Positions 1 to 64,000 of a DNA stretch of 64,000 bases are shown here, piece by piece (positions within the stretch are counted from its first letter, which is position 1; each line of letters starts with the position of its first letter). Origin of the DNA: a virus. The notes beneath the pieces were generated by a model. The model was not told the origin of the DNA, made no database searches, and saw only the letters and a program-made list of their open reading frames with translations. The stretch lies in IMG/VR virus record IMGVR_UViG_3300037258_001214, positions 1 to 64,000 of that record; one strand, given 5' to 3'. Both the position numbers and the translations under genes were made by a program.

Positions 1-231
1 TCATGCTGTCTTCCTGGCCAGCTCCCGGAGCACCTTCCCGTACGCCAGGGCCGCCGCGCCCTGCGGTGTCCGCTGGCCCGTCTCCCACATCGCCACCGTC
101 TTGGCCGACACCCCGCACGCCGATCCGATCTCCCGCTGGGTCAGCCGGGCACCGGTCCGGGCCGCGCGGGCCGTCCCGGAGTCCGCGGCTTCGCGTGCTT
201 CGGCGATGATCAGGAGCTCGGACGGCTTCAC
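1..231 (-). CDS. XRE-family helix-turn-helix protein
   Basis: LTQREIGSACGVSAKTVAMWETGQRTP is a typical XRE HTH. Confidence 0.75.
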   Translation of the reverse strand: MKPSELLIIAEAREAADSGTARAARTGARLTQREIGSACGVSAKTVAMWETGQRTPQGAAALAYGKVLRELARKTA

Positions 232-357
232 GGGGCCAGCCTACTGAGCGGCTCCACGGAGGCTCCGCAGGCGCTCCACGGACGTCTTCCACGGGTGTTA
301 TTCTCACTTCCGGGAAGGTAAATTCCCGGCAGATGACACCTCTGAGGAGCGTCCTTC

Positions 358-1410
358 GTGACCGAGCTCGAACCTCTCCCGGCCGCCATGCCGGGGACGC
401 TCGCCGCAGTCCGCCGACGCGACGAGAATCCCTACTGGGTATACCTCGCGCGGTTCTCCGGCGAATCGCTCCGGACCATGCGCGGGTGCCTCGACCGGAT
501 CACCGCGATCCTCATGCATCAGCCGCCGGCCATGGCCGTGCCAGGGTTCGGCCAGCAGATCCGGTGGGAACAGATCCGCTACGCGCACGTCGTCCTGCTC
601 CGGACCGAGTTCACCGAGCACTGGTCATCCCCGAGCCACGTCAACAAGCACATGTCCGCGCTCCGCGGCGTGCTGCGCGAGTGCTGGCGGCTGGACCTGA
701 TGACCGCTGAGGACTACCAGCGGGCACGCGATGTCGAAAACATCAAAGGCAGCCGCGAGCCGGCCGGCCGGAACATTCACACCGACGAGATCGCCGTGCT
801 CCTGGGCGCGTGCGGCGCCGGCGAGAACGAGGCCCTCGGCATCCGTGACGCCGCGATCATCGCCGTGCTCCAGTCGACCGGCATCCGGCGGGCCGAGGCC
901 GCGGCCGCGCGGATCGAGCGGTACGACCATGGCGAGCGGACGCTCAAGGTCATCGGCAAGGGGAACAAGGAACGCACCGCCTACATCCACCAGGCCGCGG
1001 TGTCCTACCTTGACCGCTGGCTCGTCACGGTCGGAGCGCGCCGCGGCCCGCTGTTCCGGGGTGTCGACCGCTGGGGGCACGTCGGCACCGAGCCGCTGAG
1101 CGCCCGCGCGATCGGCTACATCCTGAACGAGCGCCGCGAGCAAGCCGGAGTGCCCCGGCTATCGACCCACGACTTCCGCCGCACCTTCATCGGGGACTTC
1201 CTCGACGCCGGCGGCGACCTGGCCCAGGCTCAGAAGCTCGCGGGCCACGCCTCGGCCACCACGACCGCCGCGTACGACCGGCGCCCGGGCCGCGCGCTGC
1301 GTGCTGCTGTCGACCGGCTGAGCCTGCCCGCGCCGGACCAGCTAACGATCCCGTCAGCGCGCCCTGGCCCGGCACCGGGCAGTGCGGCGGCGAGTAGCAG
1401 ACCGCGCTGA
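358..1410 (+). CDS. Tyrosine recombinase/integrase (XerC/D-like)
   Basis: Catalytic motifs RDAAIIAVLQSTGIRRAE (R), GKGNKER (K), HDFRRTF (HxxR), LAGHASATTTAAYD (H, Y). Confidence 0.93.
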   Translation: MTELEPLPAAMPGTLAAVRRRDENPYWVYLARFSGESLRTMRGCLDRITAILMHQPPAMAVPGFGQQIRWEQIRYAHVVLLRTEFTEHWSSPSHVNKHMSALRGVLRECWRLDLMTAEDYQRARDVENIKGSREPAGRNIHTDEIAVLLGACGAGENEALGIRDAAIIAVLQSTGIRRAEAAAARIERYDHGERTLKVIGKGNKERTAYIHQAAVSYLDRWLVTVGARRGPLFRGVDRWGHVGTEPLSARAIGYILNERREQAGVPRLSTHDFRRTFIGDFLDAGGDLAQAQKLAGHASATTTAAYDRRPGRALRAAVDRLSLPAPDQLTIPSARPGPAPGSAAASSRPR

Positions 1411-1585
1411 CCTTTTCCTGCTCGCAGGTTCCGCAGCGCCAGACGTCGTGACCGTTCCGGCCCGACTCCTGGGCGGGCGGGCACATGCACGGCATCCACG
1501 ACCGCTGGAAGCTACCCGGCGCGAAGTAGTGGCCGCGGGGGCAGTCGGCCGGCCCGAGGTCGGGGATGAAGCCATGCCAGGGCAC
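1187..1585 (-). CDS. Cys/His-rich hypothetical protein; in-frame TTA at 1343-1345 near its apparent end
   Basis: CPRGH..CMC..CGTC..HC pattern in the first ~75 aa; after the TTA the frame runs on as Arg/Pro-rich antisense of the integrase. Confidence 0.45.
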   Translation of the reverse strand: MPWHGFIPDLGPADCPRGHYFAPGSFQRSWMPCMCPPAQESGRNGHDVWRCGTCEQEKVSAVCYSPPHCPVPGQGALTGSLAGPARAGSAGRQQHAARGPGAGRTRRSWWPRRGPRASEPGPGRRRRRGSPR

Positions 1586-1684
1586 GTCGATGGTGGTACC
1601 CGGCGTTCCGAACCTGTAATCGAAGGTCAGACGGTCACCGTGTTGTCGAGGAGAGCGCGCGCGCCGTCGGGCAGCTCGGCGCGG

Positions 1685-2542
1685 TCACGGTTCGGTGACC
1701 TCCGCCCAGTCGTCGACCACGATCACGGTGCGCCGGAACACGCGCCCGAAATCGTCGCGGACGGCCTTTATCCGGTTGGCCACCGGCAAAAAATGCTTGT
1801 CTTCAGATGGCCAGACGTGGAAGCCATTGCTGCTGATCTCCTTCGCATACTCGGTGACGACCACGCTGCTGCCGATGCCGAGCACGGCGGCTTCCAGGAC
1901 GCGGCGGACGAGATCCCGGTCCTGGACGTCGACCTCGGCGAGCACTTCCGAGGCGCGGGTCACCATGTCTTCGGTCACGCGAGGATCAGCCACGGCTACA
2001 GCTCTCCCAGCTGTCTAGCGATGTACGCCTCCTGGTCGTCGGTCAGATGATGTCCGGGACCGCCGATTTCCCACCGCATCCACCCGGTATGCCTGAACCC
2101 GGATCGCTTCATCTGGTGGACCTGCCACGGCCACCACGTGAGCCAGGACCAGATCCGCCAGGCGATGAGGGTCGGCCACGACACCATCCGGGCACCCGGA
2201 TCCGGCTTCGGCCCATACGACTCGTCAGCCACGGCCGGTCTCCTCTCGCTGGCGTTCCTCGGCGGCAGCGGCCAGCGCGCGGATCGCCGGGTTGCTGCTG
2301 AGTGTCCGGCCGAACTGGGCGAGCGCCGAGACGATCGGCGTGATCGCGCTGGCCCAGCCTTCGGCCATCGACTTGATCGACGTGTACACCTGGTCGATGG
2401 TGAGCGTCACCTCGGCAAGCCGGACATGCGTCATCAGCTGGCCGGCTGGGCAGACGGGGAAACCATCCGCGTGGATCGGCGCTTGCGGTTCCCCTTCGTG
2501 GGTGCAGTCGGTGCCGTCTGCGTGGATCACTATCGGGGTCAT
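1685..2542 (-). CDS. Three small tightly packed hypothetical phage genes (1685-1993, 1996-2232, 2225-2542)
   Basis: Abutting or overlapping stop/start codons, phage-like composition. Confidence 0.6.
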
Positions 2543-2547
2543 GCCGT

Positions 2548-2754
2548 CTAGCCTTCCCGGTTGAGTATCGCGCCCAGCTCGTCGCGGAGCGCCTGGCGTA
2601 CTTCCTCGCGGATCATGTCGCGCATCTCGGTTTGGGAGGTGTCGTGCTCGGCGGCGTCCAGGCCGCGGCGGATCAGTTCGGCCGGGGTGAGTCCGGACGC
2701 TTTCACGCGGGCGGCCATGTCGTCGGCGAGGTAGATGCTCGTCTTTTGTCCCAT
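2548..2754 (-). CDS. Ribbon-helix-helix (CopG-like) DNA-binding protein
   Basis: MGQKTSIYLADDMAARVKASGLTPAELIRRGL has the beta-strand-helix-helix pattern. Confidence 0.65.
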   Translation of the reverse strand: MGQKTSIYLADDMAARVKASGLTPAELIRRGLDAAEHDTSQTEMRDMIREEVRQALRDELGAILNREG

Positions 2755-2761
2755 GCCCAAA

Positions 2762-2862
2762 GGGTACCGCGTTGTGACGGTATACCGCAACTTATACCGT
2801 CACCATGTTGTGACCATCCTGGGTACCGTTTTATGGCGGTATACCGTCATTATGCGGTATAG
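2762..2862. promoter_or_regulatory. Divergent promoter region with palindromic operators CGGTATACCG (2778-2787, 2837-2846)
   Basis: AT-rich intergenic DNA with two perfect 10-bp palindromes, each preceded by GGGTACCG, 59 bp apart. Confidence 0.65.
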
Positions 2863-2917
2863 TTCTAGATGTGGGACGGGGAACCGCCCCGCACCACAAC
2901 TCAAGAGAGGGGTCCAG

Positions 2918-3349
2918 ATGAACGACCGCAGCAACCCGGACACGGAACTCCACGCCCGCGTGGTGATCCTGCTCAAGCTGTGGGACGACATCCGGTGGGT
3001 ATTCCGGGCACTACCCAAACCGGAGAAGGTCGGGCCGATGAACCAGCGGTGGGTCGAGCACCCGCCGACCAGGAACATCGTCCCCAGGCTGGTCACCCGG
3101 GCAGCGATGCAACCCATCTCTCCCGAGGAGCGCGTATGGATCATGAACGGACTCAACGCCTGGTCCGACGCGTTCCACCAGCTCGTCGCGATGGCCGCGA
3201 TCCCCGAAGGGGACCGGCCGGAGGAAATGTACCTGGATGCGACACGATCGCTTTTCAGGTGCGCTGACGAGCTGGCCCGGGCCGTCATATCCCTTCGCAG
3301 GGACATGAACCGCAAGCGGCGGAGGCACGGGCTGCGACCGGTCGACTGA
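2918..3349 (+). CDS. Hypothetical protein, opposite to the surrounding arm
   Basis: RBS GAGAGGGG before the ATG at 2918; ends at a hairpin. Confidence 0.6.
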   Translation: MNDRSNPDTELHARVVILLKLWDDIRWVFRALPKPEKVGPMNQRWVEHPPTRNIVPRLVTRAAMQPISPEERVWIMNGLNAWSDAFHQLVAMAAIPEGDRPEEMYLDATRSLFRCADELARAVISLRRDMNRKRRRHGLRPVD

Positions 3350-3355
3350 CCGATA

Positions 3356-3396
3356 GAGGCGCCCCCGGCCGAGGAGTATTCGGCCGGGGGCGCTTC
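3356..3396. terminator. Bidirectional hairpin terminator
   Basis: gaggcgcccccggccga-N7-tcggccgggggcgcttc between convergent genes. Confidence 0.75.
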
Positions 3397-3408
3397 GCAC
3401 GCCGGACC

Positions 3409-3771
3409 CTACTCCGCGACCGGAACCGGCCGGAACCCTGACAGCACGGGCCCGGTTTCGGGGGTTTCCCGCATGGTCGCGATGAACTGCCGGCCGGCCA
3501 GGTCGCCGGCGTCCACGCCGAGCGCCGCGGCCAGGTCGCTGAGCTTGACGACGTGCCGGACATGCTCGTCCTCGCTCAGGACGCGCACGATCGCTACGTC
3601 ACCGGCCTCGGTGCATTCGGCCAGGACCTCGTACCCGGCTGCGCGCATCGCCGCGGCCGCGGCCGGATCGTCCGGGAGCTGGGGCAGCCCGAGCGCGGCG
3701 ATGCGCTGCACACCGGCGATGAACTCGGCGGCCTGGTCTTCGTAGCCGGCATCCGTTTCCCTGTCGCTCAT
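3409..3771 (-). CDS. Hypothetical protein
   Basis: ORF MSDRETDAGY..., directly after the RtcB stop. Confidence 0.55.
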   Translation of the reverse strand: MSDRETDAGYEDQAAEFIAGVQRIAALGLPQLPDDPAAAAAMRAAGYEVLAECTEAGDVAIVRVLSEDEHVRHVVKLSDLAAALGVDAGDLAGRQFIATMRETPETGPVLSGFRPVPVAE

Positions 3772-3776
3772 GCCGC

Positions 3777-4991
3777 TCAGTCTCCCTTGACGTTGACGAT
3801 CTGGCGGAGCGTGTGCTTGATGGTCACCAGGTCGGCGGCGTCGGCCATCACAGTGTCGATCGGCTTGTAAGCGCCGGGGATCTCGTCCAGGAACGCGTCC
3901 GAGCGGCCCCACTCAATGCCCTCCATCGCGGCGTCGAGCTGCTCGCGGGTGAACGTCTTGCGGGCTACGGAGCGGCTGAAGTTGCGGCCAGCGCCGTGGG
4001 GCGAGGAGTTGAGCGAGAGCTTGTTCCCGAGTCCTTCGACCACGTACGAGGCTGTTCCCATCGAACCGGGGATCAGGCCGGGCTTTCCCTTGCTGGCGTC
4101 GATCGCGCCCTTGCGGGACAGCCAGACGTGGCCGCGCCGCCCCTTGTCGCTGCGCTTCCAGTAGGCGGCCAGCTCGCCGGCCATCTGCTCGGTGTAGTTG
4201 TGGTGGCACTGGATGGTGTCCTCGATCCGCACGCTGCCGCCCATGAAGTCCTCAAGGCAGCGGTGGGTGCGGTCGAGCATCTCTTCGCGGTTGTAGCGGG
4301 CGAATTCCTGAGCCCACCGCAGGTCGCGCAGGTAGGCCCAGAATTCCGGCTCGCCTTCGACGAGGTAGGCGAGATCCGGGTCCGGCAGGCTGATCCACCG
4401 GCGCTCGCACTGTTCCTGCGCGATCTTGATGTGCCGGACGGCCAGCTTGTTCCCGACGCCGCGCGATCCGGAGTGCAGGAACAGCCAGACGCGGTCCTGC
4501 TCGTCGAGTGAGATCTCGATGAAGTGGTTGCCGCTGCCGAGCGAGCCGAGTTGGAGCCGCCAGTTCGGGGCGATCTGCTCGGCGCTGTCAATGCCGTCTC
4601 GTAGCTCCAGGGTGGCGATCAGGTCGGCTGGGCCGCGGTGCTCGCGGATCTCGGTGTTGTACTTGCCTGCCGAAAGCGGGACGGCCTGCTCGATCGATTC
4701 CCGCAGCCGAGCGAGCGGTGGCGCGTCAGCGCCGACCAGGTACTCGCGGGTCAGTTCCGTGCGGGCGGCCATCATGCCGCAGCCGATGTCGACGCCTACC
4801 GCGGCGGGCATGATCGCGCCGAGCGTCGGGATGACGCTGCCGACCGTGGCGCCTTTCCCCTGGTGGGCATCGGGCATCAGCGCGAGGTGCGGGAAGATGA
4901 ACGGCATCGACGCGGTGTTCTCGGCTTGCTCGCGGGCTTGCGGTTCCAGGATCGATGCCCAGTTAAAGAACTTCTTGCTTATCTGCTCCAC
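3777..4991 (-). CDS. rtcB: RtcB-family RNA ligase
   Basis: MPDAHQGKG, VGVDIGCG, GSLGSGNHFIE, HSGSRG, HHNY, RKGA, PGSMG, SSPHGAGR motifs. Confidence 0.95.
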   Translation of the reverse strand: MEQISKKFFNWASILEPQAREQAENTASMPFIFPHLALMPDAHQGKGATVGSVIPTLGAIMPAAVGVDIGCGMMAARTELTREYLVGADAPPLARLRESIEQAVPLSAGKYNTEIREHRGPADLIATLELRDGIDSAEQIAPNWRLQLGSLGSGNHFIEISLDEQDRVWLFLHSGSRGVGNKLAVRHIKIAQEQCERRWISLPDPDLAYLVEGEPEFWAYLRDLRWAQEFARYNREEMLDRTHRCLEDFMGGSVRIEDTIQCHHNYTEQMAGELAAYWKRSDKGRRGHVWLSRKGAIDASKGKPGLIPGSMGTASYVVEGLGNKLSLNSSPHGAGRNFSRSVARKTFTREQLDAAMEGIEWGRSDAFLDEIPGAYKPIDTVMADAADLVTIKHTLRQIVNVKGD

Positions 4992-4995
4992 GGTC

Positions 4996-5268
4996 TCAAT
5001 CCTCTCGTGTTGCCGCTGCTGCGGCCGATTCGTTTTCCGGCGCCCGGTCCAGCACTGCCTGAGCCTGCGCTATGCAGTCCAGGCGGATCAGCTCGGCGTG
5101 CGCGCCTCCCCGGCTGATCTGCTGCTCGCGGCGGACGGTGAACTGCTGCGAGTCGCACAGAGCGCTGCCGAAGGCGCCCGGCCCTTCGTGACGGATCTCG
5201 ATTCCGCCCTTGGCCAGGGTGCAGCGGCGGCGGTGACGGGTGCAGGTGACGGTCACGGTCTCAGGCAT
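4996..5268 (-). CDS. Hypothetical protein
   Basis: Fills the gap before rtcB in the operon. Confidence 0.5.
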   Translation of the reverse strand: MPETVTVTCTRHRRRCTLAKGGIEIRHEGPGAFGSALCDSQQFTVRREQQISRGGAHAELIRLDCIAQAQAVLDRAPENESAAAAATRED

Positions 5269-5386
5269 CGCGGCCAGTCCCGGCGCGGCTGATCAGCCCG
5301 GCGATCACGACGCACGTTTTCGGCTCGAAGTTGGCCAGCCACAGCAGGATCCTGTGGTCGTAGCGGCCGATCTCGACCCCTGCGGC
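5261..5386 (-). pseudogene. 5'-truncated gene remnant (AAGVEIGRYDHRILLWLANFEPKTCVVIAGLISRA...)
   Basis: Coding-like frame with no start codon, in frame immediately after the J-domain gene's TGA. Confidence 0.45.
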
Positions 5387-6031
5387 TCAGGCACCGGTGC
5401 TCCTCAGTCCGAGGATCGTCGCGGCGGCGTCGAGGCGTTCCCACAGGTCCGCGCTGCCTTCGGGCATGTCGGGATGCATCTGGCGGCCGAGCAGCCTGTA
5501 CAGGGCCTTCGGGTCACCGGCCGCGTCCGGGCCCGCGCACCGTTTCATCCACGCCAGGGCCTCGCCGGCATCGGTGAACCACCTGCTGGACTGGGCCCGG
5601 GCGGCGGGGAGGGCGGTCCAGCCCTGGTACTGCTCGCCGCGGCGGGTGACGCCGTACCGGTCGACCGCGCGGAGGGCTTCGAGGGCCAGGGCGATCGCGC
5701 GGACGTTGGCCTGCCATCCGGCCAGGGTGCCGGAATACTGCCGGTCGTAGGCGTCCGTCGCGTACCGCAGGGGACCGAACCTGGACGCGAACGACACCGC
5801 GACTCCGGGGAAGCTGACGTGCGCGCGGGCCTTGAGCATCCCGTCGGCACGGATGTCGGACTGCCCGGCATCGACCTGGACGACGATGGGGCCGGTGCCG
5901 TCGAGGTAGTCGAACTCGCGCTGGAGCAGTTCCAGTGTCGCGTCCCATCCGGCGCGGAACAGGTGGCTGCCGCGCCGGTCCGGGGTTACCGGGTCGGTCC
6001 AGGTGTCCAGGGGGCGGATCTGGTAGCGCAT
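5387..6031 (-). CDS. Phage J-domain (DnaJ-like) protein
   Basis: WQANVRAIALALEALRAVDRYGV core and C-terminal YRLLGRQMHPD (HPD motif). Confidence 0.8.
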   Translation of the reverse strand: MRYQIRPLDTWTDPVTPDRRGSHLFRAGWDATLELLQREFDYLDGTGPIVVQVDAGQSDIRADGMLKARAHVSFPGVAVSFASRFGPLRYATDAYDRQYSGTLAGWQANVRAIALALEALRAVDRYGVTRRGEQYQGWTALPAARAQSSRWFTDAGEALAWMKRCAGPDAAGDPKALYRLLGRQMHPDMPEGSADLWERLDAAATILGLRSTGA

Positions 6032-6033
6032 GG

Positions 6034-6474
6034 TTACGTCTCCATCTGCTCTCGTGCCGCCTTCTCGATGTCCTCGGGGAGCCGCCACAGGCCGAGCGCG
6101 CCTCTGCAGGGCACCGGCTCAGCCAGCGGGCGGACGTCGGCCAGCAGCCAGTGGTACTGATCAGCGACGGCCCATGGCGAGCAAAGCGGCCGGGTCGCGC
6201 CGCAGGTGCCGCCGCCGTCCGGGCTCAGGTGGCAGCTGACCAGGGTGGCCACGGCGATGACCGCGCCGAGGTGCATCCGGTGATGCTCGGGCCACGATTC
6301 GCCGGATGGCGGCATGGCGCCCACGTCGGGCTTCTTGCTCGCGTGGATAGCGATCACGGTCCTGAGCGCCCATCCGGGCGGCGCCCATGTGCGGTTCTCA
6401 ACGCGCTTCGGCCCGTAGGCAATCGCAGCGGCCCAGGGCTGCTGAACGGACAAGCCGCGCATCCAGCTCACCAT
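6034..6474 (-). CDS. ASCH-domain protein
   Basis: LSVQQPWAAAIAYGPKRVENRTW and IAIHAS (GxKxxExR). Confidence 0.85.
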   Translation of the reverse strand: MVSWMRGLSVQQPWAAAIAYGPKRVENRTWAPPGWALRTVIAIHASKKPDVGAMPPSGESWPEHHRMHLGAVIAVATLVSCHLSPDGGGTCGATRPLCSPWAVADQYHWLLADVRPLAEPVPCRGALGLWRLPEDIEKAAREQMET

Positions 6475-6680
6475 GGTGACGGCACCACGCTCGTACCGCT
6501 GATCTGCCCGGCGACAGCCAGCAGCGTCCACACGGCCAGGACCGCAACCCAGGTGAGCAGGAACCAGCCGCACCCGTCCAGCCGGGAGCGCTTCACCACC
6601 GCTATCACGGCAGCGGTCAGGTAGGCCGCGACGATGGCCCCGGCGACGGACAGGACGAAGGCGAACAGGGCTGTTTTCAC
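6468..6680 (-). CDS. Small membrane protein
   Basis: Two hydrophobic segments. Confidence 0.55.
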   Translation of the reverse strand: MKTALFAFVLSVAGAIVAAYLTAAVIAVVKRSRLDGCGWFLLTWVAVLAVWTLLAVAGQISGTSVVPSPW

Positions 6681-7001
6681 CGGGGACCGGGCTCCACGTT
6701 CGTGAGCCGGGTGCCCTCCGGCGCGTCGACCCGGATCAGCGTCGAGTACCCGTTCGGACCCTGTTCGATCCCGTTGCCCCACGCGGGGAACGGGACGGAC
6801 TCGTCGGTCTGGGACAGGGAGATGACCCAGCAGCCGGAGCCGTCCGGGTCGTACTCGGCGCGCACCCGCAGCTGCTCGCCGCCGCCGGGGCCTACCAGGT
6901 CGGCCTGCCAGCAGCCTGAGCCGTCGGCGGAGAACTCGTCGGCGCCTTCGCAGCCTTTCGACCTCGATGCAGTCGTCGCTGGCGCCGTAAATGGTGATCA
7001 T
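6677..7001 (-). pseudogene. Conserved phage protein (YGASDD motif) with a +1 frameshift at ~6956-6958
   Basis: Removing one A from GAAAGG joins MITIYGASDDCIEVE to GCEGADEF...RAEYDPDGSGCW; probably a sequencing indel. Confidence 0.65.
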
Positions 7002-7041
7002 GTGCGTCCTTCCTCTCCCGCCGTTGCGGCGGTCAGCTCGG

Positions 7042-8361
7042 TTACAGCGGAAGCAGCCCTCTGCGCTCGGCCACCCGTTCGTATGCCGCCTCGTCAGCCT
7101 GCAGGCGCATCAGCTGGGCAATGGCTACCTGCCGCGCATGGTCCTCATCGGAGCCGAGGACCTGTGCGAGATCACGGACCAGGCCACCGGCCAGCGCGGC
7201 CAGCTGGTCACGCTGACGGGGCCGCAGGTGCTGGGACAACTCGTCGGGGTCGAATATCTCAGCGACGGTGCCGTGCCGGTCGGCGACCTCGACCCTGATC
7301 TGCTTGCCCGCCAGGCTGCGGGGTGGCGCGCCGCCTGGCTTCACTGCCCGGCCCCGGAGGCCAGGGCCGACCGCAGCCGGGCTTCGACGTCCCTGGCCAT
7401 GTCGCCGTCCTTGATGCCGAGCACGTCGCGCAGGCGGCGGGATACGAGCCGGGCGGGCGGCCCGATCTCCACCGAGGGGTGCAGCGACCCGCGCAGCAGG
7501 ATGGCGAGGTCGCGGATCAGGGCATCGGTGCGGAGCGGGGAAACGTGATGCCGCTCGCGCTCAGCCGCCACCGCCGCGTCCCGCCATGCGATCAGGTCGG
7601 CCCGGACGTCCGCCTCGGCTGCCGGGATGAAGTCGTCCTCGGTCATCGTGCCGATCGACCATGCCTCCCAGGCGCGGGTGCAGGCATAGATGCCGTTGCG
7701 GACACCGAGCAGGTCGTCCAGTTCGGCGTCGGAGCCAGTGTCGGTCATCACTCGGTCCTTCCTGCGGGCGTCAGCGTGAACAGCCACGCCGACGACGGGG
7801 CTTCGGCGATCTTCCCGGCATCTCCCACGTTCCGGGTGCCGCACCGGCCGCACACCAGGTGAGCCACACGGCCCGCCGTGAGATCGGCGACGAGGAGATG
7901 TGTCGCCGGGGCGCGGCGGCAGTAGACGCACGTCAGCGCAGGTTCCGGCTGTTCGGCTGCCGCCATGGCGTGGGCCAGGATCACGCGCCACGAGGTCAGG
8001 TCGATGCCGCCGCCGAGCGCGGACTTCTCGGCGCCGTCCTCTTCCCCGCGCCGGTGGCGCATCAGCGCGTACTCGGCCACCATCTGGTGTTCCGCCTGGC
8101 CGTACCCGAACCGCGCGGCGGCGGCCAGGCCTGCGGCCACGTCTACCTTGTCGGCGTTCCAGCCCGGCACCAGGGGCCGGCCGCATGCGTCGCGGGTCAC
8201 CGCGTGCCTCTTTCCCTCTTCGGGCTGTTCCCCGATCCGGGGCACCGGGTACCCCGCCTGCCGTGGCTGCTGAGCCGTCTGCCGCTCACGGCGACCTGGC
8301 GCCCGCAGACGGGGCACTTGCCCTTCGGGTGCCTGGACCGCGCCCGGCCGGAGTCAGTCAC
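7042..8361 (-). CDS. Run of four small hypothetical genes (7042-7344, 7341-7748, 7748-~8200, 8197-~8361)
   Basis: Overlapping stop/start codons; CxxC motifs in the last two. Confidence 0.5.
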
Positions 8362-8365
8362 CCGG

Positions 8366-9094
8366 TCACCGGCCCAGTGCCGCACGGCCGCCGGCCCCGA
8401 CCCGGGTACCGCCGATGTCGGCCCGCTGGCCCTGGGCGTAGCCGGCGCCGTAACCCCGGCCGCTGTAGGTGATGCGGGTCTTCCGGGTCACGGGGTAGGA
8501 CTCCTGGAGCAGCGCGCGGACGACGAACGACCGGTCGGCCAGGACCAGCGCGGTGCTCTTCCCGCTCTCGTCGCGGGGGTCGACGCCGGCCTGGGCGGCC
8601 CGGTCCTCGGCTGCGCGGACCCTGGTGATGACGGCGGTGACGTAGCCGAGCAGGAAGCTGCGCCGCCACGCCCGCACGCTGCGCACGCCGTCCGGGACGA
8701 TCGCGCGGGTCAGCGCGTGGGCCATCTGGAGCAGCAGCGACGTGTAGAGGATGTCGGCGCGCTCGAGGTCAGAGGCGTAGCCGAACACGTGGATGCGGGC
8801 ACCGGGACCGCTGGTGCGGAGAGTGACGCACTGGCAGCGCATAGCGCCGACGATCCCGGCGAGGAGGTGCGCGCGGACCTGTGCCCACGGGTTGTCGATG
8901 TCGATGATCCGGTTGCCGGGCCGGTCGGTCTCGGGACGGGAGGCGGCGAGGCGCGCTCGGTCGATGCCGTACTTGGCCATCAGTTCTGCCGCTTTGGCGG
9001 TCAGCGCTTCGGCTTCGGGCGGTGTAGTGCCCTCGGCTTCGGCCTTGGCCAGCAGCTTGCGCACGCGGTCAAGGGTGGTGTCCTGGTCGGCCAT
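8366..9094 (-). CDS. DUF2786-domain protein
   Basis: LDRVRKLLAKAE...EAEALTAKAAELMAKYGI. Confidence 0.85.
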   Translation of the reverse strand: MADQDTTLDRVRKLLAKAEAEGTTPPEAEALTAKAAELMAKYGIDRARLAASRPETDRPGNRIIDIDNPWAQVRAHLLAGIVGAMRCQCVTLRTSGPGARIHVFGYASDLERADILYTSLLLQMAHALTRAIVPDGVRSVRAWRRSFLLGYVTAVITRVRAAEDRAAQAGVDPRDESGKSTALVLADRSFVVRALLQESYPVTRKTRITYSGRGYGAGYAQGQRADIGGTRVGAGGRAALGR

Positions 9095-9100
9095 CGCTTT

Positions 9101-9793
9101 TCAGTCCTCCCCGTCGTCGGGGCCCGGTGAGGTATCGACCCAGATCCCTAGAGCCGGGATTTCCTCGATCGTGCTGTCGGGGCACTCGTCCGGGCAGCGC
9201 TTGTCATCGCTGGCGGCCAGGCGGTCGGGGGCGGCGCACAGCGACCAGCGGCACCACGCGCCGGGAACGACGTCGTGACTGTTCCACCGGAACTTCGGCT
9301 CGGCGTTGCCGGCGCTGGTGCTGGCGCCCGGCTGGGCGTCACGGTGCATCTGCTCGTGGCGGTCATGGCAGCGGGTCGTCTCGGTACGGCTGGTGAAGTC
9401 GACTGACTGCCAGCCGCAAGTGCAGGTGACATGCTCGGAGCCGTCGAGAGTGATGATCGTGAGCCGGCAACTCTGCTGGTCGGCCATCGCTCAGCCCTCC
9501 CCGTTCATCTTGGCCAGGAACAGCGCCTTTCCGTCCAGCGCCTCGGGGCGCCGCACGGTGACCTCGGGTGCCTCGGCCCAAATGGCCGGGCACATGAGGT
9601 GCGCGTTGCCTGCGTCCCTCGGCAGGTCGGCGAAACGGTGGCGCAGGTGCGCGTGGCCGCAGAAGGTGACCTTCTCGACCTGATCGGCGGGGACCTGGAC
9701 GAGCACGCGGCCGGACGGCCCGGTGATGCCGTGGTTGCGCGCGATCCAGGCTGCGTCGTGGGTGTGGAGGGCGAATGCGGTGGTGGTGGTCAT
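9101..9793 (-). CDS. Two hypothetical proteins (9101-9487, 9491-9793)
   Basis: RBS-linked ORFs downstream of the 9.8-kb operator region. Confidence 0.55.
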
Positions 9794-9818
9794 CGGGTCC
9801 TCCCCTGTCTGCTGCGAG

Positions 9819-9869
9819 CTAGTCACATGACTAGTGTGTCGCAGTCTTGCCCACTAGTCAAGTGACAAG
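9819..9869. promoter_or_regulatory. Paired operators CTAGTCA-N2-TGAC(T/A)AG (9819-9834, 9854-9869)
   Basis: One perfect and one near-perfect palindrome between divergent genes. Confidence 0.7.
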
Positions 9870-9882
9870 TAGCATGGTGACT

Positions 9883-10089
9883 ATGGTTCTTGCCGTGCAT
9901 CACCTCGTGGGCTCCCAGGAGATCGGGGCCATGCTCGGCGTCAGCAGGCAGCGCGTCCAGCAGCTCATCTCCCGCGACGACTTCCCGGAGCCTGAGGTCA
10001 CGCTGGCTATGGGCAAGGTCTGGAAGCGGGCCGATGTGGAAGCCTGGGCGCGCGACCATGGCCGGGCTATCGCGGACGAGGCTGGCTGA
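9883..10089 (+). CDS. AlpA-like HTH regulator
   Basis: LVGSQEIGAMLGVSRQRVQQL...DFPEP...GKVWKRADVEAW. Confidence 0.8.
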   Translation: MVLAVHHLVGSQEIGAMLGVSRQRVQQLISRDDFPEPEVTLAMGKVWKRADVEAWARDHGRAIADEAG

Positions 10090-10103
10090 CCTGCGGGGGG
10101 CCA

Positions 10104-11363
10104 TCAGGACGGCCCCCCGCACTCGCCGCACAGGTACCCGTAACGGCCGTTGGCCCGGATCGTGTCGCCGGGCACGATGCCGGCACCGCAGGCCACGCAC
10201 TCGCCCGCGTACTGCGCCCCGAACCAGGCGCCGAGGCCGGCATCAGCTTCCCGGGCTCCCAGGGCTTCCTGCCTGGCTCTCGCCTCGGCGCCGTTGCAGT
10301 GCCCGCAGGACTCCACCAGCAGGTCGGTCAGATCGCAGCGGGCGGCCATCAGAACGCGGGCCCGCCCTGCTCGTCATCGCCACCAGCAGTCCCGGCCTCG
10401 ATCGCCCGCTGTTCCTGCATCCGCTGCCACTCGGCCTCGCGCCGGGCCCGGGCGGCGGCGGCCTTGACCGCCGACTCCCACTGCCCGCGCACGCTCGCCT
10501 CGGTCACCGGCCGTTCGGAGAACCACGCCGACGCCGCGTGCTCCACCCAGCCGAGCGGGTTGCCGCCCCACAGCTTCTCGGGCAGGTCGATGTGGTAGGC
10601 GGCCTGCCCGTGCTTGGTGACCTGGGTGACGTAGCCCGTGTACTCGATCCGGCCGAGAAAGGCGATCTCGGCCCAGTAGCCGCCGTCTGCCAGTTCCGGT
10701 TCCGCAGCGGGCCGGCTCTCCGCGTACGTGTCCAGCGCGTCGAGCAGCTCGTCTGCGGTAAGGCCTGTCACCTTCGATATCAGGTCCAGTTTCCTGGTGT
10801 TCTCCTGCTCGGCGGCTTCAGCGGTCACCATCTCGTCATCGGCCACGACGTGGCCCCCTTCCTCGGTTGCTGGCAGTTCAGGCGGCACGGCTTGCCTCGC
10901 GGACCCGGCGCCGCCTCTTGGCCTCGCGCCAGTACGCCCGGGCCGCGTCTGCGCAGTCGATGTCGATCAGCTCGCCGTGGTCCTCGTGATGGCGGAACGC
11001 CGCGTAGGTGCCGCACGGCTGGACCCGGTCCTCCGCCGGCTCGCCGAGCCATCCGGCTTCCCCGGCGCATCCCGCGACAGCGGCGACAGCAGCAGCCAGG
11101 AGCGTGTCCACCTCGGCAGCGAGGCGCAGGACCCCGACCGGGCGGCGATCGGACCGCCACGCCGGGGAGGCCCGCCAGGCCCGGGCCGCAGCGGCACGGG
11201 CCGCTTCCAGCCGCCACACCTGCTCCGTCACGCCGTCCAGGTCCCCGTCGCCGGCCCGGGCGAGGATGGCCTCGGCGCCTTCGAGGTCCCCGGAGTCCAT
11301 GCAGCGGATCAGGGCGGCGGCGGTACGGCGGCGGGCGGCGCCGATCCGTTCCTCGCGGGTCAT
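10104..11363 (-). CDS. Three hypothetical proteins (10104-10349, 10349-~10850, 10878-11363)
   Basis: Packed ORFs, Cys motifs in the first and third. Confidence 0.5.
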
Positions 11364-11762
11364 CGGGGCGCCGCCCCTGCCTGCTCCACGGCCGCCCCAG
11401 GGATCGCGAGCACCTTGAACAGGGCCGCCAGGATCGCCTCGTAAGCGTCGTACGCAGCGGCCTGGGCAGGCTGGCCGCGCAGTTCCTCGACACCCTGGCG
11501 GGCATAGACCGCCGCGTCTGCGGCTTCCTCGCGGAGATCCCGGAGCCAGTCCCGGCCGTTGTGCGCCTGCAGGACCGAGCCGTAGCGGTCGAGTCCGATC
11601 TGCTTCCGCTCGCGGAGGAGCGCGGCGGCTGCGTCGTTCTCAGCCCAGGAGACGTGGCACGCGCCCAGGTCCCCGATCACCAGGTCGTGCATGGACGGGC
11701 CGTCGTTCGGGACCGGGAGGAGGGGCTGGTCGCCGGGCCGCTGGCGTAGCTGCTCAGCCATC
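11360..11762 (-). CDS. Possible MazG-like nucleotide pyrophosphohydrolase
   Basis: ERKQIGLDRYG...NGRDWLRDLREEAADAAVY (EExxD helix). Confidence 0.5.
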
Positions 11763-12053
11763 ATCGGCCTGCCTCGCGGCCGGCTCGCCGGCCAGCCATT
11801 CCCGGCTGCGCTCGCTGTCCGGGGTCCGCACCCGATCAGGGTGCTCACGCTGCCAGGCCTTGACGGCCGCCTTGGTCCCCGCGATCAGGTCCAGGTGCCG
11901 CTGCGGGCTGCCGCCGTCGGCGCACGCCGCGGCGTAGAACTCCAGCAGCCGCGGTACGAAAGCGTCCCGCGCCCGGAACACGATGACCGGCTCGTCGTCC
12001 GGGATGTCACCGTGCTCGGTGGTGACTCGGCCGTACTTCAGGTCAAACGCCAT
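11754..12053 (-). CDS. Conserved phage hypothetical protein
   Basis: IPDDEPVIVFRARD motif. Confidence 0.6.
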   Translation of the reverse strand: MAFDLKYGRVTTEHGDIPDDEPVIVFRARDAFVPRLLEFYAAACADGGSPQRHLDLIAGTKAAVKAWQREHPDRVRTPDSERSREWLAGEPAARQADDG

Positions 12054-12729
12054 GGTGAGCCTCCTCTGGCTTCTTGTGGCACTCGTGCTCGCAAGGGGCA
12101 CCGACGCAGCTCGCGCACTTCCCGGCCCTGCAGTCCGGGTCGAGCAGCGGCCCGGTACCGATGGCCTCCAGCTCGTGCGGTGGCATCCCGGTCCACTGCC
12201 TCAGCACGAGCAGCAGGACCCTGGCCACCTCGGAGGCATCCAGCTGGCCGCCTTGCTCAGCCCAGGACTCGGCGTGGCGGATCACGTTGCCGATGGCGTG
12301 CTCTGCGTCGGGGAGGGTTTCCGGATCGGCAGCTGCGGGCTCGTAGGTGGCGGCGAAGAACCCCGGATCGCAGGTCCCGAACTCCCCCTTGGCGCTCTTG
12401 ATGATCCACCAGCCGGGGCGAGCAACCTTGTGCCTGTGGCCTTGAGGCGGCGGGACGATAACCCCCCAGTCGCAGGGGCTGACGAATGCGTAGCGCTCGC
12501 CCGGCATCGCGATCCCGCCGACGGAGTAGTCCCATACCGTGTCCTCGTCGTAGACGATGCCGCCGCACCACGCGGCCATCTCAGCGAGGTTGTGCGTCTG
12601 GACGCGACGCGCTTCGAGAGGCCCCACGGGCCTTGTCTGCCAAAGGGTCTCCTCGGTGCCGCCCGGAGCGGGCAGCCGGTCTCCCGGCTGCCCCTCCGCG
12701 ACCACGCCAGGCTCAGGCTGGCTGGCCAT
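12043..12729 (-). CDS. Conserved phage hypothetical protein
   Basis: PGWWIIKSAKGEFGTCDPGFFAATYE motif. Confidence 0.6.
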   Translation of the reverse strand: MASQPEPGVVAEGQPGDRLPAPGGTEETLWQTRPVGPLEARRVQTHNLAEMAAWCGGIVYDEDTVWDYSVGGIAMPGERYAFVSPCDWGVIVPPPQGHRHKVARPGWWIIKSAKGEFGTCDPGFFAATYEPAAADPETLPDAEHAIGNVIRHAESWAEQGGQLDASEVARVLLLVLRQWTGMPPHELEAIGTGPLLDPDCRAGKCASCVGAPCEHECHKKPEEAHHGV

Positions 12730-13579
12730 GCATCACCGTCACGCTGCACTCTTCGGCCAGCTTCGCGACGACCTTGGCGACCGCCTCGCGGGCCACGCGG
12801 GCCGGCTCGTTCATGAAGTAGCCGAGCGCCAGGGACTTGTCCTGGCCGATGCGGTACCGGAGCCGGACCGCCATCACGGCCGGCTCGATGTCCTCGTACG
12901 GGGCGATCAGCAGGTCGAACTCGTTCGGCATCTCGATCGTCCCGCGCTTAGCGTTCTGGCCGGTGGCCGTGATCTCCTCGATGTAGCTGAACTGGGTCTG
13001 CCCGGAGGAGACGCGCGCGCCGGCGGTGATCGCGACCTTGAGGGTGGCCTTGAAGTTCTGGGCCGTCTCCAGCAGGTCAGCGGACTGGATCTTCCCCGCC
13101 GGGTCAACGTCGCGGGCGTGCTCCTCGATGAACTCCGCGAACGCCTGCTGTCCCATGTAGTCGCGGTCCTTCGCGGTCCACTCCTGCCACGGCAGGGTGG
13201 GCACCAGGCCCAGGATCAGGCGGTGCTGCTGCCAGCGGGCACCCTCCCCAGCGGCCAGGCCGTCACCGTCCGCGTCATTGCCCCGGTGCGCGTCCAGGAC
13301 GGCGGTCACGGTCCCCTTGTCGAGGTCGGCGAACACCTCGGAGCCCTCGTCGGCGTGCTTGGCGTAGTACCGGGCGAAGCTGGCCACGTTCCGGACCGTG
13401 ACGATCCCGCCCTTGCGCTTCGGGAACTCGCGGTACTCGTCGCCGGTCAGGTCGATCTTCACGACCGCGCCGGTCGACGTGGTGAGCGCGTAGTAGTCGC
13501 CGGGATCCAGGCAGTGCGGCTTGGTCGCCTGGATGGCCAGGTCGCGCACGACCTCGGCAGTAGCGGTGTCTTCGGTCAT
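12713..13579 (-). CDS. DUF2303 / YfdQ-like protein
   Basis: 288 aa; VASFARY, AVLDAH, QQAFAEFIEEH, IAPYE, RLRYRI. Confidence 0.8.
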   Translation of the reverse strand: MTEDTATAEVVRDLAIQATKPHCLDPGDYYALTTSTGAVVKIDLTGDEYREFPKRKGGIVTVRNVASFARYYAKHADEGSEVFADLDKGTVTAVLDAHRGNDADGDGLAAGEGARWQQHRLILGLVPTLPWQEWTAKDRDYMGQQAFAEFIEEHARDVDPAGKIQSADLLETAQNFKATLKVAITAGARVSSGQTQFSYIEEITATGQNAKRGTIEMPNEFDLLIAPYEDIEPAVMAVRLRYRIGQDKSLALGYFMNEPARVAREAVAKVVAKLAEECSVTVMHGQPA

Positions 13580-13923
13580 CGGGTCACTCCTGGGATGTCC
13601 TCGTCGCGGAAGATCGGAAGGGTGTTCGGGTCGTTCCGGCTGAGGTTGCCGGTCTCATCGGGGTAGAAGATCGACGCGGGCATCTCGGGCTTCGGCGCCT
13701 TGAGGGTGACCTGGCCCGACACTTTCACGATGTCCTCGTTGCCCTTGAAGGGCTCGATCTTGACGGTCACGGTCACCGTGGCGGCTTTGCCGGTCTCCCG
13801 GACGGCGGTCACGCCCTCGGCGAGTTTCTGCGCGGCTTCGTCGGCGATGACGCCTTTGTTGACTTCGCTGAGCACGTCAGCGAACGGCCGCACATGGGCG
13901 GCCTGTCCGGTATCTGGTCCCAT
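13576..13923 (-). CDS. YfdP-like partner of the DUF2303 protein
   Basis: AVRETGKAATVTVTVKIEP...IFYPDETGNLSRNDP, directly upstream of DUF2303. Confidence 0.7.
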   Translation of the reverse strand: MGPDTGQAAHVRPFADVLSEVNKGVIADEAAQKLAEGVTAVRETGKAATVTVTVKIEPFKGNEDIVKVSGQVTLKAPKPEMPASIFYPDETGNLSRNDPNTLPIFRDEDIPGVTR

Positions 13924-14677
13924 TCCTGGGGTCCTTCCTGGTTGTTGGCGGTTAGCGGGTCAGGTGGTCTCGGGTTGCGTCATGAGGCTGAGCTGGCCAG
14001 CGGCTTCCTGCTCGGCCGGCGACGGCGGGGGCAGTCCGGCGCCCTCGGGCGCGTCCTCCGGGCAGAACACCAGGTCGCCGCGATAGGACCACTCCCAGGC
14101 CGCCATGGTCTCCTCGGCGTCCCGGCGCGAGGTGCAGTGGGCGATGTAGCCCTCGTCCTGCTCGTCGATGTGCTCTTCGCAGCCGTCGCAGCGGACCAGC
14201 CAGCACGGGGTGCCAAGCCGGCGTGGCTTCGGTCGGCCCGGACGGCAGCGGCTCAGCAGCCAGCGGAACTCGCGCCACCACACCCGGAGACGGTCATCGA
14301 AGATCCAGTCGCGGTCCTCGTCCCAGGTTTCGCGGATGGCTACCAGGGCTTCGGCGCGGGTGTCGTAGTGCGGGTCGCTGCCGTTGCAGCCGCGGGGCGG
14401 CTCCGGGATCACCGTCCAGCAGAGGTGCGGGAGCTGGTAGACGGTCATGGCGTTGCCCTCGTTTCGTCGCGGGTGATGCCGAGCGCCCGCTCGGCCGCTG
14501 CGGTCGCGGCCCTCTGCGCAGCCACCAGCGCCTTGCTGCCGAGACCCGCGCCACGGCCGTACGCGGCGTTGACAGCTCGCTGGAGCGGCTTGGGGACGAC
14601 GCTCCAGCACATCCGGCAGAGCAGCTTGGAGTCGTCGACAGCGGTCACCGGGCAGCCCGTCCGCGGGCACGGGTGGC

Positions 14678-15217
14678 TCATGACGCCACCCCATCCAGAT
14701 CGAACAGCTCGGCCTGCGCGGGCTTCTGGGCCAGACGGCGGGTCACATCGGCGATAGCGGCTTCAAGATTGTCCGCGATGCGCCGCAGCTTGGCCGGATC
14801 ATCGTGCGCGAAGCCGGCCATGTCATTGCAGGCACGACAGGCGATACCGCGGCGGCAGTAGCGACATGACCTGCTCGGCGGGCAGCAGCGGTGATCGTGG
14901 TCGACGTGCACCTCGCGCGGCTTGCCGAGGTCCAGCGGCTCATTGCACAGGTAGCAGAGACCGCACTGCCGGTCGAGCATCTCAAGCCATTCGGTCCTCA
15001 ACATGGCATGCCTGGGCAGATTGGCGTCACGCCAGCGGCGCTGAGCTTCTTTCCCCTGCTCGGGATGCGCCAGCCTGTAGGCGCGCGCCGCAGTGGCTAG
15101 CTTTTCGCGGTTGGCGGCCTTGTAGCGCAGGTTGACTTCCTTCGCCTTTTCCGGGTGCGCAGCCCGCCAGCGACGGGTGTATTCGCGTACCTTCTCGCGC
15201 CTTTCCTCGGGCGTCAT
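14678..15217 (-). CDS. Endonuclease VII-like (HNH) protein
   Basis: QCGLCYLC...VHVDHDH...RGIACRACN; Arg-rich helical N-terminus; lower GC than neighbours. Confidence 0.85.
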   Translation of the reverse strand: MTPEERREKVREYTRRWRAAHPEKAKEVNLRYKAANREKLATAARAYRLAHPEQGKEAQRRWRDANLPRHAMLRTEWLEMLDRQCGLCYLCNEPLDLGKPREVHVDHDHRCCPPSRSCRYCRRGIACRACNDMAGFAHDDPAKLRRIADNLEAAIADVTRRLAQKPAQAELFDLDGVAS

Positions 15218-16478
15218 TTCACTATCTCCATTTGGCGACGTGGAGCCACCGCCACCAGATCGGCTGGTGGGACCGGTAGGCGCGGGTCTGTCCGCACATG
15301 CACGGCGGCACGCGGGTGGTGGCGCGCGGGTCCGGGTCGTAGCGGTGGGGTTTCGTAGCGTCAGGCACGAGCGGCCTCCTCCGGCCGGGTATGGGCGAGC
15401 TGGTGGACGTGCTCCCGGCCGCGCCACTCGCGCTCGCCGGGCTCCTCGCCGTCCGCCAGGCGCCGGCACGCCAGGGTGCCGTCAGGAAGCTGGCGGACGG
15501 CGAGGTCTCCGTCAGGTGCGCCGGCTGAACCCCGGTCGATGTCGGTCTCGGGGGCGCCGGAGTCCAGCGGGAACGGGGTGGCGCCTGCGACCGGGGCACC
15601 GCACGTGTGGCATTCGCCCAGCGGGCACGGGCACAGCGGCCGGGAGCCGCACGCGCGCGCGGTCACTGCGCCGGTCGGCGGGTCCAGCAGCAGCCACGCC
15701 TTGGCGGGCCCCTTGCGGGGGCAGGTGTCGCGGTGGAAGGCGTGCCCGCAGCCGTCGCACCTCCGCCCGGCGGTCACGCCGCACCGTCCTGGCGGGCGGG
15801 GCGGTTCAGGAGCTGCTCGCGGGCCTGGGCCGCCCGGTCGGTCCACGCCGGCGTCCTGCTCTCCGCCGACCGGAACGGGTCCGCCGTCGCGGCCTTCAGG
15901 TCGAACGGGGACGCGTCGGCGTTGCGCATCAGCCGCACCGTCTCGGCCAGGGTGCGGTCCCACGTCCACCCGGCGTTCTTGGCGGCGAAGATGGCGTTGG
16001 CGAGCACCTCGTGATCCCAGTGCGGGCGCATCACCCTGGCCAGGGCCACCAGCTCATCAGGGGCGGCGCAGATGTCAGGTTCGGTCATGACGTGCCTCCG
16101 CATCGTCTGGGCGGGTGAGCCCGAGCGCCTCGCGGGCCCTGGCCGCTCCCTGCCTCGCGGCGTCCGGGCCCGGGGTCACGCCGGACTGGAACGGGCAGCT
16201 TCCCGGCTGGTGACGGTGCCCGCACGCCTGGTGCAGCGGCAGGCGCTTGCCGATCCTGCCGGTGTCGGGCTGGCGGCCGGGTGCCCGGTTGTCGGTGATG
16301 GCCAGGTACTTCTGGTAGATCACCGCGGCGTCCGAGGCGCGGTACTGGCCGCAGGGACCGCCGAGCGCCCGCATGACCGCGATGTCCTCGGGGCTGGTGC
16401 CGGGCGGGTACTGGTGGTCGCGTTCCGGCTGGCCGCACTCGCCGCACGCCTCGATCGCCCGGCGCTTGCGGGCGTCCA

Positions 16479-17078
16479 TCACGACGCCTCCCGGAGGGGG
16501 TGGCAGGACGGGCACCGGCCGGGACTGTCGCCGTCCACGCCGGTCATGCGGGTGTTCTCGTCGCACCGGCCGCACCACGGCGGCCGGCGGGGGGCGCCGC
16601 CTGCGCCGTAGCGCGCAGCGCGGGCGGGCGCCCCCTTCCTTCCCGTAAGGGAAGGGGGAAGGGCATCGTCTTTTAGACCGTCTCTAGACGCTTCATGAGA
16701 CGGTCTATCGACGCGTCTTGAGACGCGTCTCTGCTCTGAACTGATGTTTCGTGTCTTCTCCAGCCATCGTTGCTGGCGCTTCTGCTTCATCTCCCGTTCC
16801 GCGAGCACCCGCTCGCGGGTCGGGTTGCCGTGCGCGAAATACCGCGGCATGTTGAACGACCGACCACCCGGTTCGGTCTCCCAGAGGCCGGCGCCAAGCA
16901 GCTTCTTAATCCACTCCGGGGTGCCGTACTGGGAAGCGATCTCTGTCGGGACATGCCCGTCGAGAAGATGCTCCGCCACGTACGTACCGCACCGGACGTA
17001 GAGCCCGAACGCTGCCGTGCCGGCCCGGACGATCGCCGGGTCATCGTGAAAATCGTCGTCCACCTGGAACCGGGGCAC
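16479..17078 (-). CDS. Putative replication initiator
   Basis: PRFQVDDDFHDDP...AAFGLYVRCG..Y N-terminus typical of actinophage replication proteins; internal DNA repeats; C-terminal CxxC pairs. Confidence 0.65.
   Translation of the reverse strand: MPRFQVDDDFHDDPAIVRAGTAAFGLYVRCGTYVAEHLLDGHVPTEIASQYGTPEWIKKLLGAGLWETEPGGRSFNMPRYFAHGNPTRERVLAEREMKQKRQQRWLEKTRNISSEQRRVSRRVDRPSHEASRDGLKDDALPPSLTGRKGAPARAARYGAGGAPRRPPWCGRCDENTRMTGVDGDSPGRCPSCHPLREAS
16675..16730. repeat. Iteron-like array AGACnn(n)TCT, 5 copies at 11-12 bp period (putative ori)
   Basis: Copies start at 16675, 16686, 16698, 16709, 16721; adjacent inverted repeat at 16631-16658. Confidence 0.65.
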
Positions 17079-17145
17079 GTCTAGCCCCCGTCCCGGTAGC
17101 GCGAGTAGAACGGCACCTGTCACCTTCATCAAGCCTTCGTGCGGG

Positions 17146-17679
17146 TCAGTAGTTCGCTGGTGCGCGGCGCGATGGCCGCTGGGTATGGCGTAGGCGGGTG
17201 AGCTGCTCTCCGCAGCACACGCATCCCTCGTCGTCATCGGCCCCGCCTGGCCAGCGGCGGAACACGTACGCGCCCTGGACCTGGGTCAGCCCGGCCCGCG
17301 ACGGATGCGGATCCCACACCACCCGCCCGCCCTCCCCGGCCACCGCGTGCCGCCCGGCCGGCCGCGGGCTGGTCCCGATGACCACGCACCGCTCATCCGG
17401 CAGGCCGAGGCTGGCCGGTACCCAGCGCCAGTCCAGGGACCGGCCCCGGAGCCACAGGCGGGCCGCCGCGTCCCACCAGGTGAACGCGCCGAAGTGAGGG
17501 ACGGCATCAAGGTCCAGGCCGAGTGCGGACGCCATAGCGGCCTGGAGGCAGTTGCCGTAGACCTCGAGCGCTTCGTGCTCGGGACTCCAGAGGATCGTCT
17601 GCGTGACCTCCCGCAGCGGCCGGCCGTCCATCACGCCGAGCCACGCCGTGGCGGGGAGGTCCCAGGTATGGCCGCCCAT
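17146..17679 (-). CDS. Hypothetical protein, possible papain-like fold
   Basis: GNCLQAAMAS ... RHAV ... WDPHP spacing. Confidence 0.45.
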   Translation of the reverse strand: MGGHTWDLPATAWLGVMDGRPLREVTQTILWSPEHEALEVYGNCLQAAMASALGLDLDAVPHFGAFTWWDAAARLWLRGRSLDWRWVPASLGLPDERCVVIGTSPRPAGRHAVAGEGGRVVWDPHPSRAGLTQVQGAYVFRRWPGGADDDEGCVCCGEQLTRLRHTQRPSRRAPANY

Positions 17680-19481
17680 CACAGCACCGCCGCGATCGCC
17701 CGGCCGAGCCAGTTGGCCACATTCGCCGAGACCGCGTTCCCCGCCTGCATGGTCTGCTCGCCCTGGTTGCCCTTGACGATGTAGGAGTCGGGGAACCGCT
17801 GGGCCCGCAGGTGCTCCCGCGGCTTGAGCATCCGCAGGCGGCACTCCAGGACGTCGGCGAGGTCGTCGGGCTGGACTAGCGCGCCGGAGTCCCTGGTGGC
17901 CATCGTGTGCAGCGGCTCAGCGGTCGACGTGGCCCGCGACCGCCTGCCCCGGTAGGGGACGACCAGCGCGTGATGATCGTGCGCGGTGATCGCGCCGACC
18001 GGACCGTCGACCGGCATGACGTTGTGCTCGGGTGAGCAGTAGCCGCCATAGTTCTTCAGCAGGAACGGCGGGACGGTCAGCCAGTGGTGCCCGTAGGTCG
18101 CAATGGTCGACACCGGCTGGTCGACTCCCATGGCGGTCTGGTTGTTCCGCAGGACCGTGAGGAACGGCGGCGTCACGAGCGCGTCGGTGTCCCGTACGAC
18201 GCGGGTCCGGAACGGCTCATCGGTTGCGGTCGGCTCCGAGGTCCGGTTGTACCCGCCGAGCGGCAGGACCAGGCCGTGGTTCCGGCCGGTGGTCACCGTT
18301 GCCAGGGGCTCGTCAACACCCCGCGGGGCGTTGTGAGGGCCGCGGAGCATCGCGAAGAACGGCGGGGTGGCCAGGGCCTGCCCGCTGGTGCAGTTCCGGG
18401 CACCCATCGGCCTGTCATGGACCGGCCAGGCGCGGACATAACCCGAGCCGGGCCGCTCGTAGGTGTTGCCGCCGACGGCCACGATAAATGGCGGCGTGGA
18501 GAGGGCCTCGTCGCGCGTCGTCGTGACGGTGCTGAGCGGCGACCCGAACGCGGGCCGGGCGCGGACGTAGGCTGAGCCGGCCGGGTCCTGGGCGTTGGCC
18601 CGGACGATGGCAGGCTGCGGGCCGAACATCTCCAGCCCGGCGCGGATCCGCTTGATCGTGTTCGCCGCCAGCGGCCGTTTCCGGTCCCCGATCCGCGTGC
18701 CGAGGTCAGACCAGTCGATCGCGGCCGCGGCGGGCAGCACGAACGGCTCAGCCTGAGCGTGACCGCAGCTGGTGTTCGGGCAGGCGTAGATGTACTGCCG
18801 GCCGTACTTGCCGATCTTCGGCGCGCCCGGCCGCTTCCACGCCTGGAACGCCTGCACGGCTTCCTCGCACTTCCAGCACCACGCCAGCGGCCGGGGCGAC
18901 ACGTCCGGCAGCGGGATGCCCTTCCTGGTGAACACGACGTACAGCCGGTCCCGCCACTGCGGGGCGAACGGGTTGTCATCACCGCCGACGTGGGCGGAGG
19001 AGACGCTGACGAGCTGGTAGTTGTAGCCGAGCAGGACCATCCCGCCGAGCCACCAGTCCCACAACTCCCAGTCCGCGGCCTCGGTGACGTTCTCCACGAT
19101 CACCGCGTCGTACCGGTGGACCTCGGCCGCGCGGATCACGTCGTGGAACGTCGCGCGGGTCCGCTCCATCCCGGCGCCGGGCACGTGGCCGGATTCCTCA
19201 AGCAGGTCGAGCTGGCCCTTCGGCCGCCGCTTCCGCCCGCCCGCGGGGCTGTTCTCGGTGCAGATCGGGCTGGCCCACAGGATGCGGGTGCGGGGCAGCC
19301 GGCGCATGTCGTAGTTGGAGACGTCGGCGCACAGGTGCTCGGCGTCGCGGAAGTTCGCCGAGTGGGTCTCGATCGCACGGTCCCAGTGGTTGGCCGCGAG
19401 CTTCAGTTCGAGGCCCGCCTCGGACAGGCCGATCGAGGATCCGCCGGCCCCGCAGAAGATGTCCGTGTAGTCCAGGCTCAT
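17679..19481 (-). CDS. DNA (cytosine-5) methyltransferase
   Basis: DIFCGAGG (motif I), WASPIC (IV), VENV (VI), QWRDR (VIII), QAGNAV (X); long repetitive variable region. Confidence 0.92.
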   Translation of the reverse strand: MSLDYTDIFCGAGGSSIGLSEAGLELKLAANHWDRAIETHSANFRDAEHLCADVSNYDMRRLPRTRILWASPICTENSPAGGRKRRPKGQLDLLEESGHVPGAGMERTRATFHDVIRAAEVHRYDAVIVENVTEAADWELWDWWLGGMVLLGYNYQLVSVSSAHVGGDDNPFAPQWRDRLYVVFTRKGIPLPDVSPRPLAWCWKCEEAVQAFQAWKRPGAPKIGKYGRQYIYACPNTSCGHAQAEPFVLPAAAAIDWSDLGTRIGDRKRPLAANTIKRIRAGLEMFGPQPAIVRANAQDPAGSAYVRARPAFGSPLSTVTTTRDEALSTPPFIVAVGGNTYERPGSGYVRAWPVHDRPMGARNCTSGQALATPPFFAMLRGPHNAPRGVDEPLATVTTGRNHGLVLPLGGYNRTSEPTATDEPFRTRVVRDTDALVTPPFLTVLRNNQTAMGVDQPVSTIATYGHHWLTVPPFLLKNYGGYCSPEHNVMPVDGPVGAITAHDHHALVVPYRGRRSRATSTAEPLHTMATRDSGALVQPDDLADVLECRLRMLKPREHLRAQRFPDSYIVKGNQGEQTMQAGNAVSANVANWLGRAIAAVL

Positions 19482-20088
19482 GCCGCCTTACCCGCCTCTC
19501 CGAACAGCCACAACTGGACCTCGCCCAGCGGCCTGACGATCTGCCGGCCGCCGATACAAGGCCCCCACTCGGCTACCGGGTGAGGGTGGGGGGCGAGACG
19601 GACCTTGTCCCGGTACGGTTCGGGTGCCGGGGTGGCGGGGATGGTCTGGCCGCAGCCGGAGCAGTGGCCGGACAGGCTCTCGGTCACGCCGCACCTCGAT
19701 CGGCAGCGGCCAGCGCGCGCCGCTCGGCCAGGACCGCGGACACCTGCTCGTCTCCCGCGGCGACTTCGGCGGCGAACTCCTCCGCGCTGACCTGGCGGCC
19801 GGACGGCCGGATCATGTCACCGAGCGCGGCCGCGCATCCTGCGCACGGCTCGCGCGGGTCGGCGACCGGGTTCTGGCGGCAGGCCGGGCACCGGTGCTCA
19901 GAACAGGGCATCGCAGGCCGTCCCCTCGCTGCGCTCTGCGCGGATCCGCGCCGCGGCCTCGGCTGTCACAAGCTCGCCCAGCTCAACCCGACGCCCGCAC
20001 CCCGCTCCCGTGCACCGGTAGAAGCCCATGTAGTGCACCTGGGCACCGTCGTCCGGGCAGTAGTAGGCCGGCTCCGGCCGTCTTGCGC

Positions 20089-20742
20089 TCATGCCACGGC
20101 TCCGAACAGCGCGAGTTGCCCGTGGATCTCGCGGAGCCAGCCGAGCATCTGGGTCAGGTTCTTATCCGGGCCCCGGGTCATCCCGGTCCCGTCAGCAGAG
20201 TCACAGCCGATGTGGGCCGCGTAGCGGAGCCGCTGGCGGGTGTTGACCCGGCCCATGTGGACCCGCTTGCCGCGTGCGTGCGCCTCAGCGGCCAGGGTCG
20301 CGGCGGCAGGCCCTAGCTTCCACTCGGTCGAGCCGCCGAGGAACAGGACGTCGAACCACGTCCACGGCACGTCCAGCCGCTCCAGGCCGTCCTGGGCGAC
20401 GAGCGCGACGGGCAGGCCGAACCACGCGCGGATCCGGTACACGAACCTGGCCGACCGCTCCAGGGTGGCGGCGGCGTCGCCGAGCACGTCCGGCGCCGCC
20501 GCGAACAGGCACCGCGTCCTGGCCCGGGCCGACATCCGCGACAGCATCTCGAGGTACGCCCGGTCGCCCGGGTAGCCGGTCCCCGGCTGGCCGTCCGCGC
20601 CCGGGCCGCAGCCGTTGTCGATGCAGAACGCCGCGCCCGGGGGAAGCTTGTTGCCCTGGGCCGGCGTCAGGATCGCGCCGAGGCGGCTGCCGGTCATCTC
20701 CGCGCGGATCGCGGCGGTGGACGGGTTAGCCAGGTACAGCAT
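20089..20742 (-). CDS. TIM-barrel protein, possibly TGT/DpdA-like
   Basis: IDNG, APDVLGD, VAQDG, FLGG, VHMGRVN, DSADGT motif order resembles tRNA-guanine transglycosylase-like proteins. Confidence 0.45.
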   Translation of the reverse strand: MLYLANPSTAAIRAEMTGSRLGAILTPAQGNKLPPGAAFCIDNGCGPGADGQPGTGYPGDRAYLEMLSRMSARARTRCLFAAAPDVLGDAAATLERSARFVYRIRAWFGLPVALVAQDGLERLDVPWTWFDVLFLGGSTEWKLGPAAATLAAEAHARGKRVHMGRVNTRQRLRYAAHIGCDSADGTGMTRGPDKNLTQMLGWLREIHGQLALFGAVA

Positions 20743-21124
20743 CACGACCCCGCACCGCCCCTCCGGTTCTGTCCCGCCCCGTACTCCGGTCCCGCACCCC
20801 GCCGCGCCCGGCGTCCCGGAGTGCCCCGCTGCCCGGCCGCACGGGCCGACCTGGCCGCCTTCCACTGGCGGCGGAACTCCTCGCCGCCAAGTCCCTGGCC
20901 GGGCCGCGCCTGCTCACCAGAAGCGCGGCCCGGCTCAGGGTTCCCGGTGTCCCGCGGGGCCCGTTCGCCGCCTGCTGGACCGGGGCTTGAGGCGCCCCCG
21001 CCGGCGCTGGGGGGGAGAGCGCTCGGCGGGGGCGGTGAACCCGCAGCGACGGGGGGGAGGTCGCTTGCGGGCCGCGCGGGGGCTACGGGGGCAAGCCCGG
21101 CCGCGCAGTCTGGGGGGATGGGGG

Positions 21125-21538
21125 TCATGTCGGCGTTCCCGCCTGCTTGCGGGCGGTCCTGATGGCCAGCTCGCCCATGTCGGACACGAGCTTGACCGTC
21201 CGCCGGATCTCGCTGGCCGCGCCCGCGTACAGCCAGTGCGGCAGGGTCTTGCCCTCAGAGTCGGTGCCGGTGAAGATCAGCACCGGGCGGGGCGTCCCGG
21301 CAATGGGCACCGTGGCGGCCAGCACGACGACCTGCTGCATCAGCACCGTTCCCGCGCCGAAAAGATCGGCGCCCAGGATCGGCTCGTCCAGTTCCATCGT
21401 GGGCATGTCGAACCGCTGGCCCTGCGCGGCTACGGCGTCAAGGAACCGCTTGGCCGGGTCGCAGAGCCAGCGGGGCTCGTGGACCTGGTCGCAGTACCGG
21501 CACTCGGTGGCGCCCGCCGCATCGGCCTGGCCGCTCAT
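21125..21538 (-). CDS. Hypothetical protein
   Basis: Coupled to the Gp37/Gp68 stop. Confidence 0.55.
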   Translation of the reverse strand: MSGQADAAGATECRYCDQVHEPRWLCDPAKRFLDAVAAQGQRFDMPTMELDEPILGADLFGAGTVLMQQVVVLAATVPIAGTPRPVLIFTGTDSEGKTLPHWLYAGAASEIRRTVKLVSDMGELAIRTARKQAGTPT

Positions 21539-22410
21539 GCCGGTACCGGCTCAGCAGCACGCGGGAAGTCGCGGACCTTGAGGTCTTCCGGCCACGCCGA
21601 CCAGTCGCCGCCCTTGTCGCTGCTGCCGCTCTCGCGGGCCCACTGAGTGCCGAGCTGCTTAACGAAGACAGCTGTCGCCGTCTCGCGGCACCGGGCGATG
21701 AGGTCGCGCACCCACCCGAGCTCCAGCGGGCGCGAACCGGGCCCGCTTTCGCCGCCGATGATTGCCCAGTCGATCCCGGCCAGGTCCAGCGACGGGAGCG
21801 GACCCAGAAGCGGCTCCAGCGAGAGGAACCGGACGGCGGCATCGGTCGCGCGCAGCTCGTCAGCCCGGCGCGCGTACCGGTCCAGTTCAATCGACGTGCC
21901 GAGCCACACGTTCTGCAGCGGCCATGTCGCGTCGTACAGCGCCAGGGCGTCCGCCTCGCGGTGCAGTTCCTCCAGTAGCCGGCAGCCGCCGTCGATGCCC
22001 TCGCCGACGATGGCGCGGCCGCGCTCCGGGCGCTTGGTCAGGATCTGGTAGGTGTGCTGCGGCGTGCGGGCCATCGTCACCCAGACCTGGGCAATGAACT
22101 CCACCGGCACACGGGCGTGGAACAGGTCGCTCATCGAGTTGACGAACACTCGCCTGGGCTTGCGCCACTTCAGCGGGACGGTCAGCGCGGCCGGATGCAC
22201 GGTCAGGCCGAAGCCAGGCCCGGACGTCCTGGGATCGCCGTCGTTCTGGTACTTGGCCGACCCCATCCCCTTCAGCCGCTTGGCCATGGCCAGCGCGTAG
22301 CAGCCGCCCGTGTCGTCGCCCTCGAAGCGCGGCAGGCCGCAGCCAGGCGAGATCTTGTCGCAACCCGTCGTCGGGTTCCAGACCTCATCGGTCCACTGAA
22401 TGCCGGTCAT
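21535..22410 (-). CDS. Phage Gp37/Gp68 (DUF5131) radical-SAM-like protein
   Basis: WNPTTGCDKISPGC..CYA, FVNSMSDLFH, LTKRPER, SLEPLLG, GGESG. Confidence 0.92.
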   Translation of the reverse strand: MTGIQWTDEVWNPTTGCDKISPGCGLPRFEGDDTGGCYALAMAKRLKGMGSAKYQNDGDPRTSGPGFGLTVHPAALTVPLKWRKPRRVFVNSMSDLFHARVPVEFIAQVWVTMARTPQHTYQILTKRPERGRAIVGEGIDGGCRLLEELHREADALALYDATWPLQNVWLGTSIELDRYARRADELRATDAAVRFLSLEPLLGPLPSLDLAGIDWAIIGGESGPGSRPLELGWVRDLIARCRETATAVFVKQLGTQWARESGSSDKGGDWSAWPEDLKVRDFPRAAEPVPA

Positions 22411-23182
22411 ACCTCGGCCTCCGCATCCTGGGCGGCCCGTTCCCGTCCGGCCCGCACATCTGCGGCCAGCCGGGCGGCAGCCTGGATCCCGCCCAGTTCC
22501 GGCGAGACCTGGGCGTGCACGAGCTGGCCGGCAATCGTGACCGCGACGGCGAGGAAGCGGCTCACGCCGCGCCCCGTTCCGGGTCTGAGCCGTTCACGGC
22601 CGGGTCCTGCCCGGTCTCGGCCGGGGCGCCCGCAGGCGCCCGCCTCCGGTTCGTCCCGGACCCCGGAGGCTGCGGCGGGGCCGGGGGCTTGGGCCACGGG
22701 GACACGCGGCGGACCACGTACACCAGGGCTGCGGTGCTGGCGAGGCCGTTCACGCCGAGGGCGATGACGGCGATATCCAAGGTGCTCACGCTGATCCTCC
22801 GGTCTTGTCCTGGTCGGGGTCGTCTGCCTGCTTGCCCTGGGCGCGGCCCATGGCGTTCTCAAGGTCGTGCAGGGCGAGCTGGCGGGGCAGCACGCCAGGC
22901 CTGGGCCGCAGGGGCCATATCGCCCAGGTGATGACGAGGGCGCCCAGGACGGCGACGATGAGGCCGGGGAGCCATATCCCGTGGTTCACCGCCGCCTCCT
23001 TACCGGGACCGGAGGTGCCCCGCACGGGTCGAAAGCGGCATCAAGGGGGGCGCTGGTCTGCCAGGCGCCATCCGGGATCCGCTCGGGTTCGGGGGCAGGC
23101 GGCCGCGCTGGTCCCGGCCGCCACGCCTCGGACAGCGGCGGCGCGGGCAGCCTGCGGGGCCTGCCTGCGCTCAGGAACCGCC

Positions 23183-23545
23183 TCACAGGGTCACCTCCGG
23201 ACCGGGCCCCGGGCACTGGTGGCTCATCGCGGCCACCGCCTCGCGGACCACCTGCTCGGCGGCATAGGCGAAGATGTCGGCCACCATCGGGCCGATCAGG
23301 TCATCGGCCGCCTGCATGTCCTGGAGCCGGACCACGATCCCCGACATCATCTGCGAGGCGCACATCACGGCCCGGCCAGCGGCCACCGGGTCATCGCGGA
23401 ACTGCTCGGCGATCACCGCCGCCACTTCGGCAGCGGCGCCCACCAGGCCGGGGGACACGTCCCGGTGGTCCCGGATGTGCGCCAGCGCCTGGTCGGTCAT
23501 GGCGTCCAGCGCGGCCTTGGGCGGCGGGAAGGCGCGGGCGTTCAC
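23183..23545 (-). CDS. Hypothetical helical protein
   Basis: GTG start overlapping the HNH gene's stop. Confidence 0.5.
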   Translation of the reverse strand: MNARAFPPPKAALDAMTDQALAHIRDHRDVSPGLVGAAAEVAAVIAEQFRDDPVAAGRAVMCASQMMSGIVVRLQDMQAADDLIGPMVADIFAYAAEQVVREAVAAMSHQCPGPGPEVTL

Positions 23546-23932
23546 GCGGCACCGGTCCTGTCCGCGTCCCAGCTGTGAACCAGCAGGCCGATTGCGTACG
23601 CCCACCCGAGTTCGCTCTCCGGCCGGAACGTCACCTCGTCGTGGCACGGGCGGCACAGCGGGGCTTGGTTGTCCGGGTCGACGATCGACCCGCCGCGCGC
23701 CCTGGTGAGCGGTTCGTGGATGTCGTCGGCCCGCACGGCCGCAGCTGGGCCGTGCGCACATCGGGCGCTCGGGATACAGCTGGGCGATCATCGCAGCCCG
23801 TTCCCGGTTCTCCCGCTGCCGCTTCTTGCTGACCGGCCTGATCCATCCCCGCCGCCTCAGCTGCTTGTCAGGATCGCCCCTCAGCTGCTTTGCCGGGTCA
23901 CGGTGCAGGGTGCTGTTCCAGATGAGGCCCAT
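23542..23932 (-). pseudogene. HNH endonuclease with a +1 frameshift at ~23730
   Basis: CARPSCGRA joins ADDIHEPLTRARGGS...LCRPCH if one G is removed; probably a sequencing indel. Confidence 0.7.
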
Positions 23933-24525
23933 CAGGCACCGGCCATCACGCGGTCGAAGATGTCCCGGCCCATCCGCACGTCACCGAGCGCGGTGTGAGC
24001 CTCGCAGTCCTCCGGACGCAGCCCGACTATCCGGGCCGCGTCGGCAACCTTCAGCGGCCACGGCAGCGTCATGCCATGTGCGACGGCGTAGCCGCGCACC
24101 AGCGACCCCAGGTCGGTGTAGTGGTAGTCGGCGGTCAGGCACTCGCCGTTCGCCCGCAGGAACGCGTCCATATGGCCGGCGTCGAACTGCGGGTTGGCTG
24201 CAATCAGGTGAGCGCCGTCCAGGATCGCGGCGAGCTGCCCGGCCAGCTGCGGCGAGCCGAGATGCTCCGTCTCCTGGTCAGGGGACAGCGGGACGCGCAG
24301 GACCGACCCGGGGGCGTGAGCGCGGACCTTGCACCGCCGGTAGTAGCCGCCCACCGCGAGCGAGCCCGCATTCCCGCTAGGCACGTCCGGGCGGATGTGC
24401 CACAGGTTCTCCTCATCGCCGCTGTAGGCGGGGTTGCGCTCGATCAGGGCCAGTTCCCAGATGGTCGCGGGGCCCGGGTCGATGGAGATGGTCTCGCAAT
24501 CTGCGAAGACGATGCGCGCGGTCAC
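23932..24525 (-). CDS. DEDDh 3'-5' exonuclease (DnaQ-like)
   Basis: FADCET, NPQFD, HTALGD. Confidence 0.85.
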   Translation of the reverse strand: MTARIVFADCETISIDPGPATIWELALIERNPAYSGDEENLWHIRPDVPSGNAGSLAVGGYYRRCKVRAHAPGSVLRVPLSPDQETEHLGSPQLAGQLAAILDGAHLIAANPQFDAGHMDAFLRANGECLTADYHYTDLGSLVRGYAVAHGMTLPWPLKVADAARIVGLRPEDCEAHTALGDVRMGRDIFDRVMAGA

Positions 24526-26693
24526 CGGTTACCTCCGGGCAGGAAGTCGTCAACCCACGCGGCGGCAGCCCGGTCCAGCGTCAGCCTGGCGCGGGTGAAC
24601 GCGACGTACAGCAGCATCGCCAGTTCGTCGGGCATCTCCGGGTCAGGCCGGTCCGGGGTGCGGCGAGGCGGCCGGAAATCCTCGATCCGCACCGAGTCCC
24701 ATTCGCGGCCCTTTACCTTGTGGGCGGTGCCGACGACCACACCGGCGTGCTTCTCGTCAGCTAGCGCGTCAGTCGCGGCGATGATCTTCTCGGGCCCGTG
24801 CTCGTCGATCAGGCTGACCAGGACCCTGAGGTCCGCGCCGGCGGCGTCGTTCTCCGCGTGGTCCTGCACCTCACCCCACGTCCTGAACGTGAACAGCTCG
24901 GGGTGGCTCGTCGGCCGGCCAGCCCGCAGGTCATCGGCGGCCTCGGCCAGCGCGCGGATCGCTTTCCCGCCGCCGAGCAGCGCGACCTTGCGGCCTTGGT
25001 CCATCGCGCGCATCGCGCAGCCCATCGCGCCGGCGTTCGTCCGGCACAAGATCGCGTCGGGGTTGTCGCAGCTCCGGACCGTGGACGAAATCCGGTCAAG
25101 ACCACGCAGCCGCAAGCGCGCACCGAGGATCGTCAGTACCTTGTTGGCCTCGCCGGCGATGGCGGACCCGAACCGGAACGACTGCTCAAGTGAGAACGTG
25201 GCGGCGGCAGGGAACTTGTCCATGGCGTCGATCGCGCCGGCCCACGCGTTGATGGCCTGGCACCTGTCGCCGACAGCCACCACCTGCAGGTCGCGCTGCT
25301 TCAGCAGGACGCCGAGGTTAACTTCGGGGGTGTCCTGCGCCTCGTCGTAGAACACGAAGTCTCCGGGCAGCACCGGGTCGCCGAGGGCCCAGATCTTGCG
25401 GTAGTGGTCATGGTCGAACTTGAGCCGGCCGTCACGGGCCGACAGGTCGGCCCAGGCGCGGCGGGCCAGCGGCACGATGACCTGCGCGAGCTCCGAACGG
25501 GCCGCCGGGTCTTCGAGTCCGTTGACCTTCGCGACGTGCCGGGCCGCTACCTCCTCGTCGGCCGACCGGCAGTACCGCTCGACTGCGGCCATGGCCAGGC
25601 GGGCCAGCTGGGTCGGCGCGAGCATCACGTCGCCGACCTTGACCGGGCTGCTGGCCCGCAAGATGAAAGCCTGCTCGCGGGCGGGGATGCGGGGGCCGTT
25701 CAGCCGGTGCGCGTAGTCGCGGCCGACCGCGGCCATGGCCACCGAGTGGATTGTCGAGCAGTCCGTGTTCGGCGGGAACTTCCGGCGCGCCTCCGCGGCG
25801 ACCGCGGCGTTGAAGCACAGGTAGCTTCCCGACCTGCCCGGGACGGCTTGGGCGGCCATGATCAGCAGGCTGGTCTTCCCGGTGCCCGCGCCCGCTTCCA
25901 CCACGACCGACGGGACCCCGGAGGCGAATGCCTCGATCGCCGGGGCCTGCTCGCCGGTCGGCGTGAGGTCGCCCTTGCGGGCGCGCGGAGTCTCGTGCGG
26001 TACCGGAGGTAGTGCAGAGGCCTCTTTGCGTTCGTCGGCCGCGGGCACGGAGGCCGGCCCGGCATCGGCCTGCGGCGCGGGCGCCGGGACGATCCGGCCG
26101 TCCTCGGTGACCTGCCCCGCCGCGATCGCCGCCGCGATCTGATGCGCAGCCTGCTTACCCGGCTTGTACTGGCACCGGCCGGTCGCATCATGACGGGTGA
26201 TGGTGGCGACCGTTTCCCGGTCCCCCGTGTTGTGGTCGGCGACGGTGCCGCCGCGTTCCCTGAGCTCGGTCTCGAACGCGGCGCGCACGCCGAGCTCGAT
26301 CCGGCGGCCGACCAACTCAGGCAGGAAGTCGGCCAGCAGCTTGAGCGCGCGCGGGTCGTGCAGCGCGGCCGGGAGCACGTACTCCTCGAGTTCGTCGGGC
26401 CGGGCGCACAGGATCAGTTCCTCCTCGCGGGTGCAGACCTCTATCTCGCCCGCGTAGATGGAGAGGGTGCCGACCTCGGTGCCGTCGGGGAGCACGACGC
26501 CGGTTGTCTTCATGCCCCGGTTCCGGGCCGCGGCGAAGTCGGGTTGCGCACCCTGGCGGGCGGCCTCGGCTGCCGTCTTTGCCTTGGCGGCGTGGTACTC
26601 CCGGACCGCGATCCTGACCGCGTGGGCCTGGGCGGCGATGGCCAGCTCGTCGTTGGCGGGGAGGGCCGGCGCTTCGGCCTGCGTGCCGGTCAT
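24522..26693 (-). CDS. UvrD-like SF1 helicase with an extra ~200-aa N-terminal domain
   Basis: AGAGTGKT, DEAQD, VGDRCQAI, SFRF, LCRTN, TAHKVKGREW, YVAFTRAR. Confidence 0.9.
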   Translation of the reverse strand: MTGTQAEAPALPANDELAIAAQAHAVRIAVREYHAAKAKTAAEAARQGAQPDFAAARNRGMKTTGVVLPDGTEVGTLSIYAGEIEVCTREEELILCARPDELEEYVLPAALHDPRALKLLADFLPELVGRRIELGVRAAFETELRERGGTVADHNTGDRETVATITRHDATGRCQYKPGKQAAHQIAAAIAAGQVTEDGRIVPAPAPQADAGPASVPAADERKEASALPPVPHETPRARKGDLTPTGEQAPAIEAFASGVPSVVVEAGAGTGKTSLLIMAAQAVPGRSGSYLCFNAAVAAEARRKFPPNTDCSTIHSVAMAAVGRDYAHRLNGPRIPAREQAFILRASSPVKVGDVMLAPTQLARLAMAAVERYCRSADEEVAARHVAKVNGLEDPAARSELAQVIVPLARRAWADLSARDGRLKFDHDHYRKIWALGDPVLPGDFVFYDEAQDTPEVNLGVLLKQRDLQVVAVGDRCQAINAWAGAIDAMDKFPAAATFSLEQSFRFGSAIAGEANKVLTILGARLRLRGLDRISSTVRSCDNPDAILCRTNAGAMGCAMRAMDQGRKVALLGGGKAIRALAEAADDLRAGRPTSHPELFTFRTWGEVQDHAENDAAGADLRVLVSLIDEHGPEKIIAATDALADEKHAGVVVGTAHKVKGREWDSVRIEDFRPPRRTPDRPDPEMPDELAMLLYVAFTRARLTLDRAAAAWVDDFLPGGNR

Positions 26694-27682
26694 GCCGCCG
26701 TGGCCTTTGCTGCCTGGTCCTGCGAGAGGGCACGCCGCCGCTCGACGATCTCCTGGTTCAGCTGCGACCCCTGCTCCGGGGTGATGGCCCGGTCGGCCAC
26801 GGCCCGGCCGATCCGGCCGCGCATCGGCGGCAGCTGCTCGTCGGCCGCCTTGGCCAGCTCGGCCCGGAACGCCGCGATCCACGCCTGAGCCGGATCGTCG
26901 TCGGCCGGGGCGGCAGCCTCGCTGCCGGCCTCCGCGCGGACCCGGGTTTCCTTCTGGCGGATCCAGTACAGGACCTGGGTCGTGCGCTGAGCGGTTATCT
27001 CCCCGCGGTTATAGTCGTCCTTGAGGGTGACGACGGCGTGCTCGCAGTCCGCGAGGGTCTTTATGTCCGCGATCAATTGAGCCCAGGTGTCGTCGTCATC
27101 TAGCGGCTCCTGCGGCGGGATCTCCCGCCGCTGAGACTGCTCAGGCCGGTCCTGGTCCTGGCGGCCGTTCCTCGGCGCCGCGGGAGCGGCGTTGTCGAAG
27201 TCGTCGCCGCTCCGGCGGCCCGCCGTCGGGCGCTCGTAGCTCTGGGAGTCCGGGTCCGGGTCGCTGGTGGGCAGGTTCAGCGTCTGCAGGAGGCAGATCC
27301 TGTAGGCGACCGACATGGCCTTGGGGGTGGCCTTGTCCCCGGAGTCCATGGCCTCACCGGGCACCTTGGCGTCGAAGTAATCCCCGAGCGGCCCGTAGAA
27401 CCGGTAGCTGACCTCGACCTGCACATGCCCCATCAGGGAGCGCTTCTGGCCGATCTCGACGCCCTCTTTGTACTCGTACCTCTCCAGCATCGGGACCGGG
27501 ATGATGCCCAGCTCGTCGAACGCCTTGGCGATCGCGTTGACTACCGCGTCGATTCCGCGGTAGTTGAAATGCTGCTGCGTGTTCGTGCTGTCCTTGCCGA
27601 CCGGCCCGACCATGCGCTTGGCTTCGGCGAACAGCTCGAAGATCGTGCGCGCGGCCACGGGCGGCGCTTCGGTCACGGTCAC
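26690..27682 (-). CDS. ERF-family ssDNA annealing recombinase
   Basis: FNYRGIDAVVN...GEAMDSGDKATPKAMSVAYR. Confidence 0.88.
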   Translation of the reverse strand: MTVTEAPPVAARTIFELFAEAKRMVGPVGKDSTNTQQHFNYRGIDAVVNAIAKAFDELGIIPVPMLERYEYKEGVEIGQKRSLMGHVQVEVSYRFYGPLGDYFDAKVPGEAMDSGDKATPKAMSVAYRICLLQTLNLPTSDPDPDSQSYERPTAGRRSGDDFDNAAPAAPRNGRQDQDRPEQSQRREIPPQEPLDDDDTWAQLIADIKTLADCEHAVVTLKDDYNRGEITAQRTTQVLYWIRQKETRVRAEAGSEAAAPADDDPAQAWIAAFRAELAKAADEQLPPMRGRIGRAVADRAITPEQGSQLNQEIVERRRALSQDQAAKATAA

Positions 27683-28926
27683 AGGACCCCGCCGTTCACC
27701 GCTGCGGGCACCGGGACGGATCCCCGGTGCACCAGCTCGTCCCTGGCCTCCTGAGCGACCGCGATCAGCCGGTCCAGGTAGGCCACGTCCGCGTCGATAG
27801 CGAACTGCCCCTCGCTGTCGGCCTCGCCCAGGTAGATCCCTGCGATCCCGCCGGAGTCCCGGTATCCGGCGACCGACGGGGCGCCCCACAGGGCGACGGG
27901 CAGGACCCGTCCGTCGTGCTGGAAGGAGCGCATCCAGGCGGCGGGGCTGGGGTCCGGGCGGGTGATCACGGCGAGAGGCGCCGGCCCGCCGGGGAGGGAC
28001 TTCCGCAGGCCGTCCAGGACCCTGGCCAGGACATCGGGCGCCGGCGGGACGCCCCCGGCCGGCATCGGCGGGACGTGGGCGATCTCGGCGTTGATCCCCT
28101 TGACCAGTTCGGCCGCGTTGCCGGTGATCTCGGGCCTCGGGGCGGCGGCCTCCAGCGGGGTACCGCCCGGCTCATGCGGCGCGTACGGGGCCGAGAGGTC
28201 CGCGTGGCAGTTGATCTCGCCGAACTGGCCGTCCTCGGTGACGGTCCAGATGCCGCCGAGCATCGAGATCACGAGGTGGCACTTGCGGCAGGCGTCCGTC
28301 TGGCCTTCCGCTGGCGCGCCGGTGACGACGGCCTGCGCGGACCGGACGGCGGCGATGGTGTGGCGGCCGGACTCGGCGGCGCGGCGCTTGCGGAGGGGCA
28401 AGAGGCTCATTTAGGCCACCGCCTTCGCGGCCTCGTCGGCGGCCACGGCCGGGCGGGGAGCAAGCAGGCTGCCGCAGTCCCATTCGACGATCTCGACGGG
28501 CCTGGTGACCTTCTTCGTCACGGCCGGAGTGACGACCTCCTCGACTTCCCGCTCCTCGGTGCCGACCACGACCCGCTTGCACACGGCCCCGCGAGGGGCG
28601 GTCAGCTCCACCCGCAGGGCGCCCAGCGTTCCCAGGAGGTCGAAGTACTCGCCGGCGACGCCGCTAACGCGTTTCTCCCAGTTGCAAGGGAACGCCCGGG
28701 CCGCAGCGGCCATCGCCCCGCGGATGATCTCGTCCTTGCCGAAGAACATCATCGTGAGGGTGCTGCTGTGGCCCTGGATCGGCAGGGGGATGTTCTCGTT
28801 CTGCTCCAGGACCGAGGCGAGGACCCGCAGGCCGTCGATGTACCGCTCGCGCTCGGTCAAGGGCCGGGGCGTCTGGTCCGTGCCGTTGCGGGCGTCTTCC
28901 TCCGCCGGGGTCAGTACGGTCATCAT
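27679..28926 (-). CDS. Two hypothetical proteins (27679-28410, 28411-28926), first genes after cro
   Basis: Abutting ORFs; strong RBS AAAAGGGAG before 28926. Confidence 0.6.
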
Positions 28927-29003
28927 GCGTGCTCCCTTTTGTTAGGCTGTGACTCACGTGCTCCGCTCTGGCCGCCGCTTAGGACCGGCGGCCAGACGCA
29001 TGT

Positions 29004-29354
29004 TCAGGCGACTTTGCGCCGCTTCGGCCGTTCTCCCGCTGACGCGGGATCCCCCTCGCTGAGCAGGCTGGCCACGGCCTTCCCGACCGCTGCCGGGTTG
29101 ACGATCCGGGCCACCGGGCATCCCAGGGCGTCGGCGACCCGCTTGAGGGTCTCCGAGGTGAGGCTGGAGACGCCCTTCTCTGCCAGGCACATGTGGGACA
29201 GGGAGATCCCGGACTCCTCCGCGAGCTGCTTGGGGGTCAGGCCGCGCTCCATGCGGAGGGCGATGATCGCCGCGGGGTTCTGCAGGGCCGGCTTGCTGCC
29301 GGCCTTGCGGCCCCGGTTCGGCTTGGCTGGCGTCTCGGTCACGGTCCCGACCAT
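29004..29354 (-). CDS. Cro-like XRE regulator
   Basis: LRMERGLTPKQLAEESGISLSHMCLAEKG; heads the early arm, divergent from the repressor. Confidence 0.8.
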   Translation of the reverse strand: MVGTVTETPAKPNRGRKAGSKPALQNPAAIIALRMERGLTPKQLAEESGISLSHMCLAEKGVSSLTSETLKRVADALGCPVARIVNPAAVGKAVASLLSEGDPASAGERPKRRKVA

Positions 29355-29460
29355 AGCGCACACTGTGACACACTGCAAAAGAGTGCGCGCACTGTTACCC
29401 AAGCTTTACCAGGACGCGGGAGTGTGCTGTACTGTGCGCGACTGAATGAGAGGAACCCCG
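29355..29460. promoter_or_regulatory. Lysis/lysogeny switch intergenic region
   Basis: AT-richer spacer between divergent XRE genes, with repeated (C)ACTG units. Confidence 0.6.
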
Positions 29461-30063
29461 ATGGCCGAGTTTCCCGGCCGGCCTGCCGAGGCGCGGCTGC
29501 TCCTGCGCAAGCGCACCGCCCGCAAGCTCACCCCCGCCCAGGCGGCAGCGCTGGCCGGAGTCTCCCTCTCCACCTACCGCCAGATCGAGAACGGCTACCA
29601 CATCCCTGCCAAGGGCGTCGTGGTCCCGAAGATCGCCCCGGCCGAGACGCTGGCCCAGATGCTCCGCGGATTCGGCGGCACCCCCCGCGAGCTCATCGAC
29701 GCGGGGCGCCCGGACGCGGCGGAAATACTCGAGGGGATCCTGGCCGAGGAGGCAGCCGCGCCCGCCGTAGAGGCGGCGCACCCCGAGGCTGCTGATGCCC
29801 GGACGGCGCGCGCCCGGGCGGTGGCGGCCGGGATCCTGCGCCGCTTCGAGGCCCTTCCGTCCGGCATCGCGCCGGACCAGGCCGGGGCGGTCCTGTTCGA
29901 TGACCGCCGCCTGGCTGCCGCGTGGGACGCGGGCTGGACGGCGAGCCGGGCGGATCTCACCGAGCGGCCGGAACGGGTCGCCTGGGCAGTCGCGGTGATC
30001 CAGGTGCGCCTGGAGGCGGCCGAGCCGGGTTCGCGCGAGGCCTTAGCCGCGCCCCAGGCGTAA
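29461..30063 (+). CDS. Probable immunity repressor (XRE); TTA at codon 195 of 200
   Basis: LTPAQAAALAGVSLSTYRQIENG HTH; TTA at 30043-30045. Confidence 0.75.
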   Translation: MAEFPGRPAEARLLLRKRTARKLTPAQAAALAGVSLSTYRQIENGYHIPAKGVVVPKIAPAETLAQMLRGFGGTPRELIDAGRPDAAEILEGILAEEAAAPAVEAAHPEAADARTARARAVAAGILRRFEALPSGIAPDQAGAVLFDDRRLAAAWDAGWTASRADLTERPERVAWAVAVIQVRLEAAEPGSREALAAPQA

Positions 30064-30240
30064 TGTCCGGATGTAACCAATTGGTAACGTTACGTCCATT
30101 CGATCTTGCGCCGCAATGTGCGCAAGAGATAGGAAAGTTGACGCCCGGGGCCTGCGGGCAGCAAGAAACAAGCCGATCCCGGCGCGGGAGGGAAGAAACA
30201 GGAGCGCCGGGAACGGCCAACAGGGAGGGGACCCCCAGCT

Positions 30241-31212
30241 ATGCAGCAGACCGCGCGGTCCGCCGCGCTCCCGGCACCGCCGGACCCGGCAGGACTGGAA
30301 GACCTGTGCGCCCGGCACGCCACGCTGTGCGAGGACGCCGGCCGGAATGCGCTCGGCGATGACGGCTGGGGCGAGATGGCCGACAATGTCGCCGAGATCG
30401 CCGGCCGTGCCCGCCTGCTGGATCTCGCATGGACGCTGCGCGCCGCCGAGCTCGCCGCCGCCCGGGCGGAAGGATTCGAGACCGGCCGCGTCTCTGCCGC
30501 CGCGGGTCGCCACCGCCGCGGCCAGGGCCAGTTCTGGCCCCGCGCGGTGCCGGCCGTCATCCCCGCCGCCGCCCTGGGCACCCTTCACCACGGGACCAGG
30601 ACCAAGCTGCTCGCCGCCGCGGCCGCCCTGGGTGCCGTCACCGCCGCCGGGACCGCGGGCTTCGTCACCCTGCCGGACGTCACCGCTCATGCCGCGCACC
30701 GCCATCCGGCCGCCGTAGCTTCGCTGGCGCCCGTCAGCGCCATCCGGATCCAGCCGGGTCCCGCGCCGTCGTACCAGTCCAGGCACGGCCGTACCGACGC
30801 CGCCGGATCGCGGCTGATCGCCCGGCCAGCGGCATCGGCGCCGCCCCCGTCATCGCCGCCCCCGTCGTCCGCAGCTCCGGCACAGGGCACCCTGGACGTG
30901 ACCCAGGAGAGCATCACCCCGGGCCGAGACGGGACGGCGCGGATCGACCTGACCGCCGTCGGCGGTGACGTGAGCTGGTCGGCCGCGGTGCCCGCCGGGG
31001 TGACGCTATCCAGCCACGGCGGGACGCTCGGGGCCGGCCAGGTGCTGGAGGTCACCTTGACCGCAGCACCGGGCACCGAACCCGGCGTGATCACGCTGAC
31101 GGACCTGGGGGAAGCGCCGGTCACCGTGGCCCTGGAAGCCGCTGCGCCGGCCGTGGCGGCGGGGCAGCATCAGGGGCCGAGGCTCAAGCCCGGCAGGCAC
31201 CGCAGGCGCTGA
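30241..31212 (+). CDS. Membrane-anchored protein with Pro/Ser linker and C-terminal beta-sandwich-like domain
   Basis: Hydrophobic LLAAAAALGAVTAAG segment, PPPSSPPPSS linker, beta-rich tail. Confidence 0.55.
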   Translation: MQQTARSAALPAPPDPAGLEDLCARHATLCEDAGRNALGDDGWGEMADNVAEIAGRARLLDLAWTLRAAELAAARAEGFETGRVSAAAGRHRRGQGQFWPRAVPAVIPAAALGTLHHGTRTKLLAAAAALGAVTAAGTAGFVTLPDVTAHAAHRHPAAVASLAPVSAIRIQPGPAPSYQSRHGRTDAAGSRLIARPAASAPPPSSPPPSSAAPAQGTLDVTQESITPGRDGTARIDLTAVGGDVSWSAAVPAGVTLSSHGGTLGAGQVLEVTLTAAPGTEPGVITLTDLGEAPVTVALEAAAPAVAAGQHQGPRLKPGRHRRR

Positions 31213-32018
31213 GCGGGACGGCGGCGTAATGCGGGCGGCTTGATCCCGATCCCCGCCAGCACGTACAGCCGGAACGGCTCGCCTCCGGCCAGGGTCAGCC
31301 TGGCGCCCCCCGCCCGCACCGCCGGCCTGACCCCGGGCGGCAGCACCTCCAGGCCCGCGAGAAGGGCGGCAGCCTCGTCCGGGGTGTAGTTCACCAGCGG
31401 GTCCCCGGCGGCCTGCCACGCGCCGCTGAGCCGGCCGAACAGGGCCTCGTCCTCGTTGCAGGTCACGGTGAGGACCACGGCCGACCCGGGCGCCAGTGCC
31501 GAGGCGTACCCGGCGATCACCTCGCGGGCCTGCGCCTGCTCCATGACGTTGGCCACCAGCCCGAAGACCGCGCACACGGGCTCGGCCAGGGCGATGACGT
31601 CGGTCACGGCAGGATGGGCGAGGACCGCCCCCGGGTCCCGGATGTCCGCCGTGGCGACAGAGAAGTTCTTGACCCCCTCGCGGGCCAGCCTGGACCCGTA
31701 CCGGTGCACCGCCCGGTCCCGGTCCACGCACGCCACCCGGGCCTCCGGGCCGGCCTGCTGGGCGGTGTCCCGGACCGACCCGGCAGCGGGGAACCCGGAG
31801 CCGAGGTCGAGGAACTGGGTGATGCCCAGGCGCGATGACGCCAGCAGGACAGCGTGAGCGAGGTAGGCCCGGTTGCTGCGGACCACCCGGCGCACGCCCG
31901 GGTAGATCTCCGCCAGCTGCCTCGCGAGCTGGCGGTCAGGATCGCCGTTGTGGTAGCCGTCCAGCAGGGCGTCGTAGACGCGGGATGGCACCGGCGCGGG
32001 CAGCGTCCGGGGGATCAA
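31170..32018 (-). CDS. Actinobacterial SAM-dependent methyltransferase (Methyltransf_19-like), copy 2
   Basis: SRVYDALLDG, GITQFLDLGSGFP, VACVD, ADIRDP, LAPGS, GIGIKP; TTA at 31227-31229. Confidence 0.85.
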   Translation of the reverse strand: MIPRTLPAPVPSRVYDALLDGYHNGDPDRQLARQLAEIYPGVRRVVRSNRAYLAHAVLLASSRLGITQFLDLGSGFPAAGSVRDTAQQAGPEARVACVDRDRAVHRYGSRLAREGVKNFSVATADIRDPGAVLAHPAVTDVIALAEPVCAVFGLVANVMEQAQAREVIAGYASALAPGSAVVLTVTCNEDEALFGRLSGAWQAAGDPLVNYTPDEAAALLAGLEVLPPGVRPAVRAGGARLTLAGGEPFRLYVLAGIGIKPPALRRRPAQRLRCLPGLSLGP

Positions 32019-33007
32019 AGCGGGTCCGCCTCCTCGGTCGCCCCCCGCTCGTCACCGTACGCCGTGCGGTCGTGCCGGCCGGCCGGCGGATCTCGCGGGG
32101 AGAGAGTCCCATGGGGAGGGATCCCCGCTGGCCATCGCCGGCCGGCCTGGCACGGCCTCCTGGCGCGCGGCACCCCCGGGGGGCATGCAGGGTGCCGCGC
32201 GGTCCGTAAGTCCTCCGCCGCCGGGACGCGTCCCACGCCGGCCAGCACGTGCCCTTCGCGGCGCCGGAACACCGGCTCGGGCTGCCAGGGGCGCCACGTC
32301 TGCGCCTCGCTGACACCGGGGCCCGCCATGGGGAGCCCGGCGAAGAACGACGCGATGTCCTCCCTGCCGTGGTTGACGAACTCCCCGGCGGTGTATTCCC
32401 ACGCCAGCTTCCCGGCCAGGTCCTCGTCGTCGAAAGCCGCCACGGAGATGGCCAGGCAGCTGCCGGGGGCGGCCAGCCGCGCGTACCCCGCGGTCACCTG
32501 CCGGGCCGTGTCAGCGTCCAGGAAGTGCAGCACCGCGGCCAGGATCACGCACACAGGCTCCGCGGGGTCGATGACGGCCCGCAGCTCCGGGTCGGCCAGC
32601 ACCGCGGCGGGGTCGCGCAGGTCCGCCTCGGCGACTGCCACGCGAGGGCCGGCGAGCAGCGCGCGGGCATGCGAGAGCACCACCGGGTCCAGGTCGACAT
32701 AGGCCACCCGCGCCCCCGGCCGGACCGCCTGCGCGGACTGGTGGACCGCTGGAGCAACAGGAAGCCCCGCCCCCAGGTCGATGAACTGGACGATCCCCTC
32801 ACCGGCGGCCCAGGTGACAGCCTCGGCGATGAACGCCCGGTTCTCCCGGGCCATGTCGGCCAGCGGCGGGTAGATCTCCAGCAGCGCGTCGGCCTCGCCG
32901 CGGTCGGAGGGAAAGTGGTCCTTGCCGCCCAGCAGCCGCGAGTACACGCGGGCCGCGTTCGGCGTGGCCGGATCAAACCCGGTCGCGGCCGGATCGAACC
33001 CGGTCAC
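32015..33007 (-). CDS. Actinobacterial SAM-dependent methyltransferase (Methyltransf_19-like), copy 1
   Basis: FDPATPNAARVYSRLLGGKDHF, GIVQFIDLGAGLP, YVDLDPVVLSHARALL, AVLHF; TTA at 32207-32209 just after the family C-terminus. Confidence 0.9.
   Translation of the reverse strand: MTGFDPAATGFDPATPNAARVYSRLLGGKDHFPSDRGEADALLEIYPPLADMARENRAFIAEAVTWAAGEGIVQFIDLGAGLPVAPAVHQSAQAVRPGARVAYVDLDPVVLSHARALLAGPRVAVAEADLRDPAAVLADPELRAVIDPAEPVCVILAAVLHFLDADTARQVTAGYARLAAPGSCLAISVAAFDDEDLAGKLAWEYTAGEFVNHGREDIASFFAGLPMAGPGVSEAQTWRPWQPEPVFRRREGHVLAGVGRVPAAEDLRTARHPACPPGVPRARRPCQAGRRWPAGIPPHGTLSPRDPPAGRHDRTAYGDERGATEEADPL
32164..32201 (-). terminator. 12-bp perfect hairpin starting 5 nt 3' of the TTA in methyltransferase copy 1
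   Basis: cgcgcggcaccc (32164-32175) / gggtgccgcgcg (32190-32201). Confidence 0.55.
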
Positions 33008-33737
33008 CGCGAGCACCGCCCCGGAGTGCCGCAGCACGACGGGTCGCGCCCGGGGCGGCGCGCCCGCCAGGCCACCCTGAGCCGCAGGACCGCCAGCCGC
33101 AGCGGCGCGAAGCTGCTTCTCCTCACTGAGCACGCCCGCCAGCCGGCGCATACGGCCGTGAGCCGCCCGCAGCCGGGGCACCCGTCCGGCCAGACGTTGT
33201 GATCCAGTCCCGGGTCCAGGCACGGGCTGGCCGGGGACGGGTCCTGCATCTGGCAGTACCCGCAGGTAACGGGCCCCCTCACCGTCCGGCCTCCGTCCGG
33301 CCGGCGGTGATCCCGGTGACCCTGCGGGCCCGGTCCCGGTCGACGGCGCCCAGGACACCGCGGAGCACGACCGCGTAGTCCGGGTCGAACTCGGGGCCGA
33401 GCGCGGCGAGCATCTCCTCGCGTGTCCCCTCGGGGTTCGCGTCCCGCCACCCGCCCACCTCGGCGCGGGCCCGGTCAAGGTCGGTCAGCTTCTCGTCCCG
33501 GAATCGCATGGCTCAGCGCCGCCTCCCGTAGCTGACCCGCAGGGCCATTGCCAGCCCGGCCGCGGACGCCCGGGTCAGCACGTGCCCGGTCCGGTCCCTG
33601 CGTGCCGCCTGCCACCGGCCGTCCCCGCAGCCGAAAGCCCAGGTGCTGCCCCAGTCCTCATGCAGCGCTCCGAGCGCCTCGGCCACGGCGGCATCGTCCT
33701 GGCGTGTCTCTCCTGGCTTCTCGTCCCGGAATCCCAT
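33004..33737 (-). CDS. Three small genes (33004-33282 Cys-rich; 33279-33509; 33513-33737)
   Basis: Coupled ORFs; the last two share the N-terminus M(R/G)FRDEK. Confidence 0.6.
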
Positions 33738-33881
33738 GGCGCCTGCCGGCCCTCCCTGGCTGTGCGGCACGTTTACGCCAGATGACGCTAGCGTGACGCT
33801 GAGGCAAACGACAGGTACGGCCAGTACTGGCGGCCCGGTTACTTCCCGCCGTTCAGGTACTCTCCGTGCGCGCTTAGCCGG

Positions 33882-35084
33882 TAACTCAGCGGGCCGGTAG
33901 TACCGGGCGTACCCGTCCGCGTCGGTGGCCGCGGCGAGTTCCCGCAGCGGGCGCGTCAGTCGCTGCTGCCGTTCGAGCAGTTCCGAGACGAGCTGGCGGG
34001 CGACCCCCTGATGCCGGAACCACGCCGGCGCCATCCCCCTGGCCTGCGACAGGACGGCGACCGCGGCGCCGCTGTGGCGGGCGTCCACGTGCGCCTGGGC
34101 GACGTCGAGGAGATGACGGCCGCGGGAGATCGTGCCGGGCAGGTCGGCGAGGTCCATCTTCCCCGCGGCCTTCAGCGCCTTCCCCGGCTGCCGCTGCACC
34201 GCCCAGGCGTAGGTGGCCTGCATCTGGACCGACGCGGCGGCGAAGCTGGTCCCGTACACCCGGACCCGGTGCCCGATCCGCTCCGCGGCAGCCCCCGCGA
34301 GCCGGATGTAGCCGTCCACGTCCCGGCCCGCCGCCGCGGCCGGGCCGACGGCGGTCATCAGGAGGTTCCCGAAAGCGGCCACATCCTGGTCCGGGCCCGC
34401 GAACGACGGCTCGATCCTCGCCGCTGCCGCGGCCGCGATCGTCTCCGCCTCAGCGAGGCGCCCCTGGTGCAGCAGCGCCCACGCGTACGTGCCCTGCATC
34501 GTGGCGTGCAGCCGCTCGTCATCGCCTTCGGCCGCCGCCGCGATCGCCCGCTCGGCCGCCATCGCGGCGAGGTCTTCCTTCCCCAGGTGGACCAGCAGCG
34601 CCGCCGCCTGGTCGTAAGCCAGCGCCAGCAGCTCGGCTGCTTCCGTCCCGTGCTCGCGCCGTGCTGCCCGCGCGGAGCGGATCAGGGGCGGCAGGACTGC
34701 GGTCAGCCGGGTCAGGTCCCCGGCCCAGTACGACGCCGTCGCATCCTCCACCGCTGCCCTGAGCTGGTCGGGGGCAAGCGGCCCGGAGTCATCCTCCCCG
34801 ACACCGGGGATCACCGACGGCGACAGGATCACATCCCGGAGCGCCAGGACACCCCCGTCGTCGGGGGCGCCGAGCCGGGGGCGCCGGTCGGCCAGCTCCG
34901 ACACGGTGACGTCGAGCGCGTCGGCGATCCTGGCCAGCACGGGGTACCGGGGATAGCGGGTGCCCTGCTCGGTCTTGGCGATCATCTCCGGGCTGATCCC
35001 GGCCCGGGCGGCCAGGTCCTCGCGGGTCAGGGCACGCTCGCGGCGCAGCCTCCGGAGACGGGTTCCCAGCGTGGTATCGTCCAT
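33882..35084 (-). CDS. XRE regulator with TPR-like C-terminal domain; no stop codon, frame passes a TTA (33882-33884) and fuses into the 33513-33737 gene
   Basis: LRRLRRERALTREDLAARAGISPEMIAKTEQG; Ala-rich helical repeats; ends ...YARYYRPAE-TTA. Confidence 0.85.
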
Positions 35085-35181
35085 AACGGCACCTCGGCGT
35101 AAATCTGGACAGCTTCGACAACTGCCAGCATAACCGCCTAGGTCCAATCGGCGCTCTGGCCCATGAGCTGCGAAGCGTGCA

Positions 35182-35216
35182 GATGCCCCCGCCAAGTCCG
35201 ACCTGGCGGGGGCATC
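35182..35216 (-). terminator. Hairpin terminator
   Basis: gatgcccccgcca-N9-tggcgggggcatc. Confidence 0.7.
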
Positions 35217-35233
35217 GTCGTCCCCTGCGGGGG

Positions 35234-35566
35234 CTAGCCTTCGGGCCGCTCGTGAAGCTTCGCCCGCTCGGGCCGCTCTCTGCCGATGAGCGCGTAGTAC
35301 CGCATCCGCGCCCCGGTCCTGGACATGCCGACGCGGCGGCCGATCTCGGCCCAGTTCAGGCCCTCGCGGTCCCGGAGGTCCAGGACCGCGTCGGCGCGCA
35401 CGTCGGCGCGCTTGCGGGGGCCGGCCGGCCGGATCAGGTCCCCGAGCCACCGCTGCACCGTGCGCGGGTCGGCGTGCACCTGGGCGGCGATGGCGTACGT
35501 GGTGAGGCCCAGGCCGTACAGGCGCCTGGCCTCGGCGACCTTGGCCTCGTCGCGCTGGCGGGGCAT
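35234..35566 (-). CDS. Double HTH protein
   Basis: GLTTYAIAAQVHADPRTVQRWL and GLNWAEIGRRVGMSRTGARMRY. Confidence 0.75.
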   Translation of the reverse strand: MPRQRDEAKVAEARRLYGLGLTTYAIAAQVHADPRTVQRWLGDLIRPAGPRKRADVRADAVLDLRDREGLNWAEIGRRVGMSRTGARMRYYALIGRERPERAKLHERPEG

Positions 35567-36237
35567 CAGGCGACCGGGTATCCGAGGTCGTCGCTGTCCT
35601 CGCCCCAGATGGCGAGCGACTGATCGGTAAGCTCGGCCTCGCCGGGCTCGCCCGCCACCCACCTGTTGCTGCTGAACCGCGCTGCGGCGCCGTGCTCCTC
35701 CATGAACCAGCGCGGCCATGCGCTGGTCTCCAGCATGTTCTCCCGGACCGGGATCCAGACGGTTCCGTCCGCGGCCTCGGTGTAGCCGTCCGCGTAGGCG
35801 AGGCTGATCTTGTCGGCCGTGAGGGTGTTGAGGTGGGCGGCGAGGCGCTCGCATGCGGCGTCATACTGCTCGCAGGTCTGATAGGTGCGGTTGCTCATCT
35901 GATGCTCCTCGGGCTGTTCCCTGCTGACGTGCCCGGCGCGGGGCTCGCACCCGCCGTGCCGCTCTCCGGGCTGTGCTGCTGGTCAGGACCGCTCGGACCG
36001 GGTGCATTCCCAGCCATCCGCGCGGAGCTGCGCCCGGCGCTGCTCGAATGCGGCGGTCAGCGCGTCATGGCTGGTGAACAGTTCCCGCTCGATCGGGGTG
36101 TCCCGCCCGATCGGCCGGGACTGGATCATGGCGTATTCGCCGGAGGGGTGCCATAGGCCGAACAGGTGGATGTACTCGTGCTTGAAGTCCTCGCCGCGGT
36201 CCCACGCTTCGTCGATCTGGACTGAGGTGACACTCAT
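35566..36237 (-). CDS. Two small hypothetical genes (35566-35898, 35983-36237) with duplicated leaders
   Basis: Near-identical ~36-bp RBS leaders; TTGACA-N17-CATTAT promoter on the minus strand at ~36274-36302. Confidence 0.65.
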
Positions 36238-36409
36238 CTGGGCTCCTTCGGGCTGTTCCTTGCTGACATCTCTATAATGCCGCAATGGAGTCACCTTGTC
36301 AAGACTTTCGGGACAGTATCCGCACGCAAGAGTCCCCGCACCGGATAAGCACCGCAGGTGTCAGCAAGGATGCTCGCCCCAATGGAGCCGGCGCGGGGAC
36401 CAGTCCAGC

Positions 36410-36985
36410 CTAGCCGTGCTCTCCGCCATCCGGGGGGCTGGGCTGGTGCTCGTCGGCGTCGCCGTCCCGCGCAGGCTCGGCCCGGACCGACGCCCCGTCC
36501 AGGTCCCACGCCCCATCGCCGCCGAGGCCTTTGCGCGCGATCGCCAGTGCCAGCGTCACGGCCTGCGCCAGTCCGCCGCTCTCCACGGTGACCGCCATCA
36601 GCAGCACGGGGGGCGCGATGCCCGGCATCCCGCCGAGCTCCAGTCCCGACGCGGCCGGCTCGGCCCGGACGGCGGCGGCGAGGCGCGCGGACGCGGCCCG
36701 GTGCGCCGCAGCGGGGATCACCCTCCCGGCCCGGAACACGGACACTTCCGCCAGGTAGCGGCGCCTGGGCAGGACATAGGTCCCGCTGCCCTGCTGGAGC
36801 GACACCAGGCCTTCGGCGGCCAGCATCCGCAGCACGACCCCGGCCGATTCCGGCGAGATCCCGTGATCCTTCGCGAGTACCTGCCTGCTGGGCACCTTCT
36901 GGCCGGCCGGCCATTTCCCCTCGTAGATCTCACCCCGGAGCTTCCTGGCAACGGCCGTAATCGATGCCGCTTCGCCAGGTGTCAC
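36410..36985 (-). CDS. GntR-family regulator (Kor-like)
   Basis: ARKLRGEIYEGKWPAGQKVPSRQVLAKDHGIS...LAAEGLVSLQQGSGTYV; divergent from the transfer operon. Confidence 0.85.
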   Translation of the reverse strand: MTPGEAASITAVARKLRGEIYEGKWPAGQKVPSRQVLAKDHGISPESAGVVLRMLAAEGLVSLQQGSGTYVLPRRRYLAEVSVFRAGRVIPAAAHRAASARLAAAVRAEPAASGLELGGMPGIAPPVLLMAVTVESGGLAQAVTLALAIARKGLGGDGAWDLDGASVRAEPARDGDADEHQPSPPDGGEHG

Positions 36986-37064
36986 CAGGCCTCCTGCCAG
37001 ACGGGGGTCATTCCCCACATCGTAGAGATCTCCGGGGTCTGCCGGTAGCACCTGCTGGCCTCCC

Positions 37065-37116
37065 TTGACATCCGCGGGCAACGGCTTACGCTAAGACTGT
37101 AATGCACTACGCATTA
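37065..37116 (+). promoter_or_regulatory. Promoter TTGACA-N16-TACGCT with downstream palindrome TAATGC-N5-GCATTA
   Basis: 37065-37070, 37087-37092, 37100-37116. Confidence 0.6.
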
Positions 37117-37141
37117 GGCAATAGGTCAAGGAGTTCCCGCG

Positions 37142-37639
37142 ATGGCCAGCCTCACCCTCTACGAACTGCTCCGCCCCTGGCGCCTGCGCCGCGCCGTCCG
37201 CCGCTACGAGCACCACCTCAAGGCCCTGAACGAGACGACTGTCCCGTTCCTGCGGGCTAACAAGCTCGAGCTGATGGCCCTGTACGCCGAGGCCATCTCC
37301 GGCTACGAGCACCGCGAGCCCGCCACCCGGGAATGGGGGGCCGCGGCGGACATCCTCCGCGCCGTGGCCGCCACTGAGCGGTTCTGCGTGCTGGCCGACG
37401 CGTGGCCAGGACGCAACGAGCCGGTCATCACCAGCCCTGGCTTCCTCAGGCACTGGGAGGACCTGGACCGCGGGGCTGTCCAGGGCGACCGCCGCGAGCG
37501 CGCCGCCGTCCTGCGCAGGCTGCACGCCGAAGCCGCTGAATGGGATGTACCCGGCGTCTCGGTCCTCGAAGGCATCGCTCGGACCGAGGACGCCGCCGCC
37601 GCGGTGCTGGACGAGGACCGTGCGCTGGTGACCCGGTGA
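37142..37639 (+). CDS. Hypothetical protein, first gene of the transfer operon
   Basis: RBS AAGGAG; stop overlaps the WhiB start. Confidence 0.65.
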   Translation: MASLTLYELLRPWRLRRAVRRYEHHLKALNETTVPFLRANKLELMALYAEAISGYEHREPATREWGAAADILRAVAATERFCVLADAWPGRNEPVITSPGFLRHWEDLDRGAVQGDRRERAAVLRRLHAEAAEWDVPGVSVLEGIARTEDAAAAVLDEDRALVTR

Positions 37640-37911
37640 ACGGCGGCGACTGGCGCGATCAGGGAGCCTGCCGGGGCGAGGACCCGGACCTGTTCTTCGG
37701 CCCCGAGGACGAACGCCCCGCCGCCAAAGCCGCACGCGAGGCCCGGGCCATCGCCATCTGCGCCCGCTGCCTCGTCCGCCTCGACTGCCTCGGGTTCGCC
37801 CTCGGCCGGCCGCAAAAGGCCGGCGTGTGGGGCGGGATGAGCGAGGACGCCCGGGCGCGCGAGCGGCGCCGCAGGCTCCGCCGGGCGGCGAGCGCAGCAC
37901 GGCGGGCATGA
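37636..37911 (+). CDS. WhiB-family transcription factor
   Basis: WRDQGACRGEDPDLFF...CARCLVRLDC...GVWGGMSE. Confidence 0.92.
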   Translation: MNGGDWRDQGACRGEDPDLFFGPEDERPAAKAAREARAIAICARCLVRLDCLGFALGRPQKAGVWGGMSEDARARERRRRLRRAASAARRA

Positions 37912-38126
37912 ATCGCCCCGCCGCCGCCGCGCTGGTCCTCTTGCTCATCGCGGCCTGCCGTATCCACGTCACCATCTGGTTCTTCGGCCACCCGGTCGCC
38001 CATCCTCCCGTCGCGGGACTGATCCTCGTCGTGCTCGCCGCGGCCGCGGGCGGCATCCTCTTCCTGATCTGGCGGGCACTGACGGACACCATGCCGGCAG
38101 CCCGTCCCGCAACCTGGAGCACGTGA
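37908..38126 (+). CDS. Small membrane protein
   Basis: Two hydrophobic helices directly before traB. Confidence 0.6.
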   Translation: MNRPAAAALVLLLIAACRIHVTIWFFGHPVAHPPVAGLILVVLAAAAGGILFLIWRALTDTMPAARPATWST

Positions 38127-40231
38127 TGAGCGACCCCATCCCCGATGGCGTGCCGGATCCGCCGGAACTGCACCTGGTGCCGCGTGACACCTCGTTCGAG
38201 CACGCGCTGGACGAGACCGCGCCCAAGCCCGAGCCGGTCCACGACGGCGACGGGATCGAGATCCCGAAGCTCGGCGGCGAGCGGCTGCCGCTGATCCCCG
38301 AGCACCTGAGGACGTGGAAGGGGATCCGCTCGACCGCGTGGAAGTACCTGGACGCGGCCGGGTTCCACGTCTCGTTCCACGCGCTCCGCTCGCCCGGGTA
38401 CCTGGCCTTCTCGGCCTGGTGGGCCGTGGTCGGCGTGGTCCGCCTCGGCAAGCGGCAACTCGCCTGGTGGTGGGTGGCCGACCATAGCCACCTGCGGACC
38501 AAGCAGGTGCTTGACGGCAACTCGCCGGAGTACCGGAAGCTCACCTCGGACGTGCGGAAGATCCGGAGCTGGCGCGGCACCGTGCTCGGCGCCGAGCTGT
38601 TCGCCATCGTGCTCGCCCTGGTGCTCATCGCCGTCCTGGCCCCGTGGTGGGCGTGGCTCATCGTCGCCGCGGTGACGATGCCGCCGCTGGCGCACGCGGG
38701 TCGGCCTGCGCACCGGCCGATCCTGCAGTCCGCGGTGACGACCCCGCTGGTCCGCAGGATCAGCACCGACGCGATCGTCAGAGCCTACGAGCGGGCCGGG
38801 CTGTGCAGCACCGACCCGAAGAAGCCGGCCGACCACCTCGGGTTCGGATCGACCATGAGCCGCGACGCGCTGGACAAGGGCAGCCAGGTCGTGGTCTACC
38901 TGCCGTACGGCGGGACGTTCGAGTCCGTGGTCAACGCCAGGACCAAGATCGCGTCGGGGCTGGACGTGGCTGAGGCGCAGGTCTACTTCACCCGGGATAA
39001 GAAGTCCGAGCGGCGTCACACGCTGCTGGTGCTCGATGAGGATCCGCTGGCCGAGCCTGCGGGCCGGACGCCGCTGCTGGACTGCAAGCAGCGGTCGGTG
39101 TGGGGAAAGATGCCGTTCGGCCTCGACCAGTTCGGCCGCCGGGTCGCGTTCTGCCTGATGTGGTATTCGATGCTGATCGGGGCGCAGCCGAGGAAGGGCA
39201 AGACGTTCTCCGGCCGGCTCATCGCCCTGTTCTGCGCGCTGGACCCGTGGGTCAAGATCACCATCATCGACGGGCGCCAGTCGCCGGACTGGCTGCCATT
39301 CCGGTACGTCGCCCACCGCTACATCCGGGGCACCTTCCCGGGCCGGGACGGCGACCCGATCGAGCAGGCCCTCGAAGCACTGCGCGAGATCCGCCGCCAC
39401 ATCGACGAGGTGAACGACGAGCTGGCCACGCTGCCGGTGTCGCAGTGCCCGCAGGGCAAGCTGACCGAGCACCTGCACCGCACTAACCCGAAGCTGCGGG
39501 TGTGGCTGCTGATCATGGAGGAGTTCCAGGTCTATTTCGAGCTGGGAGACCAGAAGAAGAACAAGGAGTTCGCCCAGGTGCTGGCAGAGATCCAGGCCAT
39601 GGGCCCTGCGGCTGGCGCCATCCTCGTGTCGCTGTCCCAGAAGCCCTCGGGTGTCGGCGCCGGCGACGTGCAGCGCCTGTTCAACCGGTTCCGTGACAAC
39701 CACCAGCTCCGTTTCGGGTTGCGGTGCGCGAACCGGGACGTGTCCAACGCGATCCTCGGCAACGAGGCTTACGGCGAGGGCTACGACTGCTCGGGGCTGC
39801 CGCTGGGCGACGAGTACCGCGGCGTCGGCATCCTGTACGGCCTGACCGACGATGCCCCCACCGTGCGGACCTACCTCGCAGATGGCGAGGATGCCGAGGC
39901 CATCTGCCTGGCCGCGCGGAAGCTGCGCGAGAAACGCCGCACGCTGTCCGGGTACGCGCTCGGCGTCAAGGTCGACGAGCCCGAGTCGGACATCGTGGCG
40001 GACCTGCTCGAGGTGACGGGCGGCGACGCTGGCTTGTGGTGGGAGACGGCGGCCGAGCGGCTGGCCGCCCGGTTCCCGATGCGGCACGCGGACGCGACCG
40101 CCGAGTCGGTAAGCGCCGCGGCCCGGGCCCGGGGCGTGCCGAGCGGCGACGTGCGGTGGCCGCCCGGGCGGGCCGGCACCAACCGCAAGGGGTGCAAGAA
40201 GACCGATCTAGCCGCCGCGGCACGGACGTGA
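38123..40231 (+). CDS. FtsK/SpoIIIE-family DNA translocase (TraB-like)
   Basis: N-terminal TM helices, Walker A GAQPRKGKT, Walker B LLIMEEFQ, LSQKP; context of GntR and Spd-like genes. Confidence 0.88.
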   Translation: MMSDPIPDGVPDPPELHLVPRDTSFEHALDETAPKPEPVHDGDGIEIPKLGGERLPLIPEHLRTWKGIRSTAWKYLDAAGFHVSFHALRSPGYLAFSAWWAVVGVVRLGKRQLAWWWVADHSHLRTKQVLDGNSPEYRKLTSDVRKIRSWRGTVLGAELFAIVLALVLIAVLAPWWAWLIVAAVTMPPLAHAGRPAHRPILQSAVTTPLVRRISTDAIVRAYERAGLCSTDPKKPADHLGFGSTMSRDALDKGSQVVVYLPYGGTFESVVNARTKIASGLDVAEAQVYFTRDKKSERRHTLLVLDEDPLAEPAGRTPLLDCKQRSVWGKMPFGLDQFGRRVAFCLMWYSMLIGAQPRKGKTFSGRLIALFCALDPWVKITIIDGRQSPDWLPFRYVAHRYIRGTFPGRDGDPIEQALEALREIRRHIDEVNDELATLPVSQCPQGKLTEHLHRTNPKLRVWLLIMEEFQVYFELGDQKKNKEFAQVLAEIQAMGPAAGAILVSLSQKPSGVGAGDVQRLFNRFRDNHQLRFGLRCANRDVSNAILGNEAYGEGYDCSGLPLGDEYRGVGILYGLTDDAPTVRTYLADGEDAEAICLAARKLREKRRTLSGYALGVKVDEPESDIVADLLEVTGGDAGLWWETAAERLAARFPMRHADATAESVSAAARARGVPSGDVRWPPGRAGTNRKGCKKTDLAAAART

Positions 40232-40353
40232 TGGCGCGGCACATGTGCCGCGTTGGCGCGGCACGCGCTGACCTGCGGGAACGTGATCGGGCGCGGCACA
40301 TCGGCGTCTGTGCCGCGCCCGGTGCCGCGCCTGGCTGGTGCTGTGACCTGCGG
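40216..40353. repeat. clt-like locus: 7 copies of 8-mer CGCGGCAC plus 2 copies of TGACCTGCGG
   Basis: Forward at 40216, 40235, 40257, 40292; reverse at 40245, 40310, 40322; TGACCTGCGG at 40269 and 40344. Confidence 0.75.
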
Positions 40354-40402
40354 TTCCGCGCGGCGGTCGTGCTGAGCGGCGATGAGGAGGGGTCCGGACC
40401 CC

Positions 40403-41560
40403 ATGGGGTTGAAGCTGCGGGGGGTCGTCCGCTGCGGGCGGTGCGGGAAGGCCCGGGGTCGCACCCACCTGTGCAACCCCGGCAGCCGCCGACGCAGGCG
40501 CACGACCCTGCAGAACCCGGTCACGTGGGAGTGCTCGACCTGCCACAAGACGCGAGGCCTGGCGCACACGTGCGCGCCCCGCTCGGACTTCAAGGCCCGC
40601 AAGCGGAAAGCTGCGACGGCCGAGCGGCGCCGCAAGAAGAAGGCCGCCACCGCGCGGCGGGCCGCCAGGCGCAAGCAGGCCGCAGCCGAGCGGCGCGCCC
40701 GGGAAAAGGCCCGCAAGAAGACCGCCCCCAAGTCGCGGCCGCGACCGCGAGGCGATGGTCACGAGCCGGGGGCGTGCGGCGACCGGGACTGCCCCAGGTA
40801 CGGCTGCAAGGCGTATTTCCAGGGCGTCGAGGACTGCCCGCTGCCCCACGACGGAGGAGGCTGACGTGCACGTCCTGCACCTGATCGCCCTCGGCCTGGT
40901 CTTCATCGCCGGCCGGGGGGTCTTCCTGTACTTCAGGCCCTGGCGTCCGTGCCGGTGGTGCCGTCCGGGCGGACTTCTCGGCGGCAGCCTGCTGGCGCAG
41001 ATGGCCGGGCACCGGCCGGAGCAGCGCAAGCGCGGGCGCCACTGCTGGCGGTGCAAGGGCAAGGGCAAGAAGGAAACGCGCCGGTGGGGTGCGTGGCACG
41101 TCCACAAGGTCAAGGACTCGCTGATCCGGGCGTGGCAAGAACGGGGACTGGACTGATGGCGCGCGGCGCCTGGAAAGGATCCGGCACCTGGGAGACCAGC
41201 GGCCCGGATCTGCGCGTCATCCTCCTGGTCGCCGTGGTCGCGGTGCTCGGCGGCTCCGGTGCCGCCGTCGCGATAGCGACGACGCTGCTCACGATCCTCA
41301 TCGTCGCCGCTGTCGTCGCGGTAGCCGCCGTCGCCGTGACCCTGTGGCTGATCTGGCGCTTCTCGGGCAGCCGCGGCATGGTTACCCGCCCGGCCCCCCC
41401 GTCCGTGACCGCGACCGCGAGACCGCAGGTCACCCAGGCGACGGCCCGCGCGATCGAGAATCACGTCCACTACCACGTCCACGTCGGCGAGCACGATGCC
41501 GCCGCCGTGCGCGCCGTGCTCCCCGGAACGGCCGGGGACGCCATCACCGAAGGGAACTGA
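40403..41560 (+). CDS. Three transfer-module accessory genes: basic Zn-ribbon (40403-40864), TM + CxxC (40866-41156), membrane protein (41156-41560)
   Basis: CxxC pairs and hydrophobic segments; coupled starts. Confidence 0.65.
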
Positions 41561-41562
41561 CC

Positions 41563-42189
41563 ATGGGCTGGGCAGTCGGATTCGACAGCAGATGGAACCG
41601 TGACATCGGGTACGGCGTACCTGCGACCTGCGACCGGCCGCGCTGCGGTGAGGTCATTGATCGCGGGCTGAGCTACGTCTGCGGCGGCGAGCCGTACGGC
41701 GGGGAGCGTGGCTGCGGCCTGTACTTCTGCGAGCGGCATCTGGCCGGGTCGCGGAAGTCGGGAGACCGCTTTGTGCCGGTGTGCGGTCGCTGCGACAAGA
41801 ACCGGGCGCCGTACGACCCGACGCCGGACGTCCGCGAATGGATCGAGCGGAAGCTGACCGACGAGTCGTGGGGCACCTGGCGGGACGAGAATCCCGAGGC
41901 GGTCGCGGTCATGAAGGCGGCGGTCAGCGACCAGCAAGGAGGACTGACCGTGTACAAGCTGTACCGCGACGAGACCGCATGCGATAGCGACGACTTCGGG
42001 CCGCCGCACGGCGAGTACCTGACCCTCGCCCTGGCGATGGTAGCTACCGGGCTGCCCGTCAGCGCCTGGCAGACGAGCAAGCACTGCCCGGATGAGATCT
42101 TCACCTGCAAGCCCGGCTCAGCCGGCGTGGACTGGCAGCTGCTCGCCCCCGGCGCTGCTGCCGAGTTCGCCGCGATGAAGGCTGCGTGA
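41563..42189 (+). CDS. Cys-rich phage hypothetical protein, apparently two domains
   Basis: RDIGYGVPATCDRPRCGEVIDRGLSYVCGGEPYGGERGCGLYFC. Confidence 0.65.
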   Translation: MGWAVGFDSRWNRDIGYGVPATCDRPRCGEVIDRGLSYVCGGEPYGGERGCGLYFCERHLAGSRKSGDRFVPVCGRCDKNRAPYDPTPDVREWIERKLTDESWGTWRDENPEAVAVMKAAVSDQQGGLTVYKLYRDETACDSDDFGPPHGEYLTLALAMVATGLPVSAWQTSKHCPDEIFTCKPGSAGVDWQLLAPGAAAEFAAMKAA

Positions 42190-43139
42190 CCCGTCCGGCC
42201 GACTCGAAGAACGGGGCCCCGATGCTGATGCGACTCCCGCAATTCCGTCTCCGCCTGCGCCGCAGGAACCGGCCGCAGCCGGACGCGCCTCGTATCGTCC
42301 TGCGGTGGGACCGCCCGGCCATCATCGCCGCGCAGCCGGTCGCCGTCGTCGCCGCTGTTGCGGGGGCCGTCAGCTACTCGCACATCGTGGCGCTCGGCCT
42401 GCGCGTCGGCCAGGATTCTGCGGACGCGCACCTGCTGCCGGTCTCGGTCGACGGCCTCATCATCGCGGGGTCGGTCATCATCATGTGCGGGTCGCTGCTC
42501 GGCTGGGTCGGCGTGGTCCTGGGCGTGGCCGCAACCCTGTTCGCGAACGTCGAGGCCGGCCTGCCGCACGGCGCGCTGTCGGCCGCCGTGTCGGCGTGGC
42601 CCGCGTTCGCGTTCACTTGTGCCAGCTTCATGCTCGAGCGGTGGCTGAAATCGCAGGCCGGCCGTACTGCCGGGCCGCCGCCCGAAGTGGCCGCGCTGCA
42701 CGCGCAGGTGGACGAGCTGCGGGCGCAGGCAACCGCAGAAATCACCGGCCTGCGGAGCGAAACGGAGGCGGTCCGGAGCGAGCTGGAGACCGCAGAAACG
42801 GCCCGCAGCGAAGCTGAGTTGCGGACCGCGGAAGCTGAGGCGCAAACCGCAGAAACCGCCCGCAGGCTGGCCGCCGCGCTGAAGGCGATTTCGGACCGCA
42901 GGGACCCGCAGAAAAACCGCAGCCGCGAACCGAAACCAGGCACCGGAACCGGGCGCCCCGCACCCGCAATTGCGGTCGCTAAAGCACGCGAGATCCTGGC
43001 CGCAGACCCGGATATCGCCGGGGCGAAACTCGGCGAGCTCGTCGGCCGCAGCGGCCGGTGGGGTGAGGCCTTCAAGAAAGAGCACGGCACCGCAACCGCG
43101 AACGGCACCTGGGGCGAGATGGCCGGGGCGTCATCGTGA
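42186..43139 (+). CDS. DUF2637 / Spd-like membrane spread protein
   Basis: VSYSHI, LLPVSVDGLII, ATLFANV, VSAWPAFA; 4 TM, coiled coil, C-terminal HTH. Confidence 0.8.
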   Translation: MTRPADSKNGAPMLMRLPQFRLRLRRRNRPQPDAPRIVLRWDRPAIIAAQPVAVVAAVAGAVSYSHIVALGLRVGQDSADAHLLPVSVDGLIIAGSVIIMCGSLLGWVGVVLGVAATLFANVEAGLPHGALSAAVSAWPAFAFTCASFMLERWLKSQAGRTAGPPPEVAALHAQVDELRAQATAEITGLRSETEAVRSELETAETARSEAELRTAEAEAQTAETARRLAAALKAISDRRDPQKNRSREPKPGTGTGRPAPAIAVAKAREILAADPDIAGAKLGELVGRSGRWGEAFKKEHGTATANGTWGEMAGASS

Positions 43140-43798
43140 CCGGCCCGGCCCTGGAAGGATCTCCGGATATGAGCACATGCCAGGCGGAATCGCTGGACGG
43201 CCACGCGCACACCGGGGATGTCACCGAGTACGCGGGCATCTGCGTGCGGGGCCACGAGCGGCGCGGGCTGCTCTGCGGCGCGTGCGCCAGGCCGCTGCGC
43301 GACCGGGGGCCCGTGGCGGTGACGTGCGCCGAGTGCCCCGATGATGACCCCCGGCCGCGTGTTCTCGTGCTGGCCGAAGTCTGGGACGAGTACAGGGCGG
43401 GGCTCCCCGTCCCGGATCTGTGATGATCGGCCGCACCTACCTTGAGCGCGGCCGGCCGGTCGTCGTGCTGGTCCGCTGGGCCGGGAAAGGCCCGCGCAAC
43501 GTCCTGATCCGCCGCGAGGACGGCCAGCTGGTCGTGCGCCCGTTCCGCGGGTTGCGCCTGCCCCGGTAGGCTTAGCTCAGGCCGTTCGGTCACCCCTTTC
43601 CGCTGCTCAACCCTGATCGGTGAGTGCTCCGTGCTGTCCCCGCACAACCTCCTCGTCGCCGCGATCTTCATCCCTTACATGATCATGATGGGCACCCTGT
43701 TCGCCTACATCTGCTGGACCGGGCGCGAGCAGTCCGGGCGGGACCAGGACGACGCCGATGACGAGGCCGAGCCGCGCAGCCTGCCGCTGGCTGCGTGA
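43136..43798 (+). CDS. Three small genes (43136-43423, 43423-43569, 43631-43798)
   Basis: First two are coupled; the third is a single-TM peptide. Confidence 0.5.
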
Positions 43799-43892
43799 CC
43801 GGGCGTTACGCTGTCATCAGGCACCCCGCCGCTACGGCCAGGGGCGCCACTTCGCCCGCAACGGGACCGCACGACCCGCATGCGAGGCGAGG

Positions 43893-44681
43893 ATGACCGT
43901 TCCCGGCAAGCTCCAGGTCGACACAGGCACCGGCCACGTCACCGGCCCGGCGAGGATCTCGTTCAGCTCGCCGTTCCCGGTGCCGAACGGGGGCTGGGGC
44001 AGCGGCGCCATGATGGGCGTCGTCATGCACACCGAGGTGGGCGACAACCCGGGCACCGAGTCATGGTTCGAGAACCCGGCCGCTCAGGCCTCAGCGGACT
44101 TCGCGGTCGCCCAGGACGGCTCGATCGTCCAGATGGGCCCGGTCGGCAAGGGATGGGTGGCGTGGGCCGAAGCGAACGGCAACCGCGCGTGGTACTCGAT
44201 CGAGCACGCCGATGACGGCCACCCGGCCAACCCGCTGACCGCCGCGCAGATCACCGCGAGCGCACAGCTCGTCGAGGTGCTGGCGCGGTTCGCCGGCTTC
44301 CCGCTCCAGGTCAGCGACAGCACCAGCGTGAAGGGCTACGGCTGGCACGGGATGGGCGGCCAGGCGTGGGGCGGACACCTGAACTGCCCCGGCGACGTCC
44401 GCAAGGCCCAGCGGCCCCAGATCATCGCGCTGGCCATGGCCATCCGCCAGGGCGGGCAGCCCGCGGCGTCCGTCCGCGAGTGGACCACGGCGGGCATGTC
44501 GTCGCTGGCCCAGCTGGCACAGCAGGAGCACACCGAGCCTTCGACGATCCTGCGCCTGACCGCCCAGCACGCGCCCGTCTACCCGGGCCCGGTGGCCGCG
44601 TGGCTCAACGCCGTGTTCGCGGGCACCGCCGACCCGTCCAAGCCGATGCCAGCCGGACTGGCCCTGTACCTGCCCGCCTGA
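43893..44681 (+). CDS. Endolysin, N-acetylmuramoyl-L-alanine amidase
   Basis: VVMHTE, ASADFAVAQDGSIVQM, SIEH, GWH, HLNCPG. Confidence 0.85.
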   Translation: MTVPGKLQVDTGTGHVTGPARISFSSPFPVPNGGWGSGAMMGVVMHTEVGDNPGTESWFENPAAQASADFAVAQDGSIVQMGPVGKGWVAWAEANGNRAWYSIEHADDGHPANPLTAAQITASAQLVEVLARFAGFPLQVSDSTSVKGYGWHGMGGQAWGGHLNCPGDVRKAQRPQIIALAMAIRQGGQPAASVREWTTAGMSSLAQLAQQEHTEPSTILRLTAQHAPVYPGPVAAWLNAVFAGTADPSKPMPAGLALYLPA

Positions 44682-44691
44682 GGAGCCCGAG

Positions 44692-44922
44692 ATGACCTCA
44701 CCTGTTGCCCCCGTCGAGACCAAGACCGCCGCCGCAGCGTCCGTGAGCACCGTCACAGGCGTGATCACGTGGATGCTGGTCAGCTACATCCCGGCCTGGC
44801 ACGCGGGCATCCCCGCGCCGCTGGCGACCTTCCTGCCGTTCATCGTCGCCAGCGTCCTGGGAGCGGCTTCGGGCTGGCTGGCTCCGCACACGCCGCGCCC
44901 GGCCGTCCCGCCCGCGTCATGA
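44692..44922 (+). CDS. Putative holin
   Basis: PVETKTAAA start, two TM helices, LAPHTPR end; follows the endolysin. Confidence 0.75.
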   Translation: MTSPVAPVETKTAAAASVSTVTGVITWMLVSYIPAWHAGIPAPLATFLPFIVASVLGAASGWLAPHTPRPAVPPAS

Positions 44923-45287
44923 CCCGCTGGGGTGCCTATGTCGAGCAGCGCCTTGGCGAGCTGGAGCGCGGCGAAGGCGACTATACCGAGCTGAAGCAGC
45001 CATCGGCGGCGACCGTGGCGCACGCTCGCAAGGTAGCCGCCGAGACGTTCCGCGACACCACGCCGACGCCTTCAGTGGTGCCCACGGCAGATGGCGGGAT
45101 CGACTTCGCGTGGCACAAGAACGGCTACGACGTCGAGATCACCGTCACGGAGACCGAAGCGGACATCTGGGCCCGGCAGCGCGCTACCGGCGAGGAGTGG
45201 GCGAGCCCGCTTCCCGATCACGACCGGTGCTGCGTCCCTCGCGTCCTCGACGCGCTGGAGGCGACCGGGGTAGAACGCACCGGCTGA
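44919..45287 (+). CDS. Hypothetical protein
   Basis: PSVVPTADGGIDFAW motif. Confidence 0.55.
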   Translation: MTRWGAYVEQRLGELERGEGDYTELKQPSAATVAHARKVAAETFRDTTPTPSVVPTADGGIDFAWHKNGYDVEITVTETEADIWARQRATGEEWASPLPDHDRCCVPRVLDALEATGVERTG

Positions 45288-45445
45288 CATCCGTACCATA
45301 CTGACCAGCACCACCCTGTACCAGCGCCGCAACAGCGCCAGCGCAATCCCGGAACGGGAGATCCATTGGCACCATCAATGGCTCCCGCACGGGGATGCCG
45401 CCGACGTCGCAGTGCGCGATTCCTCGCGTGCGCGCACGAGGGCAT

Positions 45446-45943
45446 ATGAGCGCCCCGCCTCTTACCGATGCCGAGCGCGCCAGGATCCGCGAACTCCACG
45501 CACAGGGAATGTCGGCGAGCGCGATCGGCCGGGAGATCGGCCGCAGTCAGGGTGCCGTCTCCAAGAACGCCGCAGCCATGGGACTGTCGTTCGACCGCGC
45601 CCAGACCAAGGCGGCCACCGGGGCGAACGTGGCCGACAGCGCGGCGCGGCGGGCTGAGACGTCGCGGCGGTTCCTGGAGAAGGCCAACGACCTGCTCGAC
45701 CAGATGGACGGCCCGTTCGTGGCCTACAACTTCGGCGGCAAGGAGAACAGCTACAACGAGCACGAGTTCGAGAAGCCGCCCGTTGACGCGCTGCGGACGC
45801 TGGTGCAGGCCGCGGCGACCGCGTTCGACAGGCATATGGCCCAGGACCGGCACGACGCGGCCGGCGAGGAGGGCGGCTCGGCTGTCGACCAGTGGCTGCG
45901 GATGATGATGGGCGGCAACTCCCCGGCCGGCGGGACCCCCTGA
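45446..45943 (+). CDS. Terminase small subunit (HTH)
   Basis: N-terminal HTH; stop overlaps the terL start. Confidence 0.75.
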   Translation: MSAPPLTDAERARIRELHAQGMSASAIGREIGRSQGAVSKNAAAMGLSFDRAQTKAATGANVADSAARRAETSRRFLEKANDLLDQMDGPFVAYNFGGKENSYNEHEFEKPPVDALRTLVQAAATAFDRHMAQDRHDAAGEEGGSAVDQWLRMMMGGNSPAGGTP

Positions 45944-47265
45944 TGCTGGCCGCGCTGCAGGCCAAGGCACTCGACGCGGTGCCGCTGTGCACGCACCGGT
46001 TCAACATCTTCGAGGGCAGCGTCCGGTCGTCGAAGACGGTGACGTCGCTGCTGCCGTGGCTGGATTTCGTGCGGCACGGCCCGAAGGGGCCCCTGCTGAT
46101 GGTGGGGAAGACCGGGGACACGCTGAAGCGGAACACGATCGACCCGCTGACGGAGATGCTGGGCGCGTCCCGGTGCGCGCACAACATCGGGACGCGGGAG
46201 CTGAAGCTGCTCGGCCGCACGCTGTACCTGGCGTCGGCGAACGATGAGAAAGCGGCGGCGAAGATCGCGGGCCTGACGCTGGCGGGGGCGTACGGGGATG
46301 AGCTGTCGACGTGGCCGGAGTCGTTCTTCCGGATGCTCGGGTCGCGGCTGTCGCTGCCGGGCGCGAGGATGTTCGGGACGACGAACCCGGACAACCCGAT
46401 GCACTGGCTGAAAGCCGGCTATCTGGACCGGGCGAAAGTGCACCTTACCCAGGCCGGTGACGTGCTGGTCTCCGCTGACCCGGACGCGCTCGACCTGGCC
46501 AGGATGTCGTTCGTCCTGGCCGACAACCCGCACCTGCCGCCCGAGTACGTCGCCGCCCTGGCCGCGGAGTACACGGGCCTGTGGCACCGCAGGTACATCC
46601 TCGGCGAGTGGGTGATCGCCGAGGGCGCGGTGTATGACATGTTCGACCTGGCCCGGCATGTCGTCGGCGACTGCCCGGTGATCAAGCGGTGGATCTGCTG
46701 CTCGGTGGACTACGGGACGACGAACCCGTTCCATGCGCTGCTGATCGGCCTCGGCGTCGACAAGCGCTTGTACGTGGTCGCGGAGTGGCGGTGGGATTCG
46801 CGGAAGCGGCGCCAGCAGCTCAGCGACGCCCAGTACTCGGCGAAGCTCCGCGAGTGGCTGGCCAGCGTCCGGTACCCGGGTTCGATGCTGCACGGGGTGA
46901 CACCGGAGCGGATCATCGTGGACCCCTCGGCGGCGTCGTTCCGGGTGCAGCTGTTCCAGGACCGGATGCAGTCCATGATGGCCGAGAACGAGGTGCTGGA
47001 CGGGATCCGGCTGGTGTCGTCGCTGCTGTCGACGGGGCGGCTGCTGATCCACGAGTCGTGCACGGACCTCATCGGCGAGCTGCAGTCCTACAGCTGGGAT
47101 GAGAAGGCGGCGGCTAAGGGGGAGGATGTGCCGATCAAGAAGAATGACCACGGCGTGGACGCTCTGCGCTATGGCATTTACACGCCGCGCAGCGTGTGGC
47201 GGAACCTGATCATCCCGTCCGAGGCGCCCCCGAACTACCAGGATCATTTCGGGGTGCCGCTGTAG
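45943..47265 (+). CDS. terL: Terminase large subunit
   Basis: EGSVRSSKT, YGDE, TTNPDNP, SVDYGTTNP, VDPSAASF, NDHGVDALRY. Confidence 0.93.
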   Translation: MLAALQAKALDAVPLCTHRFNIFEGSVRSSKTVTSLLPWLDFVRHGPKGPLLMVGKTGDTLKRNTIDPLTEMLGASRCAHNIGTRELKLLGRTLYLASANDEKAAAKIAGLTLAGAYGDELSTWPESFFRMLGSRLSLPGARMFGTTNPDNPMHWLKAGYLDRAKVHLTQAGDVLVSADPDALDLARMSFVLADNPHLPPEYVAALAAEYTGLWHRRYILGEWVIAEGAVYDMFDLARHVVGDCPVIKRWICCSVDYGTTNPFHALLIGLGVDKRLYVVAEWRWDSRKRRQQLSDAQYSAKLREWLASVRYPGSMLHGVTPERIIVDPSAASFRVQLFQDRMQSMMAENEVLDGIRLVSSLLSTGRLLIHESCTDLIGELQSYSWDEKAAAKGEDVPIKKNDHGVDALRYGIYTPRSVWRNLIIPSEAPPNYQDHFGVPL

Positions 47266-47273
47266 CGAGCGGC

Positions 47274-47881
47274 TTGACGGGTGGTAGCACAACCGGCTAG
47301 GGTGGTACTACCACCTAGAGGGGAGCCCGAGATGCACCGCATAGCAGTCAAGATGCCAGCGGCGGCCGACCACGCCCCGCTGTCCGTGCTGAACCGGACC
47401 GGACGGGGCATCCGCACCACGATCGTCTGCTCGTGCGAGTGGATGCCGGCCAAGGCGCCCGCCGCCGCGTCCACGATGAACAACTCGCACATGGCGCACC
47501 GCCGCAAGCAGGGAATGCCCCGTGCGGACTACTCGGCCACCGTGTTCGGCGAAGGCCCGTGGATGGGCCTGACGTGGGATGAGTGGCACGACGCGCACGG
47601 CGACGAGAACGTGGACCCCTACACCGGGATGTCCCGTGCCTAACCAGCATGCCACCAAGCCCAGGGCCGTCCGGTTGCCGGGCGGCCTTGAGGCGCGCGT
47701 GAAGGCAGCTGCGGAAGCGGACGGCGGGACCGTCAACGCCTTCATCGTCGCCGCGATCGAGGAGAAGCTGGAGCGGCGCGGTAGCACCACCCCGGCCGGC
47801 CGGGTAGCACCACCCGCTGTCACCTTCACTGCGCCGCTCGACAGCCCGGATGCCCGTCGCCGGACGGGAGGAACCAGGTGA
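47274..47881 (+). other. Moron: promoter/operator, hypothetical gene (47332-47643) and RHH/Arc-like gene (47636-47881)
   Basis: TTGACG at 47274; palindrome GGTGGTA-C-TACCACC at 47301-47315; RAVRLPGGLEARVKAAAEADGGTVNAFIVAAIEEKL. Confidence 0.7.
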
Positions 47882-49112
47882 GCCCGTTCCGCAGTCGCCA
47901 GCAGCCGCCTCCGCGGCGGCAGCCGCATCCCGACGCGCGCATTGAGGCCGAGTTCCAGCGGATCATCTCGCTGCGGAAGGCCGTTGCCCGCAAAGAGGGA
48001 CTCGCCGCGAAGGACCACGAGCAGATCACCGCCATGCGAGAGCAACTCGCGCAGCACCCGACATGGGACCGGGCTCCGAAGCTGGCGGCAGCAGGTCGAT
48101 GCGCTCCTGGACGAAGTGGAGGAACTGGACGGCGACGTCACGAAGCTCCACGACGAGATCGCCGCGCGGATCGGCAAGATTGATGACGCCGACCTGGCGT
48201 GGCTGGAAAGCGGTCAGCCATGATCCCCGCCGAGCTGGACCAGATCCGGGACCGCCTCCGTCCGCACGGCCCGCACGTCTGCGATGACCGCTGCACCTGC
48301 CCGGTTCACGGCACGCCGCTGATCTACTGGCCAGCGGGGGACGATCACGCCTGCCGGGACATCACCTGCAAGTACGGACACGGTGGCGCGCTAGCGCCTG
48401 CAGCGGAACCTCCCGCCTCGTAAGCTACAGCTATGGCCGAACCGCGCGAGCTCATCATCACCGACGACGGGGAAGCGCTCTTCTCCGGCCATGTCGGCAT
48501 GCGCGTCCAACTGCCAGCCCAGCAGCTCCGGTGCTCTCCTGACCTCGCCGCCGCGATCCGCGAGCTGGACGCCGCCGCCGAGCCGGGCCGGCCCTCTCCG
48601 TCGCTGCTGATCTTCGGTGCCAGCGAGATCATCGCGGACGAGTCGGTGCTGTCCGGCGACTGGCACCTGGAGCAGGCCGGCCGCGTGATCCAGACCGGAC
48701 ACCTGGATGCAGCCTCGCTAGACTCGGCCGCCTCGTAAGCTACGATTCACCCAGGACGCCTCAGCCGCGTCCGTCCCGCGCTGCAACAGCGCTCAGATGA
48801 TCCCGCAACGGGTGCAAGCCTCACAGGAGATTGCGCCCCGTGCCGGAAACCTTGCCCGCGCCGCCTGATAACAGGCCGTACGTGCCGATGCACGAGCCCG
48901 GGCATGAGATCCGCACGCTATCCCTCGACGGCACCCGCAAGCACCGGTGGAAGCAGGTCGGCTGGCAGGGCCAGACCGGCGCCATCTACGGCCTCGGCGA
49001 GAAGCCGCAGCTGCACGAGCCGGGATCGTTCTCGCCGCTCTACGTGATGGTCGATTCTGACTACGTAGAGCTTCCCTCTGAGCTTTCGAGGGGAGGTGAT
49101 GCAGCGGAATGA
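47878..49112 (+). CDS. Four small accessory genes (47878-48223 with a +1 frameshift near 48079; 48220-48423; 48433-48738; 48831-49112)
   Basis: Coupled ORFs between terL and portal. Confidence 0.55.
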
Positions 49113-50925
49113 GTATGCCTTTCGTCCAGCCGTCAGCCATGCCGACCGGCTCCGCCACGCTCGGAGCACCGATCGGCCTGTCATCGACGCAGCCCATCGA
49201 CGACCGCCAGATGTCCATGCTTCCCGTGGGCAGCCAGCCATGGCCGCCACCGCAATACGATCCGGTCAGCTACCAGCACCGGATCTGGAATGCGTGGTGG
49301 ACCGGGGACCGCCAGATGCTGGCATGGGTTTATTACAACCTCGGAGCCAATTCGCCCTACGGTCGCGCTTTCTTTGCCACTACCGGTGAAAAGGGAATGC
49401 CGATGCCGCGCCCTGGCCAGTACAGGGGCGGCTTGCTGGGCAGTATTGAATACTCGTTCTGGTTAAGTGAGGCGAGCCCGTACCCCCAGGGGAGAAGCGC
49501 ACCCGCCTGCACGTCCCCATCGCCGGCGACATCGCGCAGACCTCCGCGTCGCTGCTGTTCTCCTCGCCGCCCGAGCTGAAGACGACGCTCACCGGGCCGG
49601 AGGGCGTCGCGAACCAGGCGTGGCTCAATGCCCTGATCGACGACGGCTTCCACACGCGGCTCCTGGAGGGCGGCGAGATGTGCGCGGGACTCGGCGGGGT
49701 GTACCTGCGGATCGTGTGGGACACCTCGGTCAGTGACAAGCCCTGGATCCAGCCGGTCTCCGCTGATGTCGCGGTGCCGCAGTTCGCCTACGACAAGCTC
49801 CGGTCGGCGACGTTCTGGCGGGTGCTGGAGGATAACGGATCGGACGTGGTCCGGCACCTGGAGATGCACGCGCCCGGTCAGAACCAGGTCATCCACGGTG
49901 TCTACTCCGGCGGCCAGTCCGACCTCGGCGAGATCGTCCCCATGTCCGATTTCCCGGCCACTGCGCGGATCTTCGCCGACCTGCAGGGCGACACGCTGAA
50001 CCTGCCCAACCTGCCGTTCGACGCGTCCACGGTCACCTACATCCCGAACCTGAAGCCCAACAGGATCTGGCGGGACCTCGGCCCGGAGCTGTGGCCGCTG
50101 GGCCGGTCGGATTTCCAGGGCGTCGAGCCGCTGATGGACGCCCTGGACCACACCTACTCGAACTGGATGCGGGACATCGACCTGGCGGCCATGCGCCTCA
50201 TCGTCCCGGCCGAGTACCTGGACAATATCGGGAGGGGAAAAGGGGCGGTTTTCGAGCCTGACCGCCGCGTGTTCACGCCCCTGTCGATGCTCCACGACGG
50301 AGGCGGCGCGCCGTCGATCACCGCCAACCAGTTCGCGATCCGCTGGCGGGAACATTCCGAGACCTGCCAGGACCTGGCCAACCGCATCGTCCAGGAAGCC
50401 GGGTACAGCGCTCAGTCCTTCGGCGACTACCAGGGCAACGCCCCGACCGCGACGGAGATCGAGGCCCGGGAGCGCACCAGCCTGATGACCCGGAAGAAGA
50501 AGATCCTGTACTGGCGGCCGTCGCTCCAGGACGCCATCTACTCGCTGATGTGCGTGGCCAGGCTGTACTTCGGCGCGTCCGCGATCACGCCGGAACGGCC
50601 GGATATCAACTTCCCCGCCGTGGCGCTCCCCGACGAGCAGGCCCTGGCGCAGACCGTGGCCACGCTGGCAGGCGCCGAGGCTGCGTCGAAGGCCACCTTG
50701 GTCGCGATGGCGCACCCGGAGTGGACGAAAGAAGAAGTCAACGCGGAGGTCCAGCAGATCCGCGCTGAGATCGGCACCGAGCTGGCCGCGCACGCGAAGA
50801 TCGCGCTGGCCCAGCCGCCGGGGACGTCGATCCAGGAGATGGAGGCGGGGCTGGAGCAGATGGCCCCGGTCACCGACGACACGGGTGCAGATGAGGGTAC
50901 CGGCGACCAGGAAGGCGGTTCGTGA
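49109..50925 (+). CDS. Portal protein, split by an 8-nt coding gap at 49463-49470 (~602 aa if joined)
   Basis: 5' frame ends ...IEYSFW; 3' frame resumes GEPVPPGEKRTRLHVPIAGDIAQTSASLLF...GRSDF...TATEI; lies after terL. Confidence 0.88.
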
Positions 50926-52099
50926 TGGCAGATCACTATGACCCGGCGCAGGCGCGGGACAATCGCGGCGAGTGGACCAGCGGCGCGGGCGCGGTGGCGA
51001 GGAACGTCACCGGGAGGGGCGGCGGCCGGAAGGCGGCAGGCCCCCCGAAGGTGAAGAACCCCGGCGGCCGGAACATGTACGCGCGGGACGACACCCCCGA
51101 GTACCAGAAGCGCGAGGGCACCAAGCCGAACATCCACGTTCCGGAGCCGGCTCCGGCGTCGGCGCGGCGCGCCCCGGCGGGCAGCAGGACGGCCAAGCCC
51201 GCTAAGCCGGCCCGCCCGGCCCGGCCGCCGAAGGCCAGGTTCGCCTCGCACGGCACCGGCGCCGCGTCGCAGTCCGGCGGTCCCGGGCCGGTCATCCCGA
51301 AGTGAGGCCGCCATGGGCACGCTGAACGGCAAGCAGCGCAAGGCGCTCCCGAGGGACAGCTTCGCGCTCCCGGGCGGCGGCCCGGCGGGCGCGGACGCCT
51401 ACCCGCTGGCCGGGCCGGACGGCCGGCCGTCGCAGGCGCACGCCGTGGCTGCGCTGGCCCGGGTCGCGAAGAACGGCACCCCGGCGGAGAAGCGCGAGGT
51501 ACGCGCCGCGGTGCGGAAGAAGTTCCCGGGCCTGCCGAGCTCGCAGGGCAACGGCGGCAGCCAGGCGGCCGCGCACAACCAGCGGGTGGACCGGCGGGCC
51601 GGGAAGAGCAGGGCCTCGTGAGCGTCCTCGGCAGGCCCGCGAGCCAGCCTGACAAGCCCGCGACGAAGACCGCCTCGTCGCCGTCGTCCTACCGGATCGT
51701 CGAGGAGGGCCGCAGGTACTGGAGCGACCGCCCGACGAGCACGGGCAAGACCGCCGGGATCGCGTTCGGGACACCGGGCTCGTTCACGGAGTGCGTTGAC
51801 CGCACGACCCCGCACCTCGGCGGGGGCGCCAAGGGTTACTGCGCTGAGCGCTACCACGATGCCACGGGCACGTGGCCGGGCCGGCATGGAGGCAAGTGAT
51901 GGCACCGAAGGCACCCAGGCCCAGGAAGGCGCCGAAGGGCAAGAAGGGCGCAGCGAAGCCCGCGGCGTCCTCATCGGCTCCGCCGCAGTCGGCACCGGCC
52001 GACGCGAAGGCCAACGGGTGGAAGCCGCCGTTCCCCGGTGCTAAGCCCCCGTTCAAGGAGCCCGCGGCGAATCCGGGCAAGAAGGACAGGGGCAAGTGA
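50925..52099 (+). CDS. Four small basic Lys/Pro/Ala-rich proteins (50925-51305, 51313-51621, 51618-51899, 51899-52099)
   Basis: Coupled ORFs; motifs ARDNRGEW, RKALPRDSFALP..YPL, FTECV...KGYCA. Confidence 0.6.
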
Positions 52100-53102
52100 C
52101 GGCCACGCTCACGCACACTTTCACGCAGACCCACAACGTCATCAAGCTGGCGAACCCGTTCCTTGCGTGCGGGACGTGCGGGAAGTGCGTCGAGGCGCGC
52201 CACGATGACCGCTGCGGCTGTGATGATGAGGGCCCGCTTCTCCTGTTCCCGTGCTGCCACCGCGGCGAGTACCGGGACCTGTGCCCATCGTGGAGTCCGG
52301 TCGACGGCTGCACCTGCCTGAAGGTCCTCGGCCACGTCCCGCACCCCGCCGAACTGCCGAGGGGCGCGTGATGGCCGACCGCGTAACCATCGTCCTCGCC
52401 AGCGACGACGCCGCCGAGACCCGCGACTGCTCGTTCACCGTCGATGACTACGACAAGCGCACGGACCCGGACGTCTACGGAGATCTGGACGCCTACCTCG
52501 ACCAGCGTGCCTACCCGAAGCTGCGCGCCGAGTGGCGTCCCGACTTCCACGAGGTCTCGCGGCATGTCGAGCGCGGGGTGATCTCCGTTGGCTGACAAGG
52601 CAGTCCCGTCCCTGGGCAACACCGGGCCCCGCGACTTCTCCGCCCAGTTGCACTCCAACTTCACCGCCCCGGTACCTCAGCCTCACATCACAGTGCACAT
52701 CTACCTCTCCGATGAGGAAGCAGCGAAGGTGAGCCCGGCTGACGTATCCGCAGCGGTAGGCGAGCTGCTGGCCCGGCTCGGGGTGGATCAGGGCCAGGTC
52801 GACGTGTCCGGGCCGGAGCGTGCCGGGTGAAGCCGAGCGCAGGCGTGATGAAGGTCGGCGCGACGGCCGCCGGCTCGCGGCCGGTCACCGTCGAGTTCGA
52901 CGCCGGCGACCAGAATCCGGTGGAGATCTACGAGGCGTTCGAGCGGATGCTTGCCGCGTGGCCTGACGCCAGGGTGCCGCTCAAGCGCGGCGCGGCCAAG
53001 GGCACCGTCTGCGGCTGCGGTGCCGATCACGGCGGATGGGTGTGCAGCCACTGCACGGTGCCGGATGCAGTGGCCCGGACCCTATCGGAGCCGCAGCCGT
53101 GA
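52096..53102 (+). CDS. Four small hypothetical genes (52096-52371, ~52371-52595, 52588-52830, 52827-53102)
   Basis: Overlapping stop/start codons. Confidence 0.5.
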
Positions 53103-54373
53103 ACGCGCAGCCCGCACCCGCTGCAGCCGACCGCGCGCCCGCGTCGGACCTGATCGCCACCCTGCGGGAGAAAGCCCCCCGCGCGGCGATGACCCTGGCA
53201 GCCGCCCAACTCGCGTGGCCCGCTACCGCGCGGGTCCGTTCCTGGGCCCGCGACCGGTCTACCTACACGGTCAAGGTCCACGGCACGGACGGCATCTACG
53301 ACGACCTGCACGAGTGGGTGCTGTCCCTGCTGGCCCCGAAGGAACAGCGGGCCCTGGTGGCGTGGTCGACCAGGCGCGGGATGCTCATGGAAGCCCCCGT
53401 CAGCGGCCGGGCATCCGAGCCGCCGCCCCCGCCGCTTCGCCTGCGGTACGACGGCACCCGCGAGCAGGCCATCGCCGTGGGCGGCCACAAGATCCGCGTC
53501 GTCGTGGCCGAGCACGCCAGCAGCGATGAGGAGCGGTGGAAGCCGCCCGAGATCGTGTTCACCGCCCGGTCGGCCGCCGCGCGCTCGGCGCTGCTGCGCG
53601 AGATCGAGGGCGTGCTGCGCCGCAGCCGCCAGTCCGAGCGGAAGCCCTCGTTCCGGATGCTGGACAAGTGGGGCGACTGGGAGAAGCTCGACGACCTGCC
53701 GCCGCGCACCCTGGACAGCGTGATCCTGCCGGACGGCCAGCTTGAGCGGCTGACCGCCGACGTGGCCCGGTTCCTGGCCGCCGAGCAGGACTACGTGCGC
53801 CGCTGCGTCCCGTGGCATCGCGGCTACCTGTTCGAGGGACCGCCCGGCACCGGCAAGACGTCCGTGGCCCGGGCCATCGCCAGCCACTTCGGGATGGACG
53901 TGTGGTACCTCCCGCTGGCCGACGTCCGCAAGGACGCCGAGCTGCTGCGGGTCGCCACCCGGATCGGCCCGCGCTCCATGCTGCTGCTGGAAGACGCCGA
54001 CGTGTTCCATGCCGCCACGAAGAGGGACGACGACAGCCCCGACAAGGTGACGCTCTCCGGGCTGCTCAACACGCTGGACGGCATCGCCACCCCGCACGGC
54101 CTGCTCACCGTGCTGACGACGAACCGGCCCGGAGCGCTCGACGACGCGGTGACCAGGGCCGGGCGGATCGACCTGACCGAGCACTTCGGCCTCGCCGATG
54201 CCAGGCAGGTCGAGCAGCTCATCAGGCGCTGGTACGAGCGCGGCGCGATCGGGCCCGGTGGCATCCCTGAGATTTCCGGTATCGCCCCGGCCGACGTGAT
54301 CGAGGCGTGCAAGCGCCACGACGACCCGGCGCACGCGATCGGCCAGCTACTCACCCTGGAGCCGCAGCCATGA
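53099..54373 (+). CDS. AAA+ ATPase, BCS1-like
   Basis: RTLDSVIL, PWHRGYLFEGPPGTGKTS, LLLEDAD, TLSGLLNTLDG, TTN, RAGRID. Confidence 0.88.
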   Translation: MNAQPAPAAADRAPASDLIATLREKAPRAAMTLAAAQLAWPATARVRSWARDRSTYTVKVHGTDGIYDDLHEWVLSLLAPKEQRALVAWSTRRGMLMEAPVSGRASEPPPPPLRLRYDGTREQAIAVGGHKIRVVVAEHASSDEERWKPPEIVFTARSAAARSALLREIEGVLRRSRQSERKPSFRMLDKWGDWEKLDDLPPRTLDSVILPDGQLERLTADVARFLAAEQDYVRRCVPWHRGYLFEGPPGTGKTSVARAIASHFGMDVWYLPLADVRKDAELLRVATRIGPRSMLLLEDADVFHAATKRDDDSPDKVTLSGLLNTLDGIATPHGLLTVLTTNRPGALDDAVTRAGRIDLTEHFGLADARQVEQLIRRWYERGAIGPGGIPEISGIAPADVIEACKRHDDPAHAIGQLLTLEPQP

Positions 54374-54927
54374 CCGCGATCGACTACGACACCGAGTTCA
54401 TCGAGTCGGGTCCAGCGTCGCCGATCCTGGCGCTGTCGATCGGGATGATCCGCGACGACGGCGCGACCTACTACGCGGTGGTCGACGACCGCGACGCGAT
54501 CACGCTGGCGCTAATGAACCCGTGGCTTGCCGAAAACGTCATCCCGTCTCTCCCGGTCCAGTTCTTCGTCGGCGGGCAGCGGTGGACCTGGGCCACCGGC
54601 CACCCCGACTACAGCGCGGTCAAGCCCCGGCGTCAGATCGCGGCCGAGGTCGCGGAGTTCATCACCAGCACGCCCGACGTGGAGCTGTGGGCCGACTACT
54701 GCGCCTACGACCATGTGGTCCTGGCCCAGCTGTTCGGCCGCATGACCGACCTGCCCAGCGGCGTGCCGATGTGGACGCACGACCTCCGGCAGGAATGGGA
54801 CCGCCTCGGCCGGCCCGGCCTGCCGTCGCTGTCGGGGATCACCGAGCACAACGCCCTCGACGATGCCCGCGAGTGCCAGTTCCGGCGCCGCTGGCTGGCC
54901 AGCCGCCAGGAAGAAGGCACCCCATGA
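54370..54927 (+). CDS. 3'-5' exoribonuclease, Rv2179c-like (DEDDh)
   Basis: YDTEFIE, LSIG, WADYCAYDHVVL, HNALDDA. Confidence 0.88.
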   Translation: MTAIDYDTEFIESGPASPILALSIGMIRDDGATYYAVVDDRDAITLALMNPWLAENVIPSLPVQFFVGGQRWTWATGHPDYSAVKPRRQIAAEVAEFITSTPDVELWADYCAYDHVVLAQLFGRMTDLPSGVPMWTHDLRQEWDRLGRPGLPSLSGITEHNALDDARECQFRRRWLASRQEEGTP

Positions 54928-55097
54928 TGCACCCCTCAGAGAACCTGGTCCGGCGCGCGGAGTCGTTCGCCGAGATCTGCATCTGCACCCCGGTCCGCAT
55001 GGTCCGCGGCTGCCCCCGTCATTCCCCAGGCGATTCCGGAACCCCGGAATCGCACCACCACATGTTGATCCGCATCATCGAGAACCAGGAGAAGATC

Positions 55098-56217
55098 ATG
55101 ACTGAGCTTTCGCAGGCCCAGACCGACATCAACACCGCCGTGGAGGTGGTCACCGGACTGCTGACCGACGTCGGGGACAAGCTGGCCGACGTCAACACCC
55201 AGCTCGGCACCCTGGCCACCGACCTGCTGGCTATCCAGCAGCAGATCGCCAACGGCCAGCCGGTCGACACGAGCGCGCTGAACACCATGGTCGGCAACGT
55301 CGCAGCCGTCCAGGCGAGCCTCGACAGCACGAGCGCGGCGCTGGACACGGCGGTCGCGAACGTGACCGCTGTCGCCAGCCCGCCCGCCCCGGCTGTCCCG
55401 GCCGAGCCCGTTGCCGGCGGCGACACCGGAAGCGCCAGCTAGGCCGTGGCCACCGCAACGGCACCGATCACCAGCGAGGAAGCGGCCACGCTGTTCCGCC
55501 TGGAAGCGCACGTCGTCCTGCGGCCGGCCGAGCAGGACAAGCTCGGTGCCACCGACCTCTTCGAGGCCGTCCAGGATCTCCTGGAGCGCAAGGGCGTCAA
55601 CCGGGCGGACTGCTTCCTGGAGGCGATGCGGACCGACCCTGGCAGTCGCTATGCACAGGACCACACCCACGACAGCCCGGAGCCGTAGCCATGGCAGGCA
55701 AGCACGTCCCCTCGTCAGCCGCCCCAGGCTCGACGCAGGACGCATCGGGGAAGGTCGGCGCCCATTACGCGGCGCCGACCTCCTCCGGGGCGGACTCGAC
55801 CGCTGACATGCGGGACGGGGACTCCGACTCGGGATCGTGGGCACCGGACGAGCCCGCGACGACGGTTCCGGGGTCGGCGGCGAGCGAGGCCCTGCGCGGC
55901 GGCGGCACGCCGTGATCCCGTTCGGCGAGCGCTCCCTCATCCAGGTGTGGTGGACCGACACGACCAACGTCGCGGGCGGCTGGCATGACGAGGGAGACCT
56001 CGCCGCCTTCGCCACGAACGGCGCCTGGGAGGCCAGCAACACCGGCTGGCTCGTCTACGAGGACGAGTTGTGCATCGTGCTCGCCGGCCGGATGACCGAC
56101 GACGGGAAGCATGTCGGCCTCGTCGAGCGGATCCCGAAGGCCGCGATTACCTCCAGGACGGCCTGGTCCTCGCTCGGAAACATAGACCGGCCCGTGTCAT
56201 CGCTGGCCAATCCATAA
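55098..56217 (+). CDS. Four small genes (55098-55442 coiled-coil; 55446-55688; 55691-55915; 55912-56217)
   Basis: Packed ORFs; AGGAG RBS before 55098. Confidence 0.55.
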
Positions 56218-56282
56218 CCGCTATCTATACGATTTCGGCAACCGGGCCGCAACGGCCGCCTAGCCCTGTAACAGGAGTACTC

Positions 56283-57269
56283 ATGCACGACACCAGGCCA
56301 GCGCCCGGGGAGATCATCGGCTACCGCAAGGACGGCCGGCCTATCCGCCTGGCGGCCGGCGGGTCTGAGACGGCGGTGGAAACACCCCCGGCTCCTCCGT
56401 CCGCACCCGCGCCGCCCCAGCAGCCCCCGCCAGCTCCGCCCGCCGCGCCGCCAGCACCGGCCCAGCCTCAGCAGCAGGCCCCGGCCGCCCCTGCGCAGCC
56501 TGCCGCACCAGCAGCACCTGCACCGGCTGCGGAACCCGACTGGAAGGCTCAGGCCGAGACCTCCCGGCAGGAAGCCGTCACCGCCCGCGCCGAAGCCGAC
56601 CGGCTCAAGGCCGAGGCCGAACGGTGGAAGCAGCAGTCCCGCCAGCAGGAAGCCCGCTCCAAGGCCAACCACCAGCAGGTGCGGGGCCTGGAGGGCGTGG
56701 TCCGGCAGATCGCGGAGAAGCTCGAGATCCCCTTCGACGACAAGCCGGACCCCGAAGAGGTCGCCCGCAGGCTCACCGAGGCGCAGACGGTCGCCCGGCA
56801 GAGGACCGTCGAGCTGGCCGTCTACACCACCGCGGCCGAGGCCGGGGCGATGGCCGCGGCGCTGCTGGACTCCCGCGAGTTCATGGCCCGCACCGCGATG
56901 CTCGACCCGGATGCGGCGGACTTCCCCTCCCAGGTGGCCGACCTGGTGAGGGAAGCGGCGCAGATGCCGAAGTACCAGGCCCCGGCTCCGCCTCCGCCGC
57001 CCGCGCTGACACCGCAGGTCACCCAGCCGCCGTCCCAGCAGCAGCCCGCCGCCCAGTTCCAGCAGCCCCCGGCGCAGCCGCCCGCCGCGTCCAGCGGCGC
57101 CGACTTCAACGGCGCCCCGGGCGGGAACCGGATGTGGACCCAGGCCGACTACGACTACTGGACCGCGCCGGGACGTGACCGGGACGGGTCGATCATGTCC
57201 AAGGCGATCGCGGACGGCCTGCTGGTCAACCTGGGGGTCGGGAAGCCGTCAAGGAAGTCACGGCGGTAG
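56283..57269 (+). CDS. Capsid scaffolding protein
   Basis: IIGYRKDGRPIRLAAGGS start, Pro/Gln-rich linker, coiled coil, LLDSREF, SGADF. Confidence 0.8.
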   Translation: MHDTRPAPGEIIGYRKDGRPIRLAAGGSETAVETPPAPPSAPAPPQQPPPAPPAAPPAPAQPQQQAPAAPAQPAAPAAPAPAAEPDWKAQAETSRQEAVTARAEADRLKAEAERWKQQSRQQEARSKANHQQVRGLEGVVRQIAEKLEIPFDDKPDPEEVARRLTEAQTVARQRTVELAVYTTAAEAGAMAAALLDSREFMARTAMLDPDAADFPSQVADLVREAAQMPKYQAPAPPPPPALTPQVTQPPSQQQPAAQFQQPPAQPPAASSGADFNGAPGGNRMWTQADYDYWTAPGRDRDGSIMSKAIADGLLVNLGVGKPSRKSRR

Positions 57270-57273
57270 GGGG

Positions 57274-58811
57274 ATGCCCGGTCCGGACGTCTTGCCCCCG
57301 CTGGCGTATTTCCAGCACCAGATAGTGCTCATCCCGAAGCAGTTCGGCTACGTGGGCAGCTACACCCGTGGCATGCTCGACGTGGAGCAGGTGCAAGACC
57401 GCGCCTTCGGTCAGATGATGTACCGGTTCACCACCAGCGTCCTGTCCGGGCGTACCGTCACCGAGACGCAGCGGGCGTCGGTCAAGGTGCCTGCCAGCTG
57501 GTGGCAGCACCTGAAGAGGACGGCTGGCGAACGGCACGCGGAATGGATCCGGAAGCCGCACAGCCCGTGGCTGCTGTTCATCCTCCCGCTCGACATCCTC
57601 ACCATCGTGCCCCGCGTCTACCTCGTCCCGTGGTTCCTGCGCCGGCATCCGGTGAGGTACGCCGAGATCACCGCCGAAGTCCGCTTCACGCGCGACACGC
57701 TCTACCCCGGCGCCGATGTCTCGCTTCCGCATGACCGCTTCGGCGTGCCGGTCATGTGGGAGTCGCTGGAGATCGCGCCGATGGCCCCGGACGGCGAGCC
57801 GTGGACGCTGGACGACTATGGGGCGCCGCGCTTCGTCAGCCGCCATGAGCTTCTCGGCGAGATCTACCGGGACACGGACCTGATCAACGCTAGGGGGGCC
57901 TTCGGCGGCATGATCACGCCGGACGGTGTCCTCGACTGGCTCGGCCAGCACGGCGTCAGCGTTGACCAGCTCGTCGCCAGGAGTGCCCTGTGAGCGGGCC
58001 GCGAGGTGCGGCATGAGCCTGACCACCGACCCGGAGGACCTGCGCCTCGGCCGTGGTGCTGACCGGGAGCCTGGCCCGCAGAACACGGCCTACCTGGTCC
58101 TGTCCGACGGGGAGCGCGCCAAGGGCTTCGTGCGGCCGGTGCGGCTGTCCTACCGGCACGCCGGCATCCCCGGCCCGCGCTGGCCGCTCCGCGATCTCAC
58201 CGGCGAGGAGCAGGAACGCTACGCAGGCAGCGGCTACGCCAGGTACGAGGAATACCCGCCTGACGACCTGTCCGCGCTCGGCCGGTTCTGGACCCAGGCG
58301 CAACTCGACGGCATCGGCAAGGGCTGCCGCGCGGTCACGACCATGAACCGGGCCATCGCGGAGACTTACAGCCGCACGCCCGGCTTCTACGGGGCCACCT
58401 ACTGCTGCTCCTGCCGTCTTCACCTGCCCGTGGGGCCGCAGGGAGAGTTCACCTGGATCGAGCCTGACGGGTCGGAGGCGGGGAACCGCGTTGGCACCTG
58501 AGCAGGCGGAGGACGCCTACCCCGTCGCCTACTGTGCTCCCGGCCGGCGCTTCGCCGCCGCGCTCACCCTGATGTTCAAGGGCGAGGAGGTCGCGCGGAT
58601 CGTCGAGCACCCGTGGCTTGAGGGGACCGCGGGCGTCTACGTCGTGGCCGAAGATCGGCTGGACCTGACCAAGCTGCTCCCGGTCAGGTGCGAGGTCTCC
58701 GAGCCGTTGCCGTGGCGTGACCCCAACTGGGTGTACGGGGCGCTCGTGAACACGCCCATACGGGGCATCTGCCCCGCTGTAGGCGTAACGGGCATCTCGG
58801 CGTTACCATGA
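57274..58811 (+). CDS. Three accessory genes between scaffold and capsid (57274-57993, 58013-58501, 58491-58811)
   Basis: Middle gene has YLVLS..ERAKGFVRPVR..AETY..FYGATYC; the last has TTA as penultimate codon. Confidence 0.6.
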
Positions 58812-59049
58812 GCACGACGCACCCCGCGTCCGCGTACAGGCCGCCAGGCCTCGCGGCGGGGAGCGGTAGCCGCCGGAACGGCGAGCAGTCCGCCCGCAAC
58901 GGGTAGCACACCTCACTTGAGCAGGAGCTACCTCTTGCACGCGGTACTCGCCTGAACGGCGGCTTTGCTTTACCCGGAATTGCCGTAACGGCATTTCAAA
59001 TTCACCCGCAACGGGATTCTCGCGAATTCCCTGAAGGGGTGAAATAGAC
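58804..59049 (+). promoter_or_regulatory. Major-capsid leader: TACCAT -10-like box and five G-NAA-C-type hairpins (one imperfect)
   Basis: cgccg-gaa-cggcg 58871; cccg-caa-cggg 58893; cgcc-tgaac-ggcg 58949; tgccg-taa-cggca 58981; cccg-caa-cggg 59005. Confidence 0.7.
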
Positions 59050-59961
59050 TTGACAGTACTCGCGTTTAAGCCAGAAGCGTGGTCGAAGGTAATTCTCGCT
59101 GCCGAGAAGAAGGCACTTGTCTTCGGTGGCCCGGGAATTGTCAACGATGACTACGAGGGCGAAGTGTCGGGACCGGGAACAACGGTCCACATCACGCAGT
59201 TCGGTGACCCGGAAGTCTCCGACTACGCGCCGAATGAGTCCATTGCCTATCAGGAACTGGACGACGCCGGCCAAGAGCTGCTCATCGACCAGCGGAAGTA
59301 TTTCGCGTTCACGATCGACGACGTGGACAAGCGCCAGGCCGCCGGGGACATGCAGTCCTATCTCGAAGACAGGGCGGCATACAAGCTGGCCGACACCGCG
59401 GATCAGTTCATCGCGGGCCTGTACGTCAACTGCGCCAGCGCGAACATCCTCCTGAACAGCGGCACTTCCTCGCTGACCGTCGACAACGAGCTGGCCCCGC
59501 TGACCTACGGCGGCTCCTCGACCAACCCGGCGGACTTCTACCTCCAGGTCGTCCTGCCGCTGAAAGTCAAGCTAGACGAGGCGTACGTCCCGAAGAAGGG
59601 CCGCTACCTCGTCGTCCCGCCGTGGGCGGAAGCGCTGCTGGAGCAGACGCAGGCATTCGTCTCCGTCGCCACTCCCGCGCAGCAGGAGGTATTCACCGAG
59701 GGCCTTATCGGGCGTGTCTCCGGATTCGACGTCTACACGAGCAACAACAGTGTCGAATTCGACCAGGCGAATAACGGCTGGGTCGTTCAGGCGGGCCACC
59801 CGATGGCAATTACTTTCGCGGAGCAGATTGTCCAGACGGAAGCTCTCCGCCTCCAGACGACTTTCGCGGACGCGGTCCGCGGATTGCACGTCTACGGCGG
59901 CCGGCTGGTCCGTCCGGACCACATCGCTGTCGCGGGCGTCAAGCGCCCGGCCGGAATCTGA
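59050..59961 (+). CDS. Major capsid protein
   Basis: FKPEAWS, DYEGEV, GTTVHI, LLIDQRKYFAFTIDDVD, IGRVSGFDVYTSN, DAVRGLHVYG. Confidence 0.92.
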   Translation: MTVLAFKPEAWSKVILAAEKKALVFGGPGIVNDDYEGEVSGPGTTVHITQFGDPEVSDYAPNESIAYQELDDAGQELLIDQRKYFAFTIDDVDKRQAAGDMQSYLEDRAAYKLADTADQFIAGLYVNCASANILLNSGTSSLTVDNELAPLTYGGSSTNPADFYLQVVLPLKVKLDEAYVPKKGRYLVVPPWAEALLEQTQAFVSVATPAQQEVFTEGLIGRVSGFDVYTSNNSVEFDQANNGWVVQAGHPMAITFAEQIVQTEALRLQTTFADAVRGLHVYGGRLVRPDHIAVAGVKRPAGI

Positions 59962-59976
59962 GAGGGGGTAACAGAT

Positions 59977-60393
59977 ATGTCTCGTACTGCACTGGCCGCT
60001 ATCCAGCTGGCGCATGTCGGCGGCGTCAGCGCCGGGGCCGGGGTCGAACCCGACCACACGAACGGCAACATCGTCGCGTCGCCGGGGCCTTTCCGGTCGC
60101 TGATCGTCGTGGCGAACGCCGGGTCGGCCATCAACCTGATCGTCCGCGCGAGCGGCTACCAGGGCACGCCCACCGGGGCGGCGAACTCCGCCTACACGAC
60201 CGACCAGTACCAGCCGTTCGCCACGGCGAGCATCGGTGACCTGACCTACAGCCTGACCGCTAACGCGACGTCAGTGATCGACCTGGAGGAGGACACCGAG
60301 CGGTTCACCCAGGCGGACGGGTCGATGTGGCTCGACTGGGGGACGCCCACCAACCTCCTGGCCTGGGTGCTCCAGCGGCCGTACATGCCGTAG
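59977..60393 (+). CDS. Probable capsid decoration / virion protein
   Basis: Small beta-rich protein directly after the capsid gene. Confidence 0.55.
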   Translation: MSRTALAAIQLAHVGGVSAGAGVEPDHTNGNIVASPGPFRSLIVVANAGSAINLIVRASGYQGTPTGAANSAYTTDQYQPFATASIGDLTYSLTANATSVIDLEEDTERFTQADGSMWLDWGTPTNLLAWVLQRPYMP

Positions 60394-60423
60394 CGGCATC
60401 ACCGCATGCCGTAGCAGACCTGA

Positions 60424-60461
60424 GCGCGGCCCCGGTTTCCTTCCGGCGGCCGGGGCCGCGC
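60424..60461 (+). terminator. Hairpin after the capsid genes
   Basis: gcgcggccccgg / ccggggccgcgc. Confidence 0.6.
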
Positions 60462-60498
60462 CCAGCCGGAAGAGGTACTACGCAAGGAGGCAACACAG

Positions 60499-60954
60499 AT
60501 GGCCGCAGCAGCGAACGTCGCGGACCTGCCCGTGATCAGGCTGATCAACCCCGCCACCGGGGTCAGCCTGGAATACCAGGGCAGGTGGCTGCGCCCCGGC
60601 AAGGCGAGCATGGCCGACGTGAAGCGGGGCATCGCCCGGTACCCCGGTGACAAGGTGTGGCTCACCCTTCCCCCGGGCGTGCAGAAGCAGCTCGACGCCG
60701 GGCGGCTGCAGGTCGCCGGGGAGTTCGCTGCCCGGGAGAGCATCCAGGCGTCCGGGACCGCTGAGTCGCTGATGCCCAGGGGCAACGCCAGCCACGAGCA
60801 GTGGCTGAGCTTCGCCGTCACCCAGGGGATGGACCGGGAGGAAGCCGCGGGGCTGACCCGGGACCAGATCCGGGCCCGGTTCACTGCGCCCGCGTTCGAC
60901 CCGGACGCGGCACCGCAGGAGATCGGCGCGGATTTCGAATTGCTGAACGGCTGA
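60499..60954 (+). CDS. Head-associated protein
   Basis: C-terminal PRGNASHEQWLSFA...LTRDQI mini-domain. Confidence 0.6.
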   Translation: MAAAANVADLPVIRLINPATGVSLEYQGRWLRPGKASMADVKRGIARYPGDKVWLTLPPGVQKQLDAGRLQVAGEFAARESIQASGTAESLMPRGNASHEQWLSFAVTQGMDREEAAGLTRDQIRARFTAPAFDPDAAPQEIGADFELLNG

Positions 60955-60962
60955 TCTAGCCG

Positions 60963-61721
60963 ATGCCCACCCTGGCGCCGTACAGCAACGCGAGCTCGGA
61001 CGTCTTCCCGGGCGGCCTGCTTGAGCTGATCGTCCAGTTCGAGTCCAGCATGAACTCGGGCCAGGCGTGCGCGGCCAGCGGCGTCACGATCGGCATCACC
61101 CAGTCTGGCGCCCCCGACTCCGGCCAGGGCACGCCGGTGGCCACGACCTCAGCCGGGATCGTCACGCTGGGGATGGGCCTGTACCAGTACACCTGGCCCG
61201 TCCCCGAGAGCACCATGCCGGGCACCTACCTGGTGACGTGGACCGGGGTCCGGGCCAGCGACAGCGAGACGGTCACGTACTCCCAGGCCGCGACGGTCGC
61301 GGCCAACCCGGAGGCCGTCCCGCTGCCCGGCCTGTATGCCAGCGTGGCGCAGTACCGGGCCTGGTCCGGTGACCAGTGGACCCCGGCGCAGCTGGTCCAG
61401 GTGAAACTGCAGCGGGCCACCGAGGACATCGACGTGGCCCTGGTCGCCGCGGTGTACCGCACCGACGCGGACGGCATGCCCTTGGACGCGATGCTGGCCA
61501 ATGTCCTGGTCCGGGCCACCTCGGCGCAGGTGCAGTACCTGCTGGCGGTCAACGACGACAGCGGCATCAAGCGCGAGTTCGCCAGCACCAGCGTGGGCGG
61601 CGTGTCGGCCACCCGGTCGGCGCGGATGCAGGGCGGCGCGCTGCCGCCGCTGGCCCCGCGCGCCCTCTCGATCCTCCGCGTCGCCGGCGTCCTGCCAGCT
61701 GCGCCTCTCATTTCCTGGTTA
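60963..61721 (+). CDS. Probable head-tail adaptor with N-terminal Ig-like domain; apparent end at TGG-TTA-G (61716-61722)
   Basis: YASVAQY, LQRATEDID, RATSAQVQY, LAPRALSILRVAGVL; beyond the TTA the frame is junk overlapping the next gene, which has its own AGGAG RBS. Confidence 0.65.
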
Positions 61722-61734
61722 GGAGCAGCAAGCA

Positions 61735-62364
61735 ATGTTCACCATCCCCTCGAACGCGAGCCCGGCATCCCCGGTGACCTACGAGTGGCTCCAGGACCTC
61801 ATGGAGTCCCAGGCGCAGGAAGCCGTCGCCATCGCCGCGATCGCGGGAGGCTTCCCGGGCCCAGGCGCCAGCGGCTACCTCGGCTGGTCGGCCCCGGTGT
61901 GGCACGCGACCTCCACCGCGGCGCTGACGTCCACCGACATCTACGTGATCGCCGTCTACGTGCCGGTGGCCGGGACCGCGACCTTCGTGGACGTGGACGC
62001 CACCACCGCGGGCACCGTCACCGTCGCCGACACCGGCCTTTACACCCTGGCCGGGACGAAGCTGGCATCCGCGGCGACCGCGCAGCTGACCACGAACTCC
62101 GCGGCGTGGGGCGCCGGGATCAACACGTGGCAGTACGTCACCCCGGTCGCCCTGGCCGCGGGCGTCTACTACGCGACGATCGAGACCACCAGCTCGGGTG
62201 CGCCGTCGCTGGCGGCCAGCCCGGCGAGCCCGGTGATCAACTTCAACCTGCCGTCCAACGTCTACAACTACGCGACGGACAGCACCGGCACCATCCCGTC
62301 CTCGATCACCCCGTCCGGCCTGACCGGCGTGGTGACCGCGCAGCCGTGGGTCGGCATCCGCTAA
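61735..62364 (+). CDS. Thr/Ala/Gly-rich virion structural protein
   Basis: Beta-rich composition, in the late operon. Confidence 0.6.
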   Translation: MFTIPSNASPASPVTYEWLQDLMESQAQEAVAIAAIAGGFPGPGASGYLGWSAPVWHATSTAALTSTDIYVIAVYVPVAGTATFVDVDATTAGTVTVADTGLYTLAGTKLASAATAQLTTNSAAWGAGINTWQYVTPVALAAGVYYATIETTSSGAPSLAASPASPVINFNLPSNVYNYATDSTGTIPSSITPSGLTGVVTAQPWVGIR

Positions 62365-62368
62365 GGCC

Positions 62369-63407
62369 ATGGGACGACGGGGACGGCTTGCCAGGACCGC
62401 GGCCATCGCCGCCGCGGTCCTCGGCGTGCCGTTCCTGGTCGCCTGGTACGAGCAGGTGCGCCGCTGGGGGGCGGTCCACACCGGCAGCCTCAACTCGCCC
62501 GGCACGCCGCCGAACTACGACTTCTTCAGCGGGTTCGGGTCGATCATCCTGCCTCCGCTGCTGAACGGGCTCGCCGTCGGGGCCGTGTTCTGGTGGCACC
62601 ACCAGTGCGGCGTAACCGGGTGCTACTGGTACGCGCGCCGCAAGACCGCAGCGGGAGAGCCGGCCTGCTGGCGGCACCACCCCGAGCACAGGCGGACGGC
62701 CGCTGACCTGCACGCGGCACACCATGAGGCACGAGGGGGACCGAGGTGAATCCGGAGTGGGTGGCCGCGCTCGTCGCCCTGGTCGTCGCCGTCGCCGCCG
62801 GCCTCGGCTGGGCAGTGCGGTGGGCCTGGCGGGTCCTGCGGCGCGTCGTTCACTTCCTCGATGACTACTCGGGCCAGCCTGCCCGTGACGGCCTGGCCGC
62901 CCGCCCGGGCCTCATGGCCAGGCTCGGCGGCGTCGAGGAACTGCTGGCCAAGGTCGTGGCGGAGACGACGCCGAACGGGGGCGGGTCGATGCGGGATGAG
63001 GTGGCCCGGACCGCGCGGGACGTCGCCGACATCAAGTCCGAGCAGGCGAAGGTACGCGAGAAGCTCGAAAGGACGAGCCAGTGAAAAGACCCACCCCGAT
63101 GCAGGTCACGGGCAGCTTTATCGCGCTCTCGCTGGTAGTGGGCGGCGGTAGCCTCTGGTCGGGCTATGTCGAGGCGCACTCGCAGGCCCGGTCGCAGGCT
63201 CACGCGGTGCTCGTCATCGAGCAGCGCGAGCAGGCCGCGCAAAAGGCAGCGGGCGTCGTGCTCGGTGACAAGCTGTGCTCGACGTTCGACACGCTCTCGG
63301 CGCTCAAGCCACCTGCGGGTAACCCGAAGGCGAACCCGAGCAGGGCGTACGAGCAAGAGCTGCATGCCGCGCTCGACCAGCTCGGCACCGACCTGGGCTG
63401 CAGGTAG
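62369..63407 (+). CDS. Three membrane-associated proteins (62369-62749, 62746-63084, 63081-63407)
   Basis: N-terminal TM helices; PNGGGSMRD motif in the second. Confidence 0.6.
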
Positions 63408-63413
63408 GCCACG

Positions 63414-63761
63414 GTGGGCGCGGAGACGGCCAATACCTCGGTGACGATCTACCGCGGCACCACGTCCAACCAGTTCGGCGACCAGGTCGACAGCAACGTC
63501 CCGTACATCACCGGCCTCCCCGCGACCCTGATCGAGACCGGCAAGAACACCCAGGATCCGAGCACCCCGACACCCCGGACGATCCGCGCGATCTACTGCA
63601 ACGTCCCCGAGTGGGCCGGGGTGCTCAACACTGACCGGATCATGGACGAGCGCACCGGGGATGTCTTCATCGTCATCAGCGTGACCAAGCCGCCGACGAT
63701 CATCGGGGCGCCGGTCGACACGGTCCTGCAACTGAAGCGGATCAGTGCGAACGCGGCCTAG
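63414..63761 (+). CDS. Probable head-closure protein
   Basis: VTIYRG...FGD...DRIMDERTG. Confidence 0.6.
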   Translation: MGAETANTSVTIYRGTTSNQFGDQVDSNVPYITGLPATLIETGKNTQDPSTPTPRTIRAIYCNVPEWAGVLNTDRIMDERTGDVFIVISVTKPPTIIGAPVDTVLQLKRISANAA

Positions 63762-64000
63762 GCTGCGGCCATGAAGCGGGCATGCGCCGATGGCGACGAG
63801 CAGGACGCCTTCACCGGCTGGCGGCACGTGATGTCCTGGCAGCGCGGCGAGCTGCGGAAGATCAAGCGCCGGGCGGGCAAGCGGGAGCGGCGCGTGGCCA
63901 GGGCTGCTATCGAGCGGGGGCGTGGCGGGTGACCACGCCCCAGCAGCCTCCGCCCTCAGCCGGTGACGAGCGGGAGGACACCGCGGCCGAGGCGGGTATC

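Follow-up and report, generated by a model that had tools for sequence, protein, structure and literature searches.

The provirus IMGVR_UViG_3300037258_001214 is a 94-kb, metagenome-derived record from IMG/VR with 70.6% G+C, a CheckV completeness of 93% and roughly 154 genes. It represents a phage integrated into a soil actinomycete of high GC content. The window analyzed here is the stretch of 64,000 nucleotides from position 1 to 64,000 of this record. It contains eight in-frame TTA codons, and a preliminary description of this DNA, which had read UUA as a pseudo-terminator, placed all of them at the correct coordinates and on the correct strands. Occurrence of TTA was further assessed by applying a codon-bias gene model to the whole record (29,584 codons). 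This model recovered the eight codons of the window as well as a ninth beyond it, at position 82933 on the minus strand (codon 149 of 166 in the gene at 82879). TTA is the rarest codon of the provirus, with 9 occurrences observed versus 39 expected from position-wise base composition.

Distribution of TTA within genes was strongly skewed. Its mean relative position was 0.79, whereas that of the 2,348 other Leu codons was 0.50 (P = 0.00045 by permutation), and TTA was the most 3′-shifted of all rare codons. No interior TTA was detected in the coding part of confident genes over the 29,584 codons of the provirus, and none was aligned to a conserved internal Leu. Three apparent interior codons (51203, 86171 and 75047) were rejected as they fall in antisense shadow ORFs. 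When ORFs were ranked by the length of their non-coding tails, four of the top five carried a TTA near the end of the coding signal; the remaining one encodes a real linker-plus-zinc-ribbon protein. TTA ends only about 5-8 of the roughly 154 genes; the others end in TGA, TAG or TAA.

One TTA is located at the end of a head-tail adaptor gene (60963..61718, plus strand; 252 codons up to a conserved C-terminal Trp), which matches phrog_541, phrog_33358 and phrog_17896, with these profiles ending at residues 245-254. The codon itself (61719..61721, plus strand, context TGG TTA G) occupies the position of the stop codon in homologs: all 18 homologs examined end at, or no more than 2 residues from, the conserved Trp, followed by a true TGA or TAG. 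The junction is TGG TAG in relatives L012 and L021 and TGG TGA in L013 and L019, and TGA or TAG was present in 12 of 12 Streptomycetaceae prophage adaptors. Coding potential in the adaptor frame is strong up to about 61650. Past the TTA, this frame remains open for 280 codons, overlapping the next gene and ending at 62564, and its coding score there is strongly negative. The next gene (61735-62364) is in a different frame and has its own GGAG and ATG, the GGAG being directly 3′ of the UUA-G, which is 13 nt before the ATG at 61735. The JGI protein P0128 is also an adaptor, whose nearest relative is L013 (with TGA at this position). In this protein, the terminal Trp is directly followed by Leu and then by read-through of the intergenic leader.

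The TTA of a small Cys-rich gene (1343..1345, minus strand) follows ...GALTGS, and the gene spans 1585 down to 1346. Seven homologs, 66-86% identical, were found for this protein, four of which stop exactly at the TTA position. Coding potential ceases 3 codons ahead of the TTA, and the run-on of 51 codons traverses the end of the integrase gene in antisense orientation.

Two Methyltransf_19 paralogs on the minus strand also carry TTA. In paralog 1 (MTase 1), the codon (32207..32209) follows ...AGVGRVPAAED, and the Pfam PF04672 profile ends at 267/268, 6 residues ahead of it. Homologs of this protein are 256-257 aa long and up to 83% identical; they stop 2-5 codons ahead of the TTA, and the homolog in L066 ends with ...GVGRVR, then TAG. 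Coding potential ceases 1 codon ahead of the TTA, and the run-on consists of 63 non-coding codons that contain a 13-bp hairpin. Two methyltransferase homologs, P0006 and P0129, have Leu and a run-on directly after GVGRV; like P0128, they would point to recurrence or persistence of terminal TTA. In paralog 2 (MTase 2), the TTA (31227..31229) is codon 264, after ...LAGIGIKPPA. The VLAG-x-G motif aligns with that of paralog 1, and Pfam profile arithmetic places the end of the family at about residues 261-264, approximately at the TTA. The coding boundary is 4 codons ahead of it, and the run-on of 18 codons overlaps the convergent gene 30241-31212.

The TTA of an XRE regulator (33882..33884, minus strand) is located 8 codons beyond the end of homologous XRE regulators. 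The phrog_5823 profile reaches position 399/404, 15 residues ahead of the codon, and homologs from phiHau3 (gp52), Euratis and P1312 end with ...LGVAA or ...LGVAG. The frame then has no stop for 122 codons, passing through ~140 nt of non-coding-looking sequence before a separate small gene (33737-33513) with its own GGGAGGG and ATG. Downstream coding potential shows a dip between 33700 and 33870, then recovers.

Two further codons are ordinary sites that need no special explanation, since real stops follow 5 and 1 codons later: 30043..30045 (plus strand), codon 195 of 200 in an HTH repressor-like gene that ends with TAA, and 58803..58805 (plus strand), the penultimate codon of gene 58491-58811, followed by TGA. 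These two ordinary cases among the eight sites weaken the earlier interpretation. Proximity of TTA to natural C-termini is nevertheless more pronounced than first described and is borne out by the permutation result, the stops of homologs and the intact gene interiors, and the pattern is non-random over the whole provirus. The five run-ons, described previously as ~18-280 codons long, are exactly 18, 51, 63, 122 and 280 codons, and they behave as non-coding sequence that no homolog conserves as protein. The proposal that the recognizable domain ends right at the TTA in five genes is exact for the adaptor and, by four of seven homologs, the Cys-rich gene, where true stops of homologs align with the codon; it is approximate for MTase 2, and in MTase 1 and the XRE regulator the homologs end a few codons earlier.

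The remaining TTA, in the portal gene, had been set apart as the sole exception. Its position is confirmed, but it is not an ordinary internal Leu, since it heads a frame-breaking 8-nt gap, TTAAGTGA (49463..49470, plus strand, TTA at the 5′ end). The portal gene is split by this gap, with 49109-49462 in one frame and 49471-50925 in another. The gap is absent in 10 relatives (L003, L004-L010, L019 and L021), in which portal residues ...FW and G.P..PPGEK are contiguous. Two relatives have TTA-led 10-nt gaps of their own, TTACCAATGC at the same site in L022 and TTAGCGGGTC at a different site in L003. The last triplet of each of the three gaps agrees with the take-off codon in the first two bases (UGG to UGA in the provirus, UGG to UGC in L022 and GUU to GUC in L003); the chance of three matching landing codons is about (1/16)^3. 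On the predicted gene structure, the portal shows that UUA must not be decoded in this same phage, with independent TTA-led gaps in L022 and L003.

Such gaps have a published counterpart. Streptomyces phage phiHau3 and two prophages have UUA-led coding gaps in the gene for the large terminase, described as candidate sites of translational bypassing (Smith et al. 2013, as cited in PMC10732093; Antonov et al. 2023, PMC10732093). Both cases involve a high-GC actinomycete phage, a rare UUA and a functional product when UUA is undecoded, and the portal gap of the provirus (TTA plus 5 nt, with a landing triplet matching the take-off codon) is exactly of this kind, although it is in the portal rather than the terminase gene. 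A TTA-led insert with contiguous flanks and a matching landing triplet was found at the portal site only. In contrast, the terminal TTAs restore no frame, replace stops and occur in several genes, including those on the lysogeny side. At none of the eight terminal TTAs does a downstream frame continue the protein, unlike in a coding gap.

Since TTA is never inside genes and is located either at the stops of relatives or at the opening of the portal gap, UUA seems to mark sites where ribosomes stop or jump and do not add leucine. We estimate a probability of about one half that UUA serves as a conditional pseudo-stop, placed only where failed decoding would still give the right product. This would be a hungry-codon effect, dependent on a scarce or uncharged single cognate tRNA, the bldA-type tRNA-Leu(UAA). 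In at least five genes (adaptor, Cys-rich, both MTases and XRE), the terminal UUA would replace the stop codon or be located just past the natural end. If the tRNA is scarce, a ribosome at a terminal UUA would have finished its protein and would stall there, the chain being freed by a slow route; candidates are drop-off, rescue factors and, at the four TTAG sites, recognition of the overlapping +1 UAG by RF1. In the portal, the gap opened by UUA would be hopped over. If the tRNA is plentiful, the ribosome would read through, adding 5-280 junk residues; the XRE regulator would be fused to the next small ORF, and the reading frame of the portal would be lost. Whereas the positions of the TTAs, the stops of homologs, the loss of coding signal and the portal gap are observed, the non-decoding of UUA, the route of release and any regulatory purpose are inferred. 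A random stop-loss mutation would yield TTA in only about 1/8 of cases, whereas every case here is TTA. The pseudo-terminator reading of UUA in the preliminary description is partly supported.

Several observations argue against a pseudo-stop. Stalling on a sense codon would be expected to bring tmRNA tagging and degradation and no functional protein. In addition, no phage-encoded tRNA, RF-1 domain or peptidyl-tRNA hydrolase domain was found in the provirus, and neither a sequence or structure common to the terminal TTAs nor a consistent landing-then-stop design at them could be detected. The terminal-TTA trait is lineage-specific, since the closest available relatives (L003, L012 and L013) have ordinary stops. 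Plausible genes with internal TTA were found in relatives L019 and L020 and in the metagenome-assembled genome (MAG) of the host of L022.

A broader reading is less likely than not. In a group of phages of high-GC actinomycetes, UUA might truly signal the end of a gene, as a sense codon recruited repeatedly and independently as a terminator in some genes and as a hop trigger in others. The phage proteome would then be correct only in cells that do not read UUA, and this might be the first case of a bacterial virus using a sense codon much like a stop, as well as a virus-wide read-out of one host tRNA. If UUA truly ends translation, annotation of high-GC phages and prophages would be systematically wrong at such sites, in the form of run-on ORFs, fused genes and supposed pseudogenes. 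If true, it would also broaden a little-known hypothesis of UUA bypass, built on three terminase genes, into the rule that UUA flags positions at which leucine must not be inserted. These sites bear on what becomes of a ribosome that has completed its protein and stalls on a sense codon, and on whether phages sense the developmental state of a Streptomyces-like host through bldA.

It is also conceivable, but rather unlikely, that UUA is unassigned or a true terminator in the host, which would lack a functional tRNA-Leu(UAA) or have a dedicated release route. A change from stop to TTA would then be effectively synonymous, with nothing conditional or sensory about it. NCBI table 23, in which TTA is a stop in Thraustochytrium mitochondria, is a precedent. 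As in codes of that type, TTA of the provirus ends frames, does not occur at conserved sense positions and coincides with stops of homologs; unlike in those codes, TTA ends only a minority of genes, and the genome is that of a bacterial virus rather than an organelle. Evidence of a lost tRNA or a changed release factor was not found. Reading TTA as stop fits the provirus without exception, and the terminal cases are all one mutational step from TGA or TAA. Moreover, no tRNA-Leu(UAA) was detected in the 7.1-Mb MAG carrying L022, either with the Rfam tRNA model or by BLAST with a Streptacidiphilus bldA homolog, and Streptacidiphilus carbonis, which has tRNA-Leu(UAA), carries a prophage (L021) with neither a gap nor a terminal TTA. 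However, the same MAG is also without detectable tRNA-Leu(UAG), yet CTA was present 402 times in 105,333 sampled codons. Since CTA is used and TTA occurs inside plausible genes, the tRNA set of this MAG appears incomplete, and UUA is probably read there. The small number of genes ending in TTA also argues against a reassigned code, and we know of no release factor that reads UUA.

Ordinary bldA-dependent leucines in real C-terminal extensions are an improbable explanation. Under it, TTA would gather in poorly constrained tails, as in other horizontally acquired actinomycete genes. The gene classes fit: the codon and presumably the single tRNA are those of the classical system, in which TTA genes are mostly accessory or regulatory, and six of the nine TTA genes here (repressor, XRE, two MTases, Cys-rich and the gene at 82879) are lysogeny-side or accessory, a class that typically carries TTA. 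In addition, a real stop follows within 1-18 codons in four genes, and C-termini of the Cys-rich and MTase families differ in length by a few residues. The extensions themselves fit poorly. That of the adaptor is long, out of frame across the next gene and negative in coding score, those of XRE and MTase 1 cross intergenic-looking sequence (hairpins, RBS, rare codons), and no homolog has any of them as protein. In the classical system, TTA is decoded as a leucine inside the protein, and TTA codons of hosts are reported to lie preferentially toward the 5′ end of genes (PMC2635970). A Leu within the mature protein, aligned to sense residues of homologs, was not found in the adaptor and Cys-rich proteins, where TTA is at the stops of homologs, or in MTase 1, MTase 2 and XRE, where it is beyond their ends; the repressor TTA may be such a leucine.

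A +1 shift at a hungry UUA, one of the routes suggested in the preliminary description, also appears improbable. It would place the overlapping UAG or UAA in the A site, for release one base off-frame by a release factor. TTAG is present at four terminal sites (1343, 30043, 61719 and 82933), and the UAG at the adaptor would restore the C-terminus of homologs exactly. The same idea has been published for the upstream ORF of Streptomyces adpA, where UUA followed by G or A gives a +1 stop and is 5-6 nt before the main start codon (PMC10732093). Similarly, UUA is at the 3′ end of an ORF just 5′ of the next start at the adaptor (13 nt) and at 58803 (UUA-C, 2 nt before an ATG). However, adpA has a real in-frame stop two codons on, as opposed to none for 280 codons in the adaptor, and most terminal TTAs of the provirus are not near a downstream start: apart from these two, the next start codon is 140-190 nt away or a convergent gene is faced. 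The other four terminal sites (31227, 32207, 33882 and 58803) are TTAC and have no +1 stop, and the P-site codons (UGG, UCG, GCC and CCC) are unable to re-pair in the +1 frame. The +1 route can thus apply to only four of the eight terminal sites, and +1 stops are no more frequent than expected by chance, since the base after TTA is a purine at 5 of the 9 codons and 61% of bases at codon position 1 are purines.

An artifact of assembly or base calling (TAA or TGA read as TTA, or a T inserted before TAG), or a decaying prophage that gathers stop-loss and frameshift lesions, is very improbable: although the record is metagenome-derived and incomplete by CheckV, and TGGTTAGG differs from TGGTAGG of L012 and L021 by a single T, neither process would give TTA every time with every gene interior intact, two other assemblies have independent counterparts of the 8-nt portal insert, both with landing codons that match, and proteins from other samples (P0128, P0006 and P0129) show Leu and a run-on at the same ends.

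The ordinary site at 58803 has a feature of its own. It is located at the edge of a block conserved in L003, with DNA homology to L003 starting at 58799 (TTACCATGA in the window versus TTATGATC in L003), and this block contains a -10-like box followed by hairpins. This TTA probably belongs to a promoter or leader element overlapping the end of the gene.

TTA is the rarest codon of this provirus: position-wise base composition predicts 39 in-frame occurrences, and nine were observed. The window covers the first 64 kb of a record of 94,375 bp (70.6% G+C), classed as a provirus in IMG/VR with a completeness of 93% (CheckV) and a tyrosine integrase gene (358-1410) at its left end. The nearest named relatives of the structural genes are Streptomyces phages, and related prophages are present in Streptacidiphilus carbonis and in metagenome-assembled genomes (MAGs) of Pseudonocardiaceae and other Actinomycetota. 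No DNA-level relatives were found among cultured phages, and no close relatives of the head-tail adaptor, the gene that follows it, the XRE regulator or methyltransferase (MTase) 1 were found in IMG/VR. A self-trained codon-bias gene model gave 154 genes (29,584 codons), and coding potential was examined at each of the 175 TTA triplets present on the two strands. All eight in-frame TTAs of the preliminary description were recovered at their places, and a ninth was detected outside the window at 82933 (- strand); matches in gene interiors were confined to antisense shadow ORFs. Its claim that TTAs cluster at gene ends was borne out, as each in-frame TTA in a real gene lay 1-12 codons past the end of the coding signal. 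The single variant was the XRE gene, whose TTA coincides with a dip in coding signal, with a second gene then following in the same frame. When permuted against the other Leu codons, TTA had a mean relative position of 0.79 versus 0.50 (P = 0.00045), and its distribution was the most 3′-shifted among rare codons. This was not explained by rare codons being 3′-biased in general: CTA, AGT and CGA showed a slight bias, which arises partly from the run-on tails themselves, and TTA was a clear outlier. A coding-boundary distance test with the test codon masked was unstable, and its result was set aside. Chromosomal TTAs in Streptomyces are reported to occur mostly near gene 5′ ends (PMC2635970), and TTA placement in this phage reverses that usual host pattern.

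ORFs were also ordered by the length of the low-scoring tail ahead of their stop codon. Four of the five top-ranked ORFs had a TTA near the end of the coding signal. The fifth (16479-17237, - strand), the sole gene without TTA to have a long low-scoring tail, encodes a real protein, in which a C-terminal zinc ribbon (PPWCGRCD...CPSCHP) is accompanied by a basic, AT-richer linker. Wherever a stop was replaced by a sense codon, that codon was TTA, with no other sense codon found in this position in any gene, and TTA would be expected from about 1/8 of one-step stop-loss mutations. There is good support for the view that TTA, and TTA alone, has replaced stop codons in several of the phage's genes.

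For the head-tail adaptor (60963-61718, TTA at 61719), true stops at or close to the TTA position were found in all homologues compared. The adaptors of phages SoJo and Ignacio end in ...LLPGVIW followed by a stop, at the point where this phage has ...PLISW followed by TTA; four closer relatives read ...APL(I/V)(S/N)W and then TAG, TGA, TGA and TAG, respectively. Twelve further adaptors from 401 Streptomycetaceae genomes had TGA or TAG in every case, no more than two residues from that Trp, and no match was obtained when adaptor ends were searched for the pattern W-TTA. Past the TTA, the frame stays open for 280 codons through the following gene and scores strongly negative for coding; the following gene has a GGAG of its own and an ATG 13 nt 3′ of the TTA.

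Natural C-termini at the TTAs of other genes had likewise been proposed, with results that differed in precision. For the Cys-rich gene (1585 down to 1346, TTA at 1343), homologous stops matched the TTA exactly in four of seven homologues (66-86% identical) and fell within 1-6 residues of it in the others. In MTase 1 (TTA at 32207), the natural end is near the TTA but not exactly at it: the Pfam profile ends six residues ahead, and more than 100 close homologues, 254-260 aa long, stop 2-5 codons earlier. L066 reads ...GVGRVR and then TAG. The same motif arithmetic places the end of its paralogue MTase 2 approximately at the TTA (31227), as claimed. The XRE regulator (TTA at 33882) also ends near its TTA rather than at it, as profile phrog_5823 and three phage homologues, phiHau3 gp52 among them, end eight residues earlier. 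The 140 nt past this TTA look intergenic, with rare codons followed by a ribosome-binding site, GGGAGGG, which belongs to a 74-codon ORF (MGFRDEKPGE..., 33513-33737, - strand). This ORF is in the frame of the regulator with no stop codon between them, and read-through of the TTA would fuse the two.

Similar Leu residues were detected in metagenome proteins. Among 5.8 billion proteins, the sole long one to match the adaptor read-through ORF was P0128 (a JGI metagenome protein, 307 aa), in which an adaptor ending in ...APLVAW is followed by Leu and then by a recognizable translated intergenic leader. P0128 is closest to the adaptor of L013 (85%), whose stop is TGA, and for the adaptor of this phage the closest is L012 (83%), whose stop is TAG; because the closest relatives differ, the two Leu-for-stop events look independent. 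TTA is the only Leu codon that can be reached from TGA in one step. P0128, for which the Leu is known from the protein alone, is probably an independent TGA-to-TTA change. In addition, ...GVGRV is immediately followed by Leu and an Arg/Pro-rich run-on in two MTase homologues (P0006 and P0129, 75-76% identical), and a homologue of the Cys-rich protein (P0123) has Leu immediately after ...TRS. These cases may represent recurrence and are best regarded as leads, not proof.

The portal TTA (49463) had been set apart as an exception to the C-terminal rule. It is indeed internal, but it heads an 8-nt coding gap that is absent from relatives. L003, a related phage whose portal is 78% identical, aligns as DNA over 49087-50931 minus exactly the eight nucleotides TTAAGTGA at 49463-49470, and ten relatives have an uninterrupted portal gene in which ...FW directly adjoins G.P..PPGEK in a single frame. 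L022, a prophage (portal 51% identical) within a MAG contig of 5.7 Mb, has a different TTA-led 10-nt insert, TTACCAATGC (L022:9991-10000), at the same Trp|Gly junction, and L003 has its own, TTAGCGGGTC (L003:5144-5153), elsewhere in the portal gene. Each of the three inserts ends in a triplet whose first two bases are those of the codon preceding the TTA (UGG/UGA, UGG/UGC and GUU/GUC), for which the probability by chance is about (1/16)^3. The phiHau3 terminase gene has been proposed to undergo UUA-triggered bypassing by this same design (PMC10732093). The portal gap shows that lytic growth of the phage would require UUA not to be decoded. In another MAG relative (L020), two N bases and a frame break occur exactly at the position of the L003 gap (L020:9863-9864), and an insert may be hidden there.

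The reading that we favor, with a probability of about 0.5, is that UUA acts as a hungry-codon pseudo-stop dependent on scarcity of a bldA-type tRNA; the logic proposed for the phiHau3 gaps would then apply to gene ends as well. No tRNA genes are encoded in the record, and the literature searched yielded nothing on TTA at gene ends. The main competing explanation, that UUA is constitutively unassigned or stop-like in the host, is appreciably less probable. In the MAG containing L022, no tRNA-Leu(UAA) was detected by covariance model or BLAST, and the tRNA-Leu genes among 49 tRNA matches were CAA, GAG and CAG only; however, tRNA-Leu(UAG) was also undetected there even though CTA is used freely, and some TTAs occur inside plausible genes. 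Candidates were picked by length, which would miss type I tRNA-Leu genes, a type also reported in S. coelicolor (PMC6614811). Streptacidiphilus carbonis does have tRNA-Leu(UAA).

It is unlikely that the TTAs are ordinary leucine codons followed by real extensions, a reading against which the strongly negative coding score of the adaptor run-on counts. Two sites do look ordinary: the repressor TTA (30043) is followed five codons later by a real TAA, and that at 58803 is the penultimate codon of its gene. A block beginning right at the latter (58799-58906) has 78% DNA identity to L003:10591-10700, with a -10-like box (TACCAT, TATGAT in L003), a possible 32-codon ORF (58808-58906) and hairpins with loops CGGAACGG and CCCGCAACGGG; rather than a gene, the block may represent a late promoter or leader. 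In the relative L009 (portal 56% identical), TTA is the last codon of a 184-codon gene (GGT TTA TGA, L009:16122).

A +1 shift as the general route is similarly doubtful. A following G or A had been thought to create +1 stops, and such a base is present in 5/9 cases; because codon position 1 is already 61% purine, there is no enrichment. A +1 stop could nevertheless act at the four terminal sites with TTAG, and at the adaptor it would produce exactly the C-terminus of the homologues; the idea of an overlapping +1 stop at UUA has also been published for the upstream ORF of adpA. Neither an RF-1 nor a peptidyl-tRNA hydrolase domain is encoded by the phage. Hop-to-stop was rejected, as terminal sites had no consistent landing codon and stop, and the gap-like GAC-TTACG-GAC of MTase 1 leads into 49 non-coding codons and was judged a chance occurrence. 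Scars of mobile elements, for instance of IS200/IS605, which inserts after TTAC, were dismissed, since post-TTA sequences share only 10-13-nt chance matches, and no downstream sequence common to terminal TTAs was found. Antisense ORFs whose stops would be complementary to TTA (30043-30786, 31835-32209 and 58803-59144) had no coding signal.

Artefact or decay is very improbable; the portal gap with its counterparts in relatives makes sequencing error unlikely for the TTAs as a class.

No common RNA structure was found at the TTAs (fold z-scores about 0, none significant), the exceptions being a palindrome past the real stop of the repressor and a hairpin past MTase 1. The latter (32145-32200, - strand) is a perfect 13-bp hairpin, GCGCGGCACCCUG ... 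CGGGGGUGCCGCGC, that begins 5 nt past the TTA and includes an 8-mer, CGCGGCAC, noted in the preliminary description as a clt-like repeat near traB. At the right end of the provirus, beyond the window, a single open frame (L018:8759-10375; genome 92759-94375) contains a LacI-type HTH followed by the catalytic C-terminal portion of a tyrosine recombinase, and resembles a junction or a remnant at the edge of the prophage.

Follow-up and report, generated by a model that had tools for sequence, protein, structure and literature searches.

A terminal TTA codon in a probable repressor gene and a TTA-led gap in the portal gene of a provirus: a possible two-armed response to the UUA tRNA

In Streptomyces a single tRNA decodes UUA, the developmentally regulated bldA tRNA-Leu(UAA). 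Phage genes interrupted by short blocks led by this codon have been described before. Smith et al. (2013; J Bacteriol 195:4924) reported two 10-nt TTA-led blocks in the terminase of phiHau3 and proposed that they are bypassed when there is no functional bldA tRNA. The terminase would then be made only in vegetative hyphae and would serve as a growth-stage sensor for the choice between lysis and lysogeny. (Antonov et al., 2023; PMC10732093) found the full-length terminase product in Streptomyces and the junction peptide in E. coli, and UUA-led gaps of the large terminase have been described in phiHau3, the StrepC.1 prophage and a S. catenulae prophage (PMC10732093). The published phiHau3 model has one arm only, the repressor being never mentioned in that paper. 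We have read the two phiHau3 gaps directly, GGC[TTACTCCGGT]AAG and TCT[TTAACGGTCC]ACG, and each is made up of the take-off codon, TTA, four bases and a synonymous landing codon. By our own count there is no TTA in the putative repressor gp31 of this phage or in its XRE regulator gp52.

Other described systems touch on parts of the same picture. In gene 60 of phage T4 the ribosome skips 50 nt, from GGA to GGA and past a stop codon, with the participation of a nascent-peptide signal and a stem-loop. In the chromosomes of Streptomyces most TTA-containing genes were horizontally acquired, and the regulatory TTAs are reportedly biased to the 5' ends of genes. In E. coli, tagging by SsrA/tmRNA near the C-terminus is caused by rare codons or weak termination, according to Roche and Sauer (1999) and Hayes et al. 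(2002), both cited in PMC2635970. In S. coelicolor the deletion of bldA changed the tagging pattern little, and no product of a UUA-containing mRNA was identified among the tagged proteins.

We have analyzed the virus record IMGVR_UViG_3300037258_001214 (94,375 bp, provirus class, Streptomyces type, 71% G+C), the initial 64 kb of which (64,000 nucleotides) are called here the window. Megablast of 20 kb of the window against cultured phages gave no match. The features discussed are collected in Table 1. Between the leftward early operon and the rightward block there is a region of 8 kb that contains the probable repressor gene, two Methyltransf_19 paralogues and the XRE-TPR regulator, a homologue of phiHau3 gp52. 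Capsid and tail genes were assigned to the rightward block by their similarity to the structural module of another record, G021 (see below). Scanning the record for tRNA genes returned none, therefore the UUA tRNA must come from the host, of which the provirus includes no usable flanking sequence.

Table 1. Features of the record discussed in the text, and TTA-led gaps in related portal genes (for the latter, the second column gives the site of the gap)
Feature	Position	Strand	Remarks
Tyrosine integrase	358-1410		
Leftward early operon	29354 down to ~1.7 kb	(-)	includes Erf-like annealing protein and helicase
Helicase	24522-26693	(-)	same strand as the Cro-like gene and after it
Erf-like annealing protein	26690-27682	(-)	same strand as the Cro-like gene and after it
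Cro-like HTH gene	29004-29354	(-)	first in leftward early operon; HTH_3 E 1.2e-8; repressor/regulator PHROGs
Divergent promoter/operator region (putative)	29347-29440		inverted repeats; GCGCACACTG-type repeats
Probable immunity repressor	29461-30063	(+)	200-aa XRE-family HTH protein; HTH_3 E 8.5e-8, HTH_31 E 5.4e-7 (Pfam)
17-nt island CGCGAGGCCTTAGCCGC	30034-30050	(+)	identical in syntenic relative L022; GCC-TTA-GCC central
In-frame TTA (Leu195)	30043-30045	(+)	codon 195 of 200; five sense codons ahead of TAA
Operator-like half-site GCGCACATTG	30114-30123	(-)	within the second of two hairpins 3' of the repressor stop
XRE-TPR regulator	33513-35084		
Rightward block	37 kb to 83 kb	(+)	amidase-domain (candidate lysis) gene, terminase, portal
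Portal 5' segment	49109-49462	(+)	118 codons; ends ...EYSFW, take-off codon TGG; tblastn to relatives
Coding gap TTAAGTGA	49463-49470	(+)	8 nt; in-frame TTA, two filler bases AG, then TGA
Portal 3' segment	49471-50925	(+)	484 codons; SPP1_portal
Gap TTACGAGG in L151	window's site		8 nt; portal protein 76% identical to that of the window
Gap TTAAAAGG in L252	window's site		8 nt; portal protein 75% identical to that of the window
Gap TTAGCGGGTC in L012	after GTT		10 nt; portal protein 78% identical to that of the window
Gap TTACCAAACGC in L140 (record G021)	after CGA		11 nt
Gap TTAGCCCCCTTAA in L253	after TAC		13 nt
Gap TTACCGC in L261	after CGA		7 nt

The portal gene is read in two segments separated by 8 nt, and the product of the 3' segment is 39-42% identical to proteins annotated as portals in Streptomyces and Gordonia phages. 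In eight related portals that lack this block, ...EYSFW runs straight into G(E/Q/S)P.PPGEKR without a change of frame. When the DNA of the portal relatives is aligned, only the window has the 8 nt, as a clean insertion. The take-off TGG (49460-49462) is followed immediately by the in-frame TTA (49463-49465). If the UUA were decoded, the zero frame would reach a stop 37 codons on, at 49577-49579, and the gap holds stops in both other frames. The landing TGA is a wobble variant of the take-off TGG, the sole wobble neighbour of the Trp codon, and is also a stop. As in phiHau3, we have here a short insert that breaks the frame of an essential late gene, starts with an in-frame TTA, is flanked by sequences contiguous in the relatives and ends in a wobble variant of the take-off codon. 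The differences are that the phiHau3 gaps are of 10 nt and located in the terminase, whereas this one is of 8 nt, lies in the portal and lands on a stop triplet (TGG to TGA). The T4 gene 60 bypass is similar in its matched take-off and landing codons and in the slow A-site codon straight after take-off; unlike it, the portal gap would be crossed by skipping 8 nt, with a hungry sense codon in the place of the stop, and the site is not predicted to fold strongly (fold z = -0.02, with just a 5-bp AU-rich hairpin 5' of the site).

The same kind of gap recurs in the portal family. Two IMG/VR surveys, each covering 80 portal relatives, revealed six further TTA-led gaps of 7-13 nt, two of them at the site of the window and the rest at four other sites (Table 1). 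The take-off and landing pairs found in these relatives were GTT/GTC, CGA/CGC (twice) and TAC/TAA, while the two gaps located at the window's site end in AGG and match the take-off codon at positions 2-3 only. All the frame breaks resolved in the family (7/7) start with an in-frame TTA; this count leaves aside L146, which has two C-terminal frame changes with no obvious TTA. The gap has been kept at the same site with its TTA preserved and its filler changed, and this speaks against both a lesion of recent origin and a mistake in the assembly. The preliminary description of this DNA claimed that the portal needs its TTA not to be decoded. The relatives without the block, the gaps at the same site and the phiHau3 literature all support this claim, so that the need for an undecoded TTA to obtain the portal product, as a candidate bypass, can be considered strongly supported by sequence comparison.

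The gene at 29461-30063 is probably the lysogeny repressor, judging by its position. It stands alone, reads rightward and faces away from the Cro-like gene with which the early operon begins, i.e., it has the position of cI. It starts with ATG, preceded just upstream by GAGGAA. The AF2 model had a mean pLDDT of 90.9, with the HTH at residues 9-99 and a helical C-terminal domain at 108-187 that is a candidate for oligomerisation; only the tail, where Leu195 is found beyond the final long helix, was poorly predicted (pLDDT 55 over the last 10 residues). A combination of HTH and confident helical C-terminal domain, divergent from a Cro-like gene and early operon, with repeated operator-like motifs in between, is what one expects of a cI-type repressor. 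Specifically, the 10-mer GCGCACANTG occurs exactly twice in the 64 kb, at 29356 and 30114, one copy on either side of the repressor gene, and the motif pair is also present in the intergenic region of L022. Besides, about 95 nt of the intergenic region are duplicated almost exactly at 92.62-92.73 kb of the record before another leftward gene, so one regulator probably governs both promoters. The protein is not of the autocleaving LexA/lambda-cI type, with no Peptidase_S24 domain detected by Pfam. Sequence searches with the protein retrieved generic XRE domains only, and Foldseek gave no specific fold match, all its hits being also generic XRE domains (ClgR, HipB, Stl, DdrO) with E values of at least 0.04. 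The 3' end of the gene has a strong predicted fold (z = -2.6) and two hairpins lie beyond the stop; a terminator or attenuator was considered here and rejected, no U-tract having been found by the scan.

The preliminary description had placed a TTA six codons before the stop of this gene, and this is correct. The end of the gene reads GCC TTA GCC GCG CCC CAG GCG TAA and the TTA is in frame. The part of the gene upstream of it has a GC3 of 0.90. With one in-frame TTA as a possible translational gate, this regulator gene recalls the bldA-dependent adpA, actII-ORF4 and redZ. However, the known regulatory TTAs occur close to the 5' end or in linkers between domains, and in this repressor the codon lies within the last six, beyond the whole functional protein, at a relative position of 0.975.

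The only syntenic repressor relative that we could compare at the DNA level was L022. It retains a TTA at codon 193 of 208 within a syntenic gene order, and the HMMER alignment of both proteins spans their full lengths, indicating that the TTA positions correspond. The TTA is contained in the same 17-mer in both (CGCGAGGCCTTAGCCGC, Table 1), which is the longest exact run of the alignment of the two genes; the N-terminal HTH half had runs of 16 at most, and the rest of the C-terminal half was close to random identity. A run of at least 17 nt appeared in 1 of 2,000 codon shuffles (P ~5e-4). There is no second copy of the 17-mer in the window, and among its 85 bacterial and 4 viral matches elsewhere none was beside a repressor homologue; by a rough estimate, the 85 matches in unrelated bacteria are about what chance would give. 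The 17-mer is therefore no widespread element.

Beyond this pair the codon has no counterpart in the homologues compared. No repressor relatives were found in genome contigs, searching with the protein and with the alignment, and the metagenome scan yielded L022 only. The closest homologue, P0002 (70% identity), terminates as ...SRQA* at the residue immediately preceding the TTA position. Other homologues lack a Leu at that position and stop after 0-6 residues of unrelated sequence, and in 11 distant homologues from IMG/VR the coding part contained no TTA. The repressor TTA is thus not a family trait, as far as the homologues compared indicate, and if Leu195 matters at all it would be through the release of the protein and not through its sequence. 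Two other readings of the codon were considered and set aside. It could be the complement of the TAA stop of an antisense gene, the ORF 30043-30786, but this ORF has the look of a GC-rich shadow, since on the (+) strand the ORF 30241-31212 has a positional homologue in L022. A +1 slippage onto the overlapping TAG (TTAG) would require the P-site GCC to re-pair, which it does poorly.

TTA, the rarest codon of the host, is very rare in this virus too. It was found in frame in 6 of the 27,767 called codons of the 94-kb record, i.e., 6 of its 2,275 Leu codons, compared with 1,360 CTG and 723 CTC. As a trinucleotide it appears 125 times in the window, where 185 would be expected. The six in-frame TTAs are all located beyond 0.75 of their ORF, with a mean relative position of 0.90; the corresponding means for 31 other rare or minor codons tabulated were 0.36-0.61. 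Downstream of each of them the codon-position GC bias is gone and the "protein" turns into a junk rich in R, P and A. Five of the six belong to immunity or accessory modules. The TTA of the XRE-TPR gene stands about 10 codons past the point where the family profile and phiHau3 gp52 end, and the frame then crosses an intergenic-looking stretch into the next small gene. In both methyltransferases it comes 4-6 codons after the canonical ...GVG end. By these sequence signals the TTAs lie where one would look for a stop codon, most of them in immunity or accessory genes. The pattern would fit either a lysogeny-gene programme timed by the tRNA or the survival of harmless terminal TTAs. The record has 101 TTG or CTA codons and in no gene body has any been converted to TTA, so the placement of the TTAs is not random.

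We looked for the joint presence of a repressor TTA and a late-gene gap in other genomes. The only other gap-bearing portal on a long contig was that of G021, making two testable portal-gap genomes in total. This record (118.6 kb, 97% complete) codes for tyrosine and serine recombinases and for 34 tRNAs, none reading UUA. It shares with our record the structural module (45-65% protein identity) but not the immunity region. Its sole strong XRE HTH gene (7914-8351), whose product is not homologous to the window repressor, is a lone gene that ends TGC TTA TAG, the TTA being the final sense codon. A weak-HTH gene, the first of a long operon, points away from it, with repeated GCATGCAC motifs between the two. 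A convergent ORF has its TAA stop opposite this TTA, on the complementary strand, which might be a trivial cause for it. As controls we used 30 HTH_3 genes from 19 gap-less relatives, none of which had a TTA after the HTH motif (0/30); in two of them there were TTAs far upstream, probably before the true start. Comparing the three TTA-bearing genes (two in our record and one in G021) among five strong HTH genes with the controls gave a Fisher P of 0.0015, or 0.014 if the two far-upstream TTAs are counted as positives. Since the window was picked for its TTA, the unbiased comparison is that of G021 alone, 1/1 versus 0/30 (P ~0.03). The density of TTA in the record is no higher than in the control loci.

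Other genomes were less informative or gave the opposite result. The loci found through the helicase (L113-L117) and through distant homologues of the repressor (L001-L011) are missing one of the two families, repressor or portal, and G007 has both families with neither TTA nor gap. The gapped-portal fragments L012, L151, L252, L253 and L261 are too short to include an immunity region. In the phiHau3 lineage, the prophages L216, with the same 10-nt terminase gap, and L217, with a TTT-TTA +2 break, reside in G029 and G026 and have gp31-type repressors without TTA; the five further gp31-type homologues also lack it. The repressor TTA recurs where portals are gapped (the two testable genomes, plus L022) and is absent where terminases are gapped (0/3). 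The co-occurrence anticipated in related prophages was found in G021, with its 11-nt portal gap and a TTA ending the gene in the cI position, and was not found in phiHau3, L216 and L217.

These data can be put together in a single scheme. At the portal, the ribosome would meet the UUA right after codon 118. If read, translation would go on for 37 codons in a junk frame to the stop and no portal would be made. If unread, the peptidyl-tRNA-Trp would leave UGG, re-pair on the UGA located 5 nt downstream and resume at GGC, giving the same junction found in the uninterrupted relatives by a UUA-led bypass of the phiHau3 type. At the repressor, the UUA placed beyond the folded domains would tie the release of an otherwise complete protein to the same tRNA. 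With the tRNA present termination would be normal; with the tRNA scarce the ribosome would stall and the chain would be released late, dropped or tagged. Tagging by SsrA/tmRNA, demonstrated in E. coli, is the mechanism invoked for the loss of repressor in the preliminary description. The outcome would be a bias to lytic growth while the mycelium is young and to lysogeny once it ages or sporulates. We infer from sequence the bypass, the effect of UUA on the repressor level and the link to host development; stalling, tagging and the effect on lysis or lysogeny are purely conjectural. The portal arm would be a further case of a candidate mechanism already published, while the repressor arm would be a new extension for which the comparisons offer modest support.

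How firmly can this scheme be held? That repressor and portal respond to the UUA tRNA in opposite directions, the central proposal of the preliminary description, holds well for the portal half, and for the repressor half it is suggestive and has counter-examples. Regarding the claim that the repressor needs its TTA decoded, it is correct only insofar as normal termination lies five codons past the TTA, and it is weakened by the location of Leu195 in a non-conserved tail of low confidence. In favor of the repressor arm are the 17-nt island of L022, the terminal TTA of G021 and its lack in the controls. Against a switch, an in-frame 6-nt hop at GCC-UUA-GCC is possible and would finish the repressor without the tRNA. 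Besides, a repressor that could not be finished in vegetative hyphae would make for unstable lysogens. Altogether, the wiring of the two genes to UUA decoding in opposite senses is a possibility that we put forward tentatively, at rather less than an even chance, and the role of the TTA in the repressor arm, which is the novelty, is only suggestive. A wider version, in which one host tRNA reciprocally gates both fates, convergently in phages with unrelated repressors and with the other terminal TTAs belonging to the same lysogeny programme, is slightly more doubtful.

The main rival is that the hop at the portal is real and the repressor TTA is a tolerated passenger. Genes unneeded for lytic growth in young hyphae would escape the purge of TTA, and the tail codon, perhaps born from a one-base change of an old stop, would be cheap, with the UUA read slowly or hopped from GCC to GCC. 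The exact end of P0002 at the TTA position and the poorly predicted tail fit well with this. So do the location of all the in-frame TTAs of the record at the end of the coding signal, with junk beyond and in five cases out of six within immunity or accessory modules, the TTA-free repressors of the phiHau3 lineage, and the horizontal origin of most chromosomal TTA genes. A neutral TTA, however, would not be expected inside the longest conserved run of the gene, nor as the final codon of the unrelated G021 repressor when no control has one, and the fact that none of the TTG and CTA codons has turned to TTA in the gene bodies is also hard to reconcile with a neutral codon. We consider such a passenger codon a plausible but somewhat unlikely explanation.

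Less probable, although to be kept in mind, is that the gaps serve another purpose, as destroyed targets of homing endonucleases or scars of selfish inserts, with hopping constant throughout infection, the gaps conveying nothing on lysis or lysogeny and the repressor TTA unrelated to them. Repeated insertions would predict gaps at many sites of one gene family, as we found, and about 1.8 kb of small ORFs separate the terminase from the portal; but Pfam detected no HNH or other homing-endonuclease domain in them, and neither the start of all the gaps with the codon of a developmentally regulated tRNA nor the TTAs at the repressor tails would be explained. A further step down in probability, the gene at 29461-30063 might be some other XRE regulator and immunity be held by the XRE-TPR protein or another gene, in which case the logic of the decision would not apply. 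The assignment is positional only, the Foldseek matches are generic, the S24 peptidase domain is absent and the XRE-TPR gene has a homologue in phiHau3. Against this, the two divergent HTH genes at the start of the early operon form a classic layout, and the operator-like motif flanking the gene is conserved in L022 and duplicated ahead of another operon; moreover, the XRE-TPR candidate also bears a TTA at the end of its domain. Finally, the interrupted frame might simply mean that the portal is broken, the provirus defective and the switch non-existent. This we regard as very improbable: portals 75-76% identical have an 8-nt gap at the same site with the TTA kept and the filler changed, every resolved break in the family begins with an in-frame TTA, and the other large genes of the record are intact.

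The sensing of the bldA tRNA by Streptomyces phages has rested so far on one type of gene, the terminase, in three genomes, and has been hard to test. If UUA decoding also acted on the repressor, in the opposite sense, codon choice alone would turn the sensor into a full bistable switch. In that case, a change of the repressor TTA to CTG should make lysogeny more frequent while the mycelium is young, and in a phage whose portal gap is closed lysis should no longer depend on the age of the host. Terminal rare codons would then gain a regulatory meaning, contrary to the accepted 5' bias of regulatory TTAs. Even if the repressor TTA were silent, it would still mark where a genome that otherwise bans TTA tolerates it.

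We searched the portal genes related to that of the window and have found six more TTA-led coding gaps, located at four further sites (see table). A prophage of Streptomyces sp. NPDC057939 (locus L217) has a terminase frame broken by only two extra T's (ACG TTT TTA CC). If tRNA-Phe re-paired +2 along the U5 run while UUA occupied the A site, the reading ...TTF-TLLNET would be restored. The break looks like a minimal version of the TTA-led gap device, or else a homopolymer error. In the window, terminase and portal are separated by about 1.8 kb of small ORFs (47332-49112), one of which (47633-47881) is Arc/HicB-like; a search of the small ORFs in this interval for an endonuclease domain found none. 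We also analyzed the tRNAs of the 118.6-kb phage IMGVR_UViG_3300036823_000117 (G021), which carries 34 tRNA genes, among them Leu anticodons CAG, GAG and CAA. The anticodon UAA was absent among all 34. Yet this phage uses TTA both in a portal gap and in the tail of its repressor.

Table. Location of the TTA-associated features and of the G021 tRNA genes; coordinates of the six related portal gaps are approximate.
Feature	Location	Strand	Length	Remarks
Portal gap	L012:3651-3660 (approx.)		10 nt	take-off GTT, landing GTC
Portal gap	L140:1765-1775 (approx.)		11 nt	take-off CGA, landing CGC
Portal gap	L151:1765-1772 (approx.)		8 nt	take-off TGG, landing AGG
Portal gap	L252:1493-1500 (approx.)		8 nt	take-off TGG, landing AGG
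Portal gap	L253:1362-1374 (approx.)		13 nt	take-off TAC, landing TAA
Portal gap	L261:1314-1320 (approx.)		7 nt	take-off CGA, landing CGC
Terminase frame break	L217, near 2077-2084	reverse
In-frame TTA	window 1343-1345	(-)
In-frame TTA	window 30043-30045	(+)		repressor tail
In-frame TTA	window 31227-31229	(-)
In-frame TTA	window 32207-32209	(-)
In-frame TTA	window 33882-33884	(-)		XRE-TPR ORF
In-frame TTA	window 58803-58805	(+)
In-frame TTA	record 82933-82935	(-)
tRNA genes	G021 88.5-93.3 kb

Over the whole record, the coding signal stops at the position of each in-frame TTA. All of these codons fall within the last quarter of their own ORF (chance 0.25^6 = about 2e-4) and are followed by 1-122 codons of junk-like open frame. 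The XRE-TPR ORF continues in frame past its TTA and through an intergenic-looking stretch until it enters the small gene that comes next, which starts near 33736. In this record TTA seems to take the place of a stop codon.

The TTA of the repressor overlaps the TAG of the +1 frame and is flanked by identical codons (GCC TTA GCC, 30040-30048), as it is in L022, a syntenic relative. An in-frame hop of 6 nt from GCC to GCC would allow the repressor to be finished without the tRNA, two residues shorter. In the predicted fold of 30000-30130 (z = -2.6), a small GGC/GCC hairpin carries the TTA in its loop. The segment immediately 3' of the stop (30064-30127) contains two perfect palindromes, CCAATTGG and GTAACGTTAC, as well as two hairpins of 9 and 8 bp, the second containing the operator-like GCGCACATTG. 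The gene that follows (30241-31212) has a weak coding signal, and a 45-residue motif in it is also present in its positional counterpart in L022 (4854-5750; pairwise E 3e-5). The gene is a putative fast-evolving partner of the repressor, conserved in position.

A stretch of about 95 nt from the divergent promoter/operator region of the immunity module (29347-29440), including the first codons ATG GTC GGG, has a near-exact copy at 92.62-92.73 kb of the record (L120:12620-12730), and the same element forms the intergenic region of L022. The right-end copy precedes a leftward gene (92331-92633). This suggests that a single repressor controls the right-end operon as well as the early one.

What the first reader, a model, noticed from the sequence alone, without database searches (positions are those of the whole stretch)
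43807..59015. Recurrent late-leader element: TACnnT box followed by tandem G-NAA-C hairpins
Seen upstream of five late blocks. Endolysin: TACGCT 43807; cccg-caa-cggg 43855. terS: TACCAT 45294; gcgccg-caa-cagcgc 45324, tcccg-gaa-cggga 45347. Portal block: TACGAT 48741; gcgctg-caa-cagcgc 48778, cccg-caa-cggg 48802. Scaffold: TACGAT 56228; cgg-caa-ccg 56236, ggccg-caa-cggcc 56245, cctg-taa-cagg 56265. Capsid: TACCAT 58804; five hairpins at 58871-59015. Stems differ in sequence but keep pairing (CCG/CGG versus CTG/CAG), the loop is NAA on the sense strand, pairs are usually 19-23 nt apart, and copy number is highest before the capsid gene. Inference: an undescribed cis-regulatory RNA motif (boxB/put-like antitermination or a translational enhancer), or phased operators for a late activator.
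Basis: partly seen in the sequence, partly recalled or inferred. Interest (0 to 1): 0.72.

Follow-up and report, generated by a model that had tools for sequence, protein, structure and literature searches.

The report
Twin-hairpin RNA leader of actinophage late genes
A pair of tiny, nearly identical RNA hairpins (stem CCG/CGG, loop NAA) sits in front of ten late-gene blocks of this prophage and in front of scaffold and terminase genes of many other phages of Actinobacteria; it is in no RNA library and looks like a switch that sets how well the ribosome-binding site can be reached.

Summary
The window is the first 64 kb of a 94-kb, 70.6% GC provirus.

- **Anatomy.** The motif has two parts: hp1 (GCCG-NAA-CGGC, with a variable outer stem), 15-28 nt to the next loop, then hp2 ((A)CCCG-NAA-CGGG(T)).
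- **Copies.** A covariance model finds exactly ten copies, all on the sense strand of late intergenic DNA. Six lie in the window.
- **Enrichment.** There are 17 hairpins in 1,140 nt, against 0.1 expected.
- **Promoter box.** A -10-like TAnnnT box precedes hp1 in 18 of 29 copies in this phage family.
- **Distribution.** The pair is conserved in five metagenomic relatives. It occurs in 85 IMG/VR stretches (12 for a reversed control) and in Mycobacterium phage TChen.
- **Two contexts.** In one, hp2's 3' arm is itself the Shine-Dalgarno sequence (scaffold and terS genes). In the other, hp2 lies 21-54 nt upstream, and the sequence after it forms a competitor helix that is 5-13 kcal/mol stronger and buries the Shine-Dalgarno sequence (mean z 5 against shuffles).
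- **Databases.** Rfam has no match.

Best reading (about 0.5): an RNA operator or switch for an unidentified hairpin-binding factor that controls late-gene translation. DNA operators, antitermination and passive stabilisers remain possible. Earlier scan notes saw this element from the neighbouring window, and noted analogous but unrelated leader hairpins in other phages.

The parts
43807..43812 (+). TACGCT, a -10-like hexamer ahead of element A
   Evidence: Read directly. This class of box is enriched upstream of hp1.
43824..43869 (+). Element A, ahead of the amidase endolysin gene (ATG 43893). hp1 is a variant, gccg-CTA-cggc, at 43828-43838. hp2 is cccg-CAA-cggg at 43855-43865.
   Evidence: CM hit of 23 bits, E 0.015, not in the training set. 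Amidase_2 domain in the downstream protein. In the fold, the 5' flank of hp2 pairs with the GAGGCGAGG Shine-Dalgarno region.
45294..45299 (+). TACCAT, a -10-like hexamer ahead of element B
45322..45362 (+). Element B, ahead of the HTH_38 small-terminase-like gene (ATG 45395). hp1 is at 45324-45338 with one C.A mismatch. hp2 is tcccg-GAA-cggga at 45347-45359. A near-inverted copy of hp2 (ctcccgcacgggga) abuts the start codon.
   Evidence: CM hit of 33.1 bits, E 2e-4, not in the training set. Pfam result. Fold.
48741..48746 (+). TACGAT, a -10-like hexamer ahead of element C
   Evidence: The orthologous box in relative G001 is TACGCT.
48776..48816 (+). Element C, ahead of the small gene that opens the portal block (likely GTG 48840, Shine-Dalgarno AGGAG at 48825-48829). 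hp1 is gcgctg-CAA-cagcgc at 48778-48792. hp2 is cccg-CAA-cggg at 48802-48812.
   Evidence: CM hit of 42.2 bits. The competitor fold is 8.2 kcal/mol better than the hp2 fold, z 3.0.
56228..56233 (+). TACGAT, a -10-like hexamer 11 nt before hp1 of element D
   Evidence: The same box lies 7-10 nt before hp1 in the scaffold leaders of G001-G004.
56242..56279 (+). Element D, ahead of the scaffold gene (ATG 56283). hp1 is ggccg-CAA-cggcc at 56245-56257. hp2 is cctg-TAA-cagg at 56265-56275, and its 3' arm is part of the Shine-Dalgarno AGGAG (56273-56277).
   Evidence: CM hit of 34.7 bits. The same CCUG/CAGG+AG form occurs in all six genomes of the family. The product carries the scaffold motif WKQQSRQQEARSK.
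58804..58809 (+). TACCAT, a -10-like hexamer followed by gagcacgacgc. The same arrangement occurs at contig position 67700.
58868..58907 (+). Element E. hp1 is cgccg-GAA-cggcg at 58871-58883. hp2 is cccg-CAA-cggg at 58893-58903. A degenerate inverted copy follows, so that 58862-58970 can fold into one long hairpin.
   Evidence: CM hit of 38.4 bits. Fold. In relatives G002 and G003 the equivalent element precedes a small gene that is reduced to six codons here.
58948..58972 (+). Terminator-like hairpin, cgcc-TGAAC-ggcg, followed by a CTTTGCTTTA tail, between elements E and F
   Evidence: Terminator scan. It is conserved in contig L089.
58978..59019 (+). Element F, ahead of the major capsid gene (TTG 59050). 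hp1 is tgccg-TAA-cggca at 58981-58993. hp2 is (a)cccg-CAA-cggg at 59004-59015.
   Evidence: CM hit of 34.9 bits. Phage_capsid_4 domain in the downstream protein.
59001..59042 (+). Competitor structure of the capsid leader. The anti-Shine-Dalgarno TTCACC (59001-59006, overlapping hp2's 5' arm) pairs with GGTGAA in the Shine-Dalgarno sequence (59034-59042). It encloses a hairpin, GGGATTC (59013-59019) with GAATTCCC (59024-59031), that uses hp2's 3' arm.
   Evidence: RNAalifold consensus over nine capsid leaders. The inner helix is 96% paired, with three pairs changed on both sides and four G.U cells. The competitor fold is 8.9 kcal/mol better than the hp2 fold, z 4.6.

Best explanation
The element works as RNA, in the 5' leaders of late mRNAs.

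Each unit carries two copies, sometimes three, of one fixed mini-hairpin: core CCG / NAA / CGG closed by a G-C pair. hp1 folds on its own. In this phage family it often starts within a few nucleotides of the predicted transcript start. hp2 is wired to the ribosome-binding site in one of two ways.

- **Class I** (the scaffold gene here; scaffold and terS genes in many other phages). hp2's 3' arm plus AG is the Shine-Dalgarno sequence itself, and the start codon follows 6-13 nt later.
- **Class II** (the other late blocks here). hp2 lies 21-54 nt upstream. Its arms and 5' flank are complementary to the sequence that follows, so a stronger helix that buries the Shine-Dalgarno sequence competes with hp2.

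I infer that a factor specific for this hairpin binds hp1 and captures hp2. The factor is most likely a dimeric or oligomeric protein made late in infection, or a conserved host protein. In class II leaders this would free the Shine-Dalgarno sequence and turn translation on. In class I leaders it would cover the Shine-Dalgarno sequence and turn translation down.

Shown here: the motif, its enrichment, its orientation, its conservation, the Shine-Dalgarno overlap, and the built-in competitor helices. Inferred: that a trans-acting factor exists, and the direction of each effect.
For: - **Copy number and orientation.** Ten copies, all on the sense strand and all in late intergenic DNA. Across 72 non-redundant phage loci oriented by the motif, NAA-loop hairpins number 398 on the sense strand against 85 antisense.
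- **Conservation.** The pair is kept at orthologous leaders in five relatives. It occurs in 85 IMG/VR stretches against 12 for the reversed pattern. It occurs in Mycobacterium phage TChen, before the annotated scaffolding gene.
- **Fixed core, covarying outer stem.** The core sequence is fixed. The outer hp1 pairs covary, and CCG/CGG changes to CUG/CAG in 9 + 3 cases.
- **Shine-Dalgarno overlap.** hp2's 3' arm is the Shine-Dalgarno sequence in about half of 104 instances.
- **Third hairpin.** Twenty-two of 47 class I genes have a third hairpin in the first 70 nt of the coding sequence. That is four times the density further downstream, and the encoded amino acids vary.
- **Class II competitor fold.** hp2 is absent from every minimum-energy fold. 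The native tail gives a competitor 5-13 kcal/mol better, against 0.4-2.5 for dinucleotide-shuffled tails (mean z 5.0, p 7e-7). Forcing hp1 and hp2 raises Shine-Dalgarno accessibility from 0.28 to 0.47 in 16 of 17 leaders.
- **Capsid leaders.** They share an anti-SD:SD helix plus an inner hairpin with compensatory and G.U changes.
- **G.U against A.C.** Among single mismatches, G.U exceeds A.C in NAA hairpins relative to control loops (124:83 against 1077:1237, odds ratio 1.7, p 3e-4).
- **Spacing.** Loop-to-loop spacing of 15-28 nt is too loose for phased DNA sites.
Against: - No binding factor was identified. Pfam scans of neighbouring genes found no RNA-binding domain.
- The targeted G.U against A.C test, on hp1 next to a perfect hp2, was inconclusive: 20 against 14 stretches, about 13 against 11 lineages, almost all at the fourth pair.
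- The accessibility gain on forcing hp2 is partly expected from breaking any stable fold.
- Many of the class II leaders are homologous to each other, so the 17 tests are not independent.
- Copy J (contig 82826) has no downstream gene on its strand.
- Relative G005 has three copies in antisense orientation, 22 bp apart, between two + strand genes. That arrangement looks like DNA operators.
- Opposite regulatory signs for class I and class II are an inference from architecture only.
Confidence: 0.5

Rival explanations
1. A passive RNA element with no dedicated binding factor. hp1 is a 5'-terminal stem-loop that protects processed or primary late transcripts from 5'-end-dependent decay by RNase E or RNase J. 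hp2 and its competitor helix tune translation through folding order alone, or mark a processing site between the upstream genes and the abundant scaffold and capsid messages.
For: - hp1 starts 7-17 nt after the -10-like box in 12 of 18 cases, which places it at or near the transcript's 5' end.
- The element sits where late messages typically begin or are boosted: before terS, scaffold and capsid.
- hp1 is in the minimum-energy fold of every class II leader.
- No binding protein was found.
Against: - A stabiliser needs a stable stem, not a fixed CCG/NAA/CGG sequence kept across phages of 55-74% GC.
- It does not explain a second identical hairpin that is thermodynamically disfavoured yet conserved.
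- It does not explain the third copy inside coding sequence.
Confidence: 0.2
2. Sites on double-stranded DNA. Either paired operators for a late-gene regulator (a repressor acting downstream of the -10 box, like the orientation-specific stoperators of Cluster A mycobacteriophages), or promoter elements in which GNAAC serves as an ECF-type -35 box.
For: - Each site is a near-palindrome, and the sites come in pairs.
- G005 has three copies exactly 22 bp apart, in antisense orientation, in an intergenic region.
- In four relatives a GCG-NAA-CGC hairpin abuts the -10 box of the promoter upstream of the capsid region.
- G-NAA-C equals the ECF -35 core (own knowledge). G005 encodes a Sigma70_r4_2 protein just before terS.
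- A.C variants of hp1 are about as common as G.U variants.
Against: - Spacing varies from 15 to 28 bp.
- The asymmetric centre always reads NAA on the sense strand.
- hp2 overlaps the Shine-Dalgarno sequence, and in class I it lies mid-operon about 10 nt after the upstream stop codon, with no room for a promoter.
- The downstream complementarity and covarying competitor helices have no meaning for DNA binding.
- G000 has no sigma region 2 and only sub-threshold region 4 matches. The G005 protein has no homologue in G000 or in the other loci.
- The same core in phages of very different hosts is unlike immunity operators.
Confidence: 0.12
3. A processive antitermination RNA, put-like or nut/boxB-like. 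The two hairpins, alone or with a bound protein, modify RNA polymerase so that it reads through terminators within the late region.
For: - The architecture is two hairpins just downstream of promoter-like boxes.
- A terminator-like hairpin with a U-rich tail lies between elements E and F.
- In lower-GC relatives hp1 is the tip of a canonical terminator (long stem plus U tract) in front of terS or scaffold genes.
- G-NAA-C could fold as a GNRA-like loop, as boxB does (own knowledge).
Against: - Ten copies in one late region, and tight coupling to the Shine-Dalgarno sequence, are not needed for antitermination.
- Only 3 of 104 hp1 copies in the first set have a U-rich tail.
- The scan finds terminator-like sites at no more than the chance rate in 43-60 kb.
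- No boxA-like element or N/Q-like gene was seen.
Confidence: 0.1

Closest known systems
Start-associated sequences (SAS) and extended SAS (ESAS) of Cluster K mycobacteriophages (Pope et al. 2011, PMC3203893)
   Same: Both are short conserved repeats in 11-19 copies per actinophage genome. Both lie in one orientation, a few bases before start codons, and include the Shine-Dalgarno sequence. About half of the SAS copies are preceded by an inverted repeat with a variable spacer. The function is unknown, and a role in translation initiation is suspected.
   Different: The sequence is unrelated: SAS is GGGATAGGAGCCC, and ESAS is a 17-bp inverted repeat. SAS sites lie in the non-structural half of the genome, whereas these lie in the late, structural half. 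Here both parts are the same mini-hairpin with an NAA triloop. This element also occurs across many phage groups, not in one cluster.
Phage Mu Com-mom translational operator (own knowledge)
   Same: A small protein binds a hairpin upstream and shifts the mRNA away from a structure that sequesters the translation start. That is the logic I propose for the class II leaders.
   Different: Mu has a single site for one gene. No Com-like zinc-finger protein was identified here, and there is no sequence relation. Binding has not been shown for this element.
Coat-protein and repressor operators at ribosome-binding sites (MS2/R17 coat-replicase hairpin, T4 RegA and gp32) and post-transcriptional autoregulation of P22 scaffolding protein (own knowledge)
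   Same: A hairpin that contains the Shine-Dalgarno sequence is a natural repression site. A scaffold gene regulated after transcription has a precedent in P22.
   Different: Those operators are single sites with other sequences. Direct RNA binding by P22 scaffold protein has not been shown, to my knowledge. Here the same hairpin also precedes terS, capsid, tail and lysis genes.
Lambda nut boxB with N protein, and HK022 put RNA
   Same: These are small hairpins, or a pair of hairpins, in promoter-proximal leaders. The boxB loop is purine-rich and GNRA-like, and G-NAA-C could fold similarly.
   Different: boxB has a 5-nt loop on a 5-bp stem, with boxA alongside. put RNA is about 70 nt with two larger stem-loops. 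Both occur twice per genome and are not tied to the Shine-Dalgarno sequence.
Stoperators of Cluster A mycobacteriophages (L5 gp71 sites; own knowledge)
   Same: Many copies spread through intergenic DNA, in one orientation relative to transcription.
   Different: Stoperators are 13-bp asymmetric single DNA sites specific to one immunity group. These are palindromic pairs with a core shared by phages of different hosts, and they have RNA-level competitor structures.

Membership tests
Any Rfam 15 family | A covariance-model match at the gathering score, or at least a weak match | tested here: not met
   No hits at gathering score over the 64-kb window. No hits at E <= 5 over 43700-59200.
Cluster K SAS/ESAS | The 13-bp sequence GGGATAGGAGCCC 3-8 bp before start codons, with 17-bp imperfect inverted repeats upstream | tested here: not met
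   The repeats here are CCG-NAA-CGG hairpins. The paper's consensus was read. Only the layout is alike.
Lambda-type nut site (boxA + boxB with N) | A boxB hairpin with a 5-nt GNRA-like loop, a boxA element, one site per early operon, and an N-like arginine-rich protein | tested here: not met
   The loop is 3 nt (5 nt only if the G-C pair opens). There are ten copies, all in late leaders. No boxA was seen in the aligned flanks. An N-like gene was not searched for exhaustively.
HK022 put RNA | About 70 nt, with two stem-loops separated by one nucleotide, acting on terminators downstream | tested here: inconclusive
   Two hairpins are present, but they are 11-15 nt each and 15-28 nt apart. The scan shows terminators at only the chance rate. 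Action on RNA polymerase cannot be tested here.
ECF sigma-factor promoter | A GGAAC-like -35 box, a fixed 16-17 nt spacer and a CGT-like -10 box, with a cognate sigma factor | tested here: not met
   GNAAC is present, but it is embedded in a dyad, the spacing varies, and no CGT box sits at a fixed distance. G000 has no sigma region 2. The G005 region-4 protein is not shared.
Intrinsic terminator | A stable GC-rich stem followed by a U tract | tested here: not met
   Only 3 of 104 hp1 copies have 5 or more T in the next 9 nt. hp2 never does. A subset of lower-GC contigs does embed hp1 in a true terminator.
Stoperator-type DNA sites | Asymmetric double-stranded DNA sites bound by the prophage repressor, specific to one immunity group | not testable with these tools
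   Orientation bias is shared. However, the core is the same in phages of 55-74% GC and of several host genera, which argues against an immunity-specific site.
Protein-responsive translational switch (Com-mom type) | Two mutually exclusive mRNA folds, one of which sequesters the start region, and a protein that selects between them | tested here: inconclusive
   The two mutually exclusive folds and Shine-Dalgarno sequestration are supported. The selecting protein is unknown.

The most novel reading that the evidence does not exclude
The mini-hairpin is a portable address read by a conserved protein of the head-assembly module. The leading candidate is the scaffolding protein, whose conserved W-K-x-K-A-R-x-Q-E-x-R-A-K helix would act as an arginine-rich RNA-binding peptide on a GNRA-like G-NAA-C loop. 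Free scaffold would then shut off its own class I leader, while opening the class II leaders of capsid, portal, tail and lysis genes. That would make an assembly-coupled translational feedback circuit spanning the whole late regulon.
Probability: 0.1. Interest if true: 0.85.

Novelty: new variant of a known kind. Interest (0 to 1): 0.7.

Why it matters
Late-gene control in phages of Actinobacteria is poorly understood, and these hosts lack Hfq, CsrA and ProQ. This element matters for four reasons.

- It is a compact, sequence-defined RNA module. It recurs before scaffold, terminase, capsid, tail and lysis genes, and it is shared by phages of Mycobacterium, Gordonia, Actinomadura and uncultured high-GC hosts.
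- It has a built-in two-state design around the ribosome-binding site.
- It gives a concrete, testable handle on how virion protein ratios are set.
- It points to an unidentified hairpin-binding factor.

It can be studied at once in a laboratory system: TChen-like phages on M. smegmatis mc2 155. It may also explain the related, still unexplained start-associated sequences of Cluster K phages. If it is modular, it could serve as an expression-control part for actinobacterial genetics.

Tried and rejected
- **Megablast of 43.7-60 kb against named phages.** No match.
- **Rfam.** Nothing, at gathering score or at E <= 5.
- **tRNA scan.** No tRNA genes.
- **Sigma-70 promoter scan.** No two-hexamer promoters. 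Terminators occur at the chance rate, apart from the site at 58948.
- **Pattern scan of bacterial genomes.** Most hits are coding (Arg-Asn-Gly repeats in transposases and tgt) or chance. Only a few are prophage leaders, in Gordonia, Actinomadura and Mycobacterium aquaticum. There is therefore no sign that hosts use the motif.
- **Phage-encoded sigma factor.** G005 has a region-4 protein, but G000 has no homologue and no region 2.
- **Pfam on genes at 37-45 kb of G000 and at the left end of G005.** No RNA-binding domain.
- **hp1 as a terminator.** Not general, at 3 of 104.
- **Targeted G.U against A.C scan.** Inconclusive.
- **Scaffold W-motif as the binder.** The motif tends to co-occur with the hairpins: 31 of 48 class I genes have it, and it is absent from four hairpin-less relatives. 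But phiGD21-1 has hairpins without the motif, class I also precedes terS genes, and shared descent confounds the comparison.
- **Literature.** Keyword searches and searches by the motif letters found no description. The one hit was a primer.
- **Single-protein search for scaffold relatives.** It reached only close kin.

Full report
**Setting.** The window is the first 64 kb of a 94,375-bp, 70.6% GC record. IMG/VR classes the record as a provirus, 93% complete. Early genes run leftward over roughly 1-37 kb. Lysis, packaging, head and tail genes run rightward from about 37 kb to 83 kb. Pfam confirms the following gene products at the listed start positions:
- 43893: an amidase endolysin
- 45395: an HTH_38 small-terminase-like protein
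- 45892: the large terminase
- 49678: the portal
- 53036: an AAA ATPase
- 59050: the major capsid protein

**The observation.** The unit has two parts. hp1 has the core GCCG-NAA-CGGC, with a variable outer stem of up to 9 bp. hp2 is (A)CCCG-NAA-CGGG(T). Loop-to-loop distance is 15-28 nt, with modes at 20-21 and 23-24.

A covariance model built from 93 non-redundant pairs finds exactly ten copies in the contig at E <= 0.016. All are on the + strand, and three were not in the training set. The next best hit scores 19 bits, on the - strand. Four of the ten copies lie beyond the window, at contig positions 67750, 70270, 81293 and 82826.

Enrichment is extreme. Seventeen hairpins fall in 1,140 nt of late intergenic DNA, against 0.1 expected.

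**The TACnnT box.** In this phage and its five relatives, TAnnnT lies within 60 nt upstream of hp1 in 18 of 29 units, against a background of 4-11%. The narrower TA[ACG][GC]AT is present in 12 of 29, against 1-3%. In twelve units the box ends 7-17 nt before hp1, so hp1 would sit at or near the 5' end of a transcript. No -35 hexamer is conserved. That is usual for actinobacterial promoters (own knowledge). The promoter reading is plausible but not shown.

**Relatives and distribution.** Capsid relatives of 76-93% identity, from soil-type metagenomes, keep the pair before the capsid gene and at other orthologous leaders. The strand bias is strong: for example 8:0, 8:0 and 15:6 for the core, against 0-2 for a reversed control. 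More distant relatives, at 44-64% capsid identity, lack it.

An exact-pattern scan of IMG/VR gives 85 stretches, against 12 for the reversed pattern. The contigs range from 55% to 74% GC. Named carriers are Mycobacterium phage TChen and its Thetabobvirus kin, where the pair lies directly before the annotated scaffolding gene, and M. abscessus prophages. In bacterial genomes most matches are coding or chance. The few genuine ones are prophage leaders in Gordonia, Actinomadura and Mycobacterium.

**Two contexts.**

*Class I.* hp2's 3' arm plus AG forms the Shine-Dalgarno sequence, and ATG follows 6-13 nt later. This is the commonest form elsewhere. It precedes scaffolding genes and, less often, small-terminase genes. 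In this phage family it is used only for the scaffold gene, always with the compensatory CCUG/CAGG stem that creates AGGAG. Twenty-two of 47 class I genes carry a third hairpin in the first 70 nt of the coding sequence. That is about four times the downstream density, and the encoded residues vary.

*Class II.* This covers the other nine units here. hp2 lies 21-54 nt before the start codon. hp1 is in every minimum-energy fold, and hp2 is in none. Instead, hp2's arms and 5' flank pair with the following sequence in a helix that covers the Shine-Dalgarno sequence. Three results support this:
- The native tail makes the competitor fold 5-13 kcal/mol better than the hp2 fold. Dinucleotide-shuffled tails give only 0.4-2.5 (mean z 5.0; 16 of 17 leaders at 3/100 shuffles or fewer).
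- For nine capsid leaders, RNAalifold returns TTCACC (overlapping hp2's 5' arm) paired with GGTGAA of the Shine-Dalgarno sequence. This helix encloses a hairpin that uses hp2's 3' arm and shows compensatory and G.U changes.
- Forcing hp1 and hp2 raises the unpaired probability of the Shine-Dalgarno region from 0.28 to 0.47.

**RNA or DNA.** The following favour RNA:
- All copies lie on the sense strand, and the NAA centre is asymmetric.
- hp2 overlaps the Shine-Dalgarno sequence.
- Class I copies sit mid-operon, about 10 nt after the upstream stop codon.
- Spacing is loose.
- Competitor helices are built into the leaders.
- G.U exceeds A.C among single mismatches, relative to control loops (odds ratio 1.7, p 3e-4).

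The following count against RNA, or are neutral:
- A targeted scan found A.C variants of hp1's fourth pair about as often as G.U variants.
- G005 has three antisense copies with a 22-bp phase between two + strand genes.
- In four relatives a GCG-NAA-CGC hairpin abuts a -10 box.

I put about 0.8 on function as RNA.

**Mechanism.** The fixed core and loop, which are the same in hp1, hp2 and the third copy, argue for recognition by one specific factor rather than for stability alone. hp2 is conserved yet thermodynamically disfavoured, which argues that something captures it. The simplest model is a hairpin-binding protein with two or more RNA-binding surfaces. It would open class II leaders and occlude class I leaders. 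Capture of hp2 during transcription, before the competitor strand has been made, would make this feasible (inference).

No candidate protein emerged. The scaffold proteins downstream of class I leaders, including the one in this window, share a basic tryptophan-containing helix. Relatives without hairpins lack it. There are counter-examples, however, so scaffold as the binder remains a low-probability idea.

**Comparison with known systems.** The closest described thing is the SAS/ESAS system of Cluster K mycobacteriophages. It has the same layout, but an unrelated sequence and a different genome region, and its function is also unknown. The proposed logic resembles the Mu Com-mom operator and ribosome-binding-site operators of the MS2 type. 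Membership of nut, put, ECF-promoter, terminator or any Rfam family fails, or cannot be shown.

Earlier notes of this scan recorded the same ten-copy element from the neighbouring window. They also recorded analogous but sequence-unrelated hairpin arrays in scaffold and capsid leaders of other phages. I treat those notes as leads only.

**Verdict.** This is a real, strongly non-random and previously undescribed actinophage leader motif. It most likely acts as an RNA switch or operator on translation initiation of late genes.

Noticed in passing
window 58862-58972: Element E is followed by a degenerate inverted copy of itself, so about 110 nt can fold into one long hairpin. It ends in a terminator-like stem (cgcc-TGAAC-ggcg) with a U-rich tail. 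In relatives G002 and G003 the equivalent element precedes a real small gene. Here only a six-codon remnant is left (TTG at 58935 to TGA).
   Followed up: partly
window 59050; L058, L089 and L056 at the aligned position: The major capsid gene starts with TTG here. At the aligned codon, relatives have ATG, TTG, ATT or ATC, and only some have a GTG two codons downstream. This suggests weak or non-standard start codons on a very abundant protein.
   Followed up: no
L060:3162-3323 (relative G005): Three copies of the hairpin (TCCCG-AAA-CGGGA twice, plus a variant) lie exactly 22 bp apart. They are in antisense orientation, between two + strand genes, next to a TTGACA-N18-TACTAC promoter-like site on the - strand. 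This is the only operator-like arrangement I saw.
   Followed up: partly
L060:4675-5379 (relative G005): A 235-aa protein with a Sigma70_r4_2 domain is encoded just before terS. It has no homologue in G000 or in any other fetched locus.
   Followed up: partly
L057, L058, L059, L060 (relatives G002-G005), upstream of the E-type element; weakly at window 58779-58803: A GCG-NAA-CGC hairpin lies 1-3 nt before the -10-like box (TAGTAT, TATGAT, TAAGAT or TAGGAT), followed by c-agcacgac. This looks like a conserved promoter architecture for the capsid-region transcript.
   Followed up: no
IMG/VR loci L065, L073, L082, L108, L110, L122, L135 (about 57% GC): The two hairpins lie inside the start of a coding sequence (MSADAADAGTANGAVPGTGEG...), where they encode A-G-T-A and P-G-T-G. 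Either the true start is further downstream, or the RNA element has been absorbed into the gene.
   Followed up: no
IMG/VR loci L293, L303, L306, L308, L310, L314, L323: In lower-GC contigs hp1 forms the tip of a canonical intrinsic terminator (long stem plus U tract). This sits immediately before hp2, the Shine-Dalgarno sequence, and a P27-type terS or scaffold gene.
   Followed up: partly
contig 82826-82900 (beyond the window; L282:18826-18900): The tenth copy follows the last rightward gene, which encodes an HNH-type protein. It has no downstream gene on its strand. An exact inverted copy of hp2 (CCGTTCCGGG) makes a 10-bp stem facing the convergent gene. It may be an operon-end structure.
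   Followed up: partly
window 53036-54373: An AAA ATPase gene sits inside the head-morphogenesis block, between the portal and scaffold genes.
   Followed up: no
window 7018-7032 and 22573-22583, - strand: Single G-NAA-C hairpins (ccgccg-CAA-cggcgg and cccg-GAA-cggg) lie on the sense strand of leftward early genes. They give the best sub-threshold hits of the covariance model, at 19 and 16 bits.
   Followed up: no

Follow-up and report, generated by a model that had tools for sequence, protein, structure and literature searches.

A TTA-led coding gap in a provirus portal gene, recurrent among its relatives: a candidate for UUA hungry-codon bypassing

Background

How could a full-length portal protein be obtained from a gene in which eight nucleotides separate two coding segments that lie in different frames? 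The question is raised by an IMG/VR provirus record of 94,375 nt (70.6% GC), of which the first 64 kb, here called the window, were analysed. Translational bypassing, the process considered here, is one of the least common ways in which translation deviates from standard decoding. A tyrosine integrase gene lies at the left end of the record, which also encodes a large terminase, an endolysin, a head-tail adaptor and siphovirus tail genes; its host has been placed at the level of Actinomycetota (Atlas). Beside the integrase lies a full-length gene for RtcB RNA ligase (window 3777-4991, minus strand; PF01139, E 2e-109).

UUA-led gaps have been described in the terminase gene of phiHau3 (g6/g7/g8) and in the StrepC.1 and S. 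catenulae prophages (Smith et al. 2013; Antonov et al. 2023, PMC10732093), gaps being present in 3 of 100 terminase genes (PMC10732093). Bypassing in phiHau3 has partial experimental support, and in E. coli recoding rose twofold when a UGA was introduced into the gap in the outgoing frame (PMC10732093). The gap has been proposed to act as a sensor: without charged tRNA-Leu(UAA), as in young, bldA-off mycelium, ribosomes would hop and the packaging protein would be made (Smith 2013; PMC10732093). According to a preprint (bioRxiv 10.1101/2022.08.31.505936, citing Bonocora et al. 2011), the 50-nt bypass of T4 gene 60 is associated with a mobE (MobA) homing-endonuclease cassette; in the same account, DNA that has the bypassed insert is safe from the nuclease of the cassette, and some T4 relatives retain the gap after nuclease loss. 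In the hungry-codon bypassing outlined for E. coli by Gallant & Lindsley, the peptidyl-tRNA can slide to a matching codon farther downstream when starvation depletes the tRNA needed in the A site. The byps of Magnusiomyces capitatus mitochondria are given as hairpin-forming elements of 27-55 nt (Lang et al. 2014).

Methods

Homologues were searched for among 5.8 billion proteins. Portal loci were drawn from viral, genome and metagenome collections, and frame changes were placed against an intact homologue.

Results and discussion

The portal gene of the window carries exactly eight extra nucleotides

The frame opened by the ATG at 49109 passes through a TTA triplet and ends at 49577-79 after 156 aa; a second frame opens right behind the TGA at 49468-70 and continues to 50925 (484 aa). 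The 3′ part matches the SPP1_portal family (PF05133) with 49.5 bits against a gathering cut-off of 25.5 (E 4e-13). The features of the locus are:

49109..49462, plus strand: portal 5′ coding segment, 118 codons, Met to Trp118; 93% identity to residues 1-119 of the intact homologue P0003
49313..49462, plus strand: AT-rich, low-GC3 stretch before the gap; 57.3% GC
49460..49462, plus strand: putative take-off codon TGG (Trp118), the last codon in common with intact homologues before the insert
49463..49470, plus strand: 8-nt coding gap TTAAGTGA, placed by comparison with intact homologues and with 8-mers at the same site in relatives
49463-65, plus strand: TTA, first triplet of the gap and proposed hungry A-site codon
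49466-67, plus strand: AG, interior of the gap
49468-70, plus strand: TGA, 3′ end of the gap, proposed landing triplet and also a stop in the outgoing frame
49471..50925, plus strand: portal 3′ coding segment, resume codon GGC (49471-73), 484 codons plus stop; PF05133; at most 87% identity to 599-aa homologues
49577..49579, plus strand: stop met when TTA is decoded normally, giving the 156-aa product

Full-length homologues are about 600 aa long and at most 87% identical to the 3′ part of the window gene. Twelve of them, 62-81% identical to the 5′ product P0001 (a range that includes the out-of-frame tail of P0001), were aligned, and all read EYSFW-G(E/D/Q)P(V/T)PPGEK with zero residues between W and G. 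Since nothing stands between these two residues in the homologues, exactly 8 nt are extra in the window and their placement is unique: TGG GGC is restored only by deleting 49463-70. Homopolymers are absent from the site. A preliminary description of this DNA, which had taken TGG at 49460-62 as the take-off codon, TTA/AG/TGA at 49463-70 as the gap and GGC at 49471-73 as the point of resumption, was thus correct to the base. Its further statements that deletion of the gap joins the frame from 49109 to the frame ending at 50925, and that normal decoding leads to a 156-aa product, hold as well; with the gap removed the gene is a 602-aa ORF with no other stop. The FW-G junction that it expected in homologues, free of LSE-like residues, is the one found.

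TTA had been called very rare in this genome, and it occurs in frame in only 7 of 18,708 codons of the 94-kb record, as counted from an approximate gene call based on GC3; the portal genes of single-frame relatives, about 36,400 codons in all, lack it. The AT-richness noted for the preceding ~150 nt is equally real, their 57.3% GC placing them in the lowest 0.6% of 150-nt windows (window mean 70.8%). Between codons 30 and 120 the median GC3 is 0.79 in gapped and 0.91 in intact relatives (MWU p 0.001, the rows not being independent). As judged from base composition, the low GC before the gap could reflect selection for slowly translated or unstructured mRNA, or a foreign co-conversion tract.

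The palindrome AGTATT-G-AATACT noted in this AT-rich stretch is indeed there, but it owes its core, GAR TAC TC, to the codons of the conserved residues E-Y-S, and the core occurs in intact relatives too. The local fold of 49420-49520 is no better than that of shuffled sequences (z 0.39, single sequence), and covariation is absent from the consensus fold of six same-site loci, so that a conserved stimulatory hairpin is unsupported; a stimulatory role for the palindrome and the AT-rich stretch has weak support. Nor did folding at the window site recover stimulators of the phiHau3 type (5′ stem-loop, internal SD). The G-rich GAGG/AGGGG overlaps the landing site.

Between terminase and portal the window holds a 1.8-kb block of small ORFs (47266-49108), one of them weakly HicB/Arc-like. 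Terminase and portal genes are adjacent in the intact relatives L003 and L008, and parts of the block resemble the interval between the HNH gene and the portal gene of L004.

Portal gaps recur among relatives and both gene halves are under purifying selection

Twenty-two distinct close portal loci were collected, 16 gapped and 6 intact. The scan of genome contigs gave a single relative, intact, in a Pseudonocardiaceae MAG. A wider scan added 78 more distant loci (41-60% identity), nearly all single-frame; the gapped exceptions are L048 and L057, with CGA|TTAC CGC|ATC and CGA|TTACC CGT|ATC, and L076, whose portal gene has three gaps of 4, 5 and 7 nt (L076:2220-2400). Together with these three loci the series amounts to 20 distinct gaps, from 4 to 28 nt long and spread over 8 sites within the first ~125 codons. 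Among cultured phages the closest portal is 38% identical, and none of the portals matched is interrupted, and a literature search returned no report of portal gaps.

Several sites are used repeatedly. At the FW|G site of the window, TTAAGTGA is also carried by L020 and L023, TTAAAAGG by L006 and TTACGAGG by L007 and L009, which bears out the expectation that further TTA-initiated gaps would be met at this position. Upstream of FW|G, the site after IWDA (GCT) holds the gaps TTACGCA and TTACGAACGAGCC, the site after LAWV (GTT or GTG) holds TTAGCGGGTC, TTATAACCCGTC and one 28-nt gap, and the site after YY (TAC) holds seven different gaps of 11-18 nt. The portal genes of L022, L024 and L026 have two gaps apiece; those of L022 sum to 18 nt, so that the gene regains its first frame and appears unbroken to tblastn.

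L020 and L023 differ from the window at about 25% of nearby bases and yet share its 8-mer, which makes an assembly error very unlikely. Once the gaps are taken out, each gene that reaches its end yields a product of about 600 aa and has no further stop. In comparisons of gapped genes with one another, dN/dS was 0.06-0.28 for the segment before the gap and 0.19-0.38 for the segment after it; values this low on either side point to purifying selection and indicate that both halves are maintained as protein. Gapped and intact genes are interspersed in the tree, and the site used by the window requires at least three gains or losses, a pattern that would fit mobility or recombination.

Another distant portal locus has two frame changes near its 3′ end (L080:4590-4700); these lack TTA and are probably ordinary errors or decay.

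The gaps follow a common design

A TTA in the incoming frame opens all 20 distinct gaps. Comparison of the last triplet of the gap with the take-off codon shows the first two bases to be the same in 17 of the 20, and two or more of the three to be shared in every one; control triplets shifted by 1, 2 and 3 nt matched in 0/18, 0/15 and 0/11 cases. For amino acids of four-box codon families the landing triplet is synonymous (GTT/GTG to GTC, GCT to GCA/GCC, CGA to CGT/CGC, ACT to ACG). After Tyr (8 distinct gaps) it is TAA or TAG in six cases, TAC once (following TAT) and TTC once, and after Trp it is TGA or AGG. Take-off and landing codons are identical in none of the 20. The take-off codon is often a rare, T- or A-ending one (GCT, GTT, ACT, TAT, CGA) at positions where intact alleles use GCC/GCG, GTC/GTG or CGG. 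The pair in the window, TGG and TGA, has the first two bases in common and is near-cognate, not synonymous.

Three relatives bear directly on how such gaps could be passed. In L026 a 12-nt gap keeps the frame and has TAA for its second codon, in L024 an 18-nt gap, also in frame, closes with TAG, and in L021 no single-shift path leads from one frame to the other. No single frameshift can therefore rescue these three genes.

A hop from UGG to UGA and its alternatives

From this comparison of sequences we consider TTAAGTGA to be, probably, a programmed coding gap that is skipped by UUA hungry-codon bypassing from UGG to UGA, yielding a 602-aa portal. The ribosome would stand with peptidyl-tRNA-Trp on UGG in the P site and with UUA, the rarest codon of the 70.6% GC genome, in the A site. 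Scarce or slow UUA tRNA would make it pause, the peptidyl-tRNA would unpair, the mRNA would slide by 8 nt, and the anticodon would re-pair with the near-cognate UGA (two of three bases) before decoding restarts at GGC. The product would be an SPP1-type portal of 602 aa with the junction ...EYSFW-GEPVPPGEK..., to be recognized by the predicted junction peptide ...SFWGEPVPPGEK; ribosomes that decode UUA would end in the 156-aa dead-end product. The hop from UGG to a near-cognate UGA, suggested in the preliminary description for the window, is supported by the design of the family as a whole, in which TTA comes first, landing and take-off triplets match and some gaps are in frame with internal stops. 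That the ribosome hops, how efficiently it does so and whether a bldA-like tRNA-Leu(UAA) is involved are inferences. Portal, and with it virions, might be made only while UUA tRNA is scarce, as suggested in the preliminary description, or UUA may be simply the slow codon that a hop requires. Two properties of the landing triplet count against bypassing, namely that UGA is near-cognate only and that it is itself a stop codon; so does the lack of a significant local RNA structure. Because Trp has a single codon, the landing triplet in the window is a near-cognate stop in place of a synonymous codon, and a stop in the outgoing frame sits naturally inside the gap.

The 8 nt might instead be a disabling insertion, leaving a portal pseudogene in a decaying provirus that makes no full-length portal. 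The record is an integrated provirus, and its late adaptor gene (60963-61718) also has its stop replaced by TTA, both of which would suit decay. We nevertheless regard this explanation as improbable: the same 8-mer occupies the same site in two phages as diverged as L020 and L023 are from the window, 16 of the 22 close relatives have gaps of the same design in portal genes free of other stops or frameshifts, dN/dS between gapped genes is low on both halves (0.06-0.38), and twenty random indels would not all start in frame with the rarest codon. That the gap arose in sequencing or assembly is scarcely conceivable, since independent contigs from different samples have the identical insert or variants of the same length at the same site, where no homopolymer is found.

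Two further explanations would keep the gene active by other means. In one, UUA is read as Leu and a -1 or +2 frameshift follows near AGU GAG G, so that 2-3 residues are added and the junction reads W-L-S-(E)-G. Formally, the window permits a single shift from 8 nt past the start of TTA onward, and the authors of the phiHau3 study at first could not exclude frameshifting (PMC10732093). TGA keeps the outgoing frame closed as far as GGC, so the shift could occur only after TTA and AGT had been decoded, adding LS(E), whereas the FW-G junction is invariant in intact homologues and shows no length variation; a slippery heptamer is absent at AGT GAG G, the route is closed to L026, L024 and L021, and the match between the end of the gap and the take-off codon is left unexplained. 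We hold such a shift to be very unlikely. In the other, the portal consists of two polypeptides, an N-terminal piece of 118 aa and a re-initiated C-terminal piece, which assemble. Public gene calls do contain the 3′ part alone (the 415-aa P0005, for example, and many of ~420, 485 and 510 aa), but the first start in the 3′ frame is the ATG at 49678, 69 conserved codons past the junction. The break point, moreover, varies among 8 sites and several genes have 2-3 gaps, so that 3-4 pieces lacking start codons would be needed, and assembly from separate pieces seems highly improbable. With frameshifting and re-initiation both implausible, the most economical reading is a hop that takes off at UGG, lands on UGA and resumes decoding at GGC.

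HNH genes adjoin many gapped portal genes

An HNH gene (PF01844 or PF14279, over the cut-off) ends 0-35 nt from the portal start in L007, L009, L010, L017, L021, L024 and L026, the distance being 1-9 nt in L010, L017, L021 and L026. Coordinates of six of these genes are:

L007:733-1443, HNH gene
L009:1976-2965, HNH gene
L010:2077-2997, HNH gene
L017:1181-2311, HNH gene
L021:1409-2449, HNH gene
L026:16-1062, HNH gene

An HNH gene lies farther upstream of the portal in L004, L048 and L076, and L006 has a different gene of the HNH_3 type. Enough upstream DNA was available for 16 gapped loci; 11 of these have an HNH gene upstream, as against 0 of 5 close intact loci. As several distant intact loci do carry one, the link between HNH genes and gaps is statistical, not absolute. 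HNH lineages roughly track the gap site.

Near the portal gene of the window no HNH gene was detected, a Pfam search of the ten flanking small ORFs giving one weak HicB/Arc-like match, and a search of the whole record with HNH models gave only a sub-threshold match at 23.6 kb. L020, a bearer of the same 8-mer, is also without an HNH gene. By analogy with T4 mobE and gene 60, the gaps could have originated as bypassable inserts left by an HNH cassette or shielding against it. This rationale fits many of the relatives; it does not fit the window as it stands, which has no such gene. In the absence of the endonuclease gene the gap of the window would be a relic, would protect against related phages or would have been co-opted for regulation. 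It could also, as proposed for the phiHau3 terminase, serve as a sensor of the UUA-decoding capacity of the host. No tRNA gene, for UUA or any other codon, was found in the whole record, so UUA decoding depends on the host; with the host placed in Actinomycetota and no further, bldA-type control at the portal gene is our assumption.

In-frame TTA codons at the ends of other genes

Within window 58803-58811 an in-frame TTA stands one codon ahead of a TGA stop, and this stop and the following ATG overlap (GCG TTA CC ATG A). This TTA is 5 nt before the start codon, the spacing described for the upstream ORF of adpA (PMC10732093).

The head-tail adaptor-like gene at 60963-61718 ends ...TCC TGG TTA GGAGCAGCAAGCA ATG (window 61716-61737). 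Nearly all of its 120 listed homologues are 252 aa long, and the three whose DNA was read end in TGG TAG, TGG TAA and TGG TGA, from which it follows that the stop codon of the adaptor gene has been replaced by TTA in the window phage. The frame stays open for 280 further codons, across the next gene. The UUA could act here as a conditional end of the protein, or it could be a point mutation in the provirus, in which case it could point to some provirus decay.

Comparison with known bypass systems

The closest parallel is phiHau3, whose gaps, re-read from JX182369, are GGC|TTACTCC GGT|AAG and TCT|TTAACGG TCC|ACG. Here as there, the coding sequence of an essential DNA-packaging gene in a high-GC actinophage is broken by a short non-coding block, TTA directly follows the take-off codon, the triplet at the end of the gap matches that codon, and the junction is invariant in intact homologues. 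The window differs in the gene concerned (portal, not terminase), in gap length (8 nt against 7 or 10) and in having Trp at take-off and the stop UGA at landing, where phiHau3 lands on synonymous codons. Gaps are also far more frequent, in 16 of 22 close portal relatives against 3 of 100 terminase genes. In the phiHau3 genome (L029, JX182369) a tRNA-Trp(CCA) gene (1200-1272) lies upstream of the gapped terminase gene.

With T4 gene 60 the portal gaps share matching take-off and landing codons, a poorly decoded A-site codon at take-off and, in relatives, a free-standing HNH gene that adjoins the gapped gene as mobE does. T4 relatives that keep the gap without the nuclease would parallel the window. 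The two systems differ in the length of the gap (8 nt in the window against 50) and in the A-site codon (the sense codon UUA against UAG); neither a take-off stem-loop nor a nascent-peptide signal was detected in the window, no endonuclease gene is near its portal, and there is no sequence homology. The reporters of Gallant & Lindsley were engineered and of low efficiency, whereas the arrangement described here is natural and conserved in an essential gene. As with the mitochondrial byps, many short inserts are possible per gene (up to three in L076) and their distribution among relatives is patchy; byps differ in being mitochondrial, in forming hairpins and in following no UUA rule.

Conclusions

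Up to now, the UUA-triggered form of bypassing has been known from three terminase genes, together with a single experimental study that was conclusive in part. The mechanism considered here is the one already proposed for the phiHau3 terminase; what is new is the portal gene, the Trp take-off with a stop as landing triplet and the size of the natural series. That series comprises 20 distinct gaps at 8 sites, 4-28 nt long; a gene can have as many as three of them, and some are in frame and contain stops. The rules that can be read from it are that UUA comes first, that take-off and landing codons have two bases in common and are never identical, and that stop codons serve as landing triplets after Trp and Tyr. 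For annotation it matters that gene callers split or truncate these essential genes, which appear in public protein sets as products of 415, ~485 or ~510 aa.

A broader scheme, which we offer tentatively and think rather unlikely as a whole, is that TTA-led gaps are a general device of actinophages: free-standing HNH cassettes moving through packaging genes would leave short inserts that destroy their own target and are tolerated because ribosomes hop over them at the slowest codon of a high-GC host; in phages without the nuclease, such as this one, the relic would be co-opted, with the TTAs at protein ends in this genome, to couple virion production to a bldA-like state of the host. In any event the series connects two questions, whether phages sense the bldA state of their hosts and whether bypassed gaps are scars of homing endonucleases or shields against them.
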